Shown piece after piece: positions 1 to 64,000 of a DNA stretch of 64,000 nt. A program made the translations under genes and the position numbers. The notes under the pieces are model-generated. The model was given only the letters and a program-made list of their open reading frames with translations, did not search any database and was not told where the DNA came from. The number at the start of each line of letters is the position of its first letter. Within the stretch, counting starts at the first letter, position 1. The DNA is from Epithemia pelagica (Eukaryota; Protista; Bacillariophyta), in assembly GCA_946965045.2 (NCBI GenBank), contig OX337230.1, positions 4,216,001 to 4,280,000 of the forward strand, written 5' to 3'.

Positions 1-3000
1 ATACACCGAGAGAGGCCAGTCGTACTTGTTTGTAAGGTAATCCCGAAGAGTGGTCCATGTAGCAAGATACCGTAGGGTACCACGGTAGTTTGAGTGAACA
101 GTACCGAGTGGTGTGTGGAGCATGGCGTGGCTGCCTGAAATGAGAGGAGCATGTGTGGATGAGATTGAAGCTGGGTACTCGTAATCTTCAGCAAGACGGT
201 CTGCATCGACATTAAGTTGGGCTGGGAGTGGGAGTGTCTCATAAGATCTGGTTCTGTCTTGGTGTCCACGTACATGAAAAAACTGTGGAATCACAGGAAA
301 TTGGCGGAGGGTGTACGTGATGGATTGTTGGATATCCCAATCTGCTTCCATAGTCGAGTATGGGAAATCGTATGCCCATTCGAGACGTTTCTCGACAGTT
401 TGAATTAGACTTTTCGAGTCTGTATAAAGAAGAAGTTGGGACTGGAGGTGGAGACCGAGAAACTTTGTGATGTGAAAAATGCTTCGTAGAATCGCAAGCA
501 TACCATAACTCTCAGAGCGAAAAGACGAGGTTCTGTACCCGGGAGCCGGACCGCGAAGATGGAACAGGCGTTGACCATGAGGAGTGCTGCAAATGGAGCC
601 AAACTTGCCGGTGAAAAGAGCAGCTGAGCCGTCACTACAGAAGAGAAGGCGGTTTGTTGTTTGGAAAACATGATGTATCGCAGCAGTCGGACAAAGAAAG
701 TCAAGTTGGGAGAGAAGCTGTTGGTCCCATCTGGCAAGACTAGCTGTGTACTCAAGAAATGAGTTCGGAGAAGATGGTGTGGGAGGCAGTTGCTGTGGGC
801 GGCATGGTGACAAGAAGAATCCAGGGCCATTTTGAATCACATGAGCGGGAACAGCAGTGGGGGGAGGTTTCGGCGACATTTGAGACGTAGGAAGAAATAA
901 CGGATGTTGATACCAGTAATGGCGGTACCCGTCCTGTTCAGAGACGTAAAGTGTGCAGCTGGGGCAGTCCACCAAGTATTTCCAATGGCGGTATGTTTCA
1001 TGGCCTGGAACGAGCCATCGACCAAGGGGAGTCGCTAGAAGAAATGGAGAGCTTGGTTGTCGAAGAAGTTCCAGCAATTTGTGCCATTGATTCCACGCTC
1101 GAGAGCTGGGCTTTGTTTGATACGGAATCAAGCCGTGATGGGTTGAAAAGTTATCGTGACGATATTCTGTGGTGAATAGTGACAGTTTCTTGCCATCAGG
1201 AGTAACTATATCACTGAGTAAGGTGACACCCAGGTACATGCGACAAGCGTTCAGCATCTGGAGTTCCATCGGGGTAAGAGTCATTGACTCGAGTACAAGA
1301 TCCATCAGGAATCGGTCATTCTCTCGTTGAAGTTTGGGGAGGAACGTAGCTTCGAGTTCGATGTGGCAGTTTGTTGAGTGAAGGAACTGTCGTACTTGGG
1401 GGATCCATTTCATCGGTGCAAGATATGGTATCGGAGTTGAAACGTCCTCGAAAACAGACACGCTAGTACCAGCAAGAAACTGTGCCCAAGAGATGGCGAT
1501 ATTGGCTAGCTTGGCAGGGACGCCAGGAGAGCGAAGACATGCCAGTAGAAGATAGGTCTGGGAGATTCCCCTTTCGACAGAGAGTGTACGAAGTCCAAGG
1601 CCTCCAAGATCACTGGGTCCGTAGACAATGGCATTTGGCATATGTCGATTGAAGCCGTATTTGGGTAAAAAGGCTTTTTTGAATTGCACTTGTAAAGCAT
1701 TACAATGTGCATCGGACAGAGTGGAAGAGGGAAGTGGATAGCATATACTCGGTAAGTAAATTGCATGATAGTAAGCCCAGGCGTCGGTTCTCGAAAACGG
1801 ACTACTAGCCATGACTGAAGCATGTTTTTGATTCTTCTTGGCAAGGGCAAGGAACAGACCTTTATCCGTACAGAAAGGCGATTTTTGCACGCCCAATGTT
1901 TTGTGGCTGCGATACGAAGAAAGTTGTTTAATGGGAGTAGCCTGATCAGAGTCGTGGAACTTGATGGTAATCCTTGGTCCGAAGGAGTCGGGTTGGAGGG
2001 TTGCAAGTCCGTCGACGTTGAACGTATAATAGAGAAAGTGATAGGAACATTTCTCGACATTAAGAGCACCGCCGGATAGGCTGAGTAGATCGTTCCATCG
2101 CTGAGCGTCGCTTTGAGCTTTTTCGATATAGTGCTCAGGTGGTGCTTGACTGTCTCGCAGAAAATCGTTCACGCTTCCACTGGTGTCGTCTACGAATCCG
2201 ATCATGTGGATTGCAGTTGAGACAGAACCATCGGGGCTATGAAAAACGCTGCCGTTTGCTTTTTCGTCGTAGGTGTCGAAGAGAATTGTCGAGATGACAC
2301 ACCAAATGGCTGGAGAGTTTCCTGCTCCTTGCCCGGACCCGTAGATTGGAAAAAGTTGACAGTGTTGGTAGTGGCGTTCTGATACGCCGAGTTTGGTTTT
2401 GAGATAATATTTCGCTTCCTCTAGTGTTTTAGCGTTGACAAACACAATAGAGCGATGTTGACCGAAGCTTCTAGAAGCGAGACTACCGAAGGAAAGAACA
2501 ATGCGGTCATAACACGCCGTCGCGTCGTAGTCGAGATGAACCAATGGGCGTTTGCTAGCCCGTGATATTTCGTATTGTAGTTCTTCGCATAGTGTTGGAA
2601 TGACGGCATCACGGCCTGGAACTCCTCCAAATTGCATTGGGTGCAATGTCCGTTGATTGGTGCCTAATTGGATGAGTTGCCTCCATTTGATCGCTAGGAC
2701 AAGATTGTAATCTTGTTCGTAGAGATGAATGACACGAAGACGGTGAATACGTAGATTGTTGGGCTCTTTTAGGATCATCACATTGACGATGTGCTTCCAT
2801 CTTTCGTAGGAGTAGTTGTTGACGAGAGCACAGTTTATAAGGCCGACTTGCCATTCGATCAAAGCTTCTCGTTTTGCTTCTACTTCTTGTCCTTCTTCAG
2901 TTGTCGTATCAAGATCATGAGGGGCAACTAGTGCTTTGCTGTGCCCTAAATGGAAACCGGATGGTGAGGTAGTTGTTGATTCGGGCCATATTTTGATTTT

Positions 3001-5304
3001 GCTCATCCACTCTTCTTTGGTGATCGGAGCTGGAATCGCGTCGAGAGTCACTCGTGCCTTCATGTGATCTATGAGCGACTGTTGCATTTCGTCAAGTTCT
3101 TCGCTTTGCCAGTCACCTTCAAGTATAAGCTCAGCTGTGTGTGTTGAGGCTCCCCAGTCACACCATTCGGAGAAGGGTGGCTTCGTGGGGAAGGTGTTAT
3201 GGGCTTGTCCAAAGTGTCGTCTGTTTCTTGTCAACAATCTATCCTCGATTTCTTCAGGAGTATCAATTGTCAGCCATTCCGTGCACCCTGTGTAATCTGT
3301 CGTAGTGGGATCAGCTGGGACATCTAGTCGAGTAATTCCGGTCTTCAAATTGCCTCTACATTGCCTCAATTTCGCATACATGGCTTTGGTACGCTCTGCA
3401 GCCATTCGGTGTTTAAGCGCTTTTGATTGTTGTTTGTTACCAGAGGCAATGGCTTGGTTAAGCTCTGCTTGTAATGCGTTGTGCCGGTGATGAACTGCGT
3501 CCTTAGTCATTTCCCGGATTTGGCGTTGGACGATCCGACATTCTTGTTGGCATGCTTCTAATGTTGTTGGGACGTTCACAACTGACTGGTTTCGTGTTGT
3601 GTATAAAATTCCAGAGTCGAATGACTTGTTCCATTTTGCAGCAGAAATCAGTTTGAGAAGCAGGTTTTTGCGAGTTCTCAAGCTAGCCAGCTGTTTCACG
3701 AAAGGAATGCTGCGTGGTTTTTTAGCGCACTTGCGACTTGCGTGTTCTCCAGCTCTCTGGAAGTCTCTGTCCAGTCTTTCGGCCAATCGCGGGTTCCAAT
3801 TTTCCTTGAGAGAGTCGAGTCTGCTAGCGAAGTTATGTTGTACGCAGAACTTGTACTTCTGTTCGATATAAACTCTGTTCGAGCTCCTGTCTTTACTCGT
3901 GAAGTCTCGGCTGGCAATCGGACCAAGTTGTTGGGTACTATTCCCGAATAGTCCCTCGATGTTGAAGTCAATGACCATATTCCGGTGGTCGTTTGGTATG
4001 TCTCGGTGTTTGAAGGGTTCATAGCAGGCTTTTGTGACTGCGGTGGAAACGTGCGGTGTGCAGAGAGCGTAATCGATACGTTCACAACCGTTTACGAATG
4101 TTGCAAAGGAGGTGGAGCCAAGTTGTTCTCCCATCAAGTCATGCAATTGAAGCTCAGAACAAAGTTTTGTCATGCCGTCGTTTATGTCTGACAAGGCTTC
4201 GTTGAAATCTCCTACCAGCAAAATTTCAGAGTTGCGAGCTCTGCATTGTCTGATGAAGTCAGTCAAATCCGAGATAAATGCTTCCCTTGGGTTTGCTCCT
4301 CTATTTGCTTGACGTAGCATAGACAATTGTTGCGCCGACGCTGTAAATGATCGAACTCTGTTGTTGTCTTCTTCTCCCACAGTCAATAAAGATTGACGGC
4401 ATACTTGGTAGGCTGAGATAATTGTCAGTGTCTTGTTGCCGCGACATGAAAAGACTTGGTAGGACCACCGGCCCATGCTGTCAGTGCCTTGAGTTGTGAT
4501 TCTTCCAGTGGACTTGCCTTGTGACGCTATCAAGGTCCCGCCTGGTTTATATGGAGTATTACGTGGGGATGGAATATTGGTACTCCCGTAACATATTCTT
4601 GAGTGCTCTGTATGTCGCTGTATTGTTGTATGGAGTGCATTTCGAACTTGAGACTGAGTTGTATCAAGATTTGTCTCATAGAAACACCATGTGTCAGCGT
4701 CTAGTCGACTCAATTCTTCACAGTACTCTGCGAAAGTACCTCCGCTGTGTAACAAAGTCTTGAATCCATTAGGATTGCAACCAAAGACTCTGAAGGTATT
4801 TTGTGGTTTTATATCGTCTGTTTCTGGTCCGATGAAGTCATCTGTTTTATATTGGGTTTCGTTTCCTTGGATGTTGCTGTTCTCTGCGACGTCAAGATAT
4901 TCGATGTCGTTTCTTGGGTAGTCGTCACCGTTAACGCTCGTGGCGTCATCGTTGTTTGGGGTGCCTGGAATAGTAGTATGATGTTGTTGAGTTGTTGTGG
5001 GTGGTGTGGATGTATAGTCGGCTGCGACTACGCTCGAGGCGCTGTCGTTGTTTTCGATAACCTGTTCGGCTGTATTGTTTGTGGCGGCGTTGCTCGAGGC
5101 ATTGCCGTTGTTCTCAGATTCCTGATCGGTTGTTATGGTGTTTTCGGCATTGCTCGAGGCGTCGCCGTTGTTCTCTGATTCCTGATCGGTAGTTGTTGTT
5201 GTGAAAGGATGGATGGATAGTAGTTGTACAAAAGGATGTTGTGGTAAAGTTGTTGATGTATTGTTGGTTAAATTTACAGCGCTATCCAGATTGGTCTCAC
5301 TCAT
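1..5304 (-). CDS. LINE ORF2 polyprotein (apurinic-like endonuclease, reverse transcriptase, RNase H), 3'-truncated by the window edge; not in the supplied ORF track
   Basis: I checked every codon of this frame by hand and found no stop in 1768 codons from ATG 5304 to base 1. APE motifs: RVFGCNPNG, FYETN, KPGGT, GRWS, ISAYQ, LVGDFNE (GDFN at 4201-4212), RIDY, NDHR. RT motifs: TTSPSGFHLGH, LRVIHLYEQDYNL, QFGGVPGR, DYDATACYDRI, PIYGSGQGAGNSP, GFVDD (2185-2199), SGGALNVEKC, GPSDLGGLG. RNase H motifs: CSDGS, SFRSE, YTDS, HVRGHQD, NVDADRLA. Confidence 0.95.
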   Translation of the reverse strand, partial: MSETNLDSAVNLTNNTSTTLPQHPFVQLLSIHPFTTTTTDQESENNGDASSNAENTITTDQESENNGNASSNAATNNTAEQVIENNDSASSVVAADYTSTPPTTTQQHHTTIPGTPNNDDATSVNGDDYPRNDIEYLDVAENSNIQGNETQYKTDDFIGPETDDIKPQNTFRVFGCNPNGFKTLLHSGGTFAEYCEELSRLDADTWCFYETNLDTTQSQVRNALHTTIQRHTEHSRICYGSTNIPSPRNTPYKPGGTLIASQGKSTGRITTQGTDSMGRWSYQVFSCRGNKTLTIISAYQVCRQSLLTVGEEDNNRVRSFTASAQQLSMLRQANRGANPREAFISDLTDFIRQCRARNSEILLVGDFNEALSDINDGMTKLCSELQLHDLMGEQLGSTSFATFVNGCERIDYALCTPHVSTAVTKACYEPFKHRDIPNDHRNMVIDFNIEGLFGNSTQQLGPIASRDFTSKDRSSNRVYIEQKYKFCVQHNFASRLDSLKENWNPRLAERLDRDFQRAGEHASRKCAKKPRSIPFVKQLASLRTRKNLLLKLISAAKWNKSFDSGILYTTRNQSVVNVPTTLEACQQECRIVQRQIREMTKDAVHHRHNALQAELNQAIASGNKQQSKALKHRMAAERTKAMYAKLRQCRGNLKTGITRLDVPADPTTTDYTGCTEWLTIDTPEEIEDRLLTRNRRHFGQAHNTFPTKPPFSEWCDWGASTHTAELILEGDWQSEELDEMQQSLIDHMKARVTLDAIPAPITKEEWMSKIKIWPESTTTSPSGFHLGHSKALVAPHDLDTTTEEGQEVEAKREALIEWQVGLINCALVNNYSYERWKHIVNVMILKEPNNLRIHRLRVIHLYEQDYNLVLAIKWRQLIQLGTNQRTLHPMQFGGVPGRDAVIPTLCEELQYEISRASKRPLVHLDYDATACYDRIVLSFGSLASRSFGQHRSIVFVNAKTLEEAKYYLKTKLGVSERHYQHCQLFPIYGSGQGAGNSPAIWCVISTILFDTYDEKANGSVFHSPDGSVSTAIHMIGFVDDTSGSVNDFLRDSQAPPEHYIEKAQSDAQRWNDLLSLSGGALNVEKCSYHFLYYTFNVDGLATLQPDSFGPRITIKFHDSDQATPIKQLSSYRSHKTLGVQKSPFCTDKGLFLALAKKNQKHASVMASSPFSRTDAWAYYHAIYLPSICYPLPSSTLSDAHCNALQVQFKKAFLPKYGFNRHMPNAIVYGPSDLGGLGLRTLSVERGISQTYLLLACLRSPGVPAKLANIAISWAQFLAGTSVSVFEDVSTPIPYLAPMKWIPQVRQFLHSTNCHIELEATFLPKLQRENDRFLMDLVLESMTLTPMELQMLNACRMYLGVTLLSDIVTPDGKKLSLFTTEYRHDNFSTHHGLIPYQTKPSSRAWNQWHKLLELLRQPSSPFLLATPLGRWLVPGHETYRHWKYLVDCPSCTLYVSEQDGYRHYWYQHPLFLPTSQMSPKPPPTAVPAHVIQNGPGFFLSPCRPQQLPPTPSSPNSFLEYTASLARWDQQLLSQLDFLCPTAAIHHVFQTTNRLLFCSDGSAALFTGKFGSICSTPHGQRLFHLRGPAPGYRTSSFRSESYGMLAILRSIFHITKFLGLHLQSQLLLYTDSKSLIQTVEKRLEWAYDFPYSTMEADWDIQQSITYTLRQFPVIPQFFHVRGHQDRTRSYETLPLPAQLNVDADRLAEDYEYPASISSTHAPLISGSHAMLHTPLGTVHSNYRGTLRYLATWTTLRDYLTNKYDWPLSVY
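5020..5190 (-). repeat. ~3 copies of a 60-bp (20-aa) tandem repeat in the ORF2 N-terminus
   Basis: Units translate as TDQESENNGDASSNAENTIT / TDQESENNGNASSNAATNNT / AEQVIENNDSASSVVAADYT. GCTCGAGGC recurs at exact 60-bp spacing (5032, 5092, 5152). Confidence 0.85.
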
Positions 5305-7331
5305 GATTGCGTACTTGAGTCGGCCAAGGACTCGTCCGCGTGCAAGGAGGAGTTTGCTTGGGCCATGCTCACATCTTTTAGCGGTGTGGCCGGTTGTTCT
5401 GAGTCGTTTTCTTTACGCTTCCTGATGGCGCCTTGTTGACTCTGTTCTGTTGGGTTTGCTTGTTCTGAATATTGGTACTGGTAATTGTTTGAGTATTGGT
5501 TCTGATGGTTAATCGGTGGTTGTGCTTGATGGTGTGTAGGAGTTTGTGGGAGTGGCATCTGGTTCGGTGGGATTTGTTGGGGAGGCATCGGTGTTGTTTG
5601 GTGAGCTGGGAAGAGGTTGTGCGGTAGCTGTTGAAGCTGTTGGGGACTAATTGGGCTCATTCCGAAGGGAGGTTGTTGCTGATATGGATGGACGTAATTT
5701 GGTGGGGGCATTGGGTAATGTTGGGACATCATCACCGACATTTGTTGTTGCATGGCTTTCATCATGGCATTCATCATCTTTTCTTGTTGCGACTCGCTCT
5801 CCTCTTCTTGTTTCGACACGAACGACTTGAATGCTTCTTTTAATTCTTTCAGTTCGGATTTTAGTTCTGTGTTTTCGGTTTTCATACGTTCATACTCTTC
5901 GTTGGTGACTTGACTGGTACTAGTCTCTGTCATGGAGGATGCGACAACTGTTTGAACCGGTGCCATTGTTTTCCATACTTGTGTTGTCGGACCAATCATT
6001 TTAGGAGGACGAGAATAAGTAGCGTTTGCTTCGTTTTGAGGATCATCTTCTCGAGCAGAATACAGAGAATTAAGAGCCGAGACGTATGTTGCATAAGATC
6101 CGCCGTGATCTGTTGATGCGTCGTCGTTCTCACCAGTTCCTTGTTGACCGTAGCTCTCGTGTCGAAACGCTAGCTTTGGTGGATCATCGTACTCCTTGAG
6201 GTTTGTGAGGTTGTGTATATGTTGTTCTTGTTGAACCAGTGAGGTCAAACTCATACGAAGAGCTCCTTTGAGCGCATCGAAATGTTCTTCCGTGGTGTGA
6301 ATGTTGTGGCGGCCGAGACGGTCTGTATCTTTGTGGCCAGTGATTCTGATGACACCTTCGAAATCTCGAGATATCCGATCTTTGAGAGTCCACATAATAC
6401 TGGGATGCACCCCTGACACTGGTACAATCCTGCTCTCGCCAAGATATGTGTTTTGGTCGATCATGGAGGAGCTGTATACGTGCTTGTTAGTATGGCGGAA
6501 CTTGTGGAATATGAACTTGGGGTCTTCTACATAAGTCTGTTGGAGCAGTTCAAGCAGGTCTTTGGCGTCGTGTTGACGACACTGTAGATCAAAAGCCTTT
6601 GTCTTGTATTCATCATCTCCGTGCTTGAAGAATGGTGACGAGTAGTTGCACTTGAATTTCGGAATTTTCTTGCGCGCTTTATTCGTTTTCGCGATAATCT
6701 CGAGAATAACCGATTCAACCATTTCGTCGGCAGGAATATTACTCGGATCGTATCCGACGAAGAAACCTAAGTTTGAAATTCTGGTTTCGTTTTCGTTCCA
6801 TAAATGTTGGGTCATCTTCGCTTTGCCAAGGCGCAACTTTTCGTGGACAGAATCGTGACGGCGAATTTCACTAATGGAGATTTTAGAAAGAAAGCGGTGA
6901 ATCACGATGTACATTGGTTTCCGACCCTTCTTTTCATTGCCCTTGGAATAATGTAGATCGAAATGACGTAGGTATGCAGAGACTGCCTTGAAGGATTCAA
7001 GCTTTTTCTTGTTAAGTTTTGTACCTCTGTTGTCGTAAATCTTAACTTCTGGGAACACTTGAGAAATCGAATACAAAATATCGTAATGGAGCAAGGCGAT
7101 ACTCTTGTTTTTATCGTCATCCGGGCTAAACACGAACTTGATTGTGTACTCCTTTTCTTCGCCTTCGTAGGGGATTGGGTGATAAACAGCTGTAACGGCT
7201 GTAGCATCGTCGCTTGCATCGTGATTGTTGTTGTTATTATTATCGTTGTTATTTGTAGTGGCATTATTGTTGGGGTTTCGTTGTTCTTCGGCCATAGGAG
7301 AGTCATAGACCGAACGGGAGGGTTCCGCCAT
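5301..7331 (-). CDS. LINE ORF1 protein (676 aa; coiled coil and Q/P-rich C-terminus; no CCHC knuckle seen)
   Basis: Long intronless ORF directly upstream of ORF2. Its TGA (5301-5303) overlaps the ORF2 ATG (5302-5304). Confidence 0.88.
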   Translation of the reverse strand: MAEPSRSVYDSPMAEEQRNPNNNATTNNNDNNNNNNHDASDDATAVTAVYHPIPYEGEEKEYTIKFVFSPDDDKNKSIALLHYDILYSISQVFPEVKIYDNRGTKLNKKKLESFKAVSAYLRHFDLHYSKGNEKKGRKPMYIVIHRFLSKISISEIRRHDSVHEKLRLGKAKMTQHLWNENETRISNLGFFVGYDPSNIPADEMVESVILEIIAKTNKARKKIPKFKCNYSSPFFKHGDDEYKTKAFDLQCRQHDAKDLLELLQQTYVEDPKFIFHKFRHTNKHVYSSSMIDQNTYLGESRIVPVSGVHPSIMWTLKDRISRDFEGVIRITGHKDTDRLGRHNIHTTEEHFDALKGALRMSLTSLVQQEQHIHNLTNLKEYDDPPKLAFRHESYGQQGTGENDDASTDHGGSYATYVSALNSLYSAREDDPQNEANATYSRPPKMIGPTTQVWKTMAPVQTVVASSMTETSTSQVTNEEYERMKTENTELKSELKELKEAFKSFVSKQEEESESQQEKMMNAMMKAMQQQMSVMMSQHYPMPPPNYVHPYQQQPPFGMSPISPQQLQQLPHNLFPAHQTTPMPPQQIPPNQMPLPQTPTHHQAQPPINHQNQYSNNYQYQYSEQANPTEQSQQGAIRKRKENDSEQPATPLKDVSMAQANSSLHADESLADSSTQS

Positions 7332-8206
7332 GGTCGACGTGGTTCGCTCACCAATGACGAGAGTACTTTAAGGTTACTTTCTGGTGAAAACTAACGCGGT
7401 AATATACGAGAAACCAGAAACTATCGGACAGATAACGCGAGACACTACGCCTTTCAATTTCGTCTCTCCACGAAATTATGCAAAATATGGGGACAGAGAT
7501 GAACGGCTGTGCAGTAGTGCGACCGTTGGGGGATGGCTGGCCCGGCCGAAGGGCAATAGGGACATGGCAATGTCCCTGGAAATTACAATGCCTGATTCGT
7601 CCGGACGAATAATTATGCCTCGGGTATGACCATGCTCGCTGGAAAGGTTGGGGTATCCTTTGTTTCGGATGGTAGCTTTGTCTAACTAGAGGGACAACCG
7701 CGGAGATTCCAAATACTCCGACGAAACAAGGGAGTCTCGAACATTGAAACACAGTACGGATTATCAAACTGTAAGCTGTAAGGCCCATATCCAAAAATAT
7801 CAAAATTGCGTGGGATCTAGACTGCCCCTCGGAAATGACCCCCCCAATGTCTGCTCATCGGGGCCTTTTTTGCGAGTCGCTATCTCCCACACAAATCATT
7901 CCAGTCAAATTAGGATTGCTACACAAGCGTTTGGGGACCAACCGCTCTTTTCTTTTTGTTTTCTCAACAGACAAGACGACGACAACACCACATACACCGC
8001 CCACTCCACAACAACTATAGCACAGAAAGGCACGAACCAAAAACACCCGTTGCGCAAGACGTCCATCAAAAAGGAAGAAGAGATTCGATTCACTTCCGTC
8101 TCCAACTGCCAAGAAGTTTACACACACCATCACAATTTCTACCATTACTTCTACAACCACTACTACTACCACGACGACCACGGAGTCGATTCGTCTCGTG
8201 ACCACC

Positions 8207-10026
8207 ATGAATCTCGATCCTCCTCCCCCCAACCACCATGATGACAATGAGAATGATGCGGCCACGACGCAATTGGCCGCGCTTTCGACTCGAGCCTTGG
8301 GTCCCATTTCCAATCGCATGCGTCGATTACCAATCGACTTTTGTCCCTCGGACGACGATGTCATTTGTGGACGGGGCAAAAAATGTTACAGTCATGTGGG
8401 CAATGATCGATTTCGACGACGAGTGCATTCCGTGTTGAGTTTGTATCGATCGGCCCGGACCAAATTGGACAAGTCCAAAGTCTTGAACATGGTGGTGGAA
8501 CAAGTGCGACAAAACAGTCCCCATGGTGGCTTTGTCAAGCAAGATGAAACGGGACGATGGCATGAAGTGGGAGACTTTTTGGCCCGAGAAAAAACCTCTC
8601 AAGTCTTTCGCGATGCCTTGCATGAAAATTACAAATCGAGCAACGTGTCCAAAAAGAAGCGACGACAAGAAGAACTCTCCAAGGCATCCGATCGACTCAA
8701 AGTGCCACGATCAACCTCGGACATTGCGCGCAAAATTGAATCCATGTCCATGGATATGAAAAATTGTACGTCAAGAGAACCTTGTAGAACGAGTTTTGCC
8801 AGTGTGTGTGACTCTACATGTCCCTTTCTCATGCCAGATTCTTGTTGTTCTTGTTGTTGTTGTTGTTGTTGTTGTTGTGTGTGTGTGTCTGTGCAGCGGC
8901 CAAAATTTCTCGTTCCTTTCCTCCCGCCGCGACGACGGCAAGTTCCTCGCATCACGACATTTTGTTGACGGGCATTCATGCCACCTCGTCGCCCGATGGC
9001 AAGAAGAATCATTTGCACGATAGTTTTTCGTCCTTGGGGGAATTGCCCATGACGGGCCATCGACCTCATTCCTTTGAGTTGGAACCAGACGGCATCCAGA
9101 GTCCCTATACTTCCTCACACCACCAACAACTCCACAATACGAATCCATACCGTCCCGGGGAAGGCAAGAGATTTTCCTTTAGCCATTCCATGGACTATCA
9201 TCATCATTCTCCGAATCATCCGGGTGGCGGTGCTGACTGGATGATGGGAGAACGAGTGCCACCGCGCAAAAGTTTGAGTGACGGCATGATGATGTTTGCC
9301 AGTGTCCCGGCGTCGGCCCGGTCCTCGTCCGTGCCCAATGTCCCACCCATGACAACGACCGCAAACAACCATTCGTTTGACTTTGGCGAATCGCACAGCA
9401 GTACGGACGAAGTCCATCATTCCTTGCCCAACCTTCATTTTGATTTGGACACCAGTGACAATGACGACGATGACGATGAATTGAATTTTGATACCGGCGA
9501 ACGCTTGTATCAATCGGCACCGAATTTGGGCACCTTTTCACCCGCCGATTTGATGCAAGCCTCGGACGAATTTGATTATACCTTTTCGAATACGACAGAA
9601 GCCGCAGTGCCATCGACAATTGAAATTCAACAACAACAGCAACAACAACAACAACAACAATTGCACCAACGATTGGGACGCATGGATCTGTCCTCGTCTT
9701 CCTCCTCCTCCTTTGCGGGTGGAGCAGCATCGCAACACCCTGCGGCTCCGCCTCCTCCCTTGTCACAACGCCTGCCATCGACTGGACTTGTCTCGTCCCT
9801 GGAAACTTTTGGACGCATGGAATTGGATCATGATCCTGCGGACAATCCCTTTGAACCCATTCCCATTCATCATCAGGCCGCAGTCGTCCACAGCAACCGA
9901 AATCCGCTCCTCTTTGGCTCACCGCAACAAGCACAAGCACAAGCACAATTGCACTTGCAGCAACAACAACAACAACGAGAGGAGGAACGAATACAAAGCT
10001 TTCATGCGCAACTGAGACATGGATAA
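8207..10026 (+). CDS. DUF6824-domain protein with long low-complexity C-terminus; join(8207..8765,8897..10026)
   Basis: Motif DVICGRG..HVGN.RFR...GGFVK..GRWHEVGD.AREKTSQVFRD. A phase-1 intron (8766 GTACGT ... TGCAG 8896), filled with (GTT)n/(GT)n, joins the 8198-frame ORF to the 8818-frame ORF in frame. Confidence 0.8.
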
Positions 10027-10589
10027 CACACTCCTAATTACGAAAAGGGTAGACTATCGACACCAATCTGGGATATCTCTCTCGTACCACGTTTTACCAC
10101 CATGGTCGGTCATTGGAATTCGGAAGCAACGATCCGTTGCTCTCTACAAACTGGTTGGTCGTAGTCACACGTCAGTGTGAAACAATAGCCCCCTTCCGAT
10201 GGGGAATTCGGTCAATAAGTCACGAATGGATCGAGTCCTGTACGGACGACTGGTGGACAGACAGACAGACTGTTTTTGACGGACCATGGCGCCTTTGGTT
10301 CCAAGACGACAGCAGCAACAACAACAACATGTAACATGTCACTTTCCTTCGACAACGAGTCTGACTGCTCTATGGGGCGATAGTAGTGGAGGTATGTCTG
10401 GGCCACCACCACCAACAACAACAACAACAACAACAACAAGATAATCCAGCCGACGAGTGGATTGGCTTTGGAATTGAGAAGGTTGCAAGCATGGGCCCTA
10501 ATATAATCATAGCTGGACCAAATCTAATCGGAGGAACCAAAACAACACACGGCGGATCCTCCACTTCGCCACCAAGAACCTTCAGTCGA

Positions 10590-11280
10590 CACGAATGAAA
10601 ACGTTGATATGGATCAATGAGGCTTCTTCGAGTTTGTGTTTCTTGTGGATTGCGACGGTTCGATTTTGGCATGGACTGGTCGACCCGTCACAACCACAAC
10701 ACTCGATGAGTCCGACGCAGGTCTCTTCCTTTCATGCCTGACAAAAGGCACCCGGTCAAGAACGAAAAAGTGGCATTGTTTGCGAGTACCAAACCTTGAT
10801 GGCTTCTTGTTGGCCGAAGGGAATAATGGTCCCACTACTACAACGTGTTGGGATTTAGAAGCCGAAACCGAAGTGGCCGAGATTCCTACCAGAGTGGGTG
10901 CGGAAGCCTGTGTCACCACACTGACTACAGCATGGGAGTATGAATTGGTGAGTGGTACGACGGAAGGTACCATCCAGGCATGGGATTTGCGCATGGTGTC
11001 AAGTCTTTGGACGATTGAAGCTCAACGCAGTGTCATGACGACCATGGCCGTCCATGCTCAAGTGCCCATGATTGCCACGGGGTCGGGAGCGCAATGTATC
11101 AAACTCTTGACACCGGAAGGAGAAACGGCTCCAGCCATTCGCAATCATAAAGTGGGAGGATCCTCCTCGCATCATCGCATTGGACCCGTGAGTTGTCTGG
11201 CCTTTCACAAGTACAAACCCCTCATGGCAGCCGGAGCGACCGATAGCTTTATTGGCCTGTACAAACTAGCTGGTTTCTAA
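10590..11280 (+). pseudogene. RPTOR: Decayed fragment of the Raptor (KOG1) C-terminal WD40 region
   Basis: The C-terminus HAQVPMIATGSGAQCIKLL...RIGPVSCLAFHKYKPLMAAGATDSFIGLY matches the Raptor end as I recall it. Upstream Raptor-like segments alternate between two frames (WINEASSSL / FLVDCDGS / RFWHGL...SSFHA*...KSGIVCEYQ / GFLLAEGN..CWDLEAE). No N-terminal RNC/HEAT region is nearby. Confidence 0.65.
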
Positions 11281-11695
11281 GAATACTTGAACGACACAAT
11301 GGTGTTCAATGTATAGAGTTTCTTACAGCCAAGATGATACCACTGAAGTAAGAGAGCGATGGGCCAGAAGGAGCATTCTAGTATCATTTGCTACTTTCAC
11401 GAGAAACGACATTCCGAATGTCAGGACGGGTTCCTGGTGTATTTTGTTGTTGTTGCACCACAAAGCACTGTGCTTGTGGAAAACATGAGAAAGGAGTGAG
11501 GCACTGCACGCACAATCTTCTGGTATTCGTAAAATTTCCCCCTGTTGTATTAGTGAATGGTTTTTGGCCGGTACACAACGTGTGGCCGCTCCCAAAATGG
11601 ACCTGTACTGTGTGGTACTGTTCGTGTCGTTGAGGATGGACAGACTCTCTCCTTTGGGAATTCGGTATAGAAATGGCTGCCTGCCTTGCTGGCTG

Positions 11696-12397
11696 TTACT
11701 TGGTTTTGTGGTTCCAGGAAAACCATTGCTTCCAGGCAGATTTATTAGATTGGCTGGTGGTGCCGGAGGAGGAAATCATGGTACCCCCACTACTAAGACT
11801 ACTGCAACAGTGGTGGAATGATGGATCACAAGCAATCGTAGTCGTGGTCAACGGGTGAGTCGGTGGTTGCTGCTGGGAATTAGATTTGGAGGAGGAGACG
11901 ACTGGGTCTCGTCGTTGTTTGCTTTGCTTGGCTGCTGCAGCGGCTGACTCTTGGAGTAGTCGACGTTCTGTTGGGATGAAAGATAGAATAGAGAATTCCA
12001 CAAAACCAACCAACCAACGAACAAGCAAACGCAAAACATCCATCAAAGTAGTGTGTGAGACTCATTCATTGTATCGTCTTGCTGCTTATTTGTAGAAATA
12101 ATTCTATGTTTGAATGAATCATTGTACTCTCTGCAAGGCCGAATGAATATATGTCAGTATATCGCTTCTCTTACCAAGGCCAAAGTCGTACAAGGGGGCA
12201 ATTGGCGAGTTCGAAGTGACAGCAGCGGCTTGGAGGCACAAGAGAGGCAGTCGAATGGGAGGACGTGGGGATTGGTGGGAAGGATCAACGACTCGAACGC
12301 GGCAGACCGACAGCAAGGAATGGTCGTCGTTGTCGTTGTCAGTGTTGTGATTGTGATAACACGAGGACGCTTGTTTCATGGGTCTTGGTTGTTTCAT
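11696..12397 (-). CDS. Small UMA-like-domain protein without UBA tail (~164 aa); join(12175..12397,11696..11967)
   Basis: The spliced product reads CRVRVVDPSHQSPRPPIRLPLLCLQAAAVTSNSPIAPLYDFGL^ERRLLQ. The phase-1 GTAAGA...CAG intron (11968-12174) sits at the same codon as in the two paralogs at 16685 and 35460. Confidence 0.72.
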
Positions 12398-12794
12398 CAA
12401 TGATTCGTTCGTAAGAGAGAGAGAGAGAGAGGTGGTGAAAAATGAGAGATAGTGTGCGTTTGTCTCTTGTGTTGCGAGGAAAGAGAGAGAGAACAACAAG
12501 AAGCATGTACGCAAAAGCAGCAGAAGCCCTTCCAGCGTTTGTGAGGAGGTTCGAGCGAGTGTGTGGCGGAGTCATCACCTCGCGCGACTGGCACCTCTCT
12601 TTTGTTTGTCGCGACTGATGACGGTCCTGCGCGCGCATGCCAACCGCAACCGCACGTGACTCAAGATCCGGGTATTCTGCTGCTCGCCCCCTCTAAATTA
12701 TACTGGGACACTTTTCTCTGAGCTTTCGCCCCCTCCTGCCCTTGATTTTGGGGATGCCACAAATCTTCTTGTGTTTGGTTCAACCTATTCGACC

Positions 12795-13631
12795 ATGAGC
12801 TCTCCCTCCGCTGCTGCCGCTGCTGCGGCTACGACCGCCATGTTTTCCGTGGCTGGTAAAAATGTCTTGGTGACGGGAGGATCGCGTGGGATTGGATACA
12901 TGATTGCCAAGGGGTTTTGTGAACAAGGGGCCAATGTCTTGCTGACGAGTCGATCGGAACAAGCTTGTCACGAGGCGGCCACCACTCTCAAGTGTCGTTA
13001 CGTGGTTTCTACCCTGTCCCATCGACAAGGTTGTGAAGCCTTGGCCCAACAGGTGGCGAAATTCTTTGACAATCGACTCGATATTTTGATCAACAATGCC
13101 GGTACCAGTTGGGGCGAACCGCTGGACCGCGAGAGTGGAGCGGCCAATTGGGGCTTTGACAAGGTCTTGGACTTGAATGTCAAGAGTATTTTTTACTTGA
13201 CCCGCGCCTGTTTGCCGTATTTGGAACAGGCTGCCACGGCCGATCATCCAGCGCGAATCATTAATGTCGGCAGTGTGGCCGGTCTCACACCGCAAGATGC
13301 TCCCACTCATGCCTACGATGCCTCCAAGGCAGCCGTCCATCAATTGACACGCAAATTGGCGGCCGATTTCGCCCCCAAGTCCATTACCGTCAATGCCGTG
13401 GCACCGGGCTTTGTGCCCAGTCGCATGAGTGCTGGATTGGCCACGTGGGGAGCCGACGAACAAGCCTTGACAGCCAGTGTTCCATTGAAGCGCATGGGCA
13501 AGGATACCGACATGGCGGGAGCCTGTGTGTACTTGTCCAGTGCCGCTGGATCGTGGGTCACAGGCACTGTCTTGGTGGTCGATGGAGGAGCCGTAGGAGC
13601 TCAACAATTGTCCTTTACGTCCCATTTGTAA
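12795..13631 (+). CDS. Classical short-chain dehydrogenase/reductase (RhlG/FabG-like), possible peroxisomal PTS1 (-SHL)
   Basis: VTGGSRGIG NAD(P) motif, LINNAG, YDASK (YxxxK), VNAVAPG, VDGG. The start could instead be ATG 12840. Confidence 0.92.
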   Translation: MSSPSAAAAAAATTAMFSVAGKNVLVTGGSRGIGYMIAKGFCEQGANVLLTSRSEQACHEAATTLKCRYVVSTLSHRQGCEALAQQVAKFFDNRLDILINNAGTSWGEPLDRESGAANWGFDKVLDLNVKSIFYLTRACLPYLEQAATADHPARIINVGSVAGLTPQDAPTHAYDASKAAVHQLTRKLAADFAPKSITVNAVAPGFVPSRMSAGLATWGADEQALTASVPLKRMGKDTDMAGACVYLSSAAGSWVTGTVLVVDGGAVGAQQLSFTSHL

Positions 13632-14133
13632 ACCAACCAAAAACAAGACACGAACAAGAAGAAGAAGAACAAAGCTATTCACACAAACTAGAAGTGAGTT
13701 GTGGTCTCGATCTATTAGGAAGCGGAATGATCCGATTCAATGTGAACCAATCGAGGATAAGGCACATCTATCGCTATAGTAGCTTCTTTTTTGGAGGGGA
13801 CGAATGAGACGCCCAAAAAAGAAGAAGAAACGAACAGCACACACACCGTGCCGAACGAACGAACTTCCCACCCACACCCAATCGAGCGTGCGAATGACAA
13901 GAGAACCCATGCGACTGGAAGGATAGTTGTCGTAATAGAAAGAGTATTAAACTAGCGTTGAAACGGATTTGTCCTGGAACACCACCCAATCGAAAACAAA
14001 CCCACACTCTAGATAGTCCGAGAGAGAGGGAGAGTTGTGGCTCTCTCTCACAGTTTGTATAGTAATTCTTTCCCTTTTTGTGGTGGAACACTTGTGTGTG
14101 TCGTCGGTTCCTTCCTTCCGTTCGGTATTCGTT

Positions 14134-16263
14134 CTATTCGGGCGGCCGTCCTTGTCGTCGTTTGGTGTGGCGGTTGGGATGCGGTTCGTCGTATTTCCGA
14201 TCGGGTCGTCGGAGCAGTCTCCGTTGTTCTTGTTCTTGTTGTGAACTACTACTACTACTACTATTACGAGTAGGATTCCTGCTTGGATTGTGAGACGGTG
14301 ACGTCCTTCTCGTTGTGGTGGCATAGAGGAGTGTGGCCACGCCTCCCGTTCCCAACACGAGGGTGGGCCACAGGGGCCAAACTGTGCCGTCGGACCGTCC
14401 TCCTCCCAACAACCGCAGCCACAAGGAGGAGGATCGCGCCATGAGATTCGACACCATGGATTGGACCATGCCTCCCGGTATTACTCCTACCAGTCCATTG
14501 GAAACGGCCCAATAACTGGCCAGTCCCAGACTGCTGGCGGTCAGGGCCCATCGAGCACTGGTTCCGACGGCGGAACTGGCCGCTTGTCGCGTCGTCCGGG
14601 ACATCCAATTCAGGGCCGATGTCGTAAAGGGACGCGTCACGCGTCGAAATTGCGCCCACATGGTGGCAATGGCGGCTTCCACAATAATACGGGTCGCATC
14701 CTCGTCCGACAAGAGACTGTCAAATTCGTCGTCGTCGTCATCGTCATCCAGTGCCTGCAAGGGATCCTCCTCCTCATCGTCGTCGTCAATTTCTTCTTCC
14801 TCTTCTTCAATGGCACTGACAATGGCCGAATGATCGGCCGCCATGGACGTGGATTGCGGGGGCAATCCCAATCCTCGCGCCATGGACTGCGCCTGTTCCT
14901 GGGACAATCCCCCCGTCAAATCATTGGCACCAACATCCAATCCCAAATCACTCGCCGCGGATGATTCTTCGTCGAGATCGAGACGGCGACCACCGTGGGG
15001 ATGCAAGGCGGCCGTCAACCTCGCCGATGGCAAGGCTCGATCCAAGATGCGACGATGATGTTCCTCTTCTTCTTCTTGTTCTTCATGATGCTGTACCGAA
15101 TGGATCCAGGAGGAGGTTTCCTCGGGATGCTGTGCCAGTCGCCTCGCATTGTTGTGGTGGTGACCACCTTGTTCCAATTGTTGTTGTTGTTGATAGCGTT
15201 CGCGTCCGAGCAACAAACTCATGAATTGGGGACCGAGAAATTGTCCCATACCGGGTCGTTCCAAGACTTGTCGATGCCGGCGGGGTAAGCGTCGAATAAA
15301 GGCCGTTCGTTGGTCGGGTGTCAAACCGGGCAAAAAGTACAAGACCAGGTACCGATGCAAACTGCCCGAATTGGACTCACTGGAGTGGTGCAAAGTGGAC
15401 ATGAAAAAGTCGTGCAAGGATTCTTGCGTCAAGAGTTGAACAAGTCGGTCCGGCAACAATTCGCCAAAGCCCCGATACCGGGCATAATGATAAAATTCCG
15501 ACACGGCATAGCGTTGCACGTGTTGCATGGTCAGGGCCGACGTGGCCGTGGCCGCCACCAAGGCACAAAAGGCCGTATAGGGCAAGATTATATACAAAAA
15601 GACTGTCACGGACAGCAACCAGGCGGCCACCAGCCGGGTAATGCGTTGTCTCAAGTCTCGTTCGTGGTCTTCGTATTCTTGTTGCGTCAAGGTAGCTGAA
15701 TTGTTGTAGTGGTTGACATGGTGGTTGGAACCATTGTACTGCGCCTGTGCCGTCAAGGACGAAAGCAATTGAGTGTTCAACATGGTCAAGGGACCGTACT
15801 GATTGTTATTGTTGTTGGCGGAAGCAGACGGAGGTGCCACCTTGTGCACCGGTGGCGACGTCATGCCCAAGGAGGAATGATGCGGATAGTGGGACGTATC
15901 GGGAAATCGAATGATTGGCGTCATCATGGAAGATGACATGCCCGATTGAACGGATTCATCCGTGCAATAGGTTCGTGCTTCGCGACTCGTATTCAAGGGA
16001 ATCCGCATATCGTGAGGTTCATCCTCATGTTCGTCATGGTGTTCCTCCTCATGGTCATCATGTTCGTCATCATCATCCTCGTGACTGTCGTTGCCAGTGC
16101 GGGGACGAACCACGACTTCTCGTGCCGGTGGTTTCCGATCGTCTTCCTCTTCCTCATCATCTAATAATACACGGTCGTTGCTATCCACATCGTCTCCCTC
16201 ATCCTCGTCATTGTCGTCGTCCTTCGAAGGCGGTCTCTTGGTGTTGGGGTCTGCCGGTTTCAT
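14134..16263 (-). CDS. Hypothetical low-complexity membrane protein (709 aa)
   Basis: Long intronless ORF with acidic/His/Asn tracts, two N-proximal hydrophobic segments (LVAAWLLSVTVFLYIILPY; TAFCALVAATATSALTM) and C-terminal hydrophobic segments. Confidence 0.75.
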   Translation of the reverse strand: MKPADPNTKRPPSKDDDNDEDEGDDVDSNDRVLLDDEEEEDDRKPPAREVVVRPRTGNDSHEDDDDEHDDHEEEHHDEHEDEPHDMRIPLNTSREARTYCTDESVQSGMSSSMMTPIIRFPDTSHYPHHSSLGMTSPPVHKVAPPSASANNNNNQYGPLTMLNTQLLSSLTAQAQYNGSNHHVNHYNNSATLTQQEYEDHERDLRQRITRLVAAWLLSVTVFLYIILPYTAFCALVAATATSALTMQHVQRYAVSEFYHYARYRGFGELLPDRLVQLLTQESLHDFFMSTLHHSSESNSGSLHRYLVLYFLPGLTPDQRTAFIRRLPRRHRQVLERPGMGQFLGPQFMSLLLGRERYQQQQQLEQGGHHHNNARRLAQHPEETSSWIHSVQHHEEQEEEEEHHRRILDRALPSARLTAALHPHGGRRLDLDEESSAASDLGLDVGANDLTGGLSQEQAQSMARGLGLPPQSTSMAADHSAIVSAIEEEEEEIDDDDEEEDPLQALDDDDDDDEFDSLLSDEDATRIIVEAAIATMWAQFRRVTRPFTTSALNWMSRTTRQAASSAVGTSARWALTASSLGLASYWAVSNGLVGVIPGGMVQSMVSNLMARSSSLWLRLLGGGRSDGTVWPLWPTLVLGTGGVATLLYATTTRRTSPSHNPSRNPTRNSSSSSSSQQEQEQRRLLRRPDRKYDEPHPNRHTKRRQGRPPE

Positions 16264-16684
16264 GGTGCTTTGTTGGAGTGACGCGTTGTGTGTGTGTGTG
16301 TGTGCGACGTTTGGAAGGTTTTGGTTGTGGAGAGACAGCCCCTGGAACCACTCTACTACTACTGCTTCAACTCGAAAGGACTTTGGATGCTACGACAAGA
16401 AACATTCCATGAGGACTATGGTAGAAGAGAGGAGGGAGGAGAGCACACTGCGAGACAGCGACTTGAGACTTTTGAGACCTGCGGGTTGTGCCTCGGCGCA
16501 CATTCGCTGCCAAATCAACGGGGGGCGGGGGTGAGTGAGTGAGTGCGAGCGAGCGAACCAAAAAAAGGTGGTTCGTGTGTTCTTCGCCCGTCCTCCAAGA
16601 CTCAGGAGTCGGTTTCGCCGCGGGACTCACGCGGTGGTGAACGACGACGCCATTTCACCATCAACCTTTTCATCTCTATCGACC

Positions 16685-17151
16685 ATGGTGGTGATGGCTT
16701 CGGACGATCTCCCCTATCCCAATTTGGTGACATGTCGGGTGGTACTCCAAGGGAGTACGAAGGGCATGGACAAGCCACCGGTCCGATTGACACCCGACTG
16801 TCTGCAAGCGGCCGAAACGTTGCGATTGCGACCCGTCTATGATTTTGAACTGGGTAAGGAAAGCACAACCATTCTCCATGGTTCTGGATGATGATCGATT
16901 CGTGGTCTGACCCTTGTCATTCATTTTGGCGTGTGGCGTTAGAAAAACGAGTCTTGGCGCAGGATGAACTGCGACGATCGAGTAATACGAGTAGTAGCAG
17001 CAACAATCCATATGATGCCGAGGAACTCAAAAAGGCGGTCTTGGCCAAAATGAAATCTGTCACCAAGGCGCAAGAAGAAATTTGTGTGGCCTTGTTGGAA
17101 GATCACAAGTACGATTTGAAAACCTCGATTGAAGCCTTTTATGCGTCCTAA
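16685..17151 (+). CDS. UMA-like + UBA-like protein (UBAP1-like architecture, 125 aa); join(16685..16853,16943..17151)
   Basis: Spliced sequence: MVVMASDDLPYPNLVTCRVVLQGSTKGMDKPPVRLTPDCLQAAETLRLRPVYDFEL^EKRVLAQ...AVLAKMKSVTKAQEEICVALLEDHKYDLKTSIEAFYAS. The intron 16854-16942 is GTAAGG...TTAG, phase 1. Confidence 0.8.
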
Positions 17152-17398
17152 ACATATGCCGAATATGGGGATGCAGATGGTTCAAATGCCGCACACAACA
17201 ACAACAACCACGGGAACATTGTACTATTACAGCAAATATTCGTGCAATTGTCATGTATAGTAACAAATGATAGAGAAACAAGGACAACAACAGTACAGCA
17301 TCTTGAGAAGCATGCCTTGTTTGGCAGTAGGAGGAGCCGGTACAAGACGATATGGTCCAACCTCTCTATATTAGCTATTGGAGAATACTCTGGAATGG

Positions 17399-18678
17399 CT
17401 ACGCGACCTTGTACTTATCCTCTCCATGATTCACATTATCGTCATTCCGGTCCACCTCGTCGGGCTCCAGCTGCGAATCCACAGACTTCTCCTTGGTCTC
17501 GGTGGTGGTAGCTGCACTGGTCGGCTCCTCCTCCTCCTCCTCGGACGAAACAATCTCGATAGACTTTGTAGACTCTTCCATGGTCTCGGTACTGGTAACC
17601 TTAGCTCCACTGGTCACCTCCTCCTTCGACGAAACAATCTCGATGGACGATACTAAAAAGTCAATTGATTGAGATTTGCCCAAGCGATAGGCATAGCCAA
17701 AGAATACACAGCAACAGATCAGCCAGATACCAGCGCAAACACCCATGTCCGTGTTGTTATCCCAGATGCACCTCGCCATATATGACACGGCCTCATTGAG
17801 GCCAATGTAAAATACTGCCAAGAGCAGTTTGTGGGTCCATGAGACAATGTAATAGAGGTTCCCATTCGATGGTCGATGATCGTCCTCGTGGTCTCCCATG
17901 ATCCGAAAATAAAACTTTCGAACATGTATCGCGATTCACGTAAACTCGATCACGGACAAGTTTTTTCCGCGTGTTGCCACAAAGAACGCCGTCGAGAGGA
18001 CTGCCAACCATGGCGATATCACTGATACAATGCGAGCGCCGTCCAGAGCACCCCAGCAATCCATATTCAAAATGTTTCCCACAAAGGATGCTTGACTCGC
18101 CGCAATGAGAACCAGAGAGTTTTGTGCGCGACCAATCGCCACCAGGAGTATGGCCGCCAGTGTTCCGAGGATCGGACCGCCCGCGGCAATCATGGCTTCA
18201 TCAAAAAGACTTGAACTGAACGTGTTGGGTCTAACAAAGGCCCCCAAAGAAGGGGACAAAAATGATGGGGTAGAATTCCACACCCAGCATCACCATCACA
18301 ATGGCGTGCCCGACTTCGTGAACCATGACGGCGACAAAGTAGTAGAACACAAAGTCTCGTCCCATCTGATTCTCTATGTTGCGGCTTTCGACTTCTGATT
18401 TTTGCCAGGCGGAGCAGCCTTACCCAGTTCAGAACAGTCGCAACAAAATCGTTGAAATAAGAAGGCTTTTTGTTACCATCCCCATCTTCTGACGACACAA
18501 CGCGGATATTCTCGGATGGGCGACTAGCTTCGTTGTTTGTTTTGTCGTTTTCAAGGGTCGTGTCGTCGTTGGACAAACGCGTTGTTGTCTCCTTTGATTC
18601 AACTTCTTCTTTGGCCACTGGTTCTTTGTCCGCCCAGCCGCGCAACAGCGTAGTAGTACTGGTCGTTGTCGCTTCCAT
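17399..18678 (-). pseudogene. Peptidase M50 (site-2-protease-like) pseudogene, copy A
   Basis: Relative to the intact copy at 33386 there is a net -29-nt deletion near 18395, a +1 G at 18241-18245, and CGA->TGA at 17936-17938. The HEVGH coding sequence is still present but out of frame. Confidence 0.85.
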
Positions 18679-20118
18679 CCTTGACAAAACTCTTAGAGAG
18701 GCTCGTAAAAAAGCAGTTGATCCGAAAACCAAGACGTTTTGGTTCGGCTTCGTTTGTATGGCAAAGCATATCCAATCAACATGTGAATGCGGAACAAACT
18801 TTAATCAAGCCAAATACTCGGAACACCGGTCCATATTTTGCAGATCCACGAGTTACTCATGTTTTTTGTGTTTCCAGTCGCGCGACTTCCCACTCGCTCA
18901 AACGTACGCACAAACGCTGGAATGGATGGCGACTGCGGATCATGTTCGTGTCATCTCTTGTCTCTTGAATTCTTGTTATGGTTGCTGTTCGTTCCCTCGT
19001 TGCAATCAACACCACTGGGATGCTCTATACTGCTTTCCTGCCGCTTCATTATTCCATTGACATGGTTCGAGTAAGGTGGGAGTAGAGAGAAACTAACCAG
19101 AACAATACGACAGCAGCAATATCAATATCATCAAATCCATGGTGACCAGGGCGAACACCCAATTGTGATTGTCTCTATCGAGTCGAATTACTCCACCACT
19201 ATAGTGAGGCGCTCACTAATTGGTCGGCTTGGTCCAACGATTGGTTTTTTTGGATTTCTCGCAAAGGAGCGTTCGTATGGAGTGGTCCACATGACAACGA
19301 ATCTTGAATGTAGGCATATAATATACTGTCCAAAGTCAAACGCCAATGGACCCGCGACGAATCGCATACACGGAAACATTCTCCATTGGTCTGTTTTTAG
19401 CAGCACCACCGGAACGTTTCGCCCGCATTGGTCCGTCCACAATCTGGAACACTGTATCTATGGAACTAACCCTCGACAGGATCACGTTCGTTTGTAGTTC
19501 TTTCCATGTGTGCACGCGACAAATCATGATCCCAAAGCACACTATGTCCAACGAACGGACATAACCGATAGTCAGAATCATGTTGGGAAAAAGCCTATGG
19601 GTCCAGATATGCAGCACACACACCCTCACAACATGTTAGGCATTCTCACGTACCGTGTTGTCACCAAATAAAATCTGGACAAACTTCACACACGGAAACC
19701 AAACGTCCGGATGGACTCCAAACTGCGAGTCAGATTTGAGAAAAGACCACAATGGTAGACAAGGACGACACACGCCCGGTTGATGCATTTTGTTATAGGC
19801 CAAGAAGTATCAAAGGCGTTGGCAGGCACTGCTCACTTTACTCCAAAGACACATCACATGGAGGGTGTAGGATCCTGGTACCTCCAACCCCAACGTTGAT
19901 GATGCAACGTCCATCCGAATTGCAATGTCATTGGCCAGATATTACAATGTCCACCTGTTTCCTGTAGTCCGTCGTAGTGCCAGTGCCAGAGGCCTTTCCT
20001 AGCGATTCCAGTGGCCCACACATGGCTGGCGGGAGAGATGGTCCTCTCGTGTCTTGTAGAAGCAAGACAAATATATAGAGTAGTGGTGCAGACCGTTGCC
20101 GCAGCACAGCGTCTCTCT

Positions 20119-22685
20119 TCATCCTTCCTCCCAGTCCCAAAGACTCACGCCGTTCATGGCCATGCCAGCCGCAAAAATACCCACTCCCAACAACATGTTG
20201 GCATACAAATACGGAGATTGTCCTCCTGCTTGTTGGCGTGGTGGTTGTTTGGGAAGAAGCATGGCCGTACCTTCCATAGTATTAGGCTGCTGCTGGTGAT
20301 GATGATGATGATGACTGCCGCTATTCGTACTGTTGTGACTGTGATGGGAATGACTGGAAATGTGCAAACTGACCGACAGTCCTTGTCCTTGTTGTTCATG
20401 TTCGTGTGGCAGGGATCGACTTGTGGTTTCGGTTGTGGTTTCGGTCGTGGTGGCACTCGGAGGACGTTGATGATGATGATGTCCCTTCATGAGTCGTTTG
20501 AAATCGTCAAAGTCAATCCGTCCGAGATTGGATTCGACTTGGGTCAAACTTTCGAGCCAGACCTTTTCCAAATTGTCGGCATCGACCGAGTGTCCCAACA
20601 TGTCTCGCAAATCTTGCAAGGTAATATACCCCTTGCGTTGCATATCCATGCGATCAAAGGCCAATTGCAAATTGCGATCGTCAATCTTGGCTTGAGATAA
20701 GACGGTGGACAGAAATTCCCGCCAACCAATCGTGCCTCCCCCATCCTCTTGTCGTCGAGGTTTGCCGGCCGCCATGGATTCCAACATGGAATGAATGTCC
20801 TGTTCCGTCAAGAGGGGTCCGAGGGCACCCGTTTCGGCGTATTGGAGTAGCAAGCCCTTCATGGCGTGGAGGGAAATTTCGCCCTTGCCTTCGGTATCCA
20901 TGGTTTCAAACTGGGTCCGCAATTCCACCAATTGTTCTGGTTGCAAGGTAAAACTCAAGACTTTGGACAAGAGTTTTTGCATATCCGATTGTTCCTTAAA
21001 GGCCATGAGGGCTGAAATGGTTTTGGGATGAATCGTCGTCGTATTATTGTTGCTGTTCGTGTGTCGGTCCTTTTTTCTGCCCCAGACTTGAATCCAGGCA
21101 TCGCGTTGACATTCCTTGGCCGTGGGCCGTAAGAGTGGATTGGGATTCAAGAGTCGTTGGACAAAGGCAATGGCTTGGGGACTCACACCATGCCACAATT
21201 CGGCGGGTGCAAAATGGAGTTGGGCCCGTTCAATGTTGCGCTTGACCAAGAGGGGATGTTCGCCGTCCAATCCACCAAAGGGGGTTTCCCCCGACAAGAG
21301 CAAGTAGGTAATGACGCCCAGGGCCCAAATATCGCCCTTTTCATCGTACTGGCCGCGAATCACTTCGGGTGCCACAGTATAGGGCGTTCCGACCTTTTCG
21401 TGATGCAATTGTCCCAAACAAAAGTGTTTGGACAAGCCAAAATCAATCATGCGCAATTCACTGGCCGGGTCGGGGGTGGAAAACAAGAAATTTTCCAATT
21501 TCAAATCGCGATGAATAATGCCCTTGGAATGCAAATAGCGCACGGCCGACAACATTTGTTTGACGAGTTTGGCACATTCATGTTCGGTATAATGAAACTC
21601 GGGTTGTTCATCGAGTCGATCAAACAAGTCGCCGCCCAAACACAATTCTTGCACAATATAAATATAATGATTGCTTTCGTAGACTTCTTCAATGCGGACA
21701 ATATTGGGATGATCGAGTTGACACATGATGTAAATTTCATTCCGCAATTGTTTCAAGCCGAGCGTGGATCCAATCTGCCGCAAATCCAAAATTTTGACGG
21801 CATACTTGACCAAGGTGGCCTTGTGCGTCACGAGTCGGACCACACCCGATACGCCCGAACCCAAAATCAACCCATCCGAAACACCATCGTACACATCTTC
21901 AATCGGACGACCAAAAGATGGCTGTCATAATAGTTGGAGAGAGAGAGAGAGTATCATGATAATAATAGATAGAGTCGTAAGATTGAACGAGTAATACAGA
22001 ACCAGAATACACACACAAAACAAGAACATACACAAAACGACAAACAGAGGAACGGTGTCAGATGTCAAGCTCCTTCACTGCCGACCGGCATTGTAAAGAT
22101 GTTCTCCTCTTCCATATGGGTTCGTACCTCAATGCGCACAACGGTTTGGGACAAGTGTCCATCGGCTACCATTTCTTGTCGCAAACTGGACAAGGCCAAG
22201 ACATTGCTGGCCGAGGGCACGCGATTCATGCCTGTTGTCGTCGTGGTGGAAGTGTTGACATGGCTATTATGTCGGGAACTGCGAGGCGTCGGTGTCGTGA
22301 CGGCCGACGAACAGGACAAGGAGCGATCCAAGGGCCAGGGTCGTCGTCGGTTGCGGGATCCATCCAAGGAGGAGGCCCCCGACGAATATCCGGGACGCAA
22401 GGCCCAGCGCGATCGTTTCATGGCTCTCATCCACAAATTGTTGTTGTTGTTGTTGTTGGTATTGTGGTTGTTTGGATTGTTGTGATTGTTGTTCAAGAGT
22501 GGATCGGTAGCTCCTTGTTCTGGTTGTTCTACTTCTTCGGGAGTTGTGGAAGTTTGCACTTCAATCAAGGCCGATCGCAATCGAGGAGGGACATCGTAGT
22601 ATTGTCCGGTCGATCGTCGGCGGTGATGAGGATGATGATTGCCCGAAGTCCCTCCCCAACTCGATTGCGTCGTCAAGGTACTCAC
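20119..22685 (-). CDS. Calcium-dependent protein kinase (CDPK-like, kinase + EF hands), ~786 aa; join(22128..22685,20119..21921)
   Basis: Motifs LGSGVSGVV, YAVK, HRDLKLEN, DFGLS, GTPYTVAPE, and EF-hand-like loops DTEGKGEIS and DMQRKGYIT. A phase-0 intron 21922-22127 (GTACGA...ACAG) joins ..TVVRIE to PSFGRPIEDVYDG.., which explains the orphan 22065-22685 ORF. Confidence 0.9.
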
Positions 22686-23849
22686 GTCTGTAGCAGCAGG
22701 TAGTATAGCATTATGAGAGAACGAACGAAATGGACCAGGAACGAATGCCGAAATGAGAGAGGCCTATACCCAAAATATAATACCAATCGAGTCTTTTTTG
22801 GCACGTACCCGTGGGCGAATTTTTGCGAGAGCCCACAATCACGGCAGCCGCTGCTTTGCAATTCATGCATCCCAGGGTGCATCCCATGGTGCTGTTCTGG
22901 TTTTTGCTATTGTTGTTGTTTCGTTGTTCTATATGGTTGTGTGGAGATACACCTCAACACAGCGAGGAGGAGGAGAAACCTCGAACCCCCAACCAAAAAG
23001 TTCCGATTGTCGAGAAAGCACCACACCAGACAATGAGACAGAGAGAAGGAAAAAGGAAAACGAGAATTCTGATTTGAGGTGTACAAGCGCAAGCACCACC
23101 CACACAACATACATTCATCGGGACCACGTACCACCGTCTGGCGTAGTGTCTTTTGGCGTGTCTTTTGCGGTGGAGTCATGTCTTTGAAATCCCGGTGCGA
23201 CATGGATGCGGCTGTCCATGACTGTCGTAGCTCTTGATCCACGTCAGAACGAATCGCCCCAATGACATTGCATGACTGGAATTCGGAACCTCCAACCAAA
23301 CGATGCGAAGGAAAAGCCGAAGATGCCGAATCTGAAACGCGAACCGAAGGATCCAGTCAGTTCTGCAAAGATACCGACGCACGCCGGGCGTGCGGCTTCT
23401 CCTGTTCTATCCGCGACTGAATGCGACATGCACCCCTTGCAGTGGAATGTCACGGATTCTTCTCGGTGCAAGGCAAACTTTCCCATGGTGTTCCTTCTCA
23501 TTTTGGGTTCAACCGGTGACACGAAACAGGATGGAAAGTGCAACCCATCCATCAACCCAAAAAAGATTGCAGGACTTGACATCACGACGGTCGTCTACTA
23601 GTAAAACATGGCGAACGAGAGGTTCCCAAAAATCAGAATTGTGTGTCTCTTTTTCCAAACGAGCAAGAGACAGAGAGAAAGAGGACGAGAGAAATCTATC
23701 AGAATACCCTTGCTTGACAGGGCCATCACCATCATCATCCGTCCATCAAGAGAATAGAAGAAGAGAAGAGAGCCATCAGAACAAGAGGCATTCGTGGCAC
23801 CGTTCGAACGAGGAGGCAATAGAACAAGATTTTCTCCTACCGAGCGACC

Positions 23850-26375
23850 ATGGTTGCAGCACCTCCACAGCTAGTAGGGGACGAAGAAGGACACTCCTCA
23901 CCCAAGCAGCACTTCTTGGTACTGCCGCCCGACGATTGGTTCAATATTGATTTGAGTGATCATTATGACCATGAACAACCACCAACAACAACAAACCACA
24001 ACAAGGACACCCAAATACGGGCCATGGAGCAACAACAACCACAACAACCACACCGCAATTGGAGTCCCTTGACATCGATTGAAACCGACTATACCTCCGA
24101 TTCCGATCGACAACAGCACCACCAACAACAACAGCAACAACAAGACCGCAAGCATTTAGTATCGCGTCGCATGCACTACTTGACGGCCATTGCCGCCATT
24201 GGAGGATTCTTGTCGGGGTACAATACCGGTGTCTTGTCCGGTGCCTTGTTGCCCCTGACCCGCGTCTTTGACTTGTCGCATGTGCAAACGGAAACCATTG
24301 TCTTTAGTACCATTGTCGCCGCCTTTGTCTCGTCCATGCTGCTGGGTGGACCCTTGACCAAAACCGTGGGACGACGACCCACCTTATTGCTGTCGGCCGC
24401 CGTCTTTTGTGTCGGGGCCCTCGTCCTCACCAGTGCCTGGACCTATGGCTTGCTTGTCGTGGGCGAAGTCATTTTGGGAGTGGGCATTGGATTGGAATCC
24501 CTCACATCGCCCATGTGTACGTGTGAGCGTCGGTGTTGTTGGTTTGGTGTGTTGTGTGTTGCGTGCTCTTCTCACCCTGCTTGTGTGGTGTGTGTGTGTG
24601 TGTGTGTGGGTGTGTTTTGGTTGCTGGTTCTATATATTCTATATTCTTACACAGATATTGCCGAAGTGGCACACCCTCAGGTACGGGGCATGCTCGTTTC
24701 GGCCTATGCCCTCATGATGTGCTTTGGACAATTCTTTGGTACGTTCTTTTTCGCTGGTGAATAAGTGTGTGTGTATGGGTGTGCAGGGTATTAGTGCTTA
24801 TTGGTGGTGTTGGTGCTGGTGGACACACGCTTGTTTGTGGTTGGTTCTGTGTGGTTGTATATAATACCGTCGGCTGCTCATGTTTTCTTTGAAACTGTTA
24901 TTGTGTGCGGCTCTCCTGTTATTGTTGTTGTTGTTGGTTTCTCTCCACCTACGAATGATTCTTCTGTGACTGTTTTATATGCAATGGATACACCCTCACT
25001 ATCCTATAATATACTAGCCGGTATTGTGGATGGCATCTTTGGCTACTTTTCCAATGGATGGCGATTCATGTTTGGAACGGCCGCCGTGCCAGGTCTGGTC
25101 ATGTTGGTTGGCTTTTGGGGCTTGCCGGAATCCCCCGCTTGGCTCATGGCACAATCCCGACACTCCGAGGCCACCACCGTTCTGCAACGCTATCGAGAAT
25201 CCGATCAAGACGCGCACGACGAACTTGAGGCCATCAAAACCTGTCTCGTCGTCTCCTCCTCCTCCTCCAGACAGGGAAAGCAACAACAGCATCAAGACAA
25301 ACAACAACAACAAACAGACCAAGACACGACGGATCCACAAAAGGATCCACAGCCTACCGCGGTGACGGTGCAACAAATGTTGAGTCATGCCCCCTTGCGT
25401 CGTGCCTTGGTGGTCGGTTGTTCCCTCATGGTGCTGCAACAATTTTGCGGTGTCAATGTCGTCATGTATTATTCCGCCACCATTTATCGCATGACCGGCT
25501 TTGAGGAAGTGACGGCCATTTGGTTGGCCGCCGTCACGGCCTTGGCCCAACTCGTTGGATTGGGATTGAGTTTGAGGTTGGTGGAAACGGCCGGTCGACG
25601 ACCCTTGATTTTGTGGTCCTTTGCCGGTGTGGGCGTCTGTTGCCTGGGTTTGGATGCCGGCTTTTATTTGGAACGCATCTTGTCCGAACCCATCAATCCG
25701 CACATTCCCAGTGACCCGGAATGTCTGCATCGTCCAGCCTGGGTGTGGAGTGGTGAAACGCAGTATTGTTATGATTGTACCAATATGGACGGATGTGGCT
25801 TTTGTGGCGGTGCCTGTGTCAAGGGTACAGCCGAGGGATGGGAGGGGGGTGTCACGTGTGCCCACAACACGGACTGGCATTACGACGAATGCACGGTTCC
25901 CGTTTGGGTGAGTCTCTTGCCCATTGTGTTCATGGTCTTGTTTTTAATCGTCTTTGGAGTGGGTGCCGCCGGATTGCCCTGGACCATTAACAGTGAAATT
26001 TATCTCGTCCAATACCGATCCTTGGCCATTGCCATGAGTACGGGAGTGAATTGGTTGTGCAATTTGGCCATTTCCAGCACCTTTTTGACTCTGAGTGATC
26101 CCAGTGTACTGACCCTGTACGGGAGCTTTGGTCTGTATGGCATCCTGTCCTTGCTGGGCGTCGCGTGGTTGTATTGGGTCTTGCCCGAAACCAAGGGCTT
26201 GACCTATGAGCAAATTGAGCAGTGCTTTGTCCGGCCCAACAGTATGGATACACCATTGTATCGACCCATACCTGGCGATGGGAGTCCCAATAAGGACAAC
26301 GACGACGACGACAAAGGCAAGACACTAAACAAGACGAACCATGGAGACCAAATGGAGGCAACCGAAATTGCCTGA
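23850..26375 (+). CDS. MFS sugar porter, H+/myo-inositol (HMIT/SLC2A13-like) transporter, paralog 1; join(23850..24516,24655..24738,25018..26375)
   Basis: Motifs GGFLSGYNTGV, GRRP, YIAEVA..RG.LVS, PESP, QQFCGVN...YYS, Cys-rich exofacial loop (YCYDC..GCGFCGGAC), PWTINSEIY, PETKG. Two in-phase GT-AG introns. Confidence 0.9.
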
Positions 26376-26709
26376 ATGAAAGGTTTCATACAATCCTCGT
26401 CTTGTTGCATGAGAGAGAGAGTATAGATGATGACTTTGTTCGATGAGCTATTTAGCAATATACATAGAGAGAGAAAACAGCCAAGATGAGATTCCAACAA
26501 ACTACAGACTGCACATACATTACTTATATGAGGAAAAGGGTCTCGTCTTCGTGTCTAGACAACTGCGGGGTGTAAAAACGAATAGTGTAGTACAGGGCCC
26601 CTTGTTTTAGATCTTTCATTTTGTATTGTCGTTTTATATTTCAGCTACCTTGCTGCACTCTCTTTTGTTTCTATGTTACTCGTTTGCAGATTGGTCCGTG
26701 TATATAGAG

Positions 26710-29700
26710 CTATTGCGTGGTCTGGATGGCTTCCAATTGGACGGCCTGGGAGGAGAGACAGACCAACTCAAACGGACCTTCTTGTTTGGGAATATAGCGA
26801 CTGACCATGAGCACATAGGTACCGACCGGCACCATCGTCCGATCCGCTACCAAAAAGCCATGACGATACTTGCCACTGTCCAAAACGGCCCGACCAATGG
26901 CTTGATTCAACCCTTGGCCGGCCCTGGCGACGGGCAAGACCACGACATTGACGGCCGTGTTCTTGGCCGTGGCGACACGGAGTTCCAGCATGGTATTGGG
27001 TTCGGCAATGGTCAAGGAATACATGGGGTTTTGAAATTGTTGCTGGGAACCCAAGGGACCGCCACCATTCAAACGAAAGTGACCCTGACGATGGAGGCGA
27101 TGCGGCAGAGTGGGTCGTGGTTTGGACAAGACAAAGGATTCCGTCGAATAAACGGAGAGAGTATATCGCAAATCATTGCTCTTTTGATACTGCGACAAGA
27201 CCAGTGACAAATGCTTATCCTCCGCAGTGGTGGCATCGTATCGAACTAGAACATGAGGATTGTTGGTATAGGCCCCGGTCAAGACGCAATTGCCACTTTT
27301 GCCGGGATACCAAATGGTTTCCTTCTGACCCTGATTTCGATGAATGTGAACCGTCAAAAAATCCGATACTTCGGCACCTTCTTGTTCTTGCTTGGACACG
27401 TGTCGGGAAATGAGGATCCAAATGGATACCTTGCGGTTCGATGTGGCACGACAAATGGCCTCGTCCGATAGGGTCACAATGTACTGCGGATTGTCTCCCA
27501 CATTAAAGGTATCGTCGTAGGGTCCTTGAGTTTTGGGCCACCGACCATGCAAGGTGGTCCGATATCGAAACAAGAAGGGATTCCACGATAGGTGAAAGTT
27601 TTGAAAGTATTGAAGAATATCCTCCCAACAAATCCAAAAGACCCCATCGTCTTGCATCCGTCGTGCTTGTTCGGGATGGTACTCCAATTCAGCACACAGT
27701 GTGGCATCCTTCCAGGCCTCGGTATCCAGGGCTGAGTAGCGGCCTTTCCATCCCTGCAAGGCCCATGGGTTTTTTAGTTGCAACAAGCGAACGCCTCGAC
27801 TGGTTTCCACGACCCGCAATACGGCATAGGCGTGTCCCAAGACCAATCCCAGTCGATCGGCCGCCGCTTGCGAGGCAGCATCGGTCCGTGACAAGTGGGA
27901 GGATACCGTCATGACACAATCCCCAAAGGAACTCGCACTGACAATGCGTTCCCACGCGCGTTCGGGTAACATTTCAAAATCACGGGGTTGCTTGGCCGTT
28001 TCATCCATATTGTTCTCATTCGTACTTGTAGTGTTGTTCATGTTGAGTTGTTTGGAAAAGTGCACTCGTTCGGGAATCCATCCCGTCAAACTAAACAAGT
28101 CGACGCCACTGTTGGAACCGGGAAAATCGTAGCCTCCACAGAGTTTGAGGTAGGCCTTTTCCATGAAGCAGACCCACAATTCCAAGTACTGCGGCGCGGT
28201 TGTGGGTGTGGAATGACTGCACAAGAGATTGCCATATTGATCAATGGGCAAGTAGTCGTCAATGACGACACATCGCGCCACGCCATTGAGCCATAGTTTG
28301 ACCATGTATTTGCCGAGTGGATTGTACACGGGTCGTTGTCGTCCATCTGGTTCTTGTTTTTGTTGTGGATACAAACTGCTGGTAATCAAGGGTTGACCCA
28401 ATCGTCGTTCCAAGGCGGCCGTGACACACAAACTGGCAATAAAGGAACAATCCGTGACATATTCTTGTTGAATGGTATAAGGTGAGAGACCGGTCGTTGG
28501 CTGAATGAGCACGGGCGTTTGTGGTTGTGCGGATCGGTGGTGTCGACGTCGTCCTGTTTGTTGTTGGTGTCGAATTTGTACAATTTCATCGGGTCGGGCC
28601 CATTTCCAAAAGACGGCTTGTTGCTTGACCGACTGGCGCAAGGGTCCCTTGGGATCGGTAAATCGTGCGTGTTGGCGTGGTTGTTGAATGGTCCGTGTGG
28701 CTTGTTGACACAATTCCTCGGCATCGTCATCGGACCAGGGCAAAAACAAGCCCGACACGGTGGTTGAAGATTCGGTTAAAATGTCCACTTCTTCGGCCGT
28801 CAAGGATTGTGGTTGTTGCTGGTGATTGTTTTCGGATGGTTGTCGCAACACTTGTTTGGTGGTTGCTGTTCCACCAGGATGGCCATGGATCTGCCGTTGT
28901 GATTGTGATTGTTGTTGCTTCTTGAGCTTTTCGATTCGATCCAAGATGGATTCGAGACGTCGTTTCATGGTAGCAATGACCTCTTCTTGGGCAGCAGAGT
29001 GGCGGTTTGTGGCTGCAAAGTGTTGTTGTTCTTCTTTGGCACACCGCAAGGCTTGCAAATGCAACTCGGCCGCTTGGATATAGGCGGCTTGAATCTCTGG
29101 CATTCGATCATTCCGTTCCGTAGTAGAGGATTCATCCAAATCCAAGGCATGTTTGAGTTGGGCCGAAGCTTGTTCCGCCAATCGATCCAGTTTGGCACGA
29201 GTTGGAGAAGTAGTACTTGTAATTCCGTGATGGAGAATGGGAGGGTTGATTCGTGCCGTCGGTTGGGTCGGAGTCTTGTGGTTGTTGGTGTTGGTGGTGT
29301 TTTGAGACGCGAGCAACCGTTCCGCCACTTGTTCGTATTTGACAATGTTGTGTTGCATCAAAGAACGTTTCCGTTCTGCTTCTTCTTCTTGGCTGGTGGT
29401 TTGGGTCGACGACGACGACGACGACAAGTGAAACTGGACAAAGCGACGCATCAAATACACGGCTTCGTAATACTAAGAAGAATCAAAACAAGAAGAAGAC
29501 AAGAAGAAGAACAGGCCAAAAAAGCAATGGTATTCCAATGAGTAACAGTACTACTCTATAGAGCGGATGCGGTTGTTTTCATTCTCCCACAATAACAACA
29601 ACAATATAACATCCACACATACCTTGGTGGCTGCTTCGACCGCCTGTTCGGGTTGAGTCGCCAATTGCTGTGCCTCTTGCAGCAATTCAAAAATATTGTC

Positions 29701-29733
29701 TTCCAAGGACGACGAGGATGATGATTGTGTCAT
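26710..29733 (-). CDS. CAPN7: Calpain-7/PalB-like cysteine protease with N-terminal MIT-like domains (~957 aa); join(29623..29733,26710..29472)
   Basis: Catalytic triad QQEYVTDCSFIASL / GHAYAV / LKNPW, plus NPLGKYMVKLWLNGVAR, GYDFPGSNS and WIPER. Two helical MIT-like segments. Phase-0 intron 29473-29622. Confidence 0.9.
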
Positions 29734-30181
29734 GATGCACTGACGGACTGTGTGAAAGTGTTTTTTTCTGGAGATCAACCTGGCCACTGGCGCACCTATA
29801 CAATAGGATGACAAGTCTCCTCGTTGTTTGGTTTCAGTGTCAATCAATCGCTTCGTCTCCTCGACACAAGGCTTAGAGCAGGCGACCGCATCGGTACATC
29901 GTGCAATCACGACTTGAAGGAGATGAGACGACGACGAATGAATGAGCACCAGTCGCGTGGGGTGGATTTGGCGATGGGTCCCCACCAAAAAGTCGTTCCG
30001 AATCTTTCATCGCGTTATAGTCGCTTCTAGGTCTCGCTTCTGTAAAGGTATCTTTGGGGGACAAAAAAATCTTTTGGAGACCGGGTTATTGACAACACTC
30101 AGTTCTGAGTTCCATGGTCTATATTGGTTCTGTTCCACTCTTTGAATCCTACTACTACTCTGTATCCAACTATTATGAAAG

Positions 30182-31956
30182 CCATACTTTGGTCGTCCGA
30201 TTCAAGATGTGTACGATGGCGTTGCGGATGGGTTGATTTTGGGTTCGGGCGTATCGGGTGTGGTCCGATTGGTGACGCACAAGGCCACCTTGGTCAAGTA
30301 TGCCGTCAAAATTTTGGATTTGCGGCAGATTGGATCCACGCTCGGCTTGAAACAATTCCGGAATGAAATTTACATCATGTGTCAACTCGATCATCCCAAT
30401 ATTGTCCGCATTGAAGAAGTCTACGAAAGCAATCATTATATTTATATTGTGCAAGAATTGTGTTTGGGCGGGGACTTGTTTGATCGACTCGATGAACAAC
30501 CCGAGTTTCATTATACCGAACATGAATGTGCCAAACTCGTCAAACAAATGTTGTCGGCCGTTCGGTACTTGCATTCCAAGGGCATTATTCATCGTGATTT
30601 GAAATTGGAAAATTTCTTGTTTTCGACCCCGACCCGGCCAGTGAATTGCGCATGATTGATTTTGGCTTGTCCAAACACTTTGGGTTAGGACAATTGCATC
30701 ACGAAAAGGTGGGCACGCCCTATACCGTGGCACCCGAAGTGATTCGCGGTCAGTACGATGAAAAGGGCGATATTTGGGCCTTGGGCGTCATTACCTACTT
30801 GTTACTGTCGGGGGAAACACCCTTTGGTGGATTGGATGGCGAACATCCCCTCTTGGTCAAGCGCAACATTGAACGGGCCCAACTCCATTTTGCACCCGCC
30901 GAATTGTGGCACGGTGTGAGTCCTCAAGCCATTGCCTTTGTCCAACGACTCTTGAATCCCAATCCACTCTTGCGGCCCACGGCCAAGGAATGTCAACGCC
31001 ATGCCTGGATTCAACTCTGGGGCAAACACAAGGACCGACACACGAACAGCAACAATAATACGACGACGATTCATCCCAAGACCATTTCGGCCCTCATGGC
31101 CTTTAAGGAACAATCGGATATGCAAAACCTCTTGTCCAAAGTCTTGAGTTTTACGCTGCAACCGGAACAATTGGTGGAATTGCGGACCCAGTTTGAAACC
31201 ATGGATACCGAAGGCAAGGGCGAAATTTCGCTCCACGCCATGAAGGGGTTGCTACTCCAATACGCCGAAACGGGCGCCCTCGGACCCCTCTTGACGGAAC
31301 AGGACATTCATTCCATGTTTTCCATGGCGGCGGGCGGCAAACCACGACGACCAGAGGACGGCGGGGGTACCATTGGCTGGCGCGAATTTCTGTCGACCGT
31401 CTTGTCCCAAGCCAAGATTGACGATCGCAATTTGCAATTGGCCTTTGATCGCATGGATATGCCACGCAAGGGATATATCACCCTGCAAGATTTGCGCGAC
31501 ATGTTGGGACATTCCGTCAATGCCGACAATTTGGAAAAGGTGTGGCTCGATAGTTTGACCCAAGTCGAATCCCATCATCTGGGACGGATTGATTTTGACG
31601 ATTTCAAACGACTCATGAAGGGACAGTATCATCCACAACCTCCGAGTGCCACCACGACGGAAACCACTACCGAAACGACCAGTCGATCCCTGCCACACGA
31701 ACAGGAACCACCACAACCACAACAAGGGGAACCACTTTCGGTCAGTTTGCACATTTCCAGTCATTCCCATCACAGTACCAATAGCAACAGTCATCATCAC
31801 GGGCAGATGGAAGGTACGACCATGCTTCTTCCGAAACAACCACGACAAGGAGGACAATCTCCGTATTTGTATGCCAACATGTTGTTGGGAGTGGGTATTT
31901 TTGCGGCCGGCATGGCCATGAACGGCGTGAGTCTCTGGGACTGGGAGGAAGTATGA
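30182..31956 (+). pseudogene. CDPK pseudogene, copy B (exon 2 only, frameshifted)
   Basis: Retains the acceptor (AAG 30181) and PYFGRPIQDVY but has no copy of exon 1 upstream. A -1 frameshift (CCCC at 30627-30630 vs CCCCC in copy A) lies between HRDLKLEN and DFG. Confidence 0.82.
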
Positions 31957-33385
31957 GAAGGAGACGCTGTGCTGCGGGAACAGTCTGCACCACCACTCTA
32001 TATATATTTGTCTTACTTGGACAAGACACGACAGTACCATCTCTGATTAGCCAGGAACGGCGTCAGAGCCTCTGTCACTGGCGCACCGACAGACGTTTCA
32101 TGAAACAGGTCGACATGTATCCGGCCAATGACACTGCAATACGGATGGACGTTGCATCATCCAGGATCCTACACTCTCCATGTGATGTGTCTTTGCCTTT
32201 GATGCTTTTCGGACTGGAACAAAATGCACCAACCGAATGTGTGTCATTCTTGTCTACCACTGGCCTTCTGTCAAATCTGACTGGCAGTTTGGAGTCCATT
32301 TCTAAGGCATTGTGGCCTGTTTCAATGAGTCCCTGGTTGTGTACGTGAGAATTGTCATTAGGCATTGTATTGGACACGAACGTGGTTTCCGTGTTTCCCT
32401 CTTGTGAATTTTGTCCAGATGTATTCGGTGGGAACACGGTACGTGAGAATGCTAGACATGTTATCAGGGTGTGGTGCCTATCTGGTGCCATGCTGTGGAC
32501 TCATAGGCTTTTTTCCCACCATGCTTCTGACTATCGTTTGTCCGTTCGTTGGACATAGTGTGGTTGTGGCTCATGATTTGTCGCGCGCACAAATGGAAAT
32601 AACTAACAACGAACGGTATCATGTCGAGGGTACGTTCCATGGATACAGTGTTCCAGATTGTGGAAGGGTCAATGAGGGCGAAACGTTCCGATGGTGTTGC
32701 TCAAAACAGACCAATGGAGAATGTTTCCGTGTATGCCATTCGTCGCGGGTCCATTGTCGTTTGACATGGGATATTATGCCACACATGCAAGATTCGTTGC
32801 CTTGTGGACCACTCCATAGGAACGCCCCTTCCAAGCGAGAAATCCAGAAAACCTAATTGTTCCACCAACTCTTACGCCGACCCACCTCGCTATAGTGGTG
32901 TAGTAATTCGACTCGATAGAGACAATCACAGTTGAGCGTTCGCCCTGGTCACCATCGATTTGATGATATTGATATTGCTGCTCTGGTTAGTTTCGCTCTA
33001 CTCCCTCCCCACACGAACCATGTCAATGAAATTATGAAGCGGCAGGAAAGCAGTATAGAGCATCGCAGTGGCGTTGATTGCAACGAGGGAAATAACAGCA
33101 ACCACAACACAAGAATCAGAGACGACACGAGAATGATGCGCAGTCGCCATCGATTAGCGTTTGTGCGGACGTTTGAGCGAGTGTGGGATCGCGCGACTGG
33201 AAACACAAAAAAACATGAGTAACTCTCGTGCTTACCGGTTTTCTTGGCTTGATTAAAGTTTGTTCCGAGTTCACTTTTGTTGATTGTGTATGATTTATGA
33301 TTTGTCATACAAACGAAGCTGAACCAAAACTTCCTGGGTTTCGGATCAACTGCTTTTTTACGAGCCTCTCAGAGTTTTGTCAAGG

Positions 33386-34627
33386 ATGGAAGCGACAACG
33401 ACCAGTACTACTACGCTGTTGCGCGGCTGGGCGGACAAAGAACCAGTGGCCAAGGAAGAAGTTGAATCAAAGGAGACGACGTGTTTGTCCAACGACGACA
33501 CGACCCTTGAAAACGACAAAACAAACAACGAAGCGAGTCTCCCATCAGAGAACATCAACTTTGTGTCGTCGAAAGATGGGGATGGTAACAAAAAGCCTTC
33601 TTATTTCAACGGCTTTGTTGCGACTGTTCTGAAATGGGTAAGGCTGCTCCGCCTGACAAACTGGATCACTTGGATCAGCTTTCTGATTTCCATTGAAGTC
33701 GAAAGTCGCAACATTGAGAATCAGATGGGACGAGACTTTGTGTTCTACTACTCTGCCGCCGTCATGGTTCACGAAGTCGGGCACGCCATTGTGATGTTGA
33801 TGCTGGGTGTGGAATTCTACCCCATCATTTTTGTCCCCTTCTTTGGGGCCTTTGTTACACCCAAAACGTTCAGTCAAAACGTTTTTGATGAAGCCATGAT
33901 TGCCGCGGGCGGTCCGATCCTCGGCACACTGGCGGCCGTACTCCTGGCGATGGTTGGTAAAGCAAACAACTCTGTCGTTCTCGTTGCGGCGAGTTATGCG
34001 TCCTTTGTTGGGAACATTTCGAATTTGGGTTCCCGGGGCGATCTGGACGGGGGTCGCATTGTATCAGTCATCTCACCGTGGTTGGCACTCCTCTCGACGG
34101 CGTTGTTTGTGGCAAAACGCGGGAAACATTTGTCCGAGATCGAGTTTACGCGATTATCACTGCAGGTTGAAAAGTTTTATTTTCGGATTATGGGGGACCA
34201 CAAGGCCGGTCATGGGCCATCGAATGGAAAGCTCTATTATAATGTCTCATGGACGTGCAAACTGCTATTGGCAGTGTTTTACATTGGCCTGAATGATGCC
34301 GTGCCACACGTGTCGAATTGCATCGGGGATCCAAACACGGACATGAGTGTTTGCGCTGGTATCTGGTTGCTCTGCTGCTGTGTCTTTTTTGGCTATGTCT
34401 ATCGATTGGGCAAATCTCAATCGATTGACTCGTTAGTATCGTCCATTGAGATTGTTTCGTCAAAGGAGGAGGAGGAGGAGACCAGTGCAGAGGAGGAGGA
34501 GACCAGTGCAGCTACCAACACCGAGACCAATGAACCGTCTGTGGATTCACCGCTGGAGCAGCCCGACGAGGTAGACCGGAATGGCGATACTGTGAATCAT
34601 GGAGAGGATAAGTACAAGGTCGAGTAG
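33386..34627 (+). CDS. Peptidase M50 family intramembrane metalloprotease (413 aa), copy B
   Basis: HEVGH Zn motif, FVPFFGAFV, IAAGGP, and LDGG third ligand. The usual NxxP is degenerate here (NLGSRGDLDGG). Confidence 0.8.
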   Translation: MEATTTSTTTLLRGWADKEPVAKEEVESKETTCLSNDDTTLENDKTNNEASLPSENINFVSSKDGDGNKKPSYFNGFVATVLKWVRLLRLTNWITWISFLISIEVESRNIENQMGRDFVFYYSAAVMVHEVGHAIVMLMLGVEFYPIIFVPFFGAFVTPKTFSQNVFDEAMIAAGGPILGTLAAVLLAMVGKANNSVVLVAASYASFVGNISNLGSRGDLDGGRIVSVISPWLALLSTALFVAKRGKHLSEIEFTRLSLQVEKFYFRIMGDHKAGHGPSNGKLYYNVSWTCKLLLAVFYIGLNDAVPHVSNCIGDPNTDMSVCAGIWLLCCCVFFGYVYRLGKSQSIDSLVSSIEIVSSKEEEEETSAEEEETSAATNTETNEPSVDSPLEQPDEVDRNGDTVNHGEDKYKVE

Positions 34628-34961
34628 CCATTCCTAATTATTATTAAAGGTTGGACCATACGTACACCGCAAGCTATATCCGGACCTTGTCCATTATACC
34701 CCATAGTATACGATACCGGTAAGAAGCGACTCCTCATGCAACAGAAGGCATGCTCATGAAGATGTTGTCATGTTGTCTATCATTTTTACTATACATTACA
34801 GGAATATTTTTTGCTATATGGTACGGTTCCCGTGTTGTTGTTGTAATATGGCATTCGACTCGTATACGACGCATATTATTCCCGTGCTGTTGTTGTTGTT
34901 GTGTGGCATTCGGCATTTGACTCCTCGTCTACTATACGACGAATCCCCATTCGGCATTTTG

Positions 34962-35460
34962 TTAGGACGCATAAAAGGCTTCAATGGAAGTTTTCAAATC
35001 GTACTTGTGATCTTCCAACAAGGCGACACAAATTTCTTCTTGCGCATTGGTGACGGATTTCATTTTGGACAAGACGGCCTTTTTGAGTTCCTCCGCATCA
35101 TACGGATTGTTGTTGCTGCTATGATTCGTACTCGATCGTCGTTGTCCCTCTTGGGCCACGATTCGTTTTTCTAAATCCGCAGCAGCAATCCAAAAGGGTA
35201 AGAAACTAATACCAATCAATCAATCAATCGAGAGTCGAGAACCAAACGTCTTGTTGTGTGTGTGGTCCCCGGTGTGGTGGTGAGGATACCTTACCCAGTT
35301 CAAAATCATAGACGGGTCGCAATCGCAACGTTTCGGCCGCTTGCAGACAATCGGGTGTCAATCGAACCGGTGGCTTGTCCATGCCCCTGGTATTTCCTTG
35401 AAGTACCACCCGACAGGTGACCAAATTGGGATAGGGGAGATCGTCCGAGGCCATCACCAT
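34962..35460 (-). CDS. UMA-like + UBA-like protein, copy B; join(35295..35460,34962..35170)
   Basis: Near-identical to the 16685 gene, with the same phase-1 intron (35171-35294, GTAAGG...TTAG) and an intact frame. Confidence 0.8.
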
Positions 35461-35568
35461 CGTCGTTGCACACAATTCTTTTCCGTCGTCGTTTTGTTGG
35501 CGCTGAATGAGTCCCACGGAGACTCGCGAGTCGTGATTCAGTCGGATCACGAATCACGACTCGATCTG

Positions 35569-35597
35569 GGAGCTGGGGTAATCCTGAGCAGCTCGCT
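35569..35597 (+). repeat. Left TIR of Harbinger-like element
   Basis: ggagctggggtaatcctgagcagctcgct. Confidence 0.9.
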
Positions 35598-35760
35598 GTC
35601 ATTCTAGGCAAAGTCTGACTACAAAGCGGAACACGACCAGAACGCTTAATCGATGTACTATAGCATAAACTATGAACATGGACAAATAGAGAACTAATAG
35701 AAAGATTTAGGCCCACCACCACCCGGTTTTTGCAACCGCCCCAAATCATACTACATTAAT

Positions 35761-36833
35761 TTACAGACGCACCATCTTGTGCTTCATGCCGCCTTCAAAT
35801 TGTGCGTCCGGCTCATGTAGGGAAATCAACAACGCTCTGAATCCGTTTGTTGTGTCGTACATAAATTCGTAGTCGAACCTGCTTTGGACCATGAAAGGAA
35901 GAGAAAGAGAAAACTTTGACCTGACAAAGTCTGTTTCTCTTTTTCGCATCTGATTCATGGCGTCTTCCAAAGCAAGTTTCATTCGTAGGTTTTTCTCCTC
36001 GACATGCCACTCTCTGTGCATGTGTTGGGTTAGATAATGGATATGAGTTGCGTTGTCAGGCCAAATTACCTTCACATGTACCTGTAGCTGGCTCGGATCC
36101 ACTTCAATCAAGCAATTTGTTGTGTCTTCATGTGCAATACCTGTAGGCAACACCACCAAAATCACCAAATGACGCTGTTTCTTGTCGTCGACCCACTGTG
36201 TCAAGACATGAGGAGGCTCCCAATTCCTCATCATGTCATTACCACTGTCTTCTTCATTCGTCTTTTTCCTCTTTTGTTGTAGTTGTACCTGTAGTGTCTC
36301 CTGTAATGGCATGGATCCTGCCGCCCTTTTCTTCACCATAGCATCGTCACTGACGACAGACTCAGGAGCGACCTTGGCAGCAACACCTGGTCATAAAAGA
36401 CAATAAACCACAACAGGTAAGGACAGTGACTCAACAATCAAACAAACAGTGTACACTGGCACTTACCTTGTCCTTTGGACGACCCAAACAAAGAAGGAGC
36501 TGGTTTGAGATCTCCATCATTGGGGTTCCTTACCTTTCCATCCATAGATGGGGCCGTCTCACCACGACCCAACAACTCATGACCAGTCTCTCTCTCATGT
36601 TGATCCTTCAAGTGGACTTGGTATTTTCTTTTGGCTTTGTTGAGTGCCGACCTGAATGATTCCAATTTGTACTTTTGGAAAACAGCGTGTTCCAACCACA
36701 CAGATTTGGGTGTGGCGCTCTCCAGAATCAAGCCTTCTGACACGATTTTGTCAAGGAATTCGGCATCTGTTGACTTTGAATTCCACGAAAGTAGGGCACC
36801 CTCGCCCAAAGTGTTGCGGCCAGACCTGGTCAT
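35761..36833 (-). CDS. Harbinger accessory protein (~330 aa): N-terminal helical putative DNA-binding domain + C-terminal beta-rich domain; join(36467..36833,35761..36386)
   Basis: An 80-nt phase-1 intron (36387-36466, GTAAGT...CCAG) joins the two ORF-track fragments in frame. The N-terminus reads W...L...G.I...PK.VW...F..YKLESFRSALNKAKRK. The gene lies between the TIRs, divergent from the transposase. Confidence 0.8.
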
Positions 36834-37026
36834 CGGAGTATAGGTACTATTAGTACGTAAAACAAAAGCGCGAGGGAGTGCAAAACCAGACTGGTCTGTT
36901 CGCACGAAAACTAATTATGACCCTAAAAACAGTTCACCAAAATCCGGACTGGGTCGGTTTTCATCATGGACTCCATTTTTCAATCGAGGAGGCCATGCCC
37001 AATTTGGCTCCAATTCTGAAAGTAGT

Positions 37027-37249
37027 GCGACCCACGTATTGCCCTTACCTTGGGTCAACCGTGGGTCGTTCGTCCAAGTGAATTGGGCACTTATAAGGTG
37101 TCCTGGGTCGGTTTAAAAAAAACGAGCTGGGTCGATTTTTTCGAGCCAGGTCGTTTTTTCAAAACCGACCCAGGACACTTTCTAGTGGTTCAAATGATAT
37201 AATCAAGCGACCCACAGTTAACCCAAGATAAGGGCAATATGTGGGTCGC
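37027..37249. repeat. 223-bp imperfect palindrome in the bidirectional promoter of the transposon
   Basis: Outer arms gcgacccacgtattgcccttaccttgggtcaaccgtgggtcg / cgacccacagttaacccaagataagggcaatatgtgggtcgc. Inner arms gtgtcctgggtcggttt / aaaccgacccaggacac. Confidence 0.85.
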
Positions 37250-37589
37250 TTAAGATGTAGAAAGTAATAGGATTATGGCGAGGTAGGGCCATTCAGAAAT
37301 TCCAGTTTTTGAATGAAATCGATTTTTGAATCGATTTCTGCACCGTTCCAGGCCGGTTCCAATGACCGGACACGAATTCGAATTGGTCACTATATGTAGA
37401 ACAGTACAAAGTTTAGTGTCGCTGCTCAAGTGACCAGCCAATCAAATGAACGTGATGAAATTCCAAAAAACCTGTTCCAATGAACTGACAGTACTACACA
37501 CAGACAGACCGAGATCAGAGTAAAGGTGTGGTCAGCATCGCGACACACACCGAGCAAACATAAATTTTCCAAAGCGGTTTTCTCCCACC

Positions 37590-38528
37590 ATGTTGGTGAC
37601 ACAACGAACATTCATCAACTTGGCTCTGCCAATGCTTGGTAGAGCAAGACACTCACACTCACTTGATTTCTCACGTGCTTTTCGTTCTTACTTTGGAATG
37701 TCTCCTTTGCTCTGTGTTCATGTGTGGGATGAACTGGACAGTTCATTGCCCAAAGGTGCATCGCCTCGTCATTTGTTGTGGACACTGGCTTTTCTGAAAG
37801 TCTATGCTACAGAGGATGTTATGGTCTCAATAGCCAAAACAACGAGGAAGACCTACAGGAAATGGGTCAAAGTGTTTGTAAATTTGTTGTATAGTGGTCT
37901 CAATTATGTAAGTACATGGCCCTACATGAATTTGCAATGAAGTCGTCCTCCTCATATCTGACCATTGCTGTTGTTCTTATAACAGATTGTATGGGACAAT
38001 AGGTTTGATTGTAGTGTATCTGGACAGGTCTGTTTCATTAGTTTGGATGGTACTGACTTCAGGATTTTGGAGCCGTCACCTTTTGATCCAAAATGGTACT
38101 CGCACAAGTTTAAGGGAGCAGGTGTGAGGTATGAGGTGGGAATCTGCCTGAAAACTGGCTGGATAGTGTGGTGGAATGGTGCATTCCCTTGTGGCGCTTG
38201 GCCAGACCTACGGATTGCCAGAGACTGGCTTGTTCAAGAGCTACTACCGAATGAGAAAGTGATTGCTGATGGTGGTTACAACGATTCTGGATGCTACTTT
38301 GTCACACCTACTGGAAGAAATGACTATCAAGACAAGATGATGGCTGATGCCAGGGCGAGACATGAAACTGTCAACAATTTACTGAAACATTACAATATCT
38401 TAAAGGAGAAATACAGAGGAGATCTGGATGGGCATCACAAGGTGTTTGGAGCAGTGGTGAATCTGGTTCAGATGAAGATTGAAAATGGTGAGGCGAAAGT
38501 GTTTCAGATCGAAGTGGAAGATGACTAG
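37590..38528 (+). CDS. Harbinger/HARBI1-type DDE transposase (286 aa); join(37590..37907,37986..38528)
   Basis: DGTDF (D), YSHKF, ADGGY (D), RARHETVN (E). A 78-nt phase-0 intron (GTAAGT...ACAG) gives an uninterrupted frame. Confidence 0.9.
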
Positions 38529-38681
38529 CAGTACAAATATGTAGTGGTTATGAACCGGGTGGTGGTGGGTTTTAATAGTACTAGCAGTCAGTATATCATC
38601 TTTTGTCGCTAGAGTGTTCTTTATTCAGAAAAAGCGTTCGGTAACTCCTATAGGTCACAGTCAGTAACTGACTGGTAAGGT

Positions 38682-38710
38682 AGCGACCTGCTCAGGATTA
38701 CCCCATCTCC
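38682..38710 (-). repeat. Right TIR of Harbinger-like element
   Basis: Reverse complement ggagatggggtaatcctgagcaggtcgct. Confidence 0.9.
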
Positions 38711-38912
38711 CTGCCAGCAAAAAGTTTGGGTCGCGGTTGGTCGCGGTGTGGGTATCTTTTTGATGGATGTCGCGTCGCAAAAAGTCTTTTCAACCACAGG
38801 TTTGGTTGACAACAGATCAACCACACAAAACAACAACCTGTTTTGTTTGGACCCAAAACCAACTCCTATACGAAAGAACCAACAACACCTGAAACAAAGA
38901 CACACAAAAACC

Positions 38913-41428
38913 ATGTCACGTGCCTTTTCGGTGATTGCCGTCCGTGAAGGACGTCATTCCGAAGCCATTACAGTCGGAGGAGGCGATCGACTCACGACCG
39001 TGGTGGAAATCAATGTCGATGATTTTCGCGATCTCTTGGCCATTGCGGCCCACGAAGATGAAGACGAACCAGAATTCAGCGAAGCATTTGTGGATGAATC
39101 CCAAGCCCTGTTGGTGGGAGCAGAAGCCGCGACTCCTCGTCGACGCAAGAGTCGAACTAGTTTGTTGCAAGCGACACCCCCTTCGGTTCCAATGGTCGTT
39201 CAATACGCCGATGGCATGGAATTTGAAGTCTTGGATGGTCGTCGCGTCGCGCAAGTCTTTCGTCGCATGCAATATTTGACCTGCATTGCCGCCATTGGTG
39301 GATTCTTGTCGGGTTACAATACCGGTGTCATTTCGGGAGCGCTCTTGCCACTGACTCGCGTCTTTGATTTGACGGTCGAACACGAAGAAGCCTTGGTCAG
39401 TGCCACCATTGTTTGTGCCTTTGGTGCGTCTCTTTTTGGGGGCGGCTTGAATCGAGCCTGTGGACGACGCTGTACCATTTTGGGCGCCGCCCTGGTCTTT
39501 GTCAGTGGTGGACTCACCGTGGCCAGTGCGAGCAATTTTGACACGCTCATTCTCGGACAAGTCATTTTGGGCATGGGCATTGGATTGGAATCCCTCACGT
39601 CGCCCCTCTGTACGTATATCGACGAGAAGAGTAGCAATGCTGGCTTGCTGACTTGGTTGGATCATTGAATGGTTGGTTGGACGCGAATCGTGAGACTGCA
39701 AGCCAGGACGGATTCTCACCCCTCCCCACGGTTCTTTTTTTGTGTGTCTGTTGACTTCCAACTGGTGTGACACGTTTGTTTCCTGCCATTTCGTTGCGTT
39801 GCGTTGCGTTGCTTTCTCCACTTGGCGTGTTGTGTGCGTGTATAGATATATCCGAATTGGCCCAACCCAAGGTTCGGGGCATGTTGGTATCGGCCTATGC
39901 CTTGATGATGTGTTTTGGGCAATTTTTTGGTACGTTCTTGATTGTTCCTGTCATTGTAGGGAGGTTGTTACGCAGTTTTTTGGACTCGTGCGGTTGTCTG
40001 GATGACTTGTTTCTCTTCTCTCCTGGCCACAAGGTTGGGTGAAATCTCATCCTCTTTTCTCCTCTCTGGGACGTTTCTCTGTGTTACTTTTGAATAGCGG
40101 GTATGGTGGATGGTGTCTTTGGGTATTTTACCAATGGCTGGCGATTCATGTTTGGAACGGCCGCTCTTCCGGGAACGGTCTTGTTTTTGGGATTTTGGGG
40201 ATTGCCCGAATCCCCCGCCTGGTTGTTAGCCAAGGGTCGTACCGACGAAGCCCGGCACGTCTTGGAAACCTATCGCGACAGTGATGCCGAAGCCCAGGAG
40301 GAAGTCGAGGCCATTCAAGACTGTTTGCGACATTCGCAGCAAGAAGAAGGTGGAGGACCGGATGGTGGTGGCGGCGTCACGGTCGGTCAAATGTGGAGTT
40401 CCCCGCTCTTGCGACAAGCCTTGGTGGTGGGCTGTTCGCTCATGGTCTTGCAACAATTTTGTGGTGTCAATGTGGTCATGTATTATTCGGCCACCATTTA
40501 TCGCATGTCGGGCTTTGCCGAAGTGACGGCCATTTGGTTGGCCGCCGTGACGGCCTTGGCGCAATTGATTGGCTTGGGCTTGAGTTTGTGCTTGGTCGAA
40601 ACGGCCGGTCGACGACCCCTCGTCCTGGCCTCCTTTGCCGGTGTTGGTGTGTGTTGTCTGGGATTGGGCGTTGGCTTTTATTTGGCGCGGGTCTTGTCCG
40701 AACCGGTGCTAACCGAACTCAGTAGTGCGGAGTGTTTGCAACGACCGGCCTGGGTCTGGAATGGACGGACCACGTATTGTTATGATTGTACCCTGATGGA
40801 GGCGTGTGGCTTTTGTGGTGGTGCCTGTGTGGCGGGGACCGAACAAGGTCCTTTGGAACCCGAGTCGTGTCCCGCAGTTGCCGATTCATTGTCGACAATG
40901 TCCTGGCAATTTGACGAATGTACGACCACACCGGCCTGGGTCAATGCCTTTCCCATTGGATTCATGGTCTTGTATTTAATTGTCTTTGGCGTGGGTGCCG
41001 CCGGTTTGCCCTGGACGATTAACAGTGAAATTTATCCCGTCAAGTACCGTTCCTTGGCGGTCGCAATCAGTACGGGATGCAATTGGTTGTGCAATTTGAT
41101 CATTAGCAGTACCTTCTTGACCTTGAGCGATCCCAGTGTCTTGACCTTGTATGGCAGCTTTTTCTTGTATGGTCTCCTCTCCTTGGCCGGTGTCTTGTGG
41201 TTGTATTGGAAACTTCCCGAAACCAAGGGCTTGTCCTATCACGAAATTGAAACGTGTTTTGCCACCAAGAAGACTGGTAATGGTGACAAGAAGGATCCTC
41301 CCTTGTTCCAACAAGAGCAATCCACAGGAGTTGGTAGTACGGACGACGAAGAAGGCACATCAGATCCAACAACAACAATAACAACATCGAAACAAAGGAA
41401 GAATCCCTCCTATGGGGCAACAACTTAA
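38913..41428 (+). CDS. HMIT-like MFS sugar/inositol transporter, paralog 2; join(38913..39609,39846..39929,40098..41428)
   Basis: Same motifs and the same two intron positions and phases as paralog 1, with an 84-nt middle exon. Confidence 0.9.
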
Positions 41429-41554
41429 CCTTCAGCGAGCGTGGTGGAGTAGCTAATTTGCCCTTTTTCCTTACTTGTATAATTCAAGACATTTTGTACT
41501 GTACAATATTATGCGGGATTAGGGACATTTTGGATTATAGACATTTTGTTGTTG

Positions 41555-44460
41555 TGGTGCTCTGCCATTTTCACATGTGTGGTGAAGCGAGGATTTCAAA
41601 TACTCTACATGTTCAAGTTTCCCTCTTTTGTTCCGGTTGATATACAAAATGGTCACCATATCATTGATCGACAGTAGTGGATTCGGAAAATACCTTGGAT
41701 CGAAATGGATTGAGAGTGCGACCATCGTTGACTTTCCTCTGGTACCTTTTGCCCGTGCACTCGTCGCGATACCACAACCCTGCTGTGGCCTTTTCGAATT
41801 CAATGGTCTCTGTAGTAAGAACGATACAACAGTCTGTGTTTGTGTTGCTCGATCATTCGTCATTTCATTTCGGGTGCCTCCTTTCGTTCTTCCTCTATAT
41901 AGAGTATAATCTTGAAAGAGAGAATTCCCAAACTGCAAGTTGGCGGCGGGCGCGCGGAATAGGGACATCATTCGTCCCCAGTCAAAAGTCCCCCGAGTCC
42001 CATGGCCAATTTGTGGGACGTCTTGTTCATTTCATTAAAAATCTGTTCGGAAAGATTCAATCACTTGTTCTTGCCTGGTTGTTTTCCCAAGGTATCGCCC
42101 ATGGAAGCGACGACATGTTCTTGTCCTAGAGTGAGCGGACGCTGCTGCCGCAAGTCCACCATCGGAAAAGAGGCCACCTATTGCACGAAGGAGCTTGAAA
42201 GCAAGTTTCTTCATGAACGGGCTAGAGAAGAGGACTTGAATGAACTGGCACAGGAACGGAACAAGTCATCGCAGAAATTGTCATTCGGACTCGGGGAACT
42301 AGAATGATCTCCCTATTCGGCGCCTTCGTCATCCACTTGCCAGCGAATACTCCAACCTTCACGCCCAGGACTCCAAACTCCAAGTCCAGGAAAAAGTTAG
42401 CGCTCCGGGAGCAAGAAGGGCGTTTGAAAGTTTCTGCGTTCTTGTTCCCGGACGCGATGACCTTGTCCTAGGCTTGGAGCTTCAAGTCTTGGGCTTGTGT
42501 AACTAAGAGTCCTGCATTCTTGCGTTTTAAGTATCGATTTGAGTATCAAACGTTATCCGAGTGACTTTCGCAAGTAGATGGCGAAGGCTCCCTCTATTCG
42601 TCCCATCACAAGTCCCCCGAAGAATCCGAATGCAGATTTCTGGGACGTTTTGTTCCGTTTCTTTGCCTGTTCAATGGGCGTGGTAGTGTCAATTTTCGAG
42701 TTCATTATTTCAATCAAGAGTCCAAGAAAAACACGAAACTCGATGCTGTACTCCAGAAATGACGCCCGATCCAACCTGCAGAAATTTTCCAACGCCCTTC
42801 TTCTTGCTCCCGGCAAAAGTCACCGAATCTCAAAATATAGGGGAACACCCAAACCTTTCGGCTCTTTGGGACACCATGACCTTGTCCTGGGCTTCCACCC
42901 AAGAGTCCTGGGCTTTGATACGTGATGAAACGACGGACGAATGGTATGACTTTTCGGAGCAAGATTCGTTGCATAAAAGTGTCCTTGAAAGATCAACCAA
43001 AAATGGCGAGTTGCATTTTGAACGAAACAACGAAACTGAAAACTACAGCCAAAGAAACGAACAGGAAAATTGATACTTTCGCCATTGGACTCAGCGCAAT
43101 GATGCTACCACTTTCCGGCGCCGCTGTAATTCGCTGTAATTTGCTAATTTCAGCGGCGCTGAAAAGTGATAACAGTAGTGCGCCGAGTCCAATGGTCAAA
43201 GTATCTATCATCTTGTTCGTTTCGTAATATACGAGCACCGTTCTCAGGAATGCGTTCCAGTCCAGGTTGGCACAGTGCGATCGCAGGCGGTTTTGTAGTT
43301 CGAATGTATGTATGTATGTGTTGCACGAAAAGGAGAAAGGTAAACGATGTTCACGGCAGCTGACGAACATGGAGAGGCATTTGCAGTTTGCCTCTTTTGT
43401 TCCGGTTGGGATACAAAATGGTCACCATGTCTCATTGATTGACAGAAGTGGATTTGGAAATTCCCTTGGATCGAAATGCATTGAGAGTGCGACCATTGTT
43501 GATTTCCTCTGGTGCCTTTGGCACTGTTTTCATGGTGGTGACGGGGTTGGTCGGACACGAAATTCTTCCTGGAATCCATGGTTTATGTACAAAACAGAAT
43601 TGCCAACACGACGGTGAGAACACTGTTTTGTGCCTGCCAAGGAATCATCTGTTGTTGCACCTACCGGATGAATACTCGGGAGTTTGATTCAGCCGCGTGC
43701 ACTCGTCGCGATACCACAACCTTTTGCTGGGGCCTTTTCGAATTCAATGGTCTCTATATATAGTAGTAAGAACGAGACAACAGTCTTGTGTGTGGTTGTG
43801 TTGCTTGTTCGAGCCCCGTCCTGAAACAACGAATAAAAGAGCCATACGACCCACGAGCGGTCCATGAATGGCTCGGCCATTCGTCGTTTCATCAAACACA
43901 CACACTGGAATGACCTCGAACTGTCATTTTTGCTCCTACGGATCCGGATCGATACTCTGGGTCACGTGGTCGTGACATATATCTCTTGCCACTTTGGCGG
44001 TGGCATTGTAGAGAGACACACAAGACTGTTTCCATGGCGACGAGGAGGGATGGTCGGACAGGAAGATATCTTCAGGGTCTCCATGCGTTTCGTATAGTAG
44101 TAGTAGTAGTATAGAATTGCCAACACGAGACACGGTGAGAAACCTTGTGCCTTTTGATTGGACCAAATGTTGCTACTACTTCCAACTATCATCACGGTAC
44201 CTACCGGCGGATTGATACTACTCTCATGGAGATTGATTCACGGGCGTGTCTGCTCTTGTCGTGCTGGAGGAACCATCCGGGTCCGTTACGCCCATCTTTT
44301 TTGGCAAGCATGGATTGTCTCTCTACCTAGTCGAAACAACGAGACAACCGTCTGGTTTTGGTTTGTTCTTTGAGCCCCTACAGGAATGAAGGAGCCATTC
44401 TCGACCAACGAAATGGCTCGGTCATTCGTCGTTGCATTTCGGGTGCCTCTCGTTTTTTCA
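41555..44460. other. Zone of decayed, locally multiplied and shuffled sequence blocks (unidentified origin)
   Basis: 41623-41742 ~ 43392-43513; 41755-41780 ~ 43697-43722; 41815-41880 ~ 43769-43817 ~ 44335-44450; 43597-43636 ~ 44113-44150; 41960-42030, 42245-42340 and 42590-42680 are related in alternating orientation; 42405-42440 is inverted relative to 42778-42813. No long ORF. Confidence 0.7.
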
Positions 44461-45468
44461 ATGTACCTTATGATAATCTTGAGAGGAGAGAGTTCTCGGA
44501 CACTGCCCGAGAACGAATCCAACTCTCTCCTCTCAAGACTATGTATACAGATTGCAAACGCAAACAACGGGAACACACTGTGGATCAGAGGTTCGGACGA
44601 GCGCTCTCCACCGCATCACGAGATGTGTTGCCCCCGTCATCGTCGTGTGTATGGTTTTGGTGGTCGTGGTTTTGCGAATCGTTTGGTCGGAGGATGACGT
44701 CGACGAACATTTGGATCGGTCGCCGATTCATAATGCACAGCGACCTATACGCGATATATGTTTGGAGTCGCGCTTAATGTTCCATTGAACGAACGACTTG
44801 AAGAAAGGAGTGCAACGGCAAAAAATAATGTCGGACCGTATGCAAAAGTACGCCAGCGAATGTCGCAGACACTGGAACTGTGGATTCCTCTTCGCCTTTG
44901 CAATCTCTCGCTCTCGAATCTCGCGATAGCCCAGATTGCGAGAGAGAGAGACACAACAAGAGGGTGAGATAGAGAAGAGAGAACAAGAGCACAAGCTGCT
45001 CTTGCAGAAAAAGACACCGACACACAGCCACCCATCAAGCAAACATCAGGGTGAGCGAACGACGAACGACGACGAACGATGGGTGAAAAAGCCATTCTTT
45101 GTTATATCCTAGCAGCTGTTGACGCTGTCTCTCAAGGCGAAGAAACGACACGGCGGCGGTCACTGCAGCAGTCTGCGCAGAATTTGGTGGGTGTGTGGAT
45201 GGACACAGATTGATTGGCAGTTGGCACCTCATTTTAGTTTCAGAAAAACACACAAGCCATCACCAAACCCATTGGTTCCTGATCGATGGTGGATTTGTTG
45301 TTGTTGCTCCTGCAAGAGAGGAACTGGAGATAACAAACAACAAACTCTCGGAGCTAGATTGATCTCTTCGTGTGGACCAAAAGAACCAATCTTGAGTCCT
45401 TTGCGGAATCTCCTCCTCCTCGTGTTCTGTCGCAAATCTCATTTCGTTTCTTCATTTTTCATTCCATC

Positions 45469-48131
45469 ATGTCTCGCCACATTTCCATGATTGCCGTCCA
45501 TGAGGGCCATCAACATTCTCCATCGACAGATCATCATCATCATCATCATTCGTTGCATCCCCATCATCATCCTGCACATCACGCAACGACGGACCGGTAT
45601 TCTCTCAACACGGTTCCACAAGTCAATACACAAGACTTTTTGGATTTGATTTCTCTGTATTCGCACGATCATGACAACAAGAGTATGGGATCACGACGCA
45701 ATAGCAGTCATGGCAGTTTGTTTGTCGTTGATCCAGATGCGGGCATTACACCGGGATCTTCACAGCATCAGCACTGTCACGTTGTCTTGCGACGGATGCA
45801 ATACTTGACTTGTGTGGCGGCCCTGGGAGGCTTTTTGTCGGGCTACAATACCGGCGTCATTTCTGGTGCGCTGTTACCACTCACGCGAGTCTTTGATTTG
45901 ACACCACTCCAAGAAGAATCCATTGTCAGTGCCACCATTTTGGCCGCCTTTTTGTCCTCTCTGGTATTGGGAGGCATTTTGAATCACTGTGTCGGACGCA
46001 AACGGACGATTTTGACGGCCGCCGTCTTGTTTGTGGTGGGCAGTCTCGTCTTGGTAGTAGCTCCGTCCTTTGCCTGGTTGGTGGTGGGAGAAGTCGTATT
46101 GGGCATTGGCATTGGCTTGGAATCCTTGACCAATCCCATGTACATTGCCGAATTGTCCAAACCCACGCTTCGGGGCATGCTCGTGTCGGCCTATGCCTGG
46201 ATGATGTGCTTTGGACAATTTTTTGGTACGTTTTCGTTGTTGTTTGGTTCGCTTTGGGGTGCTGGAGAGTGTCTGGTTACTGGTGTGCAATGTCCAAACT
46301 TGTGTTCGAGATGGAAAAAAGGCATTCTCGTGTCATGTTGACCAATACACTGTGCGAGTGTGTATGCACTGGAGGAACTTGTATGGAATTCTCTCAGTCA
46401 TGCTTTTTGTTTCTGGTGTGTTTTGGTTTGCTTTTTGTGGTGTATCGTTTCTCTATGACGAATATCTATATCTCTATAGCCGGTATGGTGGATGGTGTTT
46501 TTGGTCCCTACGACAATGGCTGGCGATTCATGTTTGGAACGGCCGTCTTGCCCGGCACTCTCATGTTTGTGGGATTTTGGGGCTTGCCCGAATCTCCCGC
46601 CTGGCTCTTGGCACAAGGTCACTGGCAGGAAGCGACGGGCATTTTAAAACGCTTTCGCGATACGGAAACACAAGCCTTGGAGGAAACACAGGATATTCAA
46701 GAATCCTTACGACAACAACAACAACAACAATCGAATCCGTCCTTGCAAGCACAACATCTTCCTCTTGTGGTGCACGACGACCACCACAACAACAATCATG
46801 CCCACGATACCGACGATACGGATACCGAAGGGGACGATGAGGACACGTCGTTGAGTGCCATATCACCACCACCACGAACAACCAACAATAACAGCACGTC
46901 GACTCTCTGGCACTTGTTTTGCTCTCCGTCTTTGCGTCGTGCCTTGATTGTGGGTTGTTCCCTCATGGTCTTGCAACAATTTTGTGGTGCCAATGTCGTC
47001 ATGTATTATTCGGCGACGGTCTATCGTCGATCGGGCTTTTCCGAAGTCACGGCACTGTGGTTGTCGGCCGTGACAGCCTTGGCGCAATTGATTGGGTTGG
47101 CCTTGAGTTTGGTACTGGTGGAAACGGCCGGACGACGACCCTTGGTCCTGGTCAGCTTTTTCGGCGTCGCCCTGTGCTTGTTTGGATTGGGCGTGGCCTT
47201 TTATGGCGCTCGCGTCACATCGCCCCTCGTGGATCGGTCCACGAGTGATGCCCAATGCTTGTATCAACCCGCCCTCGTCTGGAATGGTATTTCCAAGTAC
47301 TGTTTGGATTGTACCATGATGGAGGGATGTGGCTATTGTGGAGGAGCCTGTCTGGTGGGAGATCGAAATGGTCCCACGGGTGGCGGCGGCGATTGTCCGG
47401 CCGCTTCAACCTGGCACTATGAAGAATGTGACATTCCCACGTCGATTGCCTGGATGCCCGTCGTGTTGATGGTTTTGTATTTGATTGTCTTTGGCGTGGG
47501 CGCGGCTGGATTGCCCTGGACCATCAACAGTGAACTTTATCCCGTCCAATACCGCTCCTTGGCCGTGGCCATTAGTACCGGCATGAATTGGTTGTGCAAT
47601 CTCATCATCAGCAGTACCTTTTTGACCATTAGCGATGCTCAAGTCTTGACCTTGCATGGAAGTTTTTGGTTGTACAGTTTCATATCCCTTCTGGGAGTCG
47701 TTTGGTTGTATCTCGTCTTGCCCGAAACCAAGGGATTGTCACCCGAAAAGATTGAACAGTGCTTTGCCACCACTCATCATTCTTATGCGGATCCGTATCA
47801 TGGGTATCATGAAAGGAACCAGTATTCCAACACGTGCTGGCACTGGTGGAGGTCCCTGCTCTCCCACTGCTCGTCGTGTCTTTGTCGTCGTCCAAGGACC
47901 ATGACCCGCGACACATGGCCCGAACATGGTAAATGTTTGGTCATGGCGGAATCGGAAATCATGGAACGGCACTACGTGTTCTACGGCTCGACAACAACAA
48001 CAACAACAAGGTTGGAGATGAGACAAGGAGACCAAGAACCCTTTCTTCCTCCAACGACGGCCAAAGATTTCCTTCAAGACAACAATGATGATACACACGA
48101 CGACACGAACGGCAATGCTCGATATGCGTAA
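45469..48131 (+). CDS. HMIT-like MFS sugar/inositol transporter, paralog 3; join(45469..46225,46480..48131)
   Basis: Same motifs as the other paralogs. Lacks the first intron (reads ..NPMYIAE.. contiguously) but keeps the second (46226-46479). Confidence 0.9.
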
Positions 48132-48635
48132 TGTCATTACACCATCACACATGCGTCCAACCCTCTCCCTATATCATGTATCAATGCTCGTCGACATGCC
48201 TACTCCTATTGCAATCCCATCCTACTCCGCCAATCCTCAGTGTGATTGTGTCCACAAACACCAGGATCCACCGTTCTTCTTCTACAGCTGTATATCTATA
48301 TATCCATGTACATAGTAATCCATCATAGACCAAGTATTCCAGTTGCGTGCTGCCAGTTGTAGTTCCAAAGAAGGCACGAGGTTCCACCCATTATTGCAAA
48401 GCAGACGAACTATATAGTACCCTATATAGTACTAAAGGTTTGGAGCATCACGGAATCTTATTCGTCTCAAACGAATATCTAAAAGAGAGTCTCCCATGTC
48501 ATCCGTGCATATACAAAAAGCCACGGGCTCCCTCCTCAAGAACCCCAAACACGGTTCCTTTGGTGTTGGTTCCTGCATTACGAATATACCTAGGAGTATA
48601 TGGTATGGCATACTGCTGGTGGTGTCGTACTACTA

Positions 48636-49895
48636 CTACTTGGGCGGACCAACGAGGACAATGTGCAAAAAGCGATCGGGATGATGCAAGGTATGCCAGA
48701 GTTGCACCATGGGCGTCTCCAAGGGGAGTTGCGCCAAACCAGCAATAATCCATTGGACCTGTGAAGCAGCCTGCCCGGGTGGATCCTTGTCATTCGTATC
48801 ACTACTGGTTGGTTGTGCAGCGAAATACTCACCCGCATGTTGGACCAAGAAATCGCCCAAGGTTGTCCAAGAAAAAGAGGAGTTGGAAGAGTTGGTGGTG
48901 AACACGGGACAGGGTCGTTGCAGGGGCGGTCGGTCGTGGATCAAGAGACGAATGGGAAGCTTGACTTGTAGTTGTGGGTGTGATGAGGATGAGGATTCTG
49001 GGAGGGTTGCCGTCAAGAGCGGTTGATCGTACTTGGTCCACCATTCCTCCTGTTGGACCTGCCGATAGTGCGTATAAGCGGCTGTACCACCACCTTGCAG
49101 TGTCGTCGTTGTGGTTGTTGTATCATCACCGAGAATGGCGTGCCACAATCGTCCATGTTGTTCCTTGCTCAGTTTCAAGGCCGCCTTGGCCGATCCGGTT
49201 TGGATCGACAAGGCTTGTTTGAGCGAATGCTTGTAATAGTATCGAACTTGTTCCAACACGCTATGGTTGTGAATGGGCTGCCAAAAGGGCAAGAGTTGAG
49301 TTTGGGGATACAAGTTAAAGTGCAAGGTAATCTTCCACGGCAAGAATTTGGTCGTCGTCGTGTCAGTGATGTTGCTGTTTTTGTGAAATCTCACGGTATC
49401 GTACAAGACACCGGCAAACAAGTGCCATCGAAGCGGCGTTTGTGTTTCGTCATCTTCAAACCAACAAATGGGATAGGTCCATTCCTTCTTTGGAGTCTCC
49501 TCTGGTGGATCTTTGGTAATACCTTTTGGAAACTTGTTGTCGCTATCGTCGGTCTCTTGGAGACTGATGGCGCCTGGTTCCGGTTCGGTGCGTCGAATGG
49601 TTTGGTCCTGCTTCGGAGCAGTGTGGCTGTCTGGTTGGGAACCTGCTGCTGCTGCTCCTGCCGTGAAGAGGGTGAGGAGGGGTGCAAAGTCTTGCAGTTG
49701 GTACACCACGTCGCGGAGTGCGACATGCAAATAGGCATGTCGTGACACCAAAACATGGTGCGGTGGAGGAAGCGTCGGAGACGACAAGGAACGGTTGGAT
49801 AATCGAACCACGACGGGAATGGCACCGTCCCAATTCTTCTTTTGGGCAACAACCGAGTGTGAGGAATCCGAGTTGGTGGTGGTGGTGCTGGTCAT
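48636..49895 (-). CDS. ATG5: Autophagy protein 5
   Basis: WDGAIP, SRHAYL, WFE...PLRWHLFAGVLYD, PWKITLHF, SLKQA (conjugation Lys region), and C-terminal P..QLWHTLHHPDRFLHIVL. Start at ATG 49895 is inferred. Confidence 0.9.
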   Translation of the reverse strand: MTSTTTTNSDSSHSVVAQKKNWDGAIPVVVRLSNRSLSSPTLPPPHHVLVSRHAYLHVALRDVVYQLQDFAPLLTLFTAGAAAAGSQPDSHTAPKQDQTIRRTEPEPGAISLQETDDSDNKFPKGITKDPPEETPKKEWTYPICWFEDDETQTPLRWHLFAGVLYDTVRFHKNSNITDTTTTKFLPWKITLHFNLYPQTQLLPFWQPIHNHSVLEQVRYYYKHSLKQALSIQTGSAKAALKLSKEQHGRLWHAILGDDTTTTTTTLQGGGTAAYTHYRQVQQEEWWTKYDQPLLTATLPESSSSSHPQLQVKLPIRLLIHDRPPLQRPCPVFTTNSSNSSFSWTTLGDFLVQHAGEYFAAQPTSSDTNDKDPPGQAASQVQWIIAGLAQLPLETPMVQLWHTLHHPDRFLHIVLVGPPK

Positions 49896-50450
49896 GGTGG
49901 TGTTGTGGTTGGTTCTTGTGTGTGTGTGTGAGAGAAACGATTGGGAAATGCAAGGGTCAGAACGACAAGCGCAAGATGATGGCGGTGTAGAGTGGAGGAT
50001 GGAAGGTTTTACAAGGAGGCAAGAAAGAATTGGCAAGAAAGACGCCAAACAAGAAAGAACGCCATGGTGTGTGCGTCTCCCCAAAAATTCTCACACACTC
50101 CGTCGGATATAGAATCGCATGTAGATCGCGTTTGTAAGAGCGCCGGCATGTGCTCTGAAGCAAGACCAAAACCGCACCCCGGATCGGAGGAAGAGGTGCC
50201 AAAAATTCCCGCCGACTTTTTCCCCACACAACCAAAGATTTATACCATGTGATTGATGCATTCTTTGGGTGGGAAGAATCCAATTTTTGGTGGTCTCTCT
50301 CTCCGAACAACAACAACAACAAGCCAGCGAACCGCCAAACCAAAGAGCCAAACCAGAAGGAGAGTGTTTCGGCAATCATCATTCCCTTGTGTCTGTTCTT
50401 TGAGAGCAGGAGGAGCTTTTGAAACAGTCCTTTCTATAGATACTAGAATC

Positions 50451-51869
50451 ATGAACGCTACTGGAGGAGGAGGAGGATCTCCACCACCCTCCCCGCTTCG
50501 TGGAGATGCGCCCACTCTCTCGACGACGGCCACAACGACGCACTTTACCTTGGTGGTCGATGACAGTCCTTCCCCGCAACGACAACAACAACATCGTCAC
50601 CACTTGTCTCCTGGTCTCTTGGGCCATGTCAAACAGCACAAGCACAAGCAAGCTCGCATTTTGGGATGGGACGATACCATTCGCACACTCGACAGTGACG
50701 AGGAGGATGAAGCCGACTATTCGGAACCAGTCCATGTCGTGAGTGCGGCACCAACGCCTCATTCCTGTTGGCAACACTGGAGTCGCACGACGGGTCGTCT
50801 CGTACGCTCGCAATGGTACAAACGGACCGTCTTGGGTCTCATTTTACTGAATGCCATTTGCATGGCCGTACGAACGTGCGATTGGGTGCAACAACAAGAC
50901 GACAACAACAACAACCTGGTCGACTGGTCCAACGTGTTGGATACGGCGATTCGCGTCTTTCGTGTCCTTTTTACCGTGGAATTTGGCTTGGCCCTGAGTC
51001 ATTATCAACGCGTGGCCTTACGCCGGGGATGGTTGTGGTTGGATGCCGTCGTCTTGGTCTTGTCCTGGTGGGTCGCACCGAGCATGATGATTTTGCGATG
51101 TTTTCGATTGATTCGGGCCTTGCGCAAGGCCACTACCTTCCAAGTCGCCCAACTCAATCTCTTGGTCCAAGCCCTCTTGTTTGTCGTGCCCCAACTCTTG
51201 GCCGTCTTGCTGTTGGTGGGCTTGGTCCTCTTCTTGTTTGCCGTCATTATGACGGACTTGTATCAAGACGTTTACGACGACTTTCCCGACGCCTTGTCGG
51301 AGAATTATTTTGGACGCTTGGATCAATCGGCCTGGACCTTGTTTCAAATCATGACCTTGGATGGTTGGTCCACCATTGCCAATCAACTCATGACGGTGTA
51401 TCCCTGGTCGGCCGTTTTAATTGTCGTGTTTGTGATACTCACGAGTTTTGGTTTGGGTGCACTCATGATTGCCGTCATGGGACAAGCCTTGACGACCGTT
51501 GCGCAACAACGTCTCCACAAGGCCTTGCAAAATCAGCAACAGCAACAGCAACAACAAGATACTATCACTCCTTTGGATGCCGTCGTCGTGGATCCTAATA
51601 CGGCGACTGGACATGGTGTGACAGGAGACGATCTCGATCCCACTCTCAGCAGCAGTCATGCCGATGATCCTCACACACTGGTCGTCCTGCCGCCGACCAA
51701 GACCGTGTTGCCATCACCAACCTCCCAACACCAACAGCAGCAGCAGCTCGATCGACTCGAGGCCTCGATGCAACGACTGACTCAAACCGTCCAACAATTG
51801 GTCCTGGCGCAACAGGCCCTGCAACAGCAAACACTGCAACAACAAACACTGCAACAAGAACAATCATAA
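50451..51869 (+). CDS. Single-domain (6TM) voltage-gated cation channel, EukCatA/bacterial Nav-like; filter TLDGWST
   Basis: S4 LRCFRLIRALRK, pore YFGRLDQSAWTLFQIMTLDGWSTIA, C-terminal coiled coil. Intronless. Confidence 0.85.
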   Translation: MNATGGGGGSPPPSPLRGDAPTLSTTATTTHFTLVVDDSPSPQRQQQHRHHLSPGLLGHVKQHKHKQARILGWDDTIRTLDSDEEDEADYSEPVHVVSAAPTPHSCWQHWSRTTGRLVRSQWYKRTVLGLILLNAICMAVRTCDWVQQQDDNNNNLVDWSNVLDTAIRVFRVLFTVEFGLALSHYQRVALRRGWLWLDAVVLVLSWWVAPSMMILRCFRLIRALRKATTFQVAQLNLLVQALLFVVPQLLAVLLLVGLVLFLFAVIMTDLYQDVYDDFPDALSENYFGRLDQSAWTLFQIMTLDGWSTIANQLMTVYPWSAVLIVVFVILTSFGLGALMIAVMGQALTTVAQQRLHKALQNQQQQQQQQDTITPLDAVVVDPNTATGHGVTGDDLDPTLSSSHADDPHTLVVLPPTKTVLPSPTSQHQQQQQLDRLEASMQRLTQTVQQLVLAQQALQQQTLQQQTLQQEQS

Positions 51870-52064
51870 CGCGCCGCACTAGAGCACTCTACCCGACGAG
51901 TCGTACGAAACCAAAAAAACACCACCCAGAGACCATGGTACACAACAGACACACACACACAAAAGACCATGGTTTGTAAAACTGTATAAAAAATAAAGAA
52001 CCTGTTTCCTAGAGTATCTACCTTTTCGTCTTGGTTGTGGTTGGTTGCTCTCTCTCTTTCGTTC

Positions 52065-53501
52065 TCAACTCGTCGTCGTTCGTTCCGGCGGTTGTTGGTG
52101 TCTGGAATCGGTCGTGGAGCAGGATTCGGCAATTTCCACCGCGACATTGGCAGCCGACGATCGCAACGAGGCGGATCGCAGGGACCGGTTGCTGACATCC
52201 AACTTTTTGTGTTGGGCCAATTGTCGCGTCAAGACTTGCAAGGTCCGCAGGGTTTGTTCTTGCATGCTGGCCAATTCATCGACATAGGTTTCCAAGACAT
52301 CCAATTGTTCCCGGACATCTTCTTGCAAGGCCGGATGTTGGGATTCTTCACTGGGACTGGCTTCAAAGGTTCCATGCAATTTGGCGCGTTCTTCGTCTTC
52401 GAGAGCGGATACGGCATCGCAAATGACGGCAATAATGAGATTGACCACGACAAAGCCGGTAATAATGACAAAGGTAATAAAGGGCAACCAGGCCCAGGCG
52501 TACACGGCCATGACTTGACGGGCAATGTCGGCCCAATTGTCCAACGTCATGATTTGAAAGAGGGTAAAAAAGGTGTGATCGATCCGACCAAAGTAATTGA
52601 AATCCGTCTCGCCATCGTCAAACAAATCCTTGAACAATTGTGTAAACATGACGGCAAATATATACGACACCAAAAAGAGTAACAAACCAATCGCAAACAT
52701 GCGGGGAATCACACTAAAGAGGGCTATAGAATTGCAAAAGAAAAAGAAAAAAGAGAGAGGACAGCAAAGGAGACACCATGAGTACAAACACACTACCACA
52801 GACGAGTGCTACCCACCGGAATTCGGCGCCATCCAAACCGCAGAGCCAAGTGTCCGTTACGTACCGAGAATTAAATTTTTCATCACCTTGATGCGGGTAA
52901 TGAGTCGAAGGGCTCGAAAGATGCGAAAGGCTCGGACAATTTGGACGGAGGAAAAGGACCAACTGACGGTAATAATGATAAAATCAAAGGTTAACCATCC
53001 ATCCAAAAAGACTTGCCATCCATGATAGAGAAATTGCAAACCGAGTTCCATGGTGAAGATGATGAGAAAGATTTGATCAATCATTTCAAAGGCGGCATTG
53101 GCGATTTCGTTTTCTCGAATAAAATCAAAGGTTCCAATGCCCATCATAATGCCATTAATTCCAATCAAGGCGACAATAAAGAGTTGAACATCTTTGTTGT
53201 TGACAAACCGACCGGCAACTTGTCGCATTTCATGAAACTGATGCATCCCCGTCGCACAGGAGGCGGCACACCAGGCCAGAGTCAATCGTTCGGGATCGCT
53301 CCGAACGCGTCCTTCTTCATCGTTTCCGACATGACTGAGAGCGGAACGTCCCAAATCAATCTCTTGGTCCTCTTGTTGTTGTTGTTGTTGTTCTTGAAAA
53401 TTGTGGTGCAGCGGGGGTGTTTCGGAATACGGACTGTCACTGTTACTGCTAGGTAGTTCGGTAGTATGGACGGCGTTGGAGGAGGATGGATCCGACGACA
53501 T
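52065..53501 (-). CDS. Single-domain voltage-gated cation channel; filter TLDNWAD; join(52865..53501,52065..52723)
   Basis: S4 VRAFRIFRALRLITRIK, pore YFGRIDHTFFTLFQIMTLDNWAD, S6 FVVVNLIIAVICDA, coiled coil. Phase-1 intron 52724-52864 (GTACGT...ATAG). Confidence 0.9.
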
Positions 53502-54402
53502 TTCGTCGTGGGTCGTTTGCGATGCAGTCAGTATTGGAAGAATGGAATTCAATTCCCAGCAAACCAACCAATCAGGAGAGATGGAGACTGGAAGGGTGAT
53601 GGGGATGCTGCTGCTGCTTTATGGATTACCCAGAGATTTCTCTTGCACCACTGCAACTCCAAACAGTGTAACAGTTGGAGCGCTCTAGTATTCTGCTCTT
53701 GTGGTTGACTGTTGACTGTTGTAAGAGGCCCTATACACAATAACAGCAACAAACCAAGACAAGAAGAAGGGAGAGAGAGACGCGATGGTGTGAAGTTGAC
53801 GATGGTGTTGCTGCGTTGCGCTTGCACAACCAAAAGACGACAACCGACTGTCACGGACATTGTCCGTCTTGAAACTGTATAAGGTTGGTCGTGATCCCAT
53901 ATACCTACAGATTGTAGTATAGTGAAGACACGTCTGCCGATGTCATCCGGGGGCTTCTCTCACGCCCGAGCTTTTCGATGAAAATATTTACTATCAAATA
54001 TCGAACTGTACAATCACATTGTTGCTCTCGGTAGTATAAAGAATGGATGAAAGAGTACTAAGTAAGGGGAGTGAAGGACCTTGAAGCGACAGAAGACTGA
54101 CACGCATCGAAATGTTTTGTAGTTAAATGAAGCCGTGGCCACGCCACGGAAAGAAAGAAGGGCCATTTTCTCACAATTTTTATTGGCCTCCATGATAGAT
54201 ACATGCAACATACACATAGCAGAGCTGCCAATTCCCAATATCCAAAAAGTCGAGCGAGAATCACCACTGGTGCTTTCTCTGGCATCTATCTGCATCAAAG
54301 AAAACAAATCGTCTAAAGAAACGTAGTAGAAGTAGAAATCCGAACACCACAATCACAACAGCAACTATCAAAAGAGAACGACGATTGGAGACGCTCTCTC
54401 TC

Positions 54403-55952
54403 ATGTCCAGCTCGTCGCAACTCCATCTCTTGGCCAAAAACAAGGAATACGAATACGACGACGACGATGCTCAGTGTGAAGTGACCTTGGCCAATTCCGA
54501 AAGTCATCAATCCTTTCATCATTTGCTGCTGCACGAACAATCCTCGCAACGCTTTTCGGAACCACCACACGACGACGACGACCAAACAGTGCCCAGGGGC
54601 TCGGCCATGGTGTCGTCGTCCCTTCGAAGCGACAATGGTGTTCGTTCGTCGGGCAAAAGCTACTATTCGGACCATTCCATGCTCGACAATCCCTCCAAAC
54701 GGATACTGATAAAGGACAAGCTCAGCTCCATGGAACAACAAATTAACAGCCAAAAACAAAAGCCACATCAACAGCCAACACCAGGAGGAGGAGGCGGAAC
54801 CCATATTCACCATTCCGCTCTGCGCAAATTTTGAGACGCATGTGGCCGATTCATTAACCATTCACGAGTGCAAACGGGCATTATTGTGCTCATTGTCTTG
54901 AATGCCCTCTTGTTGGGCATTGCCACCTTTGACTTTGTCACGGACGACGACGAGGTCTCGCACATTTTTTCGCAAATTGACTTGTCGTTCTTGATTGTCT
55001 TTACCGTGGAATTGGTCTTGCAATACATTTATCGGGGTTGGCACTTTTTTACCGATTGTTGGCTCGTCTTTGACTTGGTCATTGTCTTGTTGTCCTGGTC
55101 CTTGGATTCCCTTTCAGTCTTTCGGGCCTTTCGTGTCATGCGAGCCATTCGGTTAGTCTCGCGTCTCAAATCGCTCAAAATTTATTACTCGCCTTGTTTC
55201 GTGTCGGTCCCAGTGTCATGGGCGTCTTGGCCCTGTTGGTCTTGATTTTGTACATTTATGCCGTGCTCTGTACCGAACTTTTTCGCGACTTGTACAAGGA
55301 GGGCTATACCGGCAAGGACTATTTTGGCAATCTCAGTTTAACCTGCTTTACCCTGCTGCAAATGGTCACGTTGGAATGGCAACGCATTGTCCGAGAAACG
55401 CAAGAAAAGTATCCCTGGGCCGGAATCTTGTTTGTCGTCTTTTTGGTCCAAACCAGTTTTATTCTGTATTCGCTCGTGATTGCCATTATTTGCGATGCCG
55501 TCAAGGAAACGGAACATTCCGACGAACATGAAGCGCAATTGCAAGAGGAACGGGATTCCCGGCTGCGATTGGCCCAACTCCAACACCACGTTTTGGAATT
55601 GACCCACCATCAACGACGGGCCCTGGATCATGTGGCCCAAGTATTGGCCCAAGTCCAAAACCTGGACGATGATTACGTCAAACAAGAATCGCTGACCCCG
55701 ACGGAACCCTTGTCGTCGGAATCGGATTCGTCGTCCGAAGGATTGGACGCTGCCCCCGAAGAGGAGACGGATGGATCCGAACCAGAAAAAGAACAAGAAG
55801 AACCATTCGTCGATTCCACCACTCAAGAGACGGTGGTGGAACCACCCCAAGGCAACATCACCACCACACGTACGAGAAGAAGAACAAGAAGAACCAATGG
55901 AAAGGACGACGACGATGAGGCAACCACAGGTTTGCTCCGAAAGGACGGTTGA
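54403..55952 (+). pseudogene. Single-domain voltage-gated cation channel, disrupted; filter TLEWQR
   Basis: In-frame TGA at 54832-54834 just before S1, aligning with Arg in the neighbouring paralog. A -1 frameshift in AAAA near 55177-55180 after S4 (FRAFRVMRAIRLVSRLK). Pore reads YFGNLSLTCFTLLQMVTLEWQRIVRE. Confidence 0.8.
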
Positions 55953-56314
55953 CGGCGCCCTTCTCCGGCAACTGCTGCATCTCTCCTCGGTTCGCTCACG
56001 AACCGGCAATTGCTACACTACACCCCACTGCCGTAGACTGTTTTAGACAAAAGAGGACGGAACGTTCTCGTCTCGAATGGTGTAGGAGTTCAAGGATCAT
56101 GAAACCATGTTGTGGGTTGATCTAAACTCATGTAGTAGTATATAGTATTATGATTAACTGGATTCGGATGGAACGTGTTCCTTCGATAGGAATCACCGCC
56201 CCACGAATCATGAATCGTGCATATAGAAAAAAAAAGTACCAACGGGCCCCCCTCGTGTGGGACTTGGGCCTTTATATTCTTGGTAGTCTCACATATTCCT
56301 CGGATGGATGCGGA

Positions 56315-58496
56315 TTATCCCACAACAAAGGGATTGATTTCATCAAAGCCGACATTGATTCGGAGGGGTTTCGAGGTTTCTCCCGACGACGTTTGAATGG
56401 CCGTGACATGATCCATGCCGTCAATTTCAAAGGGATTGTATTCCAAGTATTCGCCCGCCTTGGTTTCCTCATCACCATTGCCATGATTGGCGTGAATGTA
56501 GGCCGTGGGAATCTTGTGTTCGTACAAAAATTGACCCAAACCCAAATAAAAGGGATCATTTTGGCGAAGTTCCGGTTTGCCATTGCCCAAAATGACCATG
56601 GCCCGAATGTCGGTGCGGAAATATTCAAAGTTGTTTTTAATCCCTGTACCGTACAAACGAAATTCAAATCATTGGTGTGTGTGAGAGAGAGCGGCAATCG
56701 TTTCCAAATCGGTACGGGCCGCAACGCGTAACACAGTGTGTGTACTTACATTCGACATTTTTGTGATTGCGACTATTCAATTCACTCAAATCTTCAATGC
56801 GTCCATTGGTTTCATGAATGCCGACAAACAAGACACTCTTGTGGACGAGGGCAAAATTTTCCTTTAACCGATCGTACCGTAACACTTGAAAGTCGTGGGG
56901 AAAGTGGCGTTCAAATTGCAAAAAGGTGCGTTCCCAATTGGACCAGGCTGCTTCTTGATTGGGACAATTCATCCAATCGTCTTCGCCGGGCACGACAAAG
57001 ACGGGGAGGGGCGATTGTTGCAACAAATTGGATACCTTGGTGTATTGCGACAAGGGACAGGCCGTTTGATCCGCGTCTTGAATGTCGCCCAAATGGACCA
57101 AAAAGCTCGCCACCGAACTCAGCGATTTCAAATCTTGGACCCAGGAACCTTCTCGACCCGTGGTCAAAGGGACATCGGATGTGACATAAAAGGTGACACT
57201 GGGATCTTCGGGAGCATCGGACACGACACCGGGACCTTGCGAAACGGTCGATTCCGACGTATTGCCATTGTCATTCTTGGAGTGTTTGGCCAAGAGGGCC
57301 ACGACGACAATCAAACAAAAGACGACACTTGCAATGGCGGCAAACAAGATGCGGCGATGACGGCGTTGTTGTTGAAATTGTTCTTGCCAACTTCGAGCCG
57401 GGGCCACGGCTTCTTCCACCTCTTCTTCGCGAGCAAAGGCGAGATTGGGTTCGGATTTCGGAGGCGTACTCGTGGCCAAGATTTGTTGTTGGCCAAACAC
57501 GTGCTTTTGCCGAAAGGAAAAGCCACTGCCAAAGACTTGAGGCGACCGCGTTTCCGAAGGACTGGAGGAAAACATGTTCAGGGCCGTGCGACGCGAATCC
57601 GACGACGATTCTTGATCCATGCGATCCAACAATTTGCGATTCGAATTGGAGGAAGACGAAACGGAGCCACCGGACAAGGCCAAGAGCGTGGTATCAATCG
57701 AATACCGGGACGACCAATTGTTCTTGCTGCCCGGTGCATCCCGAGTGGCCGAAGCAGCGGTCGCAGCGGCTTGTCGGGACGCGGCCGATCGATGTTCCAT
57801 GCGCGACACATCCAAGACACTAGTGTCGCCATATTCGTAATCTTCCTGGGTGGGCGCCACGGGTGCTTCGGTATCGGCATAGGGATCGTCTCGAAAGGGC
57901 CGAGCGACATTGGTGCGAGCCGTGGCGACACTCAATCCACTCACGGCCGACGGGGCCCGACGTTGTTTGGGTGGATCAGTCTTGGGAGTGGCGGCAAAGC
58001 CTCCGGTGGATGTGCGATAGACGGAATAGGTACTGTCCGCCAATTGATCGTCCGCCACTTCCAACATGCGCAAGGCTTCTTGACGAATCCGACGCGATTC
58101 CAAGCGACTCGGTGTACTACTGGGAGACGACGATTTACTGGTAGAAGGAGTTGTCGTTGTGGTGGTTGGAATGGGTCCCACGATATCCTCCTCCTCGTCG
58201 TCTTCGTCTTCAAAGCGCATCGTGGGAGATCGACGGGCCGAGGACAAACTGGAGGCTGCCACGGGGGGCGCAAGGACACTATTCGTAGTATTGTTTGGTG
58301 GTGGTGTGGCGTGTTGAATGGCTTGCAAAAACATGGAACTGGGAGGAGCCGAGGACGGAGGATGACCGGAACTCGAGGTTCGTCGCAACAAGTGGGGATT
58401 CGGATTCACGGACGTATCGCCCGTTTGCAAGACACGTTGCATAGCATCTCCCTCACGGGGACCCATGAGAGTTTCATCCCAGGCTTCTTCTTCCAT
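56315..58496 (-). CDS. Type II membrane protein with C-terminal calcineurin-like metallophosphoesterase domain; join(56750..58496,56315..56643)
   Basis: TM helix ILFAAIASVVFCLIVVVALLA, then FYVTSDVP, FLVHLGDIQD and VFVVPGEDDW. A phase-1 intron 56644-56749 (GTAAGT...ACAG) links to the 56315 ORF. Confidence 0.82.
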
Positions 58497-59285
58497 ACTG
58501 AACTAGGTAGGGTTGTTTGTTTTACGGTTGCTTTGCTTCTTCTTGTGGTTGTTGCTGTTGTGGAGCAGAGTCTTTTTGGTATAGACTCTCACACAATTGT
58601 CTTGTTGGTTGTTCTAGATTGAGATGGAAGTACCTAAAATTGAGTTTCCTACGACCAGCGATCCCACAGAACAAACAGAGAGGCGGAGAACAACCGACTC
58701 AACGTTCGTTCCAACGGTGGCAACAAGACCAACGGGTCGGCGCGATCGATATCAACTGGTATGGAATATGCCGTCGGTTAACGGATATCCAACCTCTGTT
58801 AGGCATTGTTCGTGAATTCGACACGACTCGTCGATTTTTGGGTGTTCCAGCGGGACTCGAAGCAGGAGGGACTCGACACGACGAGGTTCTCCTCTCCTAC
58901 TCTACTGAAGTAGGAGTAGCTCCTCTCCTACCTCTAGCTAGAGGTAGTTCACCTACCTCTAGGTAGCCATTAGTACAGAAGTACAAGGCCAACCATCATG
59001 GGCCGCAAGAACACACAAGACGGAGAACGAGCTCCAACAGAACATGCACTTGGCAAGTCTGTCTCTTCCTCTCTCTACAAGGAGAGCCGATTTCGAAACG
59101 CACACGTGTGGAGCAGAGGTATCGATTGTTCTGGGGGTGCCACACATTATTTCTTCTCTCCTCCAAATGTCATTCGTCCTTACCATCCACACAGCATGTC
59201 CCTTTGTTGGAACAGAGAGAGAGAGAGACTGAGAGCATGAAGTCCTTGTAGTACAGCTACTATTCTATAGAAAAGTACGAATTAT

Positions 59286-60299
59286 TCAATCATCTTTTCG
59301 TGTGGCAAATTCCAAGGCGACATCGTCGTCCATGGTATCATCGTTCAACAAGCCACGTCGTTCGGCCGTGGTACTCGTATTGGCCGAAGCAGCGGCGGTA
59401 CCACCCTGCTGGTGATTTGGTCGCGTCTTGGCATGAAATTGCGCCGCCAAGACTTGCAATCGACGACGGGCCGAATTGCCCAATTCACCCAAGGATTTGA
59501 TGATATCCAAATCCGGTGCCGGCTGCGACGACGAAGGTGGACGCGCCATGGAAATGCGATTCGTCGTACTGGATCGACCCGATCGTGCCGCCGTACCTCG
59601 AGTGTTGTTGGAACCTCGCGCCAAGTGCGCAAAATCCGGATTGCGACTAATTTCTTCACTAAACAAATTGTCTTGCCTGTCGTAGACAAGGATTGTACCA
59701 AACACACACACACACACACAAACATAGAAAAGGACAAGGCACAAACACACAGATTCCAAATGAGACCATGATGTGAGGTCCATTCCAGTAGAACTATCAT
59801 TCTCGACGACGACAACAACATCAACAACTCACAGCATTCGCGCCAAGGCTTCATCGCTTTGCAATTGGTCGGTACTGGTCGTAGTTGGCGCAGTACCAAT
59901 CCGCAAAAAGTCGGGTGGCAATTGCGTCGGTGTCCCTCGGTGTCCGGTTCGACTCACGGAACTTTGGGCGGCAGCCGCCGCGGCTGGAAGTGTCGACGAC
60001 GACGACGACGACGATCCACCACCCGCAGTGTTACTGCCCGGCACTCCTCGATTGCCCGTGGCCAATTGTCGGGCCAATTCGGCATCGGCATCAATGGTAT
60101 GAGCCGTGGGATCTTGACCAGAATTCAACTTGTCAATCAACACGGCAGGTGCCCGACTTCCATGGGACAAGATGAGATCCACGGTATTTTCCATGTGGCC
60201 CTGTTGATGCCGCAACACCGTGTCCAATTGCTCGCGACTCCATTGTTCGCCAAACATGCCTTCCAAGGTGGCCAAGGCTTCTTCGTACGATATTGACAT
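59286..60299 (-). CDS. CUE-domain (ubiquitin-binding) protein; join(59833..60299,59286..59676)
   Basis: EEALATLEGMF...REQLDTVLRHQQGHMENTVDLIL (CUE-like), LPPDFLR, DEALARML^QDNLF. Phase-2 intron 59677-59832 (GTGAGT...ACAG). Confidence 0.82.
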
Positions 60300-60900
60300 G
60301 GTGCTTGTAGTTGTAGTAGTAGTAGTTGTGGAATCAATGAAACAGAGAGAGTCGATCTCTTGCTATATAGATTCGAAGAAGGACAGAGAGAGAGGGTTTT
60401 GGATGAGAGAGACAGCAATGCGGCGAGGACACGCAGAACACGAGACGGTGTCGTGGTTGGTTCAATTCACGGCGCACACAAAATGGAAAGGAAAAAAGAG
60501 GCTAGCAATGCTAGCATCACCCCCAGTTTATATTCGATCCGTAGTTGCAGACGACCATGCCTACGCAAGGCTTGAAAAGAAGGACTCTCGAATCTATGAA
60601 TTGTCCAAGGTTTCGCAGCTAAGAATTATTAAGTTTTCGCAGCTGAGAATGATTATCATCGTGTTCTACTAGAAATAGCGCATGCTCCATTCTCCAAAGA
60701 TAATAATGTTGCGATAAAACCGTAGAGTGCTGACGTCGACAACAATAGCCTGTAATGTGCCTCCGGGAGTGAGGACGACTGTTTGATACTCTCCTATATT
60801 TTATATCGAGAGCAGTCAAGTGTCCAACCCAACCCATACCGAGTTAGATGTTTCCGGTTTCCGTCTCTGCACTCCTGTTGCTGTCTGTTCACCCTAACGC

Positions 60901-61549
60901 TTAGTCACACCCAATATCGCCTCCTCCACCACCGCCACATCCTCCTCCACCTCCACCAAAGTCTCCACCACCACATCCACCAAAGTCTCCACCACCACCA
61001 AAGTCTCCGATGATACTGATACTCATGGTCGTGGCAAGGGTCGTGATGATTGTCGGCAAATCTTTCATGGTCGTGACAAGGGTCGTGATGATTGTCGGCA
61101 AATCTTCTTGCTCCTCCTCCTCCTCCTCCTGCCATTGTCGTTGTCGTCGTCGATGTCATGGTGGTCGAAATGGCTTCCCGGCCATGCCGATGACGATGCA
61201 AGTATCCGAGGTGATGGAGGAGTTGGACTTCAGTCTTGGTTGGAGGATAAAAGGTTTGATCCCGACGCATTTGGTGGTGCCGGTTCAAGTACACTTGTTG
61301 GTAGAGTGTTAAATAGTGTTGATGGGCTTGTTGGATTTCGGCCTTGCGTCCGGCCACAATGTTTCGGTGCCGTTCTCGTTCTTGTTTCTGCGCAACTCGT
61401 TGCTCTTGCTTGGCCTGGAGGCGAGCTTGACGCTCCTCTTGCTTCCTGCTTCGTGTGCGTGGTTTGGGTCGTGGACGTGTGGTATCATCGTCGTGGTCCT
61501 TGTCGCTATTGGCGTTGGGGTGGTCGGTTGCTCGAGAAAACACTTTCAT
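60901..61549 (-). CDS. Hypothetical protein, probably ending in a Gly-rich tail in a different frame (frameshift or unannotated splice); contains a 42-bp tandem duplication
   Basis: The 61549 frame gives a basic/coiled N-terminus but an implausible W/R-rich end. The 61101 frame gives EEEEEEQEDLPTIITT...GDFGGGGDFGGCGGG...GCD*. A 42-bp unit is repeated at 61023-61106. Confidence 0.45.
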
Positions 61550-62097
61550 GATTGTGGTTCTGGTTTTTTGTGAGAGAGAAAGGAATTGCGGAACAGATCG
61601 TTCGCATCCGGAAGTGCAAGTCGCGGGGGAATCTCTTTGAAGGAAGGGGCCTTTCTGATATCCCCAGCGTGATTCGATGTATCGTTTTTATCAGTCCAAA
61701 TTGATTTCCTATGTAGTAATCTGGGGAGTCGAGAGTTTGGGGGAAGTCCACCAGAAAAATGCGAGCCCATCGATCCCAATAACATGAACACCGGAATACG
61801 AACCACCAACGTAATCGAAAAGACCAATAGCATCTACCTAGAATACTATAATAGCTCCTAGTTAGGAGTAGATAGATAGGAATGTGGTATGGACTTTTTA
61901 TTCGAGAGCGGCTTCCACCTTTGGAATATAGAACACGAGCTACAAAGCTCATATAGGCAGTAGGTGGTAGAACCAACGATTCGGGAGGGGAACCACACAC
62001 AGGCTGGAGAGGAGACCTCGTCTAGTATTCGTATATAGGTAGTCCCTTTCCGCCCACTTGCAAGACTCTCCCCCCTCCTCACCTATACACAAGAATA

Positions 62098-63403
62098 CTA
62101 CGAGGCTTGGGTCGTGGTCGGTGCCGCAGCAAAGGCGGGAATGCCGGTCATGGCGCGTCCCAAAATGAGACCATGGACATCTCGTGTGCCTTCGTAAGTA
62201 CTGACCGCTTCGAGATTCATCACGTGCCGAATGACGTGATAGTCATCACAAATGCCATTGGCCCCCAACATGTCCCGTGCCGTCCGACAACTGTTCAAGG
62301 CGGTCGTACACGTGTGCCGTTTCAAGAGGGATACCATTTCCGGTGACGCTTGGCCCTGTTCCATGAGTCGTCCCACACGGAGACAGGCTTGTTGTCCCAG
62401 AGCAATATCGGTCATCATGTCGGCCAGTTTGGTTTGAATCAATTGCGTCGCCGCCAAGGGGGCTCCAAATTGATGCCGATCCAGGGTATACTGTCGCGCG
62501 ATTTGCAAACAGGATTGGGCGGCGCCCAACACACCCCAGGAAATCCCATAGCGGGCATGATTCAAACAGGAAAAGGGTCCTCGAAGACCGTGTACCATCA
62601 AGGCCTGATTGGCCGGGACTCGGACATTTGTCAGAAAGATACTTCCCGTACACGAGGCTCGTAGAGCAAATTTGCCCTCGTGCACCGTGGTTTCCAAACC
62701 AGGCGTGTCGCGTTCCACCAAAAAGCCTCGAATGCGACCATCACCCTCGCCGCCGCCTTGTTGCTTGGCCCAAATCACAAACACGTCAGCAATGGGGGCA
62801 TGGGTAATCCAACACTTGCTCCCATTCAAGACAAAGGTTTGGGTACCGGCATCCCACACAGCCGTCGTTTCCATGGATCCCGGATCGGATCCATGATTGG
62901 GTTCCGTCAAGCCAAAACATCCCACGAGACGACCGGCGGCCAATTCCGGCAAGTACTTGAGCTTGACTTGTTCGGATGCGGCGTAGGCGTAAATGGGATA
63001 CATGACCAAACTGGATTGGACACTGACAGCCGATCGATAGGACGAATCGACGCGTTCGACTTCGGTCGTGACGAGTCCATAACTGACATGGCCGAGATTG
63101 GAGCCGCCATAGTGTGAGGGCAAGGTCGCACCAAGCAAGCCGACCGAGCCGAGTTGTTGCATGCCGTCGTGGTCCAGGGTGCGTTCGTGACGATTGGCCT
63201 GTTGAATCTGGGGCAACAAGTGCGATTGACAAAAGTCACGACAGGAATCTTGCACCAGGCGTTCTTCCTCGGTCAATTGGTGACGCAACAACAAGGGATC
63301 GTCCCAGGCAAAGGATCCTTGTCCACCAAAGGCATTGAACATTGGTGTGGCTGGCTCATTAGAGTGTGGTGGTGCTTTTTGGGGACTTGTATTGGAAGAA
63401 GAA

Positions 63404-63435
<32 letters not shown>

Positions 63436-63627
63436 ATCCGACTCGGAAGAAGAGGAGGATGCCTTTGTTGCAGAAAGGGAGGTGGACAGAGTTCTTGGTG
63501 AGCCAGGTTCGGAGAAGGGTCTGGTCCAAATCTTTTTGAGCACTTGAGGATACACAAAACTGCTCCGGCAGTTCTTGGATATTCTTGTTGCAGCAGCAAC
63601 AACGAAACGTTGTGTTGACAAGAGCAT
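62098..63627 (-). CDS. GCDH: Glutaryl-CoA dehydrogenase, mitochondrial
   Basis: FAWDDPLLL..QLTEEER, ERVDSSYRS..SVQSSLVM.PI, GCFGLTEPNHGSDP, NGSKCWITHAP, RDMLGANGI, NLEAVSTYEGTRDVHGLILGRAMTG. R/S-rich N-terminal transit-like peptide. Confidence 0.95.
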
Positions 63628-64000
63628 GGTGCAGACGCGTCAATCACACTCTCTCCCAAAACACAACAATCTCCAAACAATAATGATGAGAATAAGACAC
63701 AGCGACACCACCAATACAACGACGACGACACAACGGATGCCACTCGACGGCTCTCTCTCCAACAGAACACCGAAAACAATTCCAAAAAATGAGAACATCG
63801 CCAATGATGACCGAAGAGCGACCATGTCGTCAGTCGTCTTCCAGTCGCTGCATTTGGATCTTGGACGACACGCACTTTTTTCATCCTCAACCGAACCATC
63901 ACCCACTGTTCAGTTCTTTGGTGGAGACAGACCTTTGGACGGTTCGACTCCTCTCCACTGGAACTTGTGTGTCGTATATCTTTTCTACTTATATTCATTC

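Follow-up and report, generated by a model that had tools for sequence, protein, structure and literature searches.

Within ESCRT-I, conservation is lowest in the fourth subunit, and Mvb12 of yeast has no sequence relationship to the UMA proteins of animals. To our knowledge, an equivalent fourth subunit has not been established in plants or in SAR lineages. The N-terminal half of the UMA domain (UMA-N) carries a VPF anchor, in which a conserved Pro, with a hydrophobic residue after it, inserts into a pocket of the TSG101/VPS37 head. This anchor is the hallmark by which UMA attaches to ESCRT-I, and mutating it abolishes ESCRT-I binding (10.1101/2020.01.31.927327; PMC10445733). The UMA residues conserved among MVB12A/B, UBAP1 and UMAD1 are Y-x-F-x-x-E (PMC10445733). 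In 2010, significant matches to the UMA domain were found only in Metazoa (PMC2881412); an N-terminal region with "tantalizing patterns" in common with UMA was noted in plant AT5G53330-type UBA proteins, but lacked statistical support (de Souza & Aravind 2010, PMC2881412).

Gene structure, splicing and duplication

Three small two-exon genes, g1, g2 and g3, are located in the window, i.e. the whole 64,000-nucleotide stretch of Epithemia pelagica DNA that was analyzed. On the reverse strand, g1 (11696–12397, 164 aa) consists of exon 1 (12175–12397), an intron (11968–12174) and exon 2 (11696–11967), and g3 (34962–35460, 124 aa) of exon 1 (35295–35460), an intron (35171–35294) and exon 2 (34962–35170). 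On the forward strand, g2 (16685–17151, 125 aa) consists of exon 1 (16685–16853), an intron (16854–16942) and exon 2 (16943–17151). All three give clean ORFs after GT..AG splicing. The intron is in phase 1 in each gene and cuts the Glu codon right after YDFxL (YDFxL/E). A family HMM detects the three exon-1 ORFs with E-values of 2e-23, 7e-23 and 3e-16 (2.7e-16 for g1), compared to 0.36 for the next-ranked ORF when 2,456 six-frame ORFs of the window, L001 and L002 are scored. The motif common to g1, g2 and g3 is far above chance.

Both g1 and g3 are expressed and spliced. In contigs of the RNA-like run X4, the g1 intron is exact, with 11967 joined to 12175 (CT..AC), and the g3 junction is seen as a loose end behind position 16853, where the sequence carries on with the 18 opening bases of g3 exon 2; neither the g1 joint nor the g3 junction is present in three DNA-like runs. 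The X4 contigs over g2 carry g3-type letters only. The first-pass annotation had described three small genes whose shared motif is interrupted by a phase-1 intron at one common codon and becomes whole only after splicing, and all of this is borne out, including the predicted junctions of g1 and g3 in RNA-like contigs.

The genes g2 and g3 are recent copies, near-identical paralogues created by a 5.3-kb inverted duplication, which consists of 19 collinear inverted-repeat blocks that are 84–97% complementary. As both genes sit at the outer ends of this duplication (left arm, 16682–21945, holding g2; right arm, 30158–35466, holding g3), they are not independent members of the family. Their exons are 92% and 88% identical, with a dN/dS of 0.19, and their introns have diverged. 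In a sister assembly of 96% identity, a Copia element breaks g2 exon 2 at ∼17015–17019. The third gene, g1, is a divergent paralogue of g2/g3; compared to its L001 ortholog, the frame is kept through in-frame indels with a dN/dS of 0.43.

A family of small diatom proteins

A HMMER search of 1.84 billion proteins with the exon-1 profile (cut-off E≤1e-3) returned 54 matches, of which ∼52 are real family members, all of them small proteins. Named members are from Entomoneis, Mayamaea and Epithemia, all raphid pennate diatoms, and are annotated as "hypothetical". The family, previously unnamed as such, has so far been named only in raphid pennate diatoms and, judging from these matches, appears confined to diatoms. 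Most database entries are exon-1 fragments that run through the splice donor; because the defining motif spans the intron, gene callers miss or truncate family members.

The N-terminal module (N-module) spans ∼55 residues with the consensus [HQ]YPNL..CRV..PPVRLP.[DE]CL.AA..P.YDFxLE[KR]x[VI]L. In g2, the exon-1 part (YPNL..CRV..PPVRL.PDCL..YDFEL; 16703–16853, forward strand), identified from alignments A1, A2 and A3 and the HMMER family search, continues into exon 2 (E-K-R-V-L...; 16943–16972, forward strand). A "G" directly follows YDFxL, at the same GT donor, in 43 of the ∼52 relatives, and E[KR]xVL follows YDFxL in the 9 spliced relatives. The intron position is the same in most relatives. 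In Mayamaea, gene model GKY91702.1 places a phase-1 intron of 86 nt in this codon, and the ortholog is syntenic, sharing microsynteny with the ion-channel genes of the window. Neither the 9 spliced orthologs (alignment A2) nor g1–g3 deviate from Y, D, F and E in the C-terminal block, and Y, F and E are invariant across 13 spliced diatom sequences. Conservation in the family is also among the highest at the Y, P and L of YPNL (Tyr7 and Leu10 at least 90%, alignment A3).

In g2 and g3, the N-module is followed by a short polar linker and a single C-terminal UBA_4-type domain. In g1, the N-module lacks the YPNL proline and continues into a Ser/Thr/Gln-rich low-complexity tail with a Trp-rich C-terminus; the UBA domain is absent. 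In g1-type paralogues, a low-complexity tail ending in a Trp/Lys-rich motif has taken the place of the UBA domain. The division of the three genes into two with a UBA-like end and one with a low-complexity tail had been recognized in the first-pass annotation.

The C-terminal UBA-like domain

The three-helix domains of g2 (17044–17148, forward strand) and g3 (34965–35072, reverse strand) match Pfam UBA_4 (PF14555), g3 above the gathering threshold of 21.8 bits (23.9 bits, E 3.6e-5) and g2 just below it (21.2 bits, E 2.5e-4). Orthologs score 26–34.5 bits, with E-values down to 1.8e-8. The AlphaFold2 model of an ortholog (pLDDT 88) has helices at residues 72–87, 91–100 and 105–115 with a pLDDT of 92–97. 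In Foldseek comparisons, this predicted bundle superposes onto FAF1, Dcn1, EDD, TDP2 and the p47 UBA with an rmsd of 0.6–1.7 Å, and the model also matches UBA_4 clusters of the Atlas. Full-length members of the family carry a UBA_4 domain at the C-terminus, and AlphaFold2 and Foldseek agree in predicting a UBA fold for it. FAF1, p47 (NSFL1C), Dcn1 and UBXN proteins belong to the same Pfam family and share the VT-x-A loop signature and the three-helix fold (rmsd 0.6–1.3 Å) with the diatom proteins. However, their domain is N-terminal and joined to UBX, SEP or cullin-binding modules, whereas that of the diatom proteins is C-terminal in a protein of ∼120 residues. By membership of this family only, the domain is expected to bind ubiquitin.

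Comparison with UMA proteins

The likeness of the N-module to UMA, proposed in the first-pass annotation, holds for the C-terminal half. The UMA-C block of PS51497/PF28191 (Y-x-F-x-x-E, with a near-invariant Glu) is present and aligns with YDF[ST]LE of UBAP1/UMAD1; the invariant YDFxLExx[VI]L of the family, with LPxxC upstream, matches the C-terminal UMA half of these proteins. Using hhalign, the family aligns over about 10–24 columns (18–24 of them confident in the alignments scored) to a shallow UMA profile, built from vertebrate UBAP1 and mammalian UMAD1 only, without MVB12, with a probability of 66–90% and P of 1.5e-6 to 5.5e-5 (84–90% and 7e-6 to 1.5e-6; 66% and 5.5e-5 in a separate run by the tool itself). 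None of 300 column shuffles reaches the score of 29.6 (shuffle maximum 17.3), and a control comparison of UBAP1 with UMAD1 scores lower (17.9, probability 9.7%). A multiple-testing penalty applies to this likeness, and a P of 7e-6 across ∼25,000 families gives ∼0.2. When 2,460 ORFs are scored with a vertebrate UMA HMM, the first three places go to g2, g3 and g1 (L001). HMM-to-sequence scores between family and UMA are not significant (6–15 bits, E 0.02–3 even at Z = 20,000), and no metazoan UMA protein came up when the 1.84 billion proteins were searched with the exon-1 profile.

The N-terminal halves have no profile similarity by hhalign (probability 0.28%, P 0.21), and the VPF anchor is not conserved in the family, which has [HQ]YPNL instead. 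The equation of DDLPY with the DDVPF of UBAP1, made earlier, fails here, as LPY is a lineage-specific feature confined to g2/g3, and at that place g1 lacks a proline. Likewise, PDCLQ agrees with human UBAP1 partly by accident; PDSSQ or PDCNA is found in other vertebrate UBAP1s. As judged by profile comparison, the N-module thus corresponds to just one half of UMA as known from animals, which makes membership of ESCRT-I a possibility rather than an established role.

The match is collinear, with LP 16–18 residues before YDF in the diatom, UBAP1 and UMAD1 groups. The first 30 residues of the diatom N-module are highly conserved yet predicted as coil, followed by two helices. The N-terminus of UBAP1, modelled as a monomer with AlphaFold2, is laid out in the same way: coil covers UMA-N, and a helix then runs through YDFSLEKK. 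For the N-module, nothing was found in PDB, Atlas and fold searches.

Possible function and alternatives

We tentatively favor a role for the family as cytosolic, ubiquitin-binding adaptors of ESCRT-I, a reading to which we give somewhat less than an even chance. The UBA-like domain would bind ubiquitin or ubiquitinated cargo, and the N-module would be a docking element that folds on its partner. The leading candidate partner, also put forward with reserve, is the ESCRT-I core (VPS23/VPS37), as the second helix and its lead-in seem to reproduce the C-terminal half of UMA (LP-x3-L ... YDFxLExxVL), the part that UBAP1, UMAD1 and MVB12 share beside the VPF anchor. In this arrangement, g2/g3 would act as fourth subunits of the MVB12/UBAP1 kind that bind ubiquitin, with g1 as an alternative that does not. 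The anchor in the head-piece would have to be another one than in animals, given that the family lacks VPF and conserves YPNL in its place. It is rather unlikely that these are the first UMA-type (MVB12/UBAP1-like) fourth subunits outside animals, combining a UMA-C stalk/head helix with YPNL in place of VPF.

The N-module could instead belong to a lineage-specific UBA adaptor that docks on some other partner, the YDFxLE likeness to UMA being due to chance or convergence, with no role in ESCRT-I; this is not far from an even prospect. The lack of VPF and of similarity in the N-half (P 0.21), the non-significant HMMER scores, the failure to retrieve UMA proteins from 1.84 billion, the empty structure searches for the N-module and the apparent confinement to diatoms are all in its favor. 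However, the hhalign score exceeds that between UBAP1 and UMAD1, two accepted UMA subfamilies, the LP and YDF motifs are collinear in all three groups, and, as in UBAP1, the module is paired with a ubiquitin-binding domain. Motifs of the YPx(n)L type bind the V domain of ALIX, and the nearly invariant YPNL, in a segment predicted as coil, might recruit a Bro1/ALIX-family V domain, such that the adaptors feed the ALIX branch of the ESCRT pathway. This is improbable: an equally conserved ..CRV.. block adjoins YPNL, suggesting an interface larger than a short linear motif, and the g1-type members lose YPNL. The least probable reading is that the genes are nonfunctional, either decaying duplicates or fortuitous ORFs riding on the segmental duplication. 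The Copia element in g2 of the sister assembly and the exclusively g3-type transcripts over g2 would suit it, but the dN/dS of 0.19 between g2 and g3 with diverged introns, the exact splicing, the ∼52 relatives with intron and motif and the syntenic Mayamaea ortholog argue against it; for g1 and g3 it is largely refuted.

The family is a concrete candidate, being conserved and expressed and having a UMA-C-like helix and a UBA domain. If the ESCRT-I assignment is true, a UMA-like fourth subunit with a ubiquitin-binding domain predates the opisthokont/stramenopile split or arose convergently, and diatoms would have two alternative forms of ESCRT-I, one that binds ubiquitin (with g2/g3) and one that does not (with g1). 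Even without this link, these proteins would constitute an unannotated, conserved family of very small ubiquitin-system adaptors.

Relation to individual UMA and UBA proteins

UBAP1 resembles the diatom proteins in that a ubiquitin-associated fold comes after a docking module at the N-terminus, and in LP..C/S.. followed by YDFxLE[KR], with a helix through the motif. In contrast, UBAP1 has 502 residues compared to ∼125, and its SOUBA consists of three overlapping UBAs, compared to one UBA_4 domain of ∼40 residues. The diatom module has YPNL rather than VPF, a spacing 5–7 residues longer and no significant HMMER similarity to UBAP1. The C-terminal domain is thus not the UBAP1 counterpart that had been suggested, and the SOUBA of a UBAP1 ortholog is absent. 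The N-terminal MABP beta-prism of MVB12A/B is absent as well: there is no Pfam match to DUF2464, the diatom proteins are too small for it, and their model is free of β-structure.

UMAD1 is also small, with 7 of 10 residues identical in YDF-x-LE-xx-VL and LPxxxL 16–18 residues upstream. The parallel drawn earlier between g1 and UMAD1 extends to the UMA-C likeness and to the lack of a ubiquitin-binding domain in both. It does not extend to the anchor, since the UMA of UMAD1 is C-terminal and VPF-dependent (PMC10445733), whereas g1 lacks even the YPNL proline; the hhalign probability for UMAD1 and the diatom family is only 57%. The AT5G53330-type proteins are likewise non-metazoan UBA proteins, set apart by the description of their UBAs as UBAP1-like rather than UBA_4 (PMC2881412). 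The intron of vertebrate UBAP1 is located between Q and YDF, five codons upstream of the diatom intron in the Glu codon.

Gene Structure and Splicing

The three small genes of the window were spliced at their sole sensible GT..AG pairs, and each then yields a clean ORF. Gene g1 lies on the reverse strand (exon 1, 12175–12397; intron, 11968–12174; exon 2, 11696–11967) and encodes 164 residues. Gene g2, on the forward strand (exon 1, 16685–16853; intron, 16854–16942; exon 2, 16943–17151), encodes 125 residues, and g3, on the reverse strand (exon 1, 35295–35460; intron, 35171–35294; exon 2, 34962–35170), encodes 124. The first-pass annotation had proposed a common motif interrupted by a phase-1 intron at the same codon. 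Both features are found as described: CRV..PP[VI]RL..CLQAA..P[VL]YDFxLE[KR]R is present in all three spliced proteins, and the Glu codon following YDFxL is split in each gene. When a family HMM was run against the 2,456 six-frame ORFs of the window and two fetched loci, the exon-1 ORFs of the three genes gave E-values of 2e-23, 7e-23 and 3e-16, the next-best ORF reached only 0.36, and no fourth family member was detected in the window.

The predicted junctions of g1 and g3 were also recovered in contigs of a sequencing run (X4) that was called RNA-like from its coverage pattern and an intron-skipping contig, none of the four runs being recorded as RNA. Depth in X4 is high over ORFs and low or absent between genes. 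A contig joining 11967 to 12175, with CT..AC ends, matches the predicted g1 intron exactly, and a contig that reaches 16853 goes on with 18 bases from the start of g3 exon 2, as predicted for the g3 junction. Neither joint was seen in the three DNA-like runs. Transcripts lacking the predicted splices would have refuted the first-pass proposal, and on this point g1 and g3 hold up. Over g2 exon 1, the X4 letters are all of the g3 type; since contigs drop minor variants, expression of g2 is not readable from this run.

A Family of Diatom Proteins

An HMMER search of 1.84 billion representatives, queried with a profile of five exon-1 translations, gave 54 matches at E≤1e-3. Two long repetitive proteins were discarded; the rest are 56–203 residues long, with the consensus [DE]L[HQ]YPNL..C[RK]V.[LV]......[KQ]PPVRLP.[DE]CL.AA......P.YDF[AS]L. 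Forty-three matches are genomic ORF fragments with a Gly straight after YDFxL, which indicates that the GT donor is read through at the same phase-1 position, and the nine spliced matches go on as E[KR]x[VI]L. Named members come from Entomoneis paludosa (MMETSP1065), Mayamaea pseudoterrestris (GKY91702.1) and Epithemia clementina (KAL7570238.1). All of these are annotated as “hypothetical protein”, and the other matches derive from metagenomes or unlabelled assemblies. The family is unnamed, and gene callers mostly cut its proteins short at the intron.

In the Mayamaea gene model GKY91702.1, the same codon is interrupted by a phase-1 intron of 86 nt. This gene sits 4–10 kb from a 576-residue gene and two Ion_trans channel genes (13898–20313 of the Mayamaea locus, L002), which match the window at 56.7–58.5 kb and 51–55.6 kb, respectively. 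The proximity of the Mayamaea gene to homologs of the ion-channel genes of the window (51–58 kb) indicates microsynteny with window 51000–58500.

UBA Domain and Predicted Structure

In remote searches, the spliced window proteins were represented by their exon pieces or by spliced orthologs of other diatoms. Full-length members (P0011, P0027, P0034 and P0047) end in a Pfam UBA_4 domain, with E-values down to 1.8e-8. An AlphaFold2 model of the Entomoneis member P0011, computed with a 56-row family alignment (mean pLDDT of 88), has a short helix (residues 32–40) directly after LP..C, a longer helix (residues 49–67) beginning at F-A-L-E, and three more helices that make up the UBA domain. The last 40–50 residues match the UBA domains of FAF1, Dcn1, EDD, TDP2 and p47 with an rmsd of 0.6–1.7 Å. 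The UBA-like ends that had been noted from the sequence are therefore solidly assigned, by both the UBA_4 matches and the fold matches (Foldseek against the PDB, and Atlas).

Residues 1–30 of the P0011 model, which contain YPNL, CRV and PPVRLP, are coil (pLDDT 63–79) and constitute the best-conserved stretch in the family. Strong conservation in an N-terminal segment that the model leaves unfolded suggests that it serves as a docking element dependent on a partner. A disulfide or zinc site formed by the conserved Cys pair was considered and rejected, the second Cys often being Val or Ile.

The fold searches (Foldseek PDB and Atlas) matched nothing outside the UBA domain. Against Pfam, the exon pieces, a 40-residue junction peptide and the spliced orthologs matched only UBA_4 and UBA_8; for the conserved N-terminal part of ~55 residues (the N-module) this result is uninformative, because the Pfam copy lacks the UMA model and the control UMAD1 was also unmatched. 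Sequence searches of the PDB, queried with this peptide, with the UBA piece and with the family profile, retrieved neither a UMA protein nor any other meaningful match. In the ESM Atlas, searched by features, residues 1–66 were unmatched and the whole protein retrieved UBA clusters only.

Comparison with the UMA Domain

The UMA domain joins UBAP1, UMAD1 and MVB12 to ESCRT-I. Its N-terminal block (UMA-N) contains a completely conserved VPF that plugs into a TSG101/VPS37 pocket and is sufficient for head-piece binding (10.1101/2020.01.31.927327); changing VPF to AAA in UMAD1 abolishes binding (PMC10445733). The C-terminal block (UMA-C) has the pattern Y-x-F-x-x-E, with a “nearly absolutely conserved glutamate” (PMC2881412). 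Our UMA profile was built from vertebrate UBAP1 and mammalian UMAD1 sequences only; the database sequences retrieved with an 81-residue UMAD1 bait and a 95-residue UBAP1 bait bore those names, at 100% and 88% identity, respectively. Mammalian references, primate ones included, entered the comparison as proteins only.

A 13-sequence family alignment matched this profile with a probability of 84% (P = 7.4e-6, score 29.6, 18 columns), and a 53-sequence alignment with 90% (P = 1.5e-6, score 32.1, 43 columns). Nine spliced orthologs compared with UBAP1 alone in hhalign gave 66% (P = 5.5e-5, score 29.5, 24 columns). The confident columns comprise YDFxLE.. only, plus P.[DE]C weakly. Scores of 300 column-shuffled UMA alignments averaged 8.8 and peaked at 17.3, all below the observed value, and a reversed-alignment control scored 8.4. 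The accepted subfamilies UBAP1 and UMAD1, when compared with one another, reach only 17.9 (probability 9.7%), with only the YDF block aligned. At the HMM level, similarity is weak in both directions (8.5–14 bits when the family HMM is scored on UBAP1/UMAD1, 6–15 bits when the UMA HMM is scored on family members); the UMA HMM ranks g2, g3 and the g1 ortholog as the first three among 2,460 ORFs. Profiles of the N-terminal halves show no similarity between the family and UMA (probability 0.28%, P = 0.21).

Two residue-level arguments linked to the first-pass annotation did not survive. DDLPY was rejected as an equivalent of the VPF anchor, being peculiar to g2 and g3 and not conserved in the family: close relatives have DLQYPNL, the conserved YPNL lies two residues beyond the DDLPY position, and g1 has no proline. 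PDCLQ was likewise rejected as a sign of orthology with UBAP1. Within UBAP1, its Cys-Leu-Gln is confined to mammals (PDSAQ, PDSSQ or PDCNA stands in fragments of reptile-, fish- and other non-mammal-like type), and the identity with the human protein is partly luck. Family-wide, a collinear pattern is retained (LP-x3-[LV], 16–18 residues, YDFxLExx[VI]L), and 7 of the 10 residues in the YDFxLExx[VI]L block of UMAD1 are identical in the diatom family. The UBAP1 N-terminus, modelled by AlphaFold2 as a monomer, is arranged like the P0011 model, with coil to residue 44 and a helix through YDFSLEKK. In vertebrate UBAP1 (exon fragments P0183–P0211), an intron separates ..REVQ from YDFSLEKK. It precedes the diatom intron by five codons; the two are close but differ in position and phase. 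The proposed UMA identity thus stands in part: the UMA-C half is present, and statistically suggestive in the profiles, whereas the UMA-N/VPF half is absent or replaced. Because this missing or replaced half is the functionally decisive one, we do not classify the family as UMA.

Duplication of g2 and g3

Genes g2 and g3 are the outermost genes of a 5.3-kb inverted segmental duplication, whose arms (16682–21945 and 30158–35466; blocks 84–97% identical) enclose a unique core of ~8 kb. A count of three independent members was rejected, g2 and g3 being one recent duplication. Exon identity between the two is 92% and 88%, the introns are diverged (45/124 aligned positions) and dN/dS is 0.19, from which we conclude that both copies have been retained under constraint.

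Exon 1, used as query in a word-index protein search, matched only the same loci of a sister assembly in ENA, 96% identical. There, a Copia-type retrotransposon of ~6.2 kb (gag_pre-integrs, RVT_2; 10329–16515 of the sister locus, L001) lies in g2 exon 2, inserted at window position ~17015–17019, where it separates the N-module from the UBA domain. On both sides of the insert, the g2 exon sequence equals that of the window (100% identity); the insertion is a young polymorphism knocking out one of the two duplicates.

Possible Function

Proteins that dock to the ESCRT-I core and also carry a ubiquitin-binding domain are a recurring theme, exemplified by yeast Mvb12 and UBAP1. We regard the family as a small UBA adaptor carrying a putative UMA-C-like docking motif. 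It may work like a UMA protein, docking to the ESCRT-I core and presenting its putative ubiquitin-binding domain, a reading we hold tentatively and at distinctly less than an even chance; the collinear pattern and the shuffled controls are in keeping with it, and the N-terminal halves show nothing in common. That the N-module serves another partner and its UMA-like motif is coincidental has close to an even chance. A YPxL/Bro1-type link, to which the YPNL conserved in the main form of the family might be referred, seems improbable. Lack of function would concern g2 only, the copy with the Copia insertion in the sister assembly and with low dN/dS relative to g3, and we consider it very improbable.

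In 2010, the UMA region matched metazoan proteins only, with no more than “tantalizing patterns” in plants (PMC2881412). The literature searched contained no report of UMA-like proteins in stramenopiles, nothing relevant on plant UMA or diatom ESCRT-I, and no ESCRT link for AT5G53330.

Members without a UBA Domain

A second family type (g1, P0021, P0026 and P0032, and probably P0013) has no UBA domain; its C-termini, which in g1 occupy window 11696–11740, are short and rich in Trp and Lys (..AWKQWFSWNHKTK, ..FSKMKKWW and ..LSWKMPWQ are examples from the group). Because these ends start where UBA-type members have L.KMKSVT, they resemble a first UBA helix that has been cut short, and they might serve as amphipathic tails binding a membrane or a partner. 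The g1 ortholog in the sister assembly (L001, 4978–5694) differs by 26 non-synonymous substitutions and several in-frame indels; its reading frame is intact, and both the core motif and the Trp-rich end are retained (dN/dS 0.43). Identity between assemblies is lower in the g1 exons (87–90%, with the in-frame indels) than in the intron (94%) or the surrounding DNA (96%), a pattern that points to rapid evolution, rich in indels, in the low-complexity parts of the coding sequence.

Between g1 and g2 lies an intron-less ORF of 709 residues (14134–16263, reverse strand), whose sole Pfam match is weak and TFIIA-like (E = 2e-4, below the cut-off). It is kept in the sister assembly and has the top contig depth in X4.
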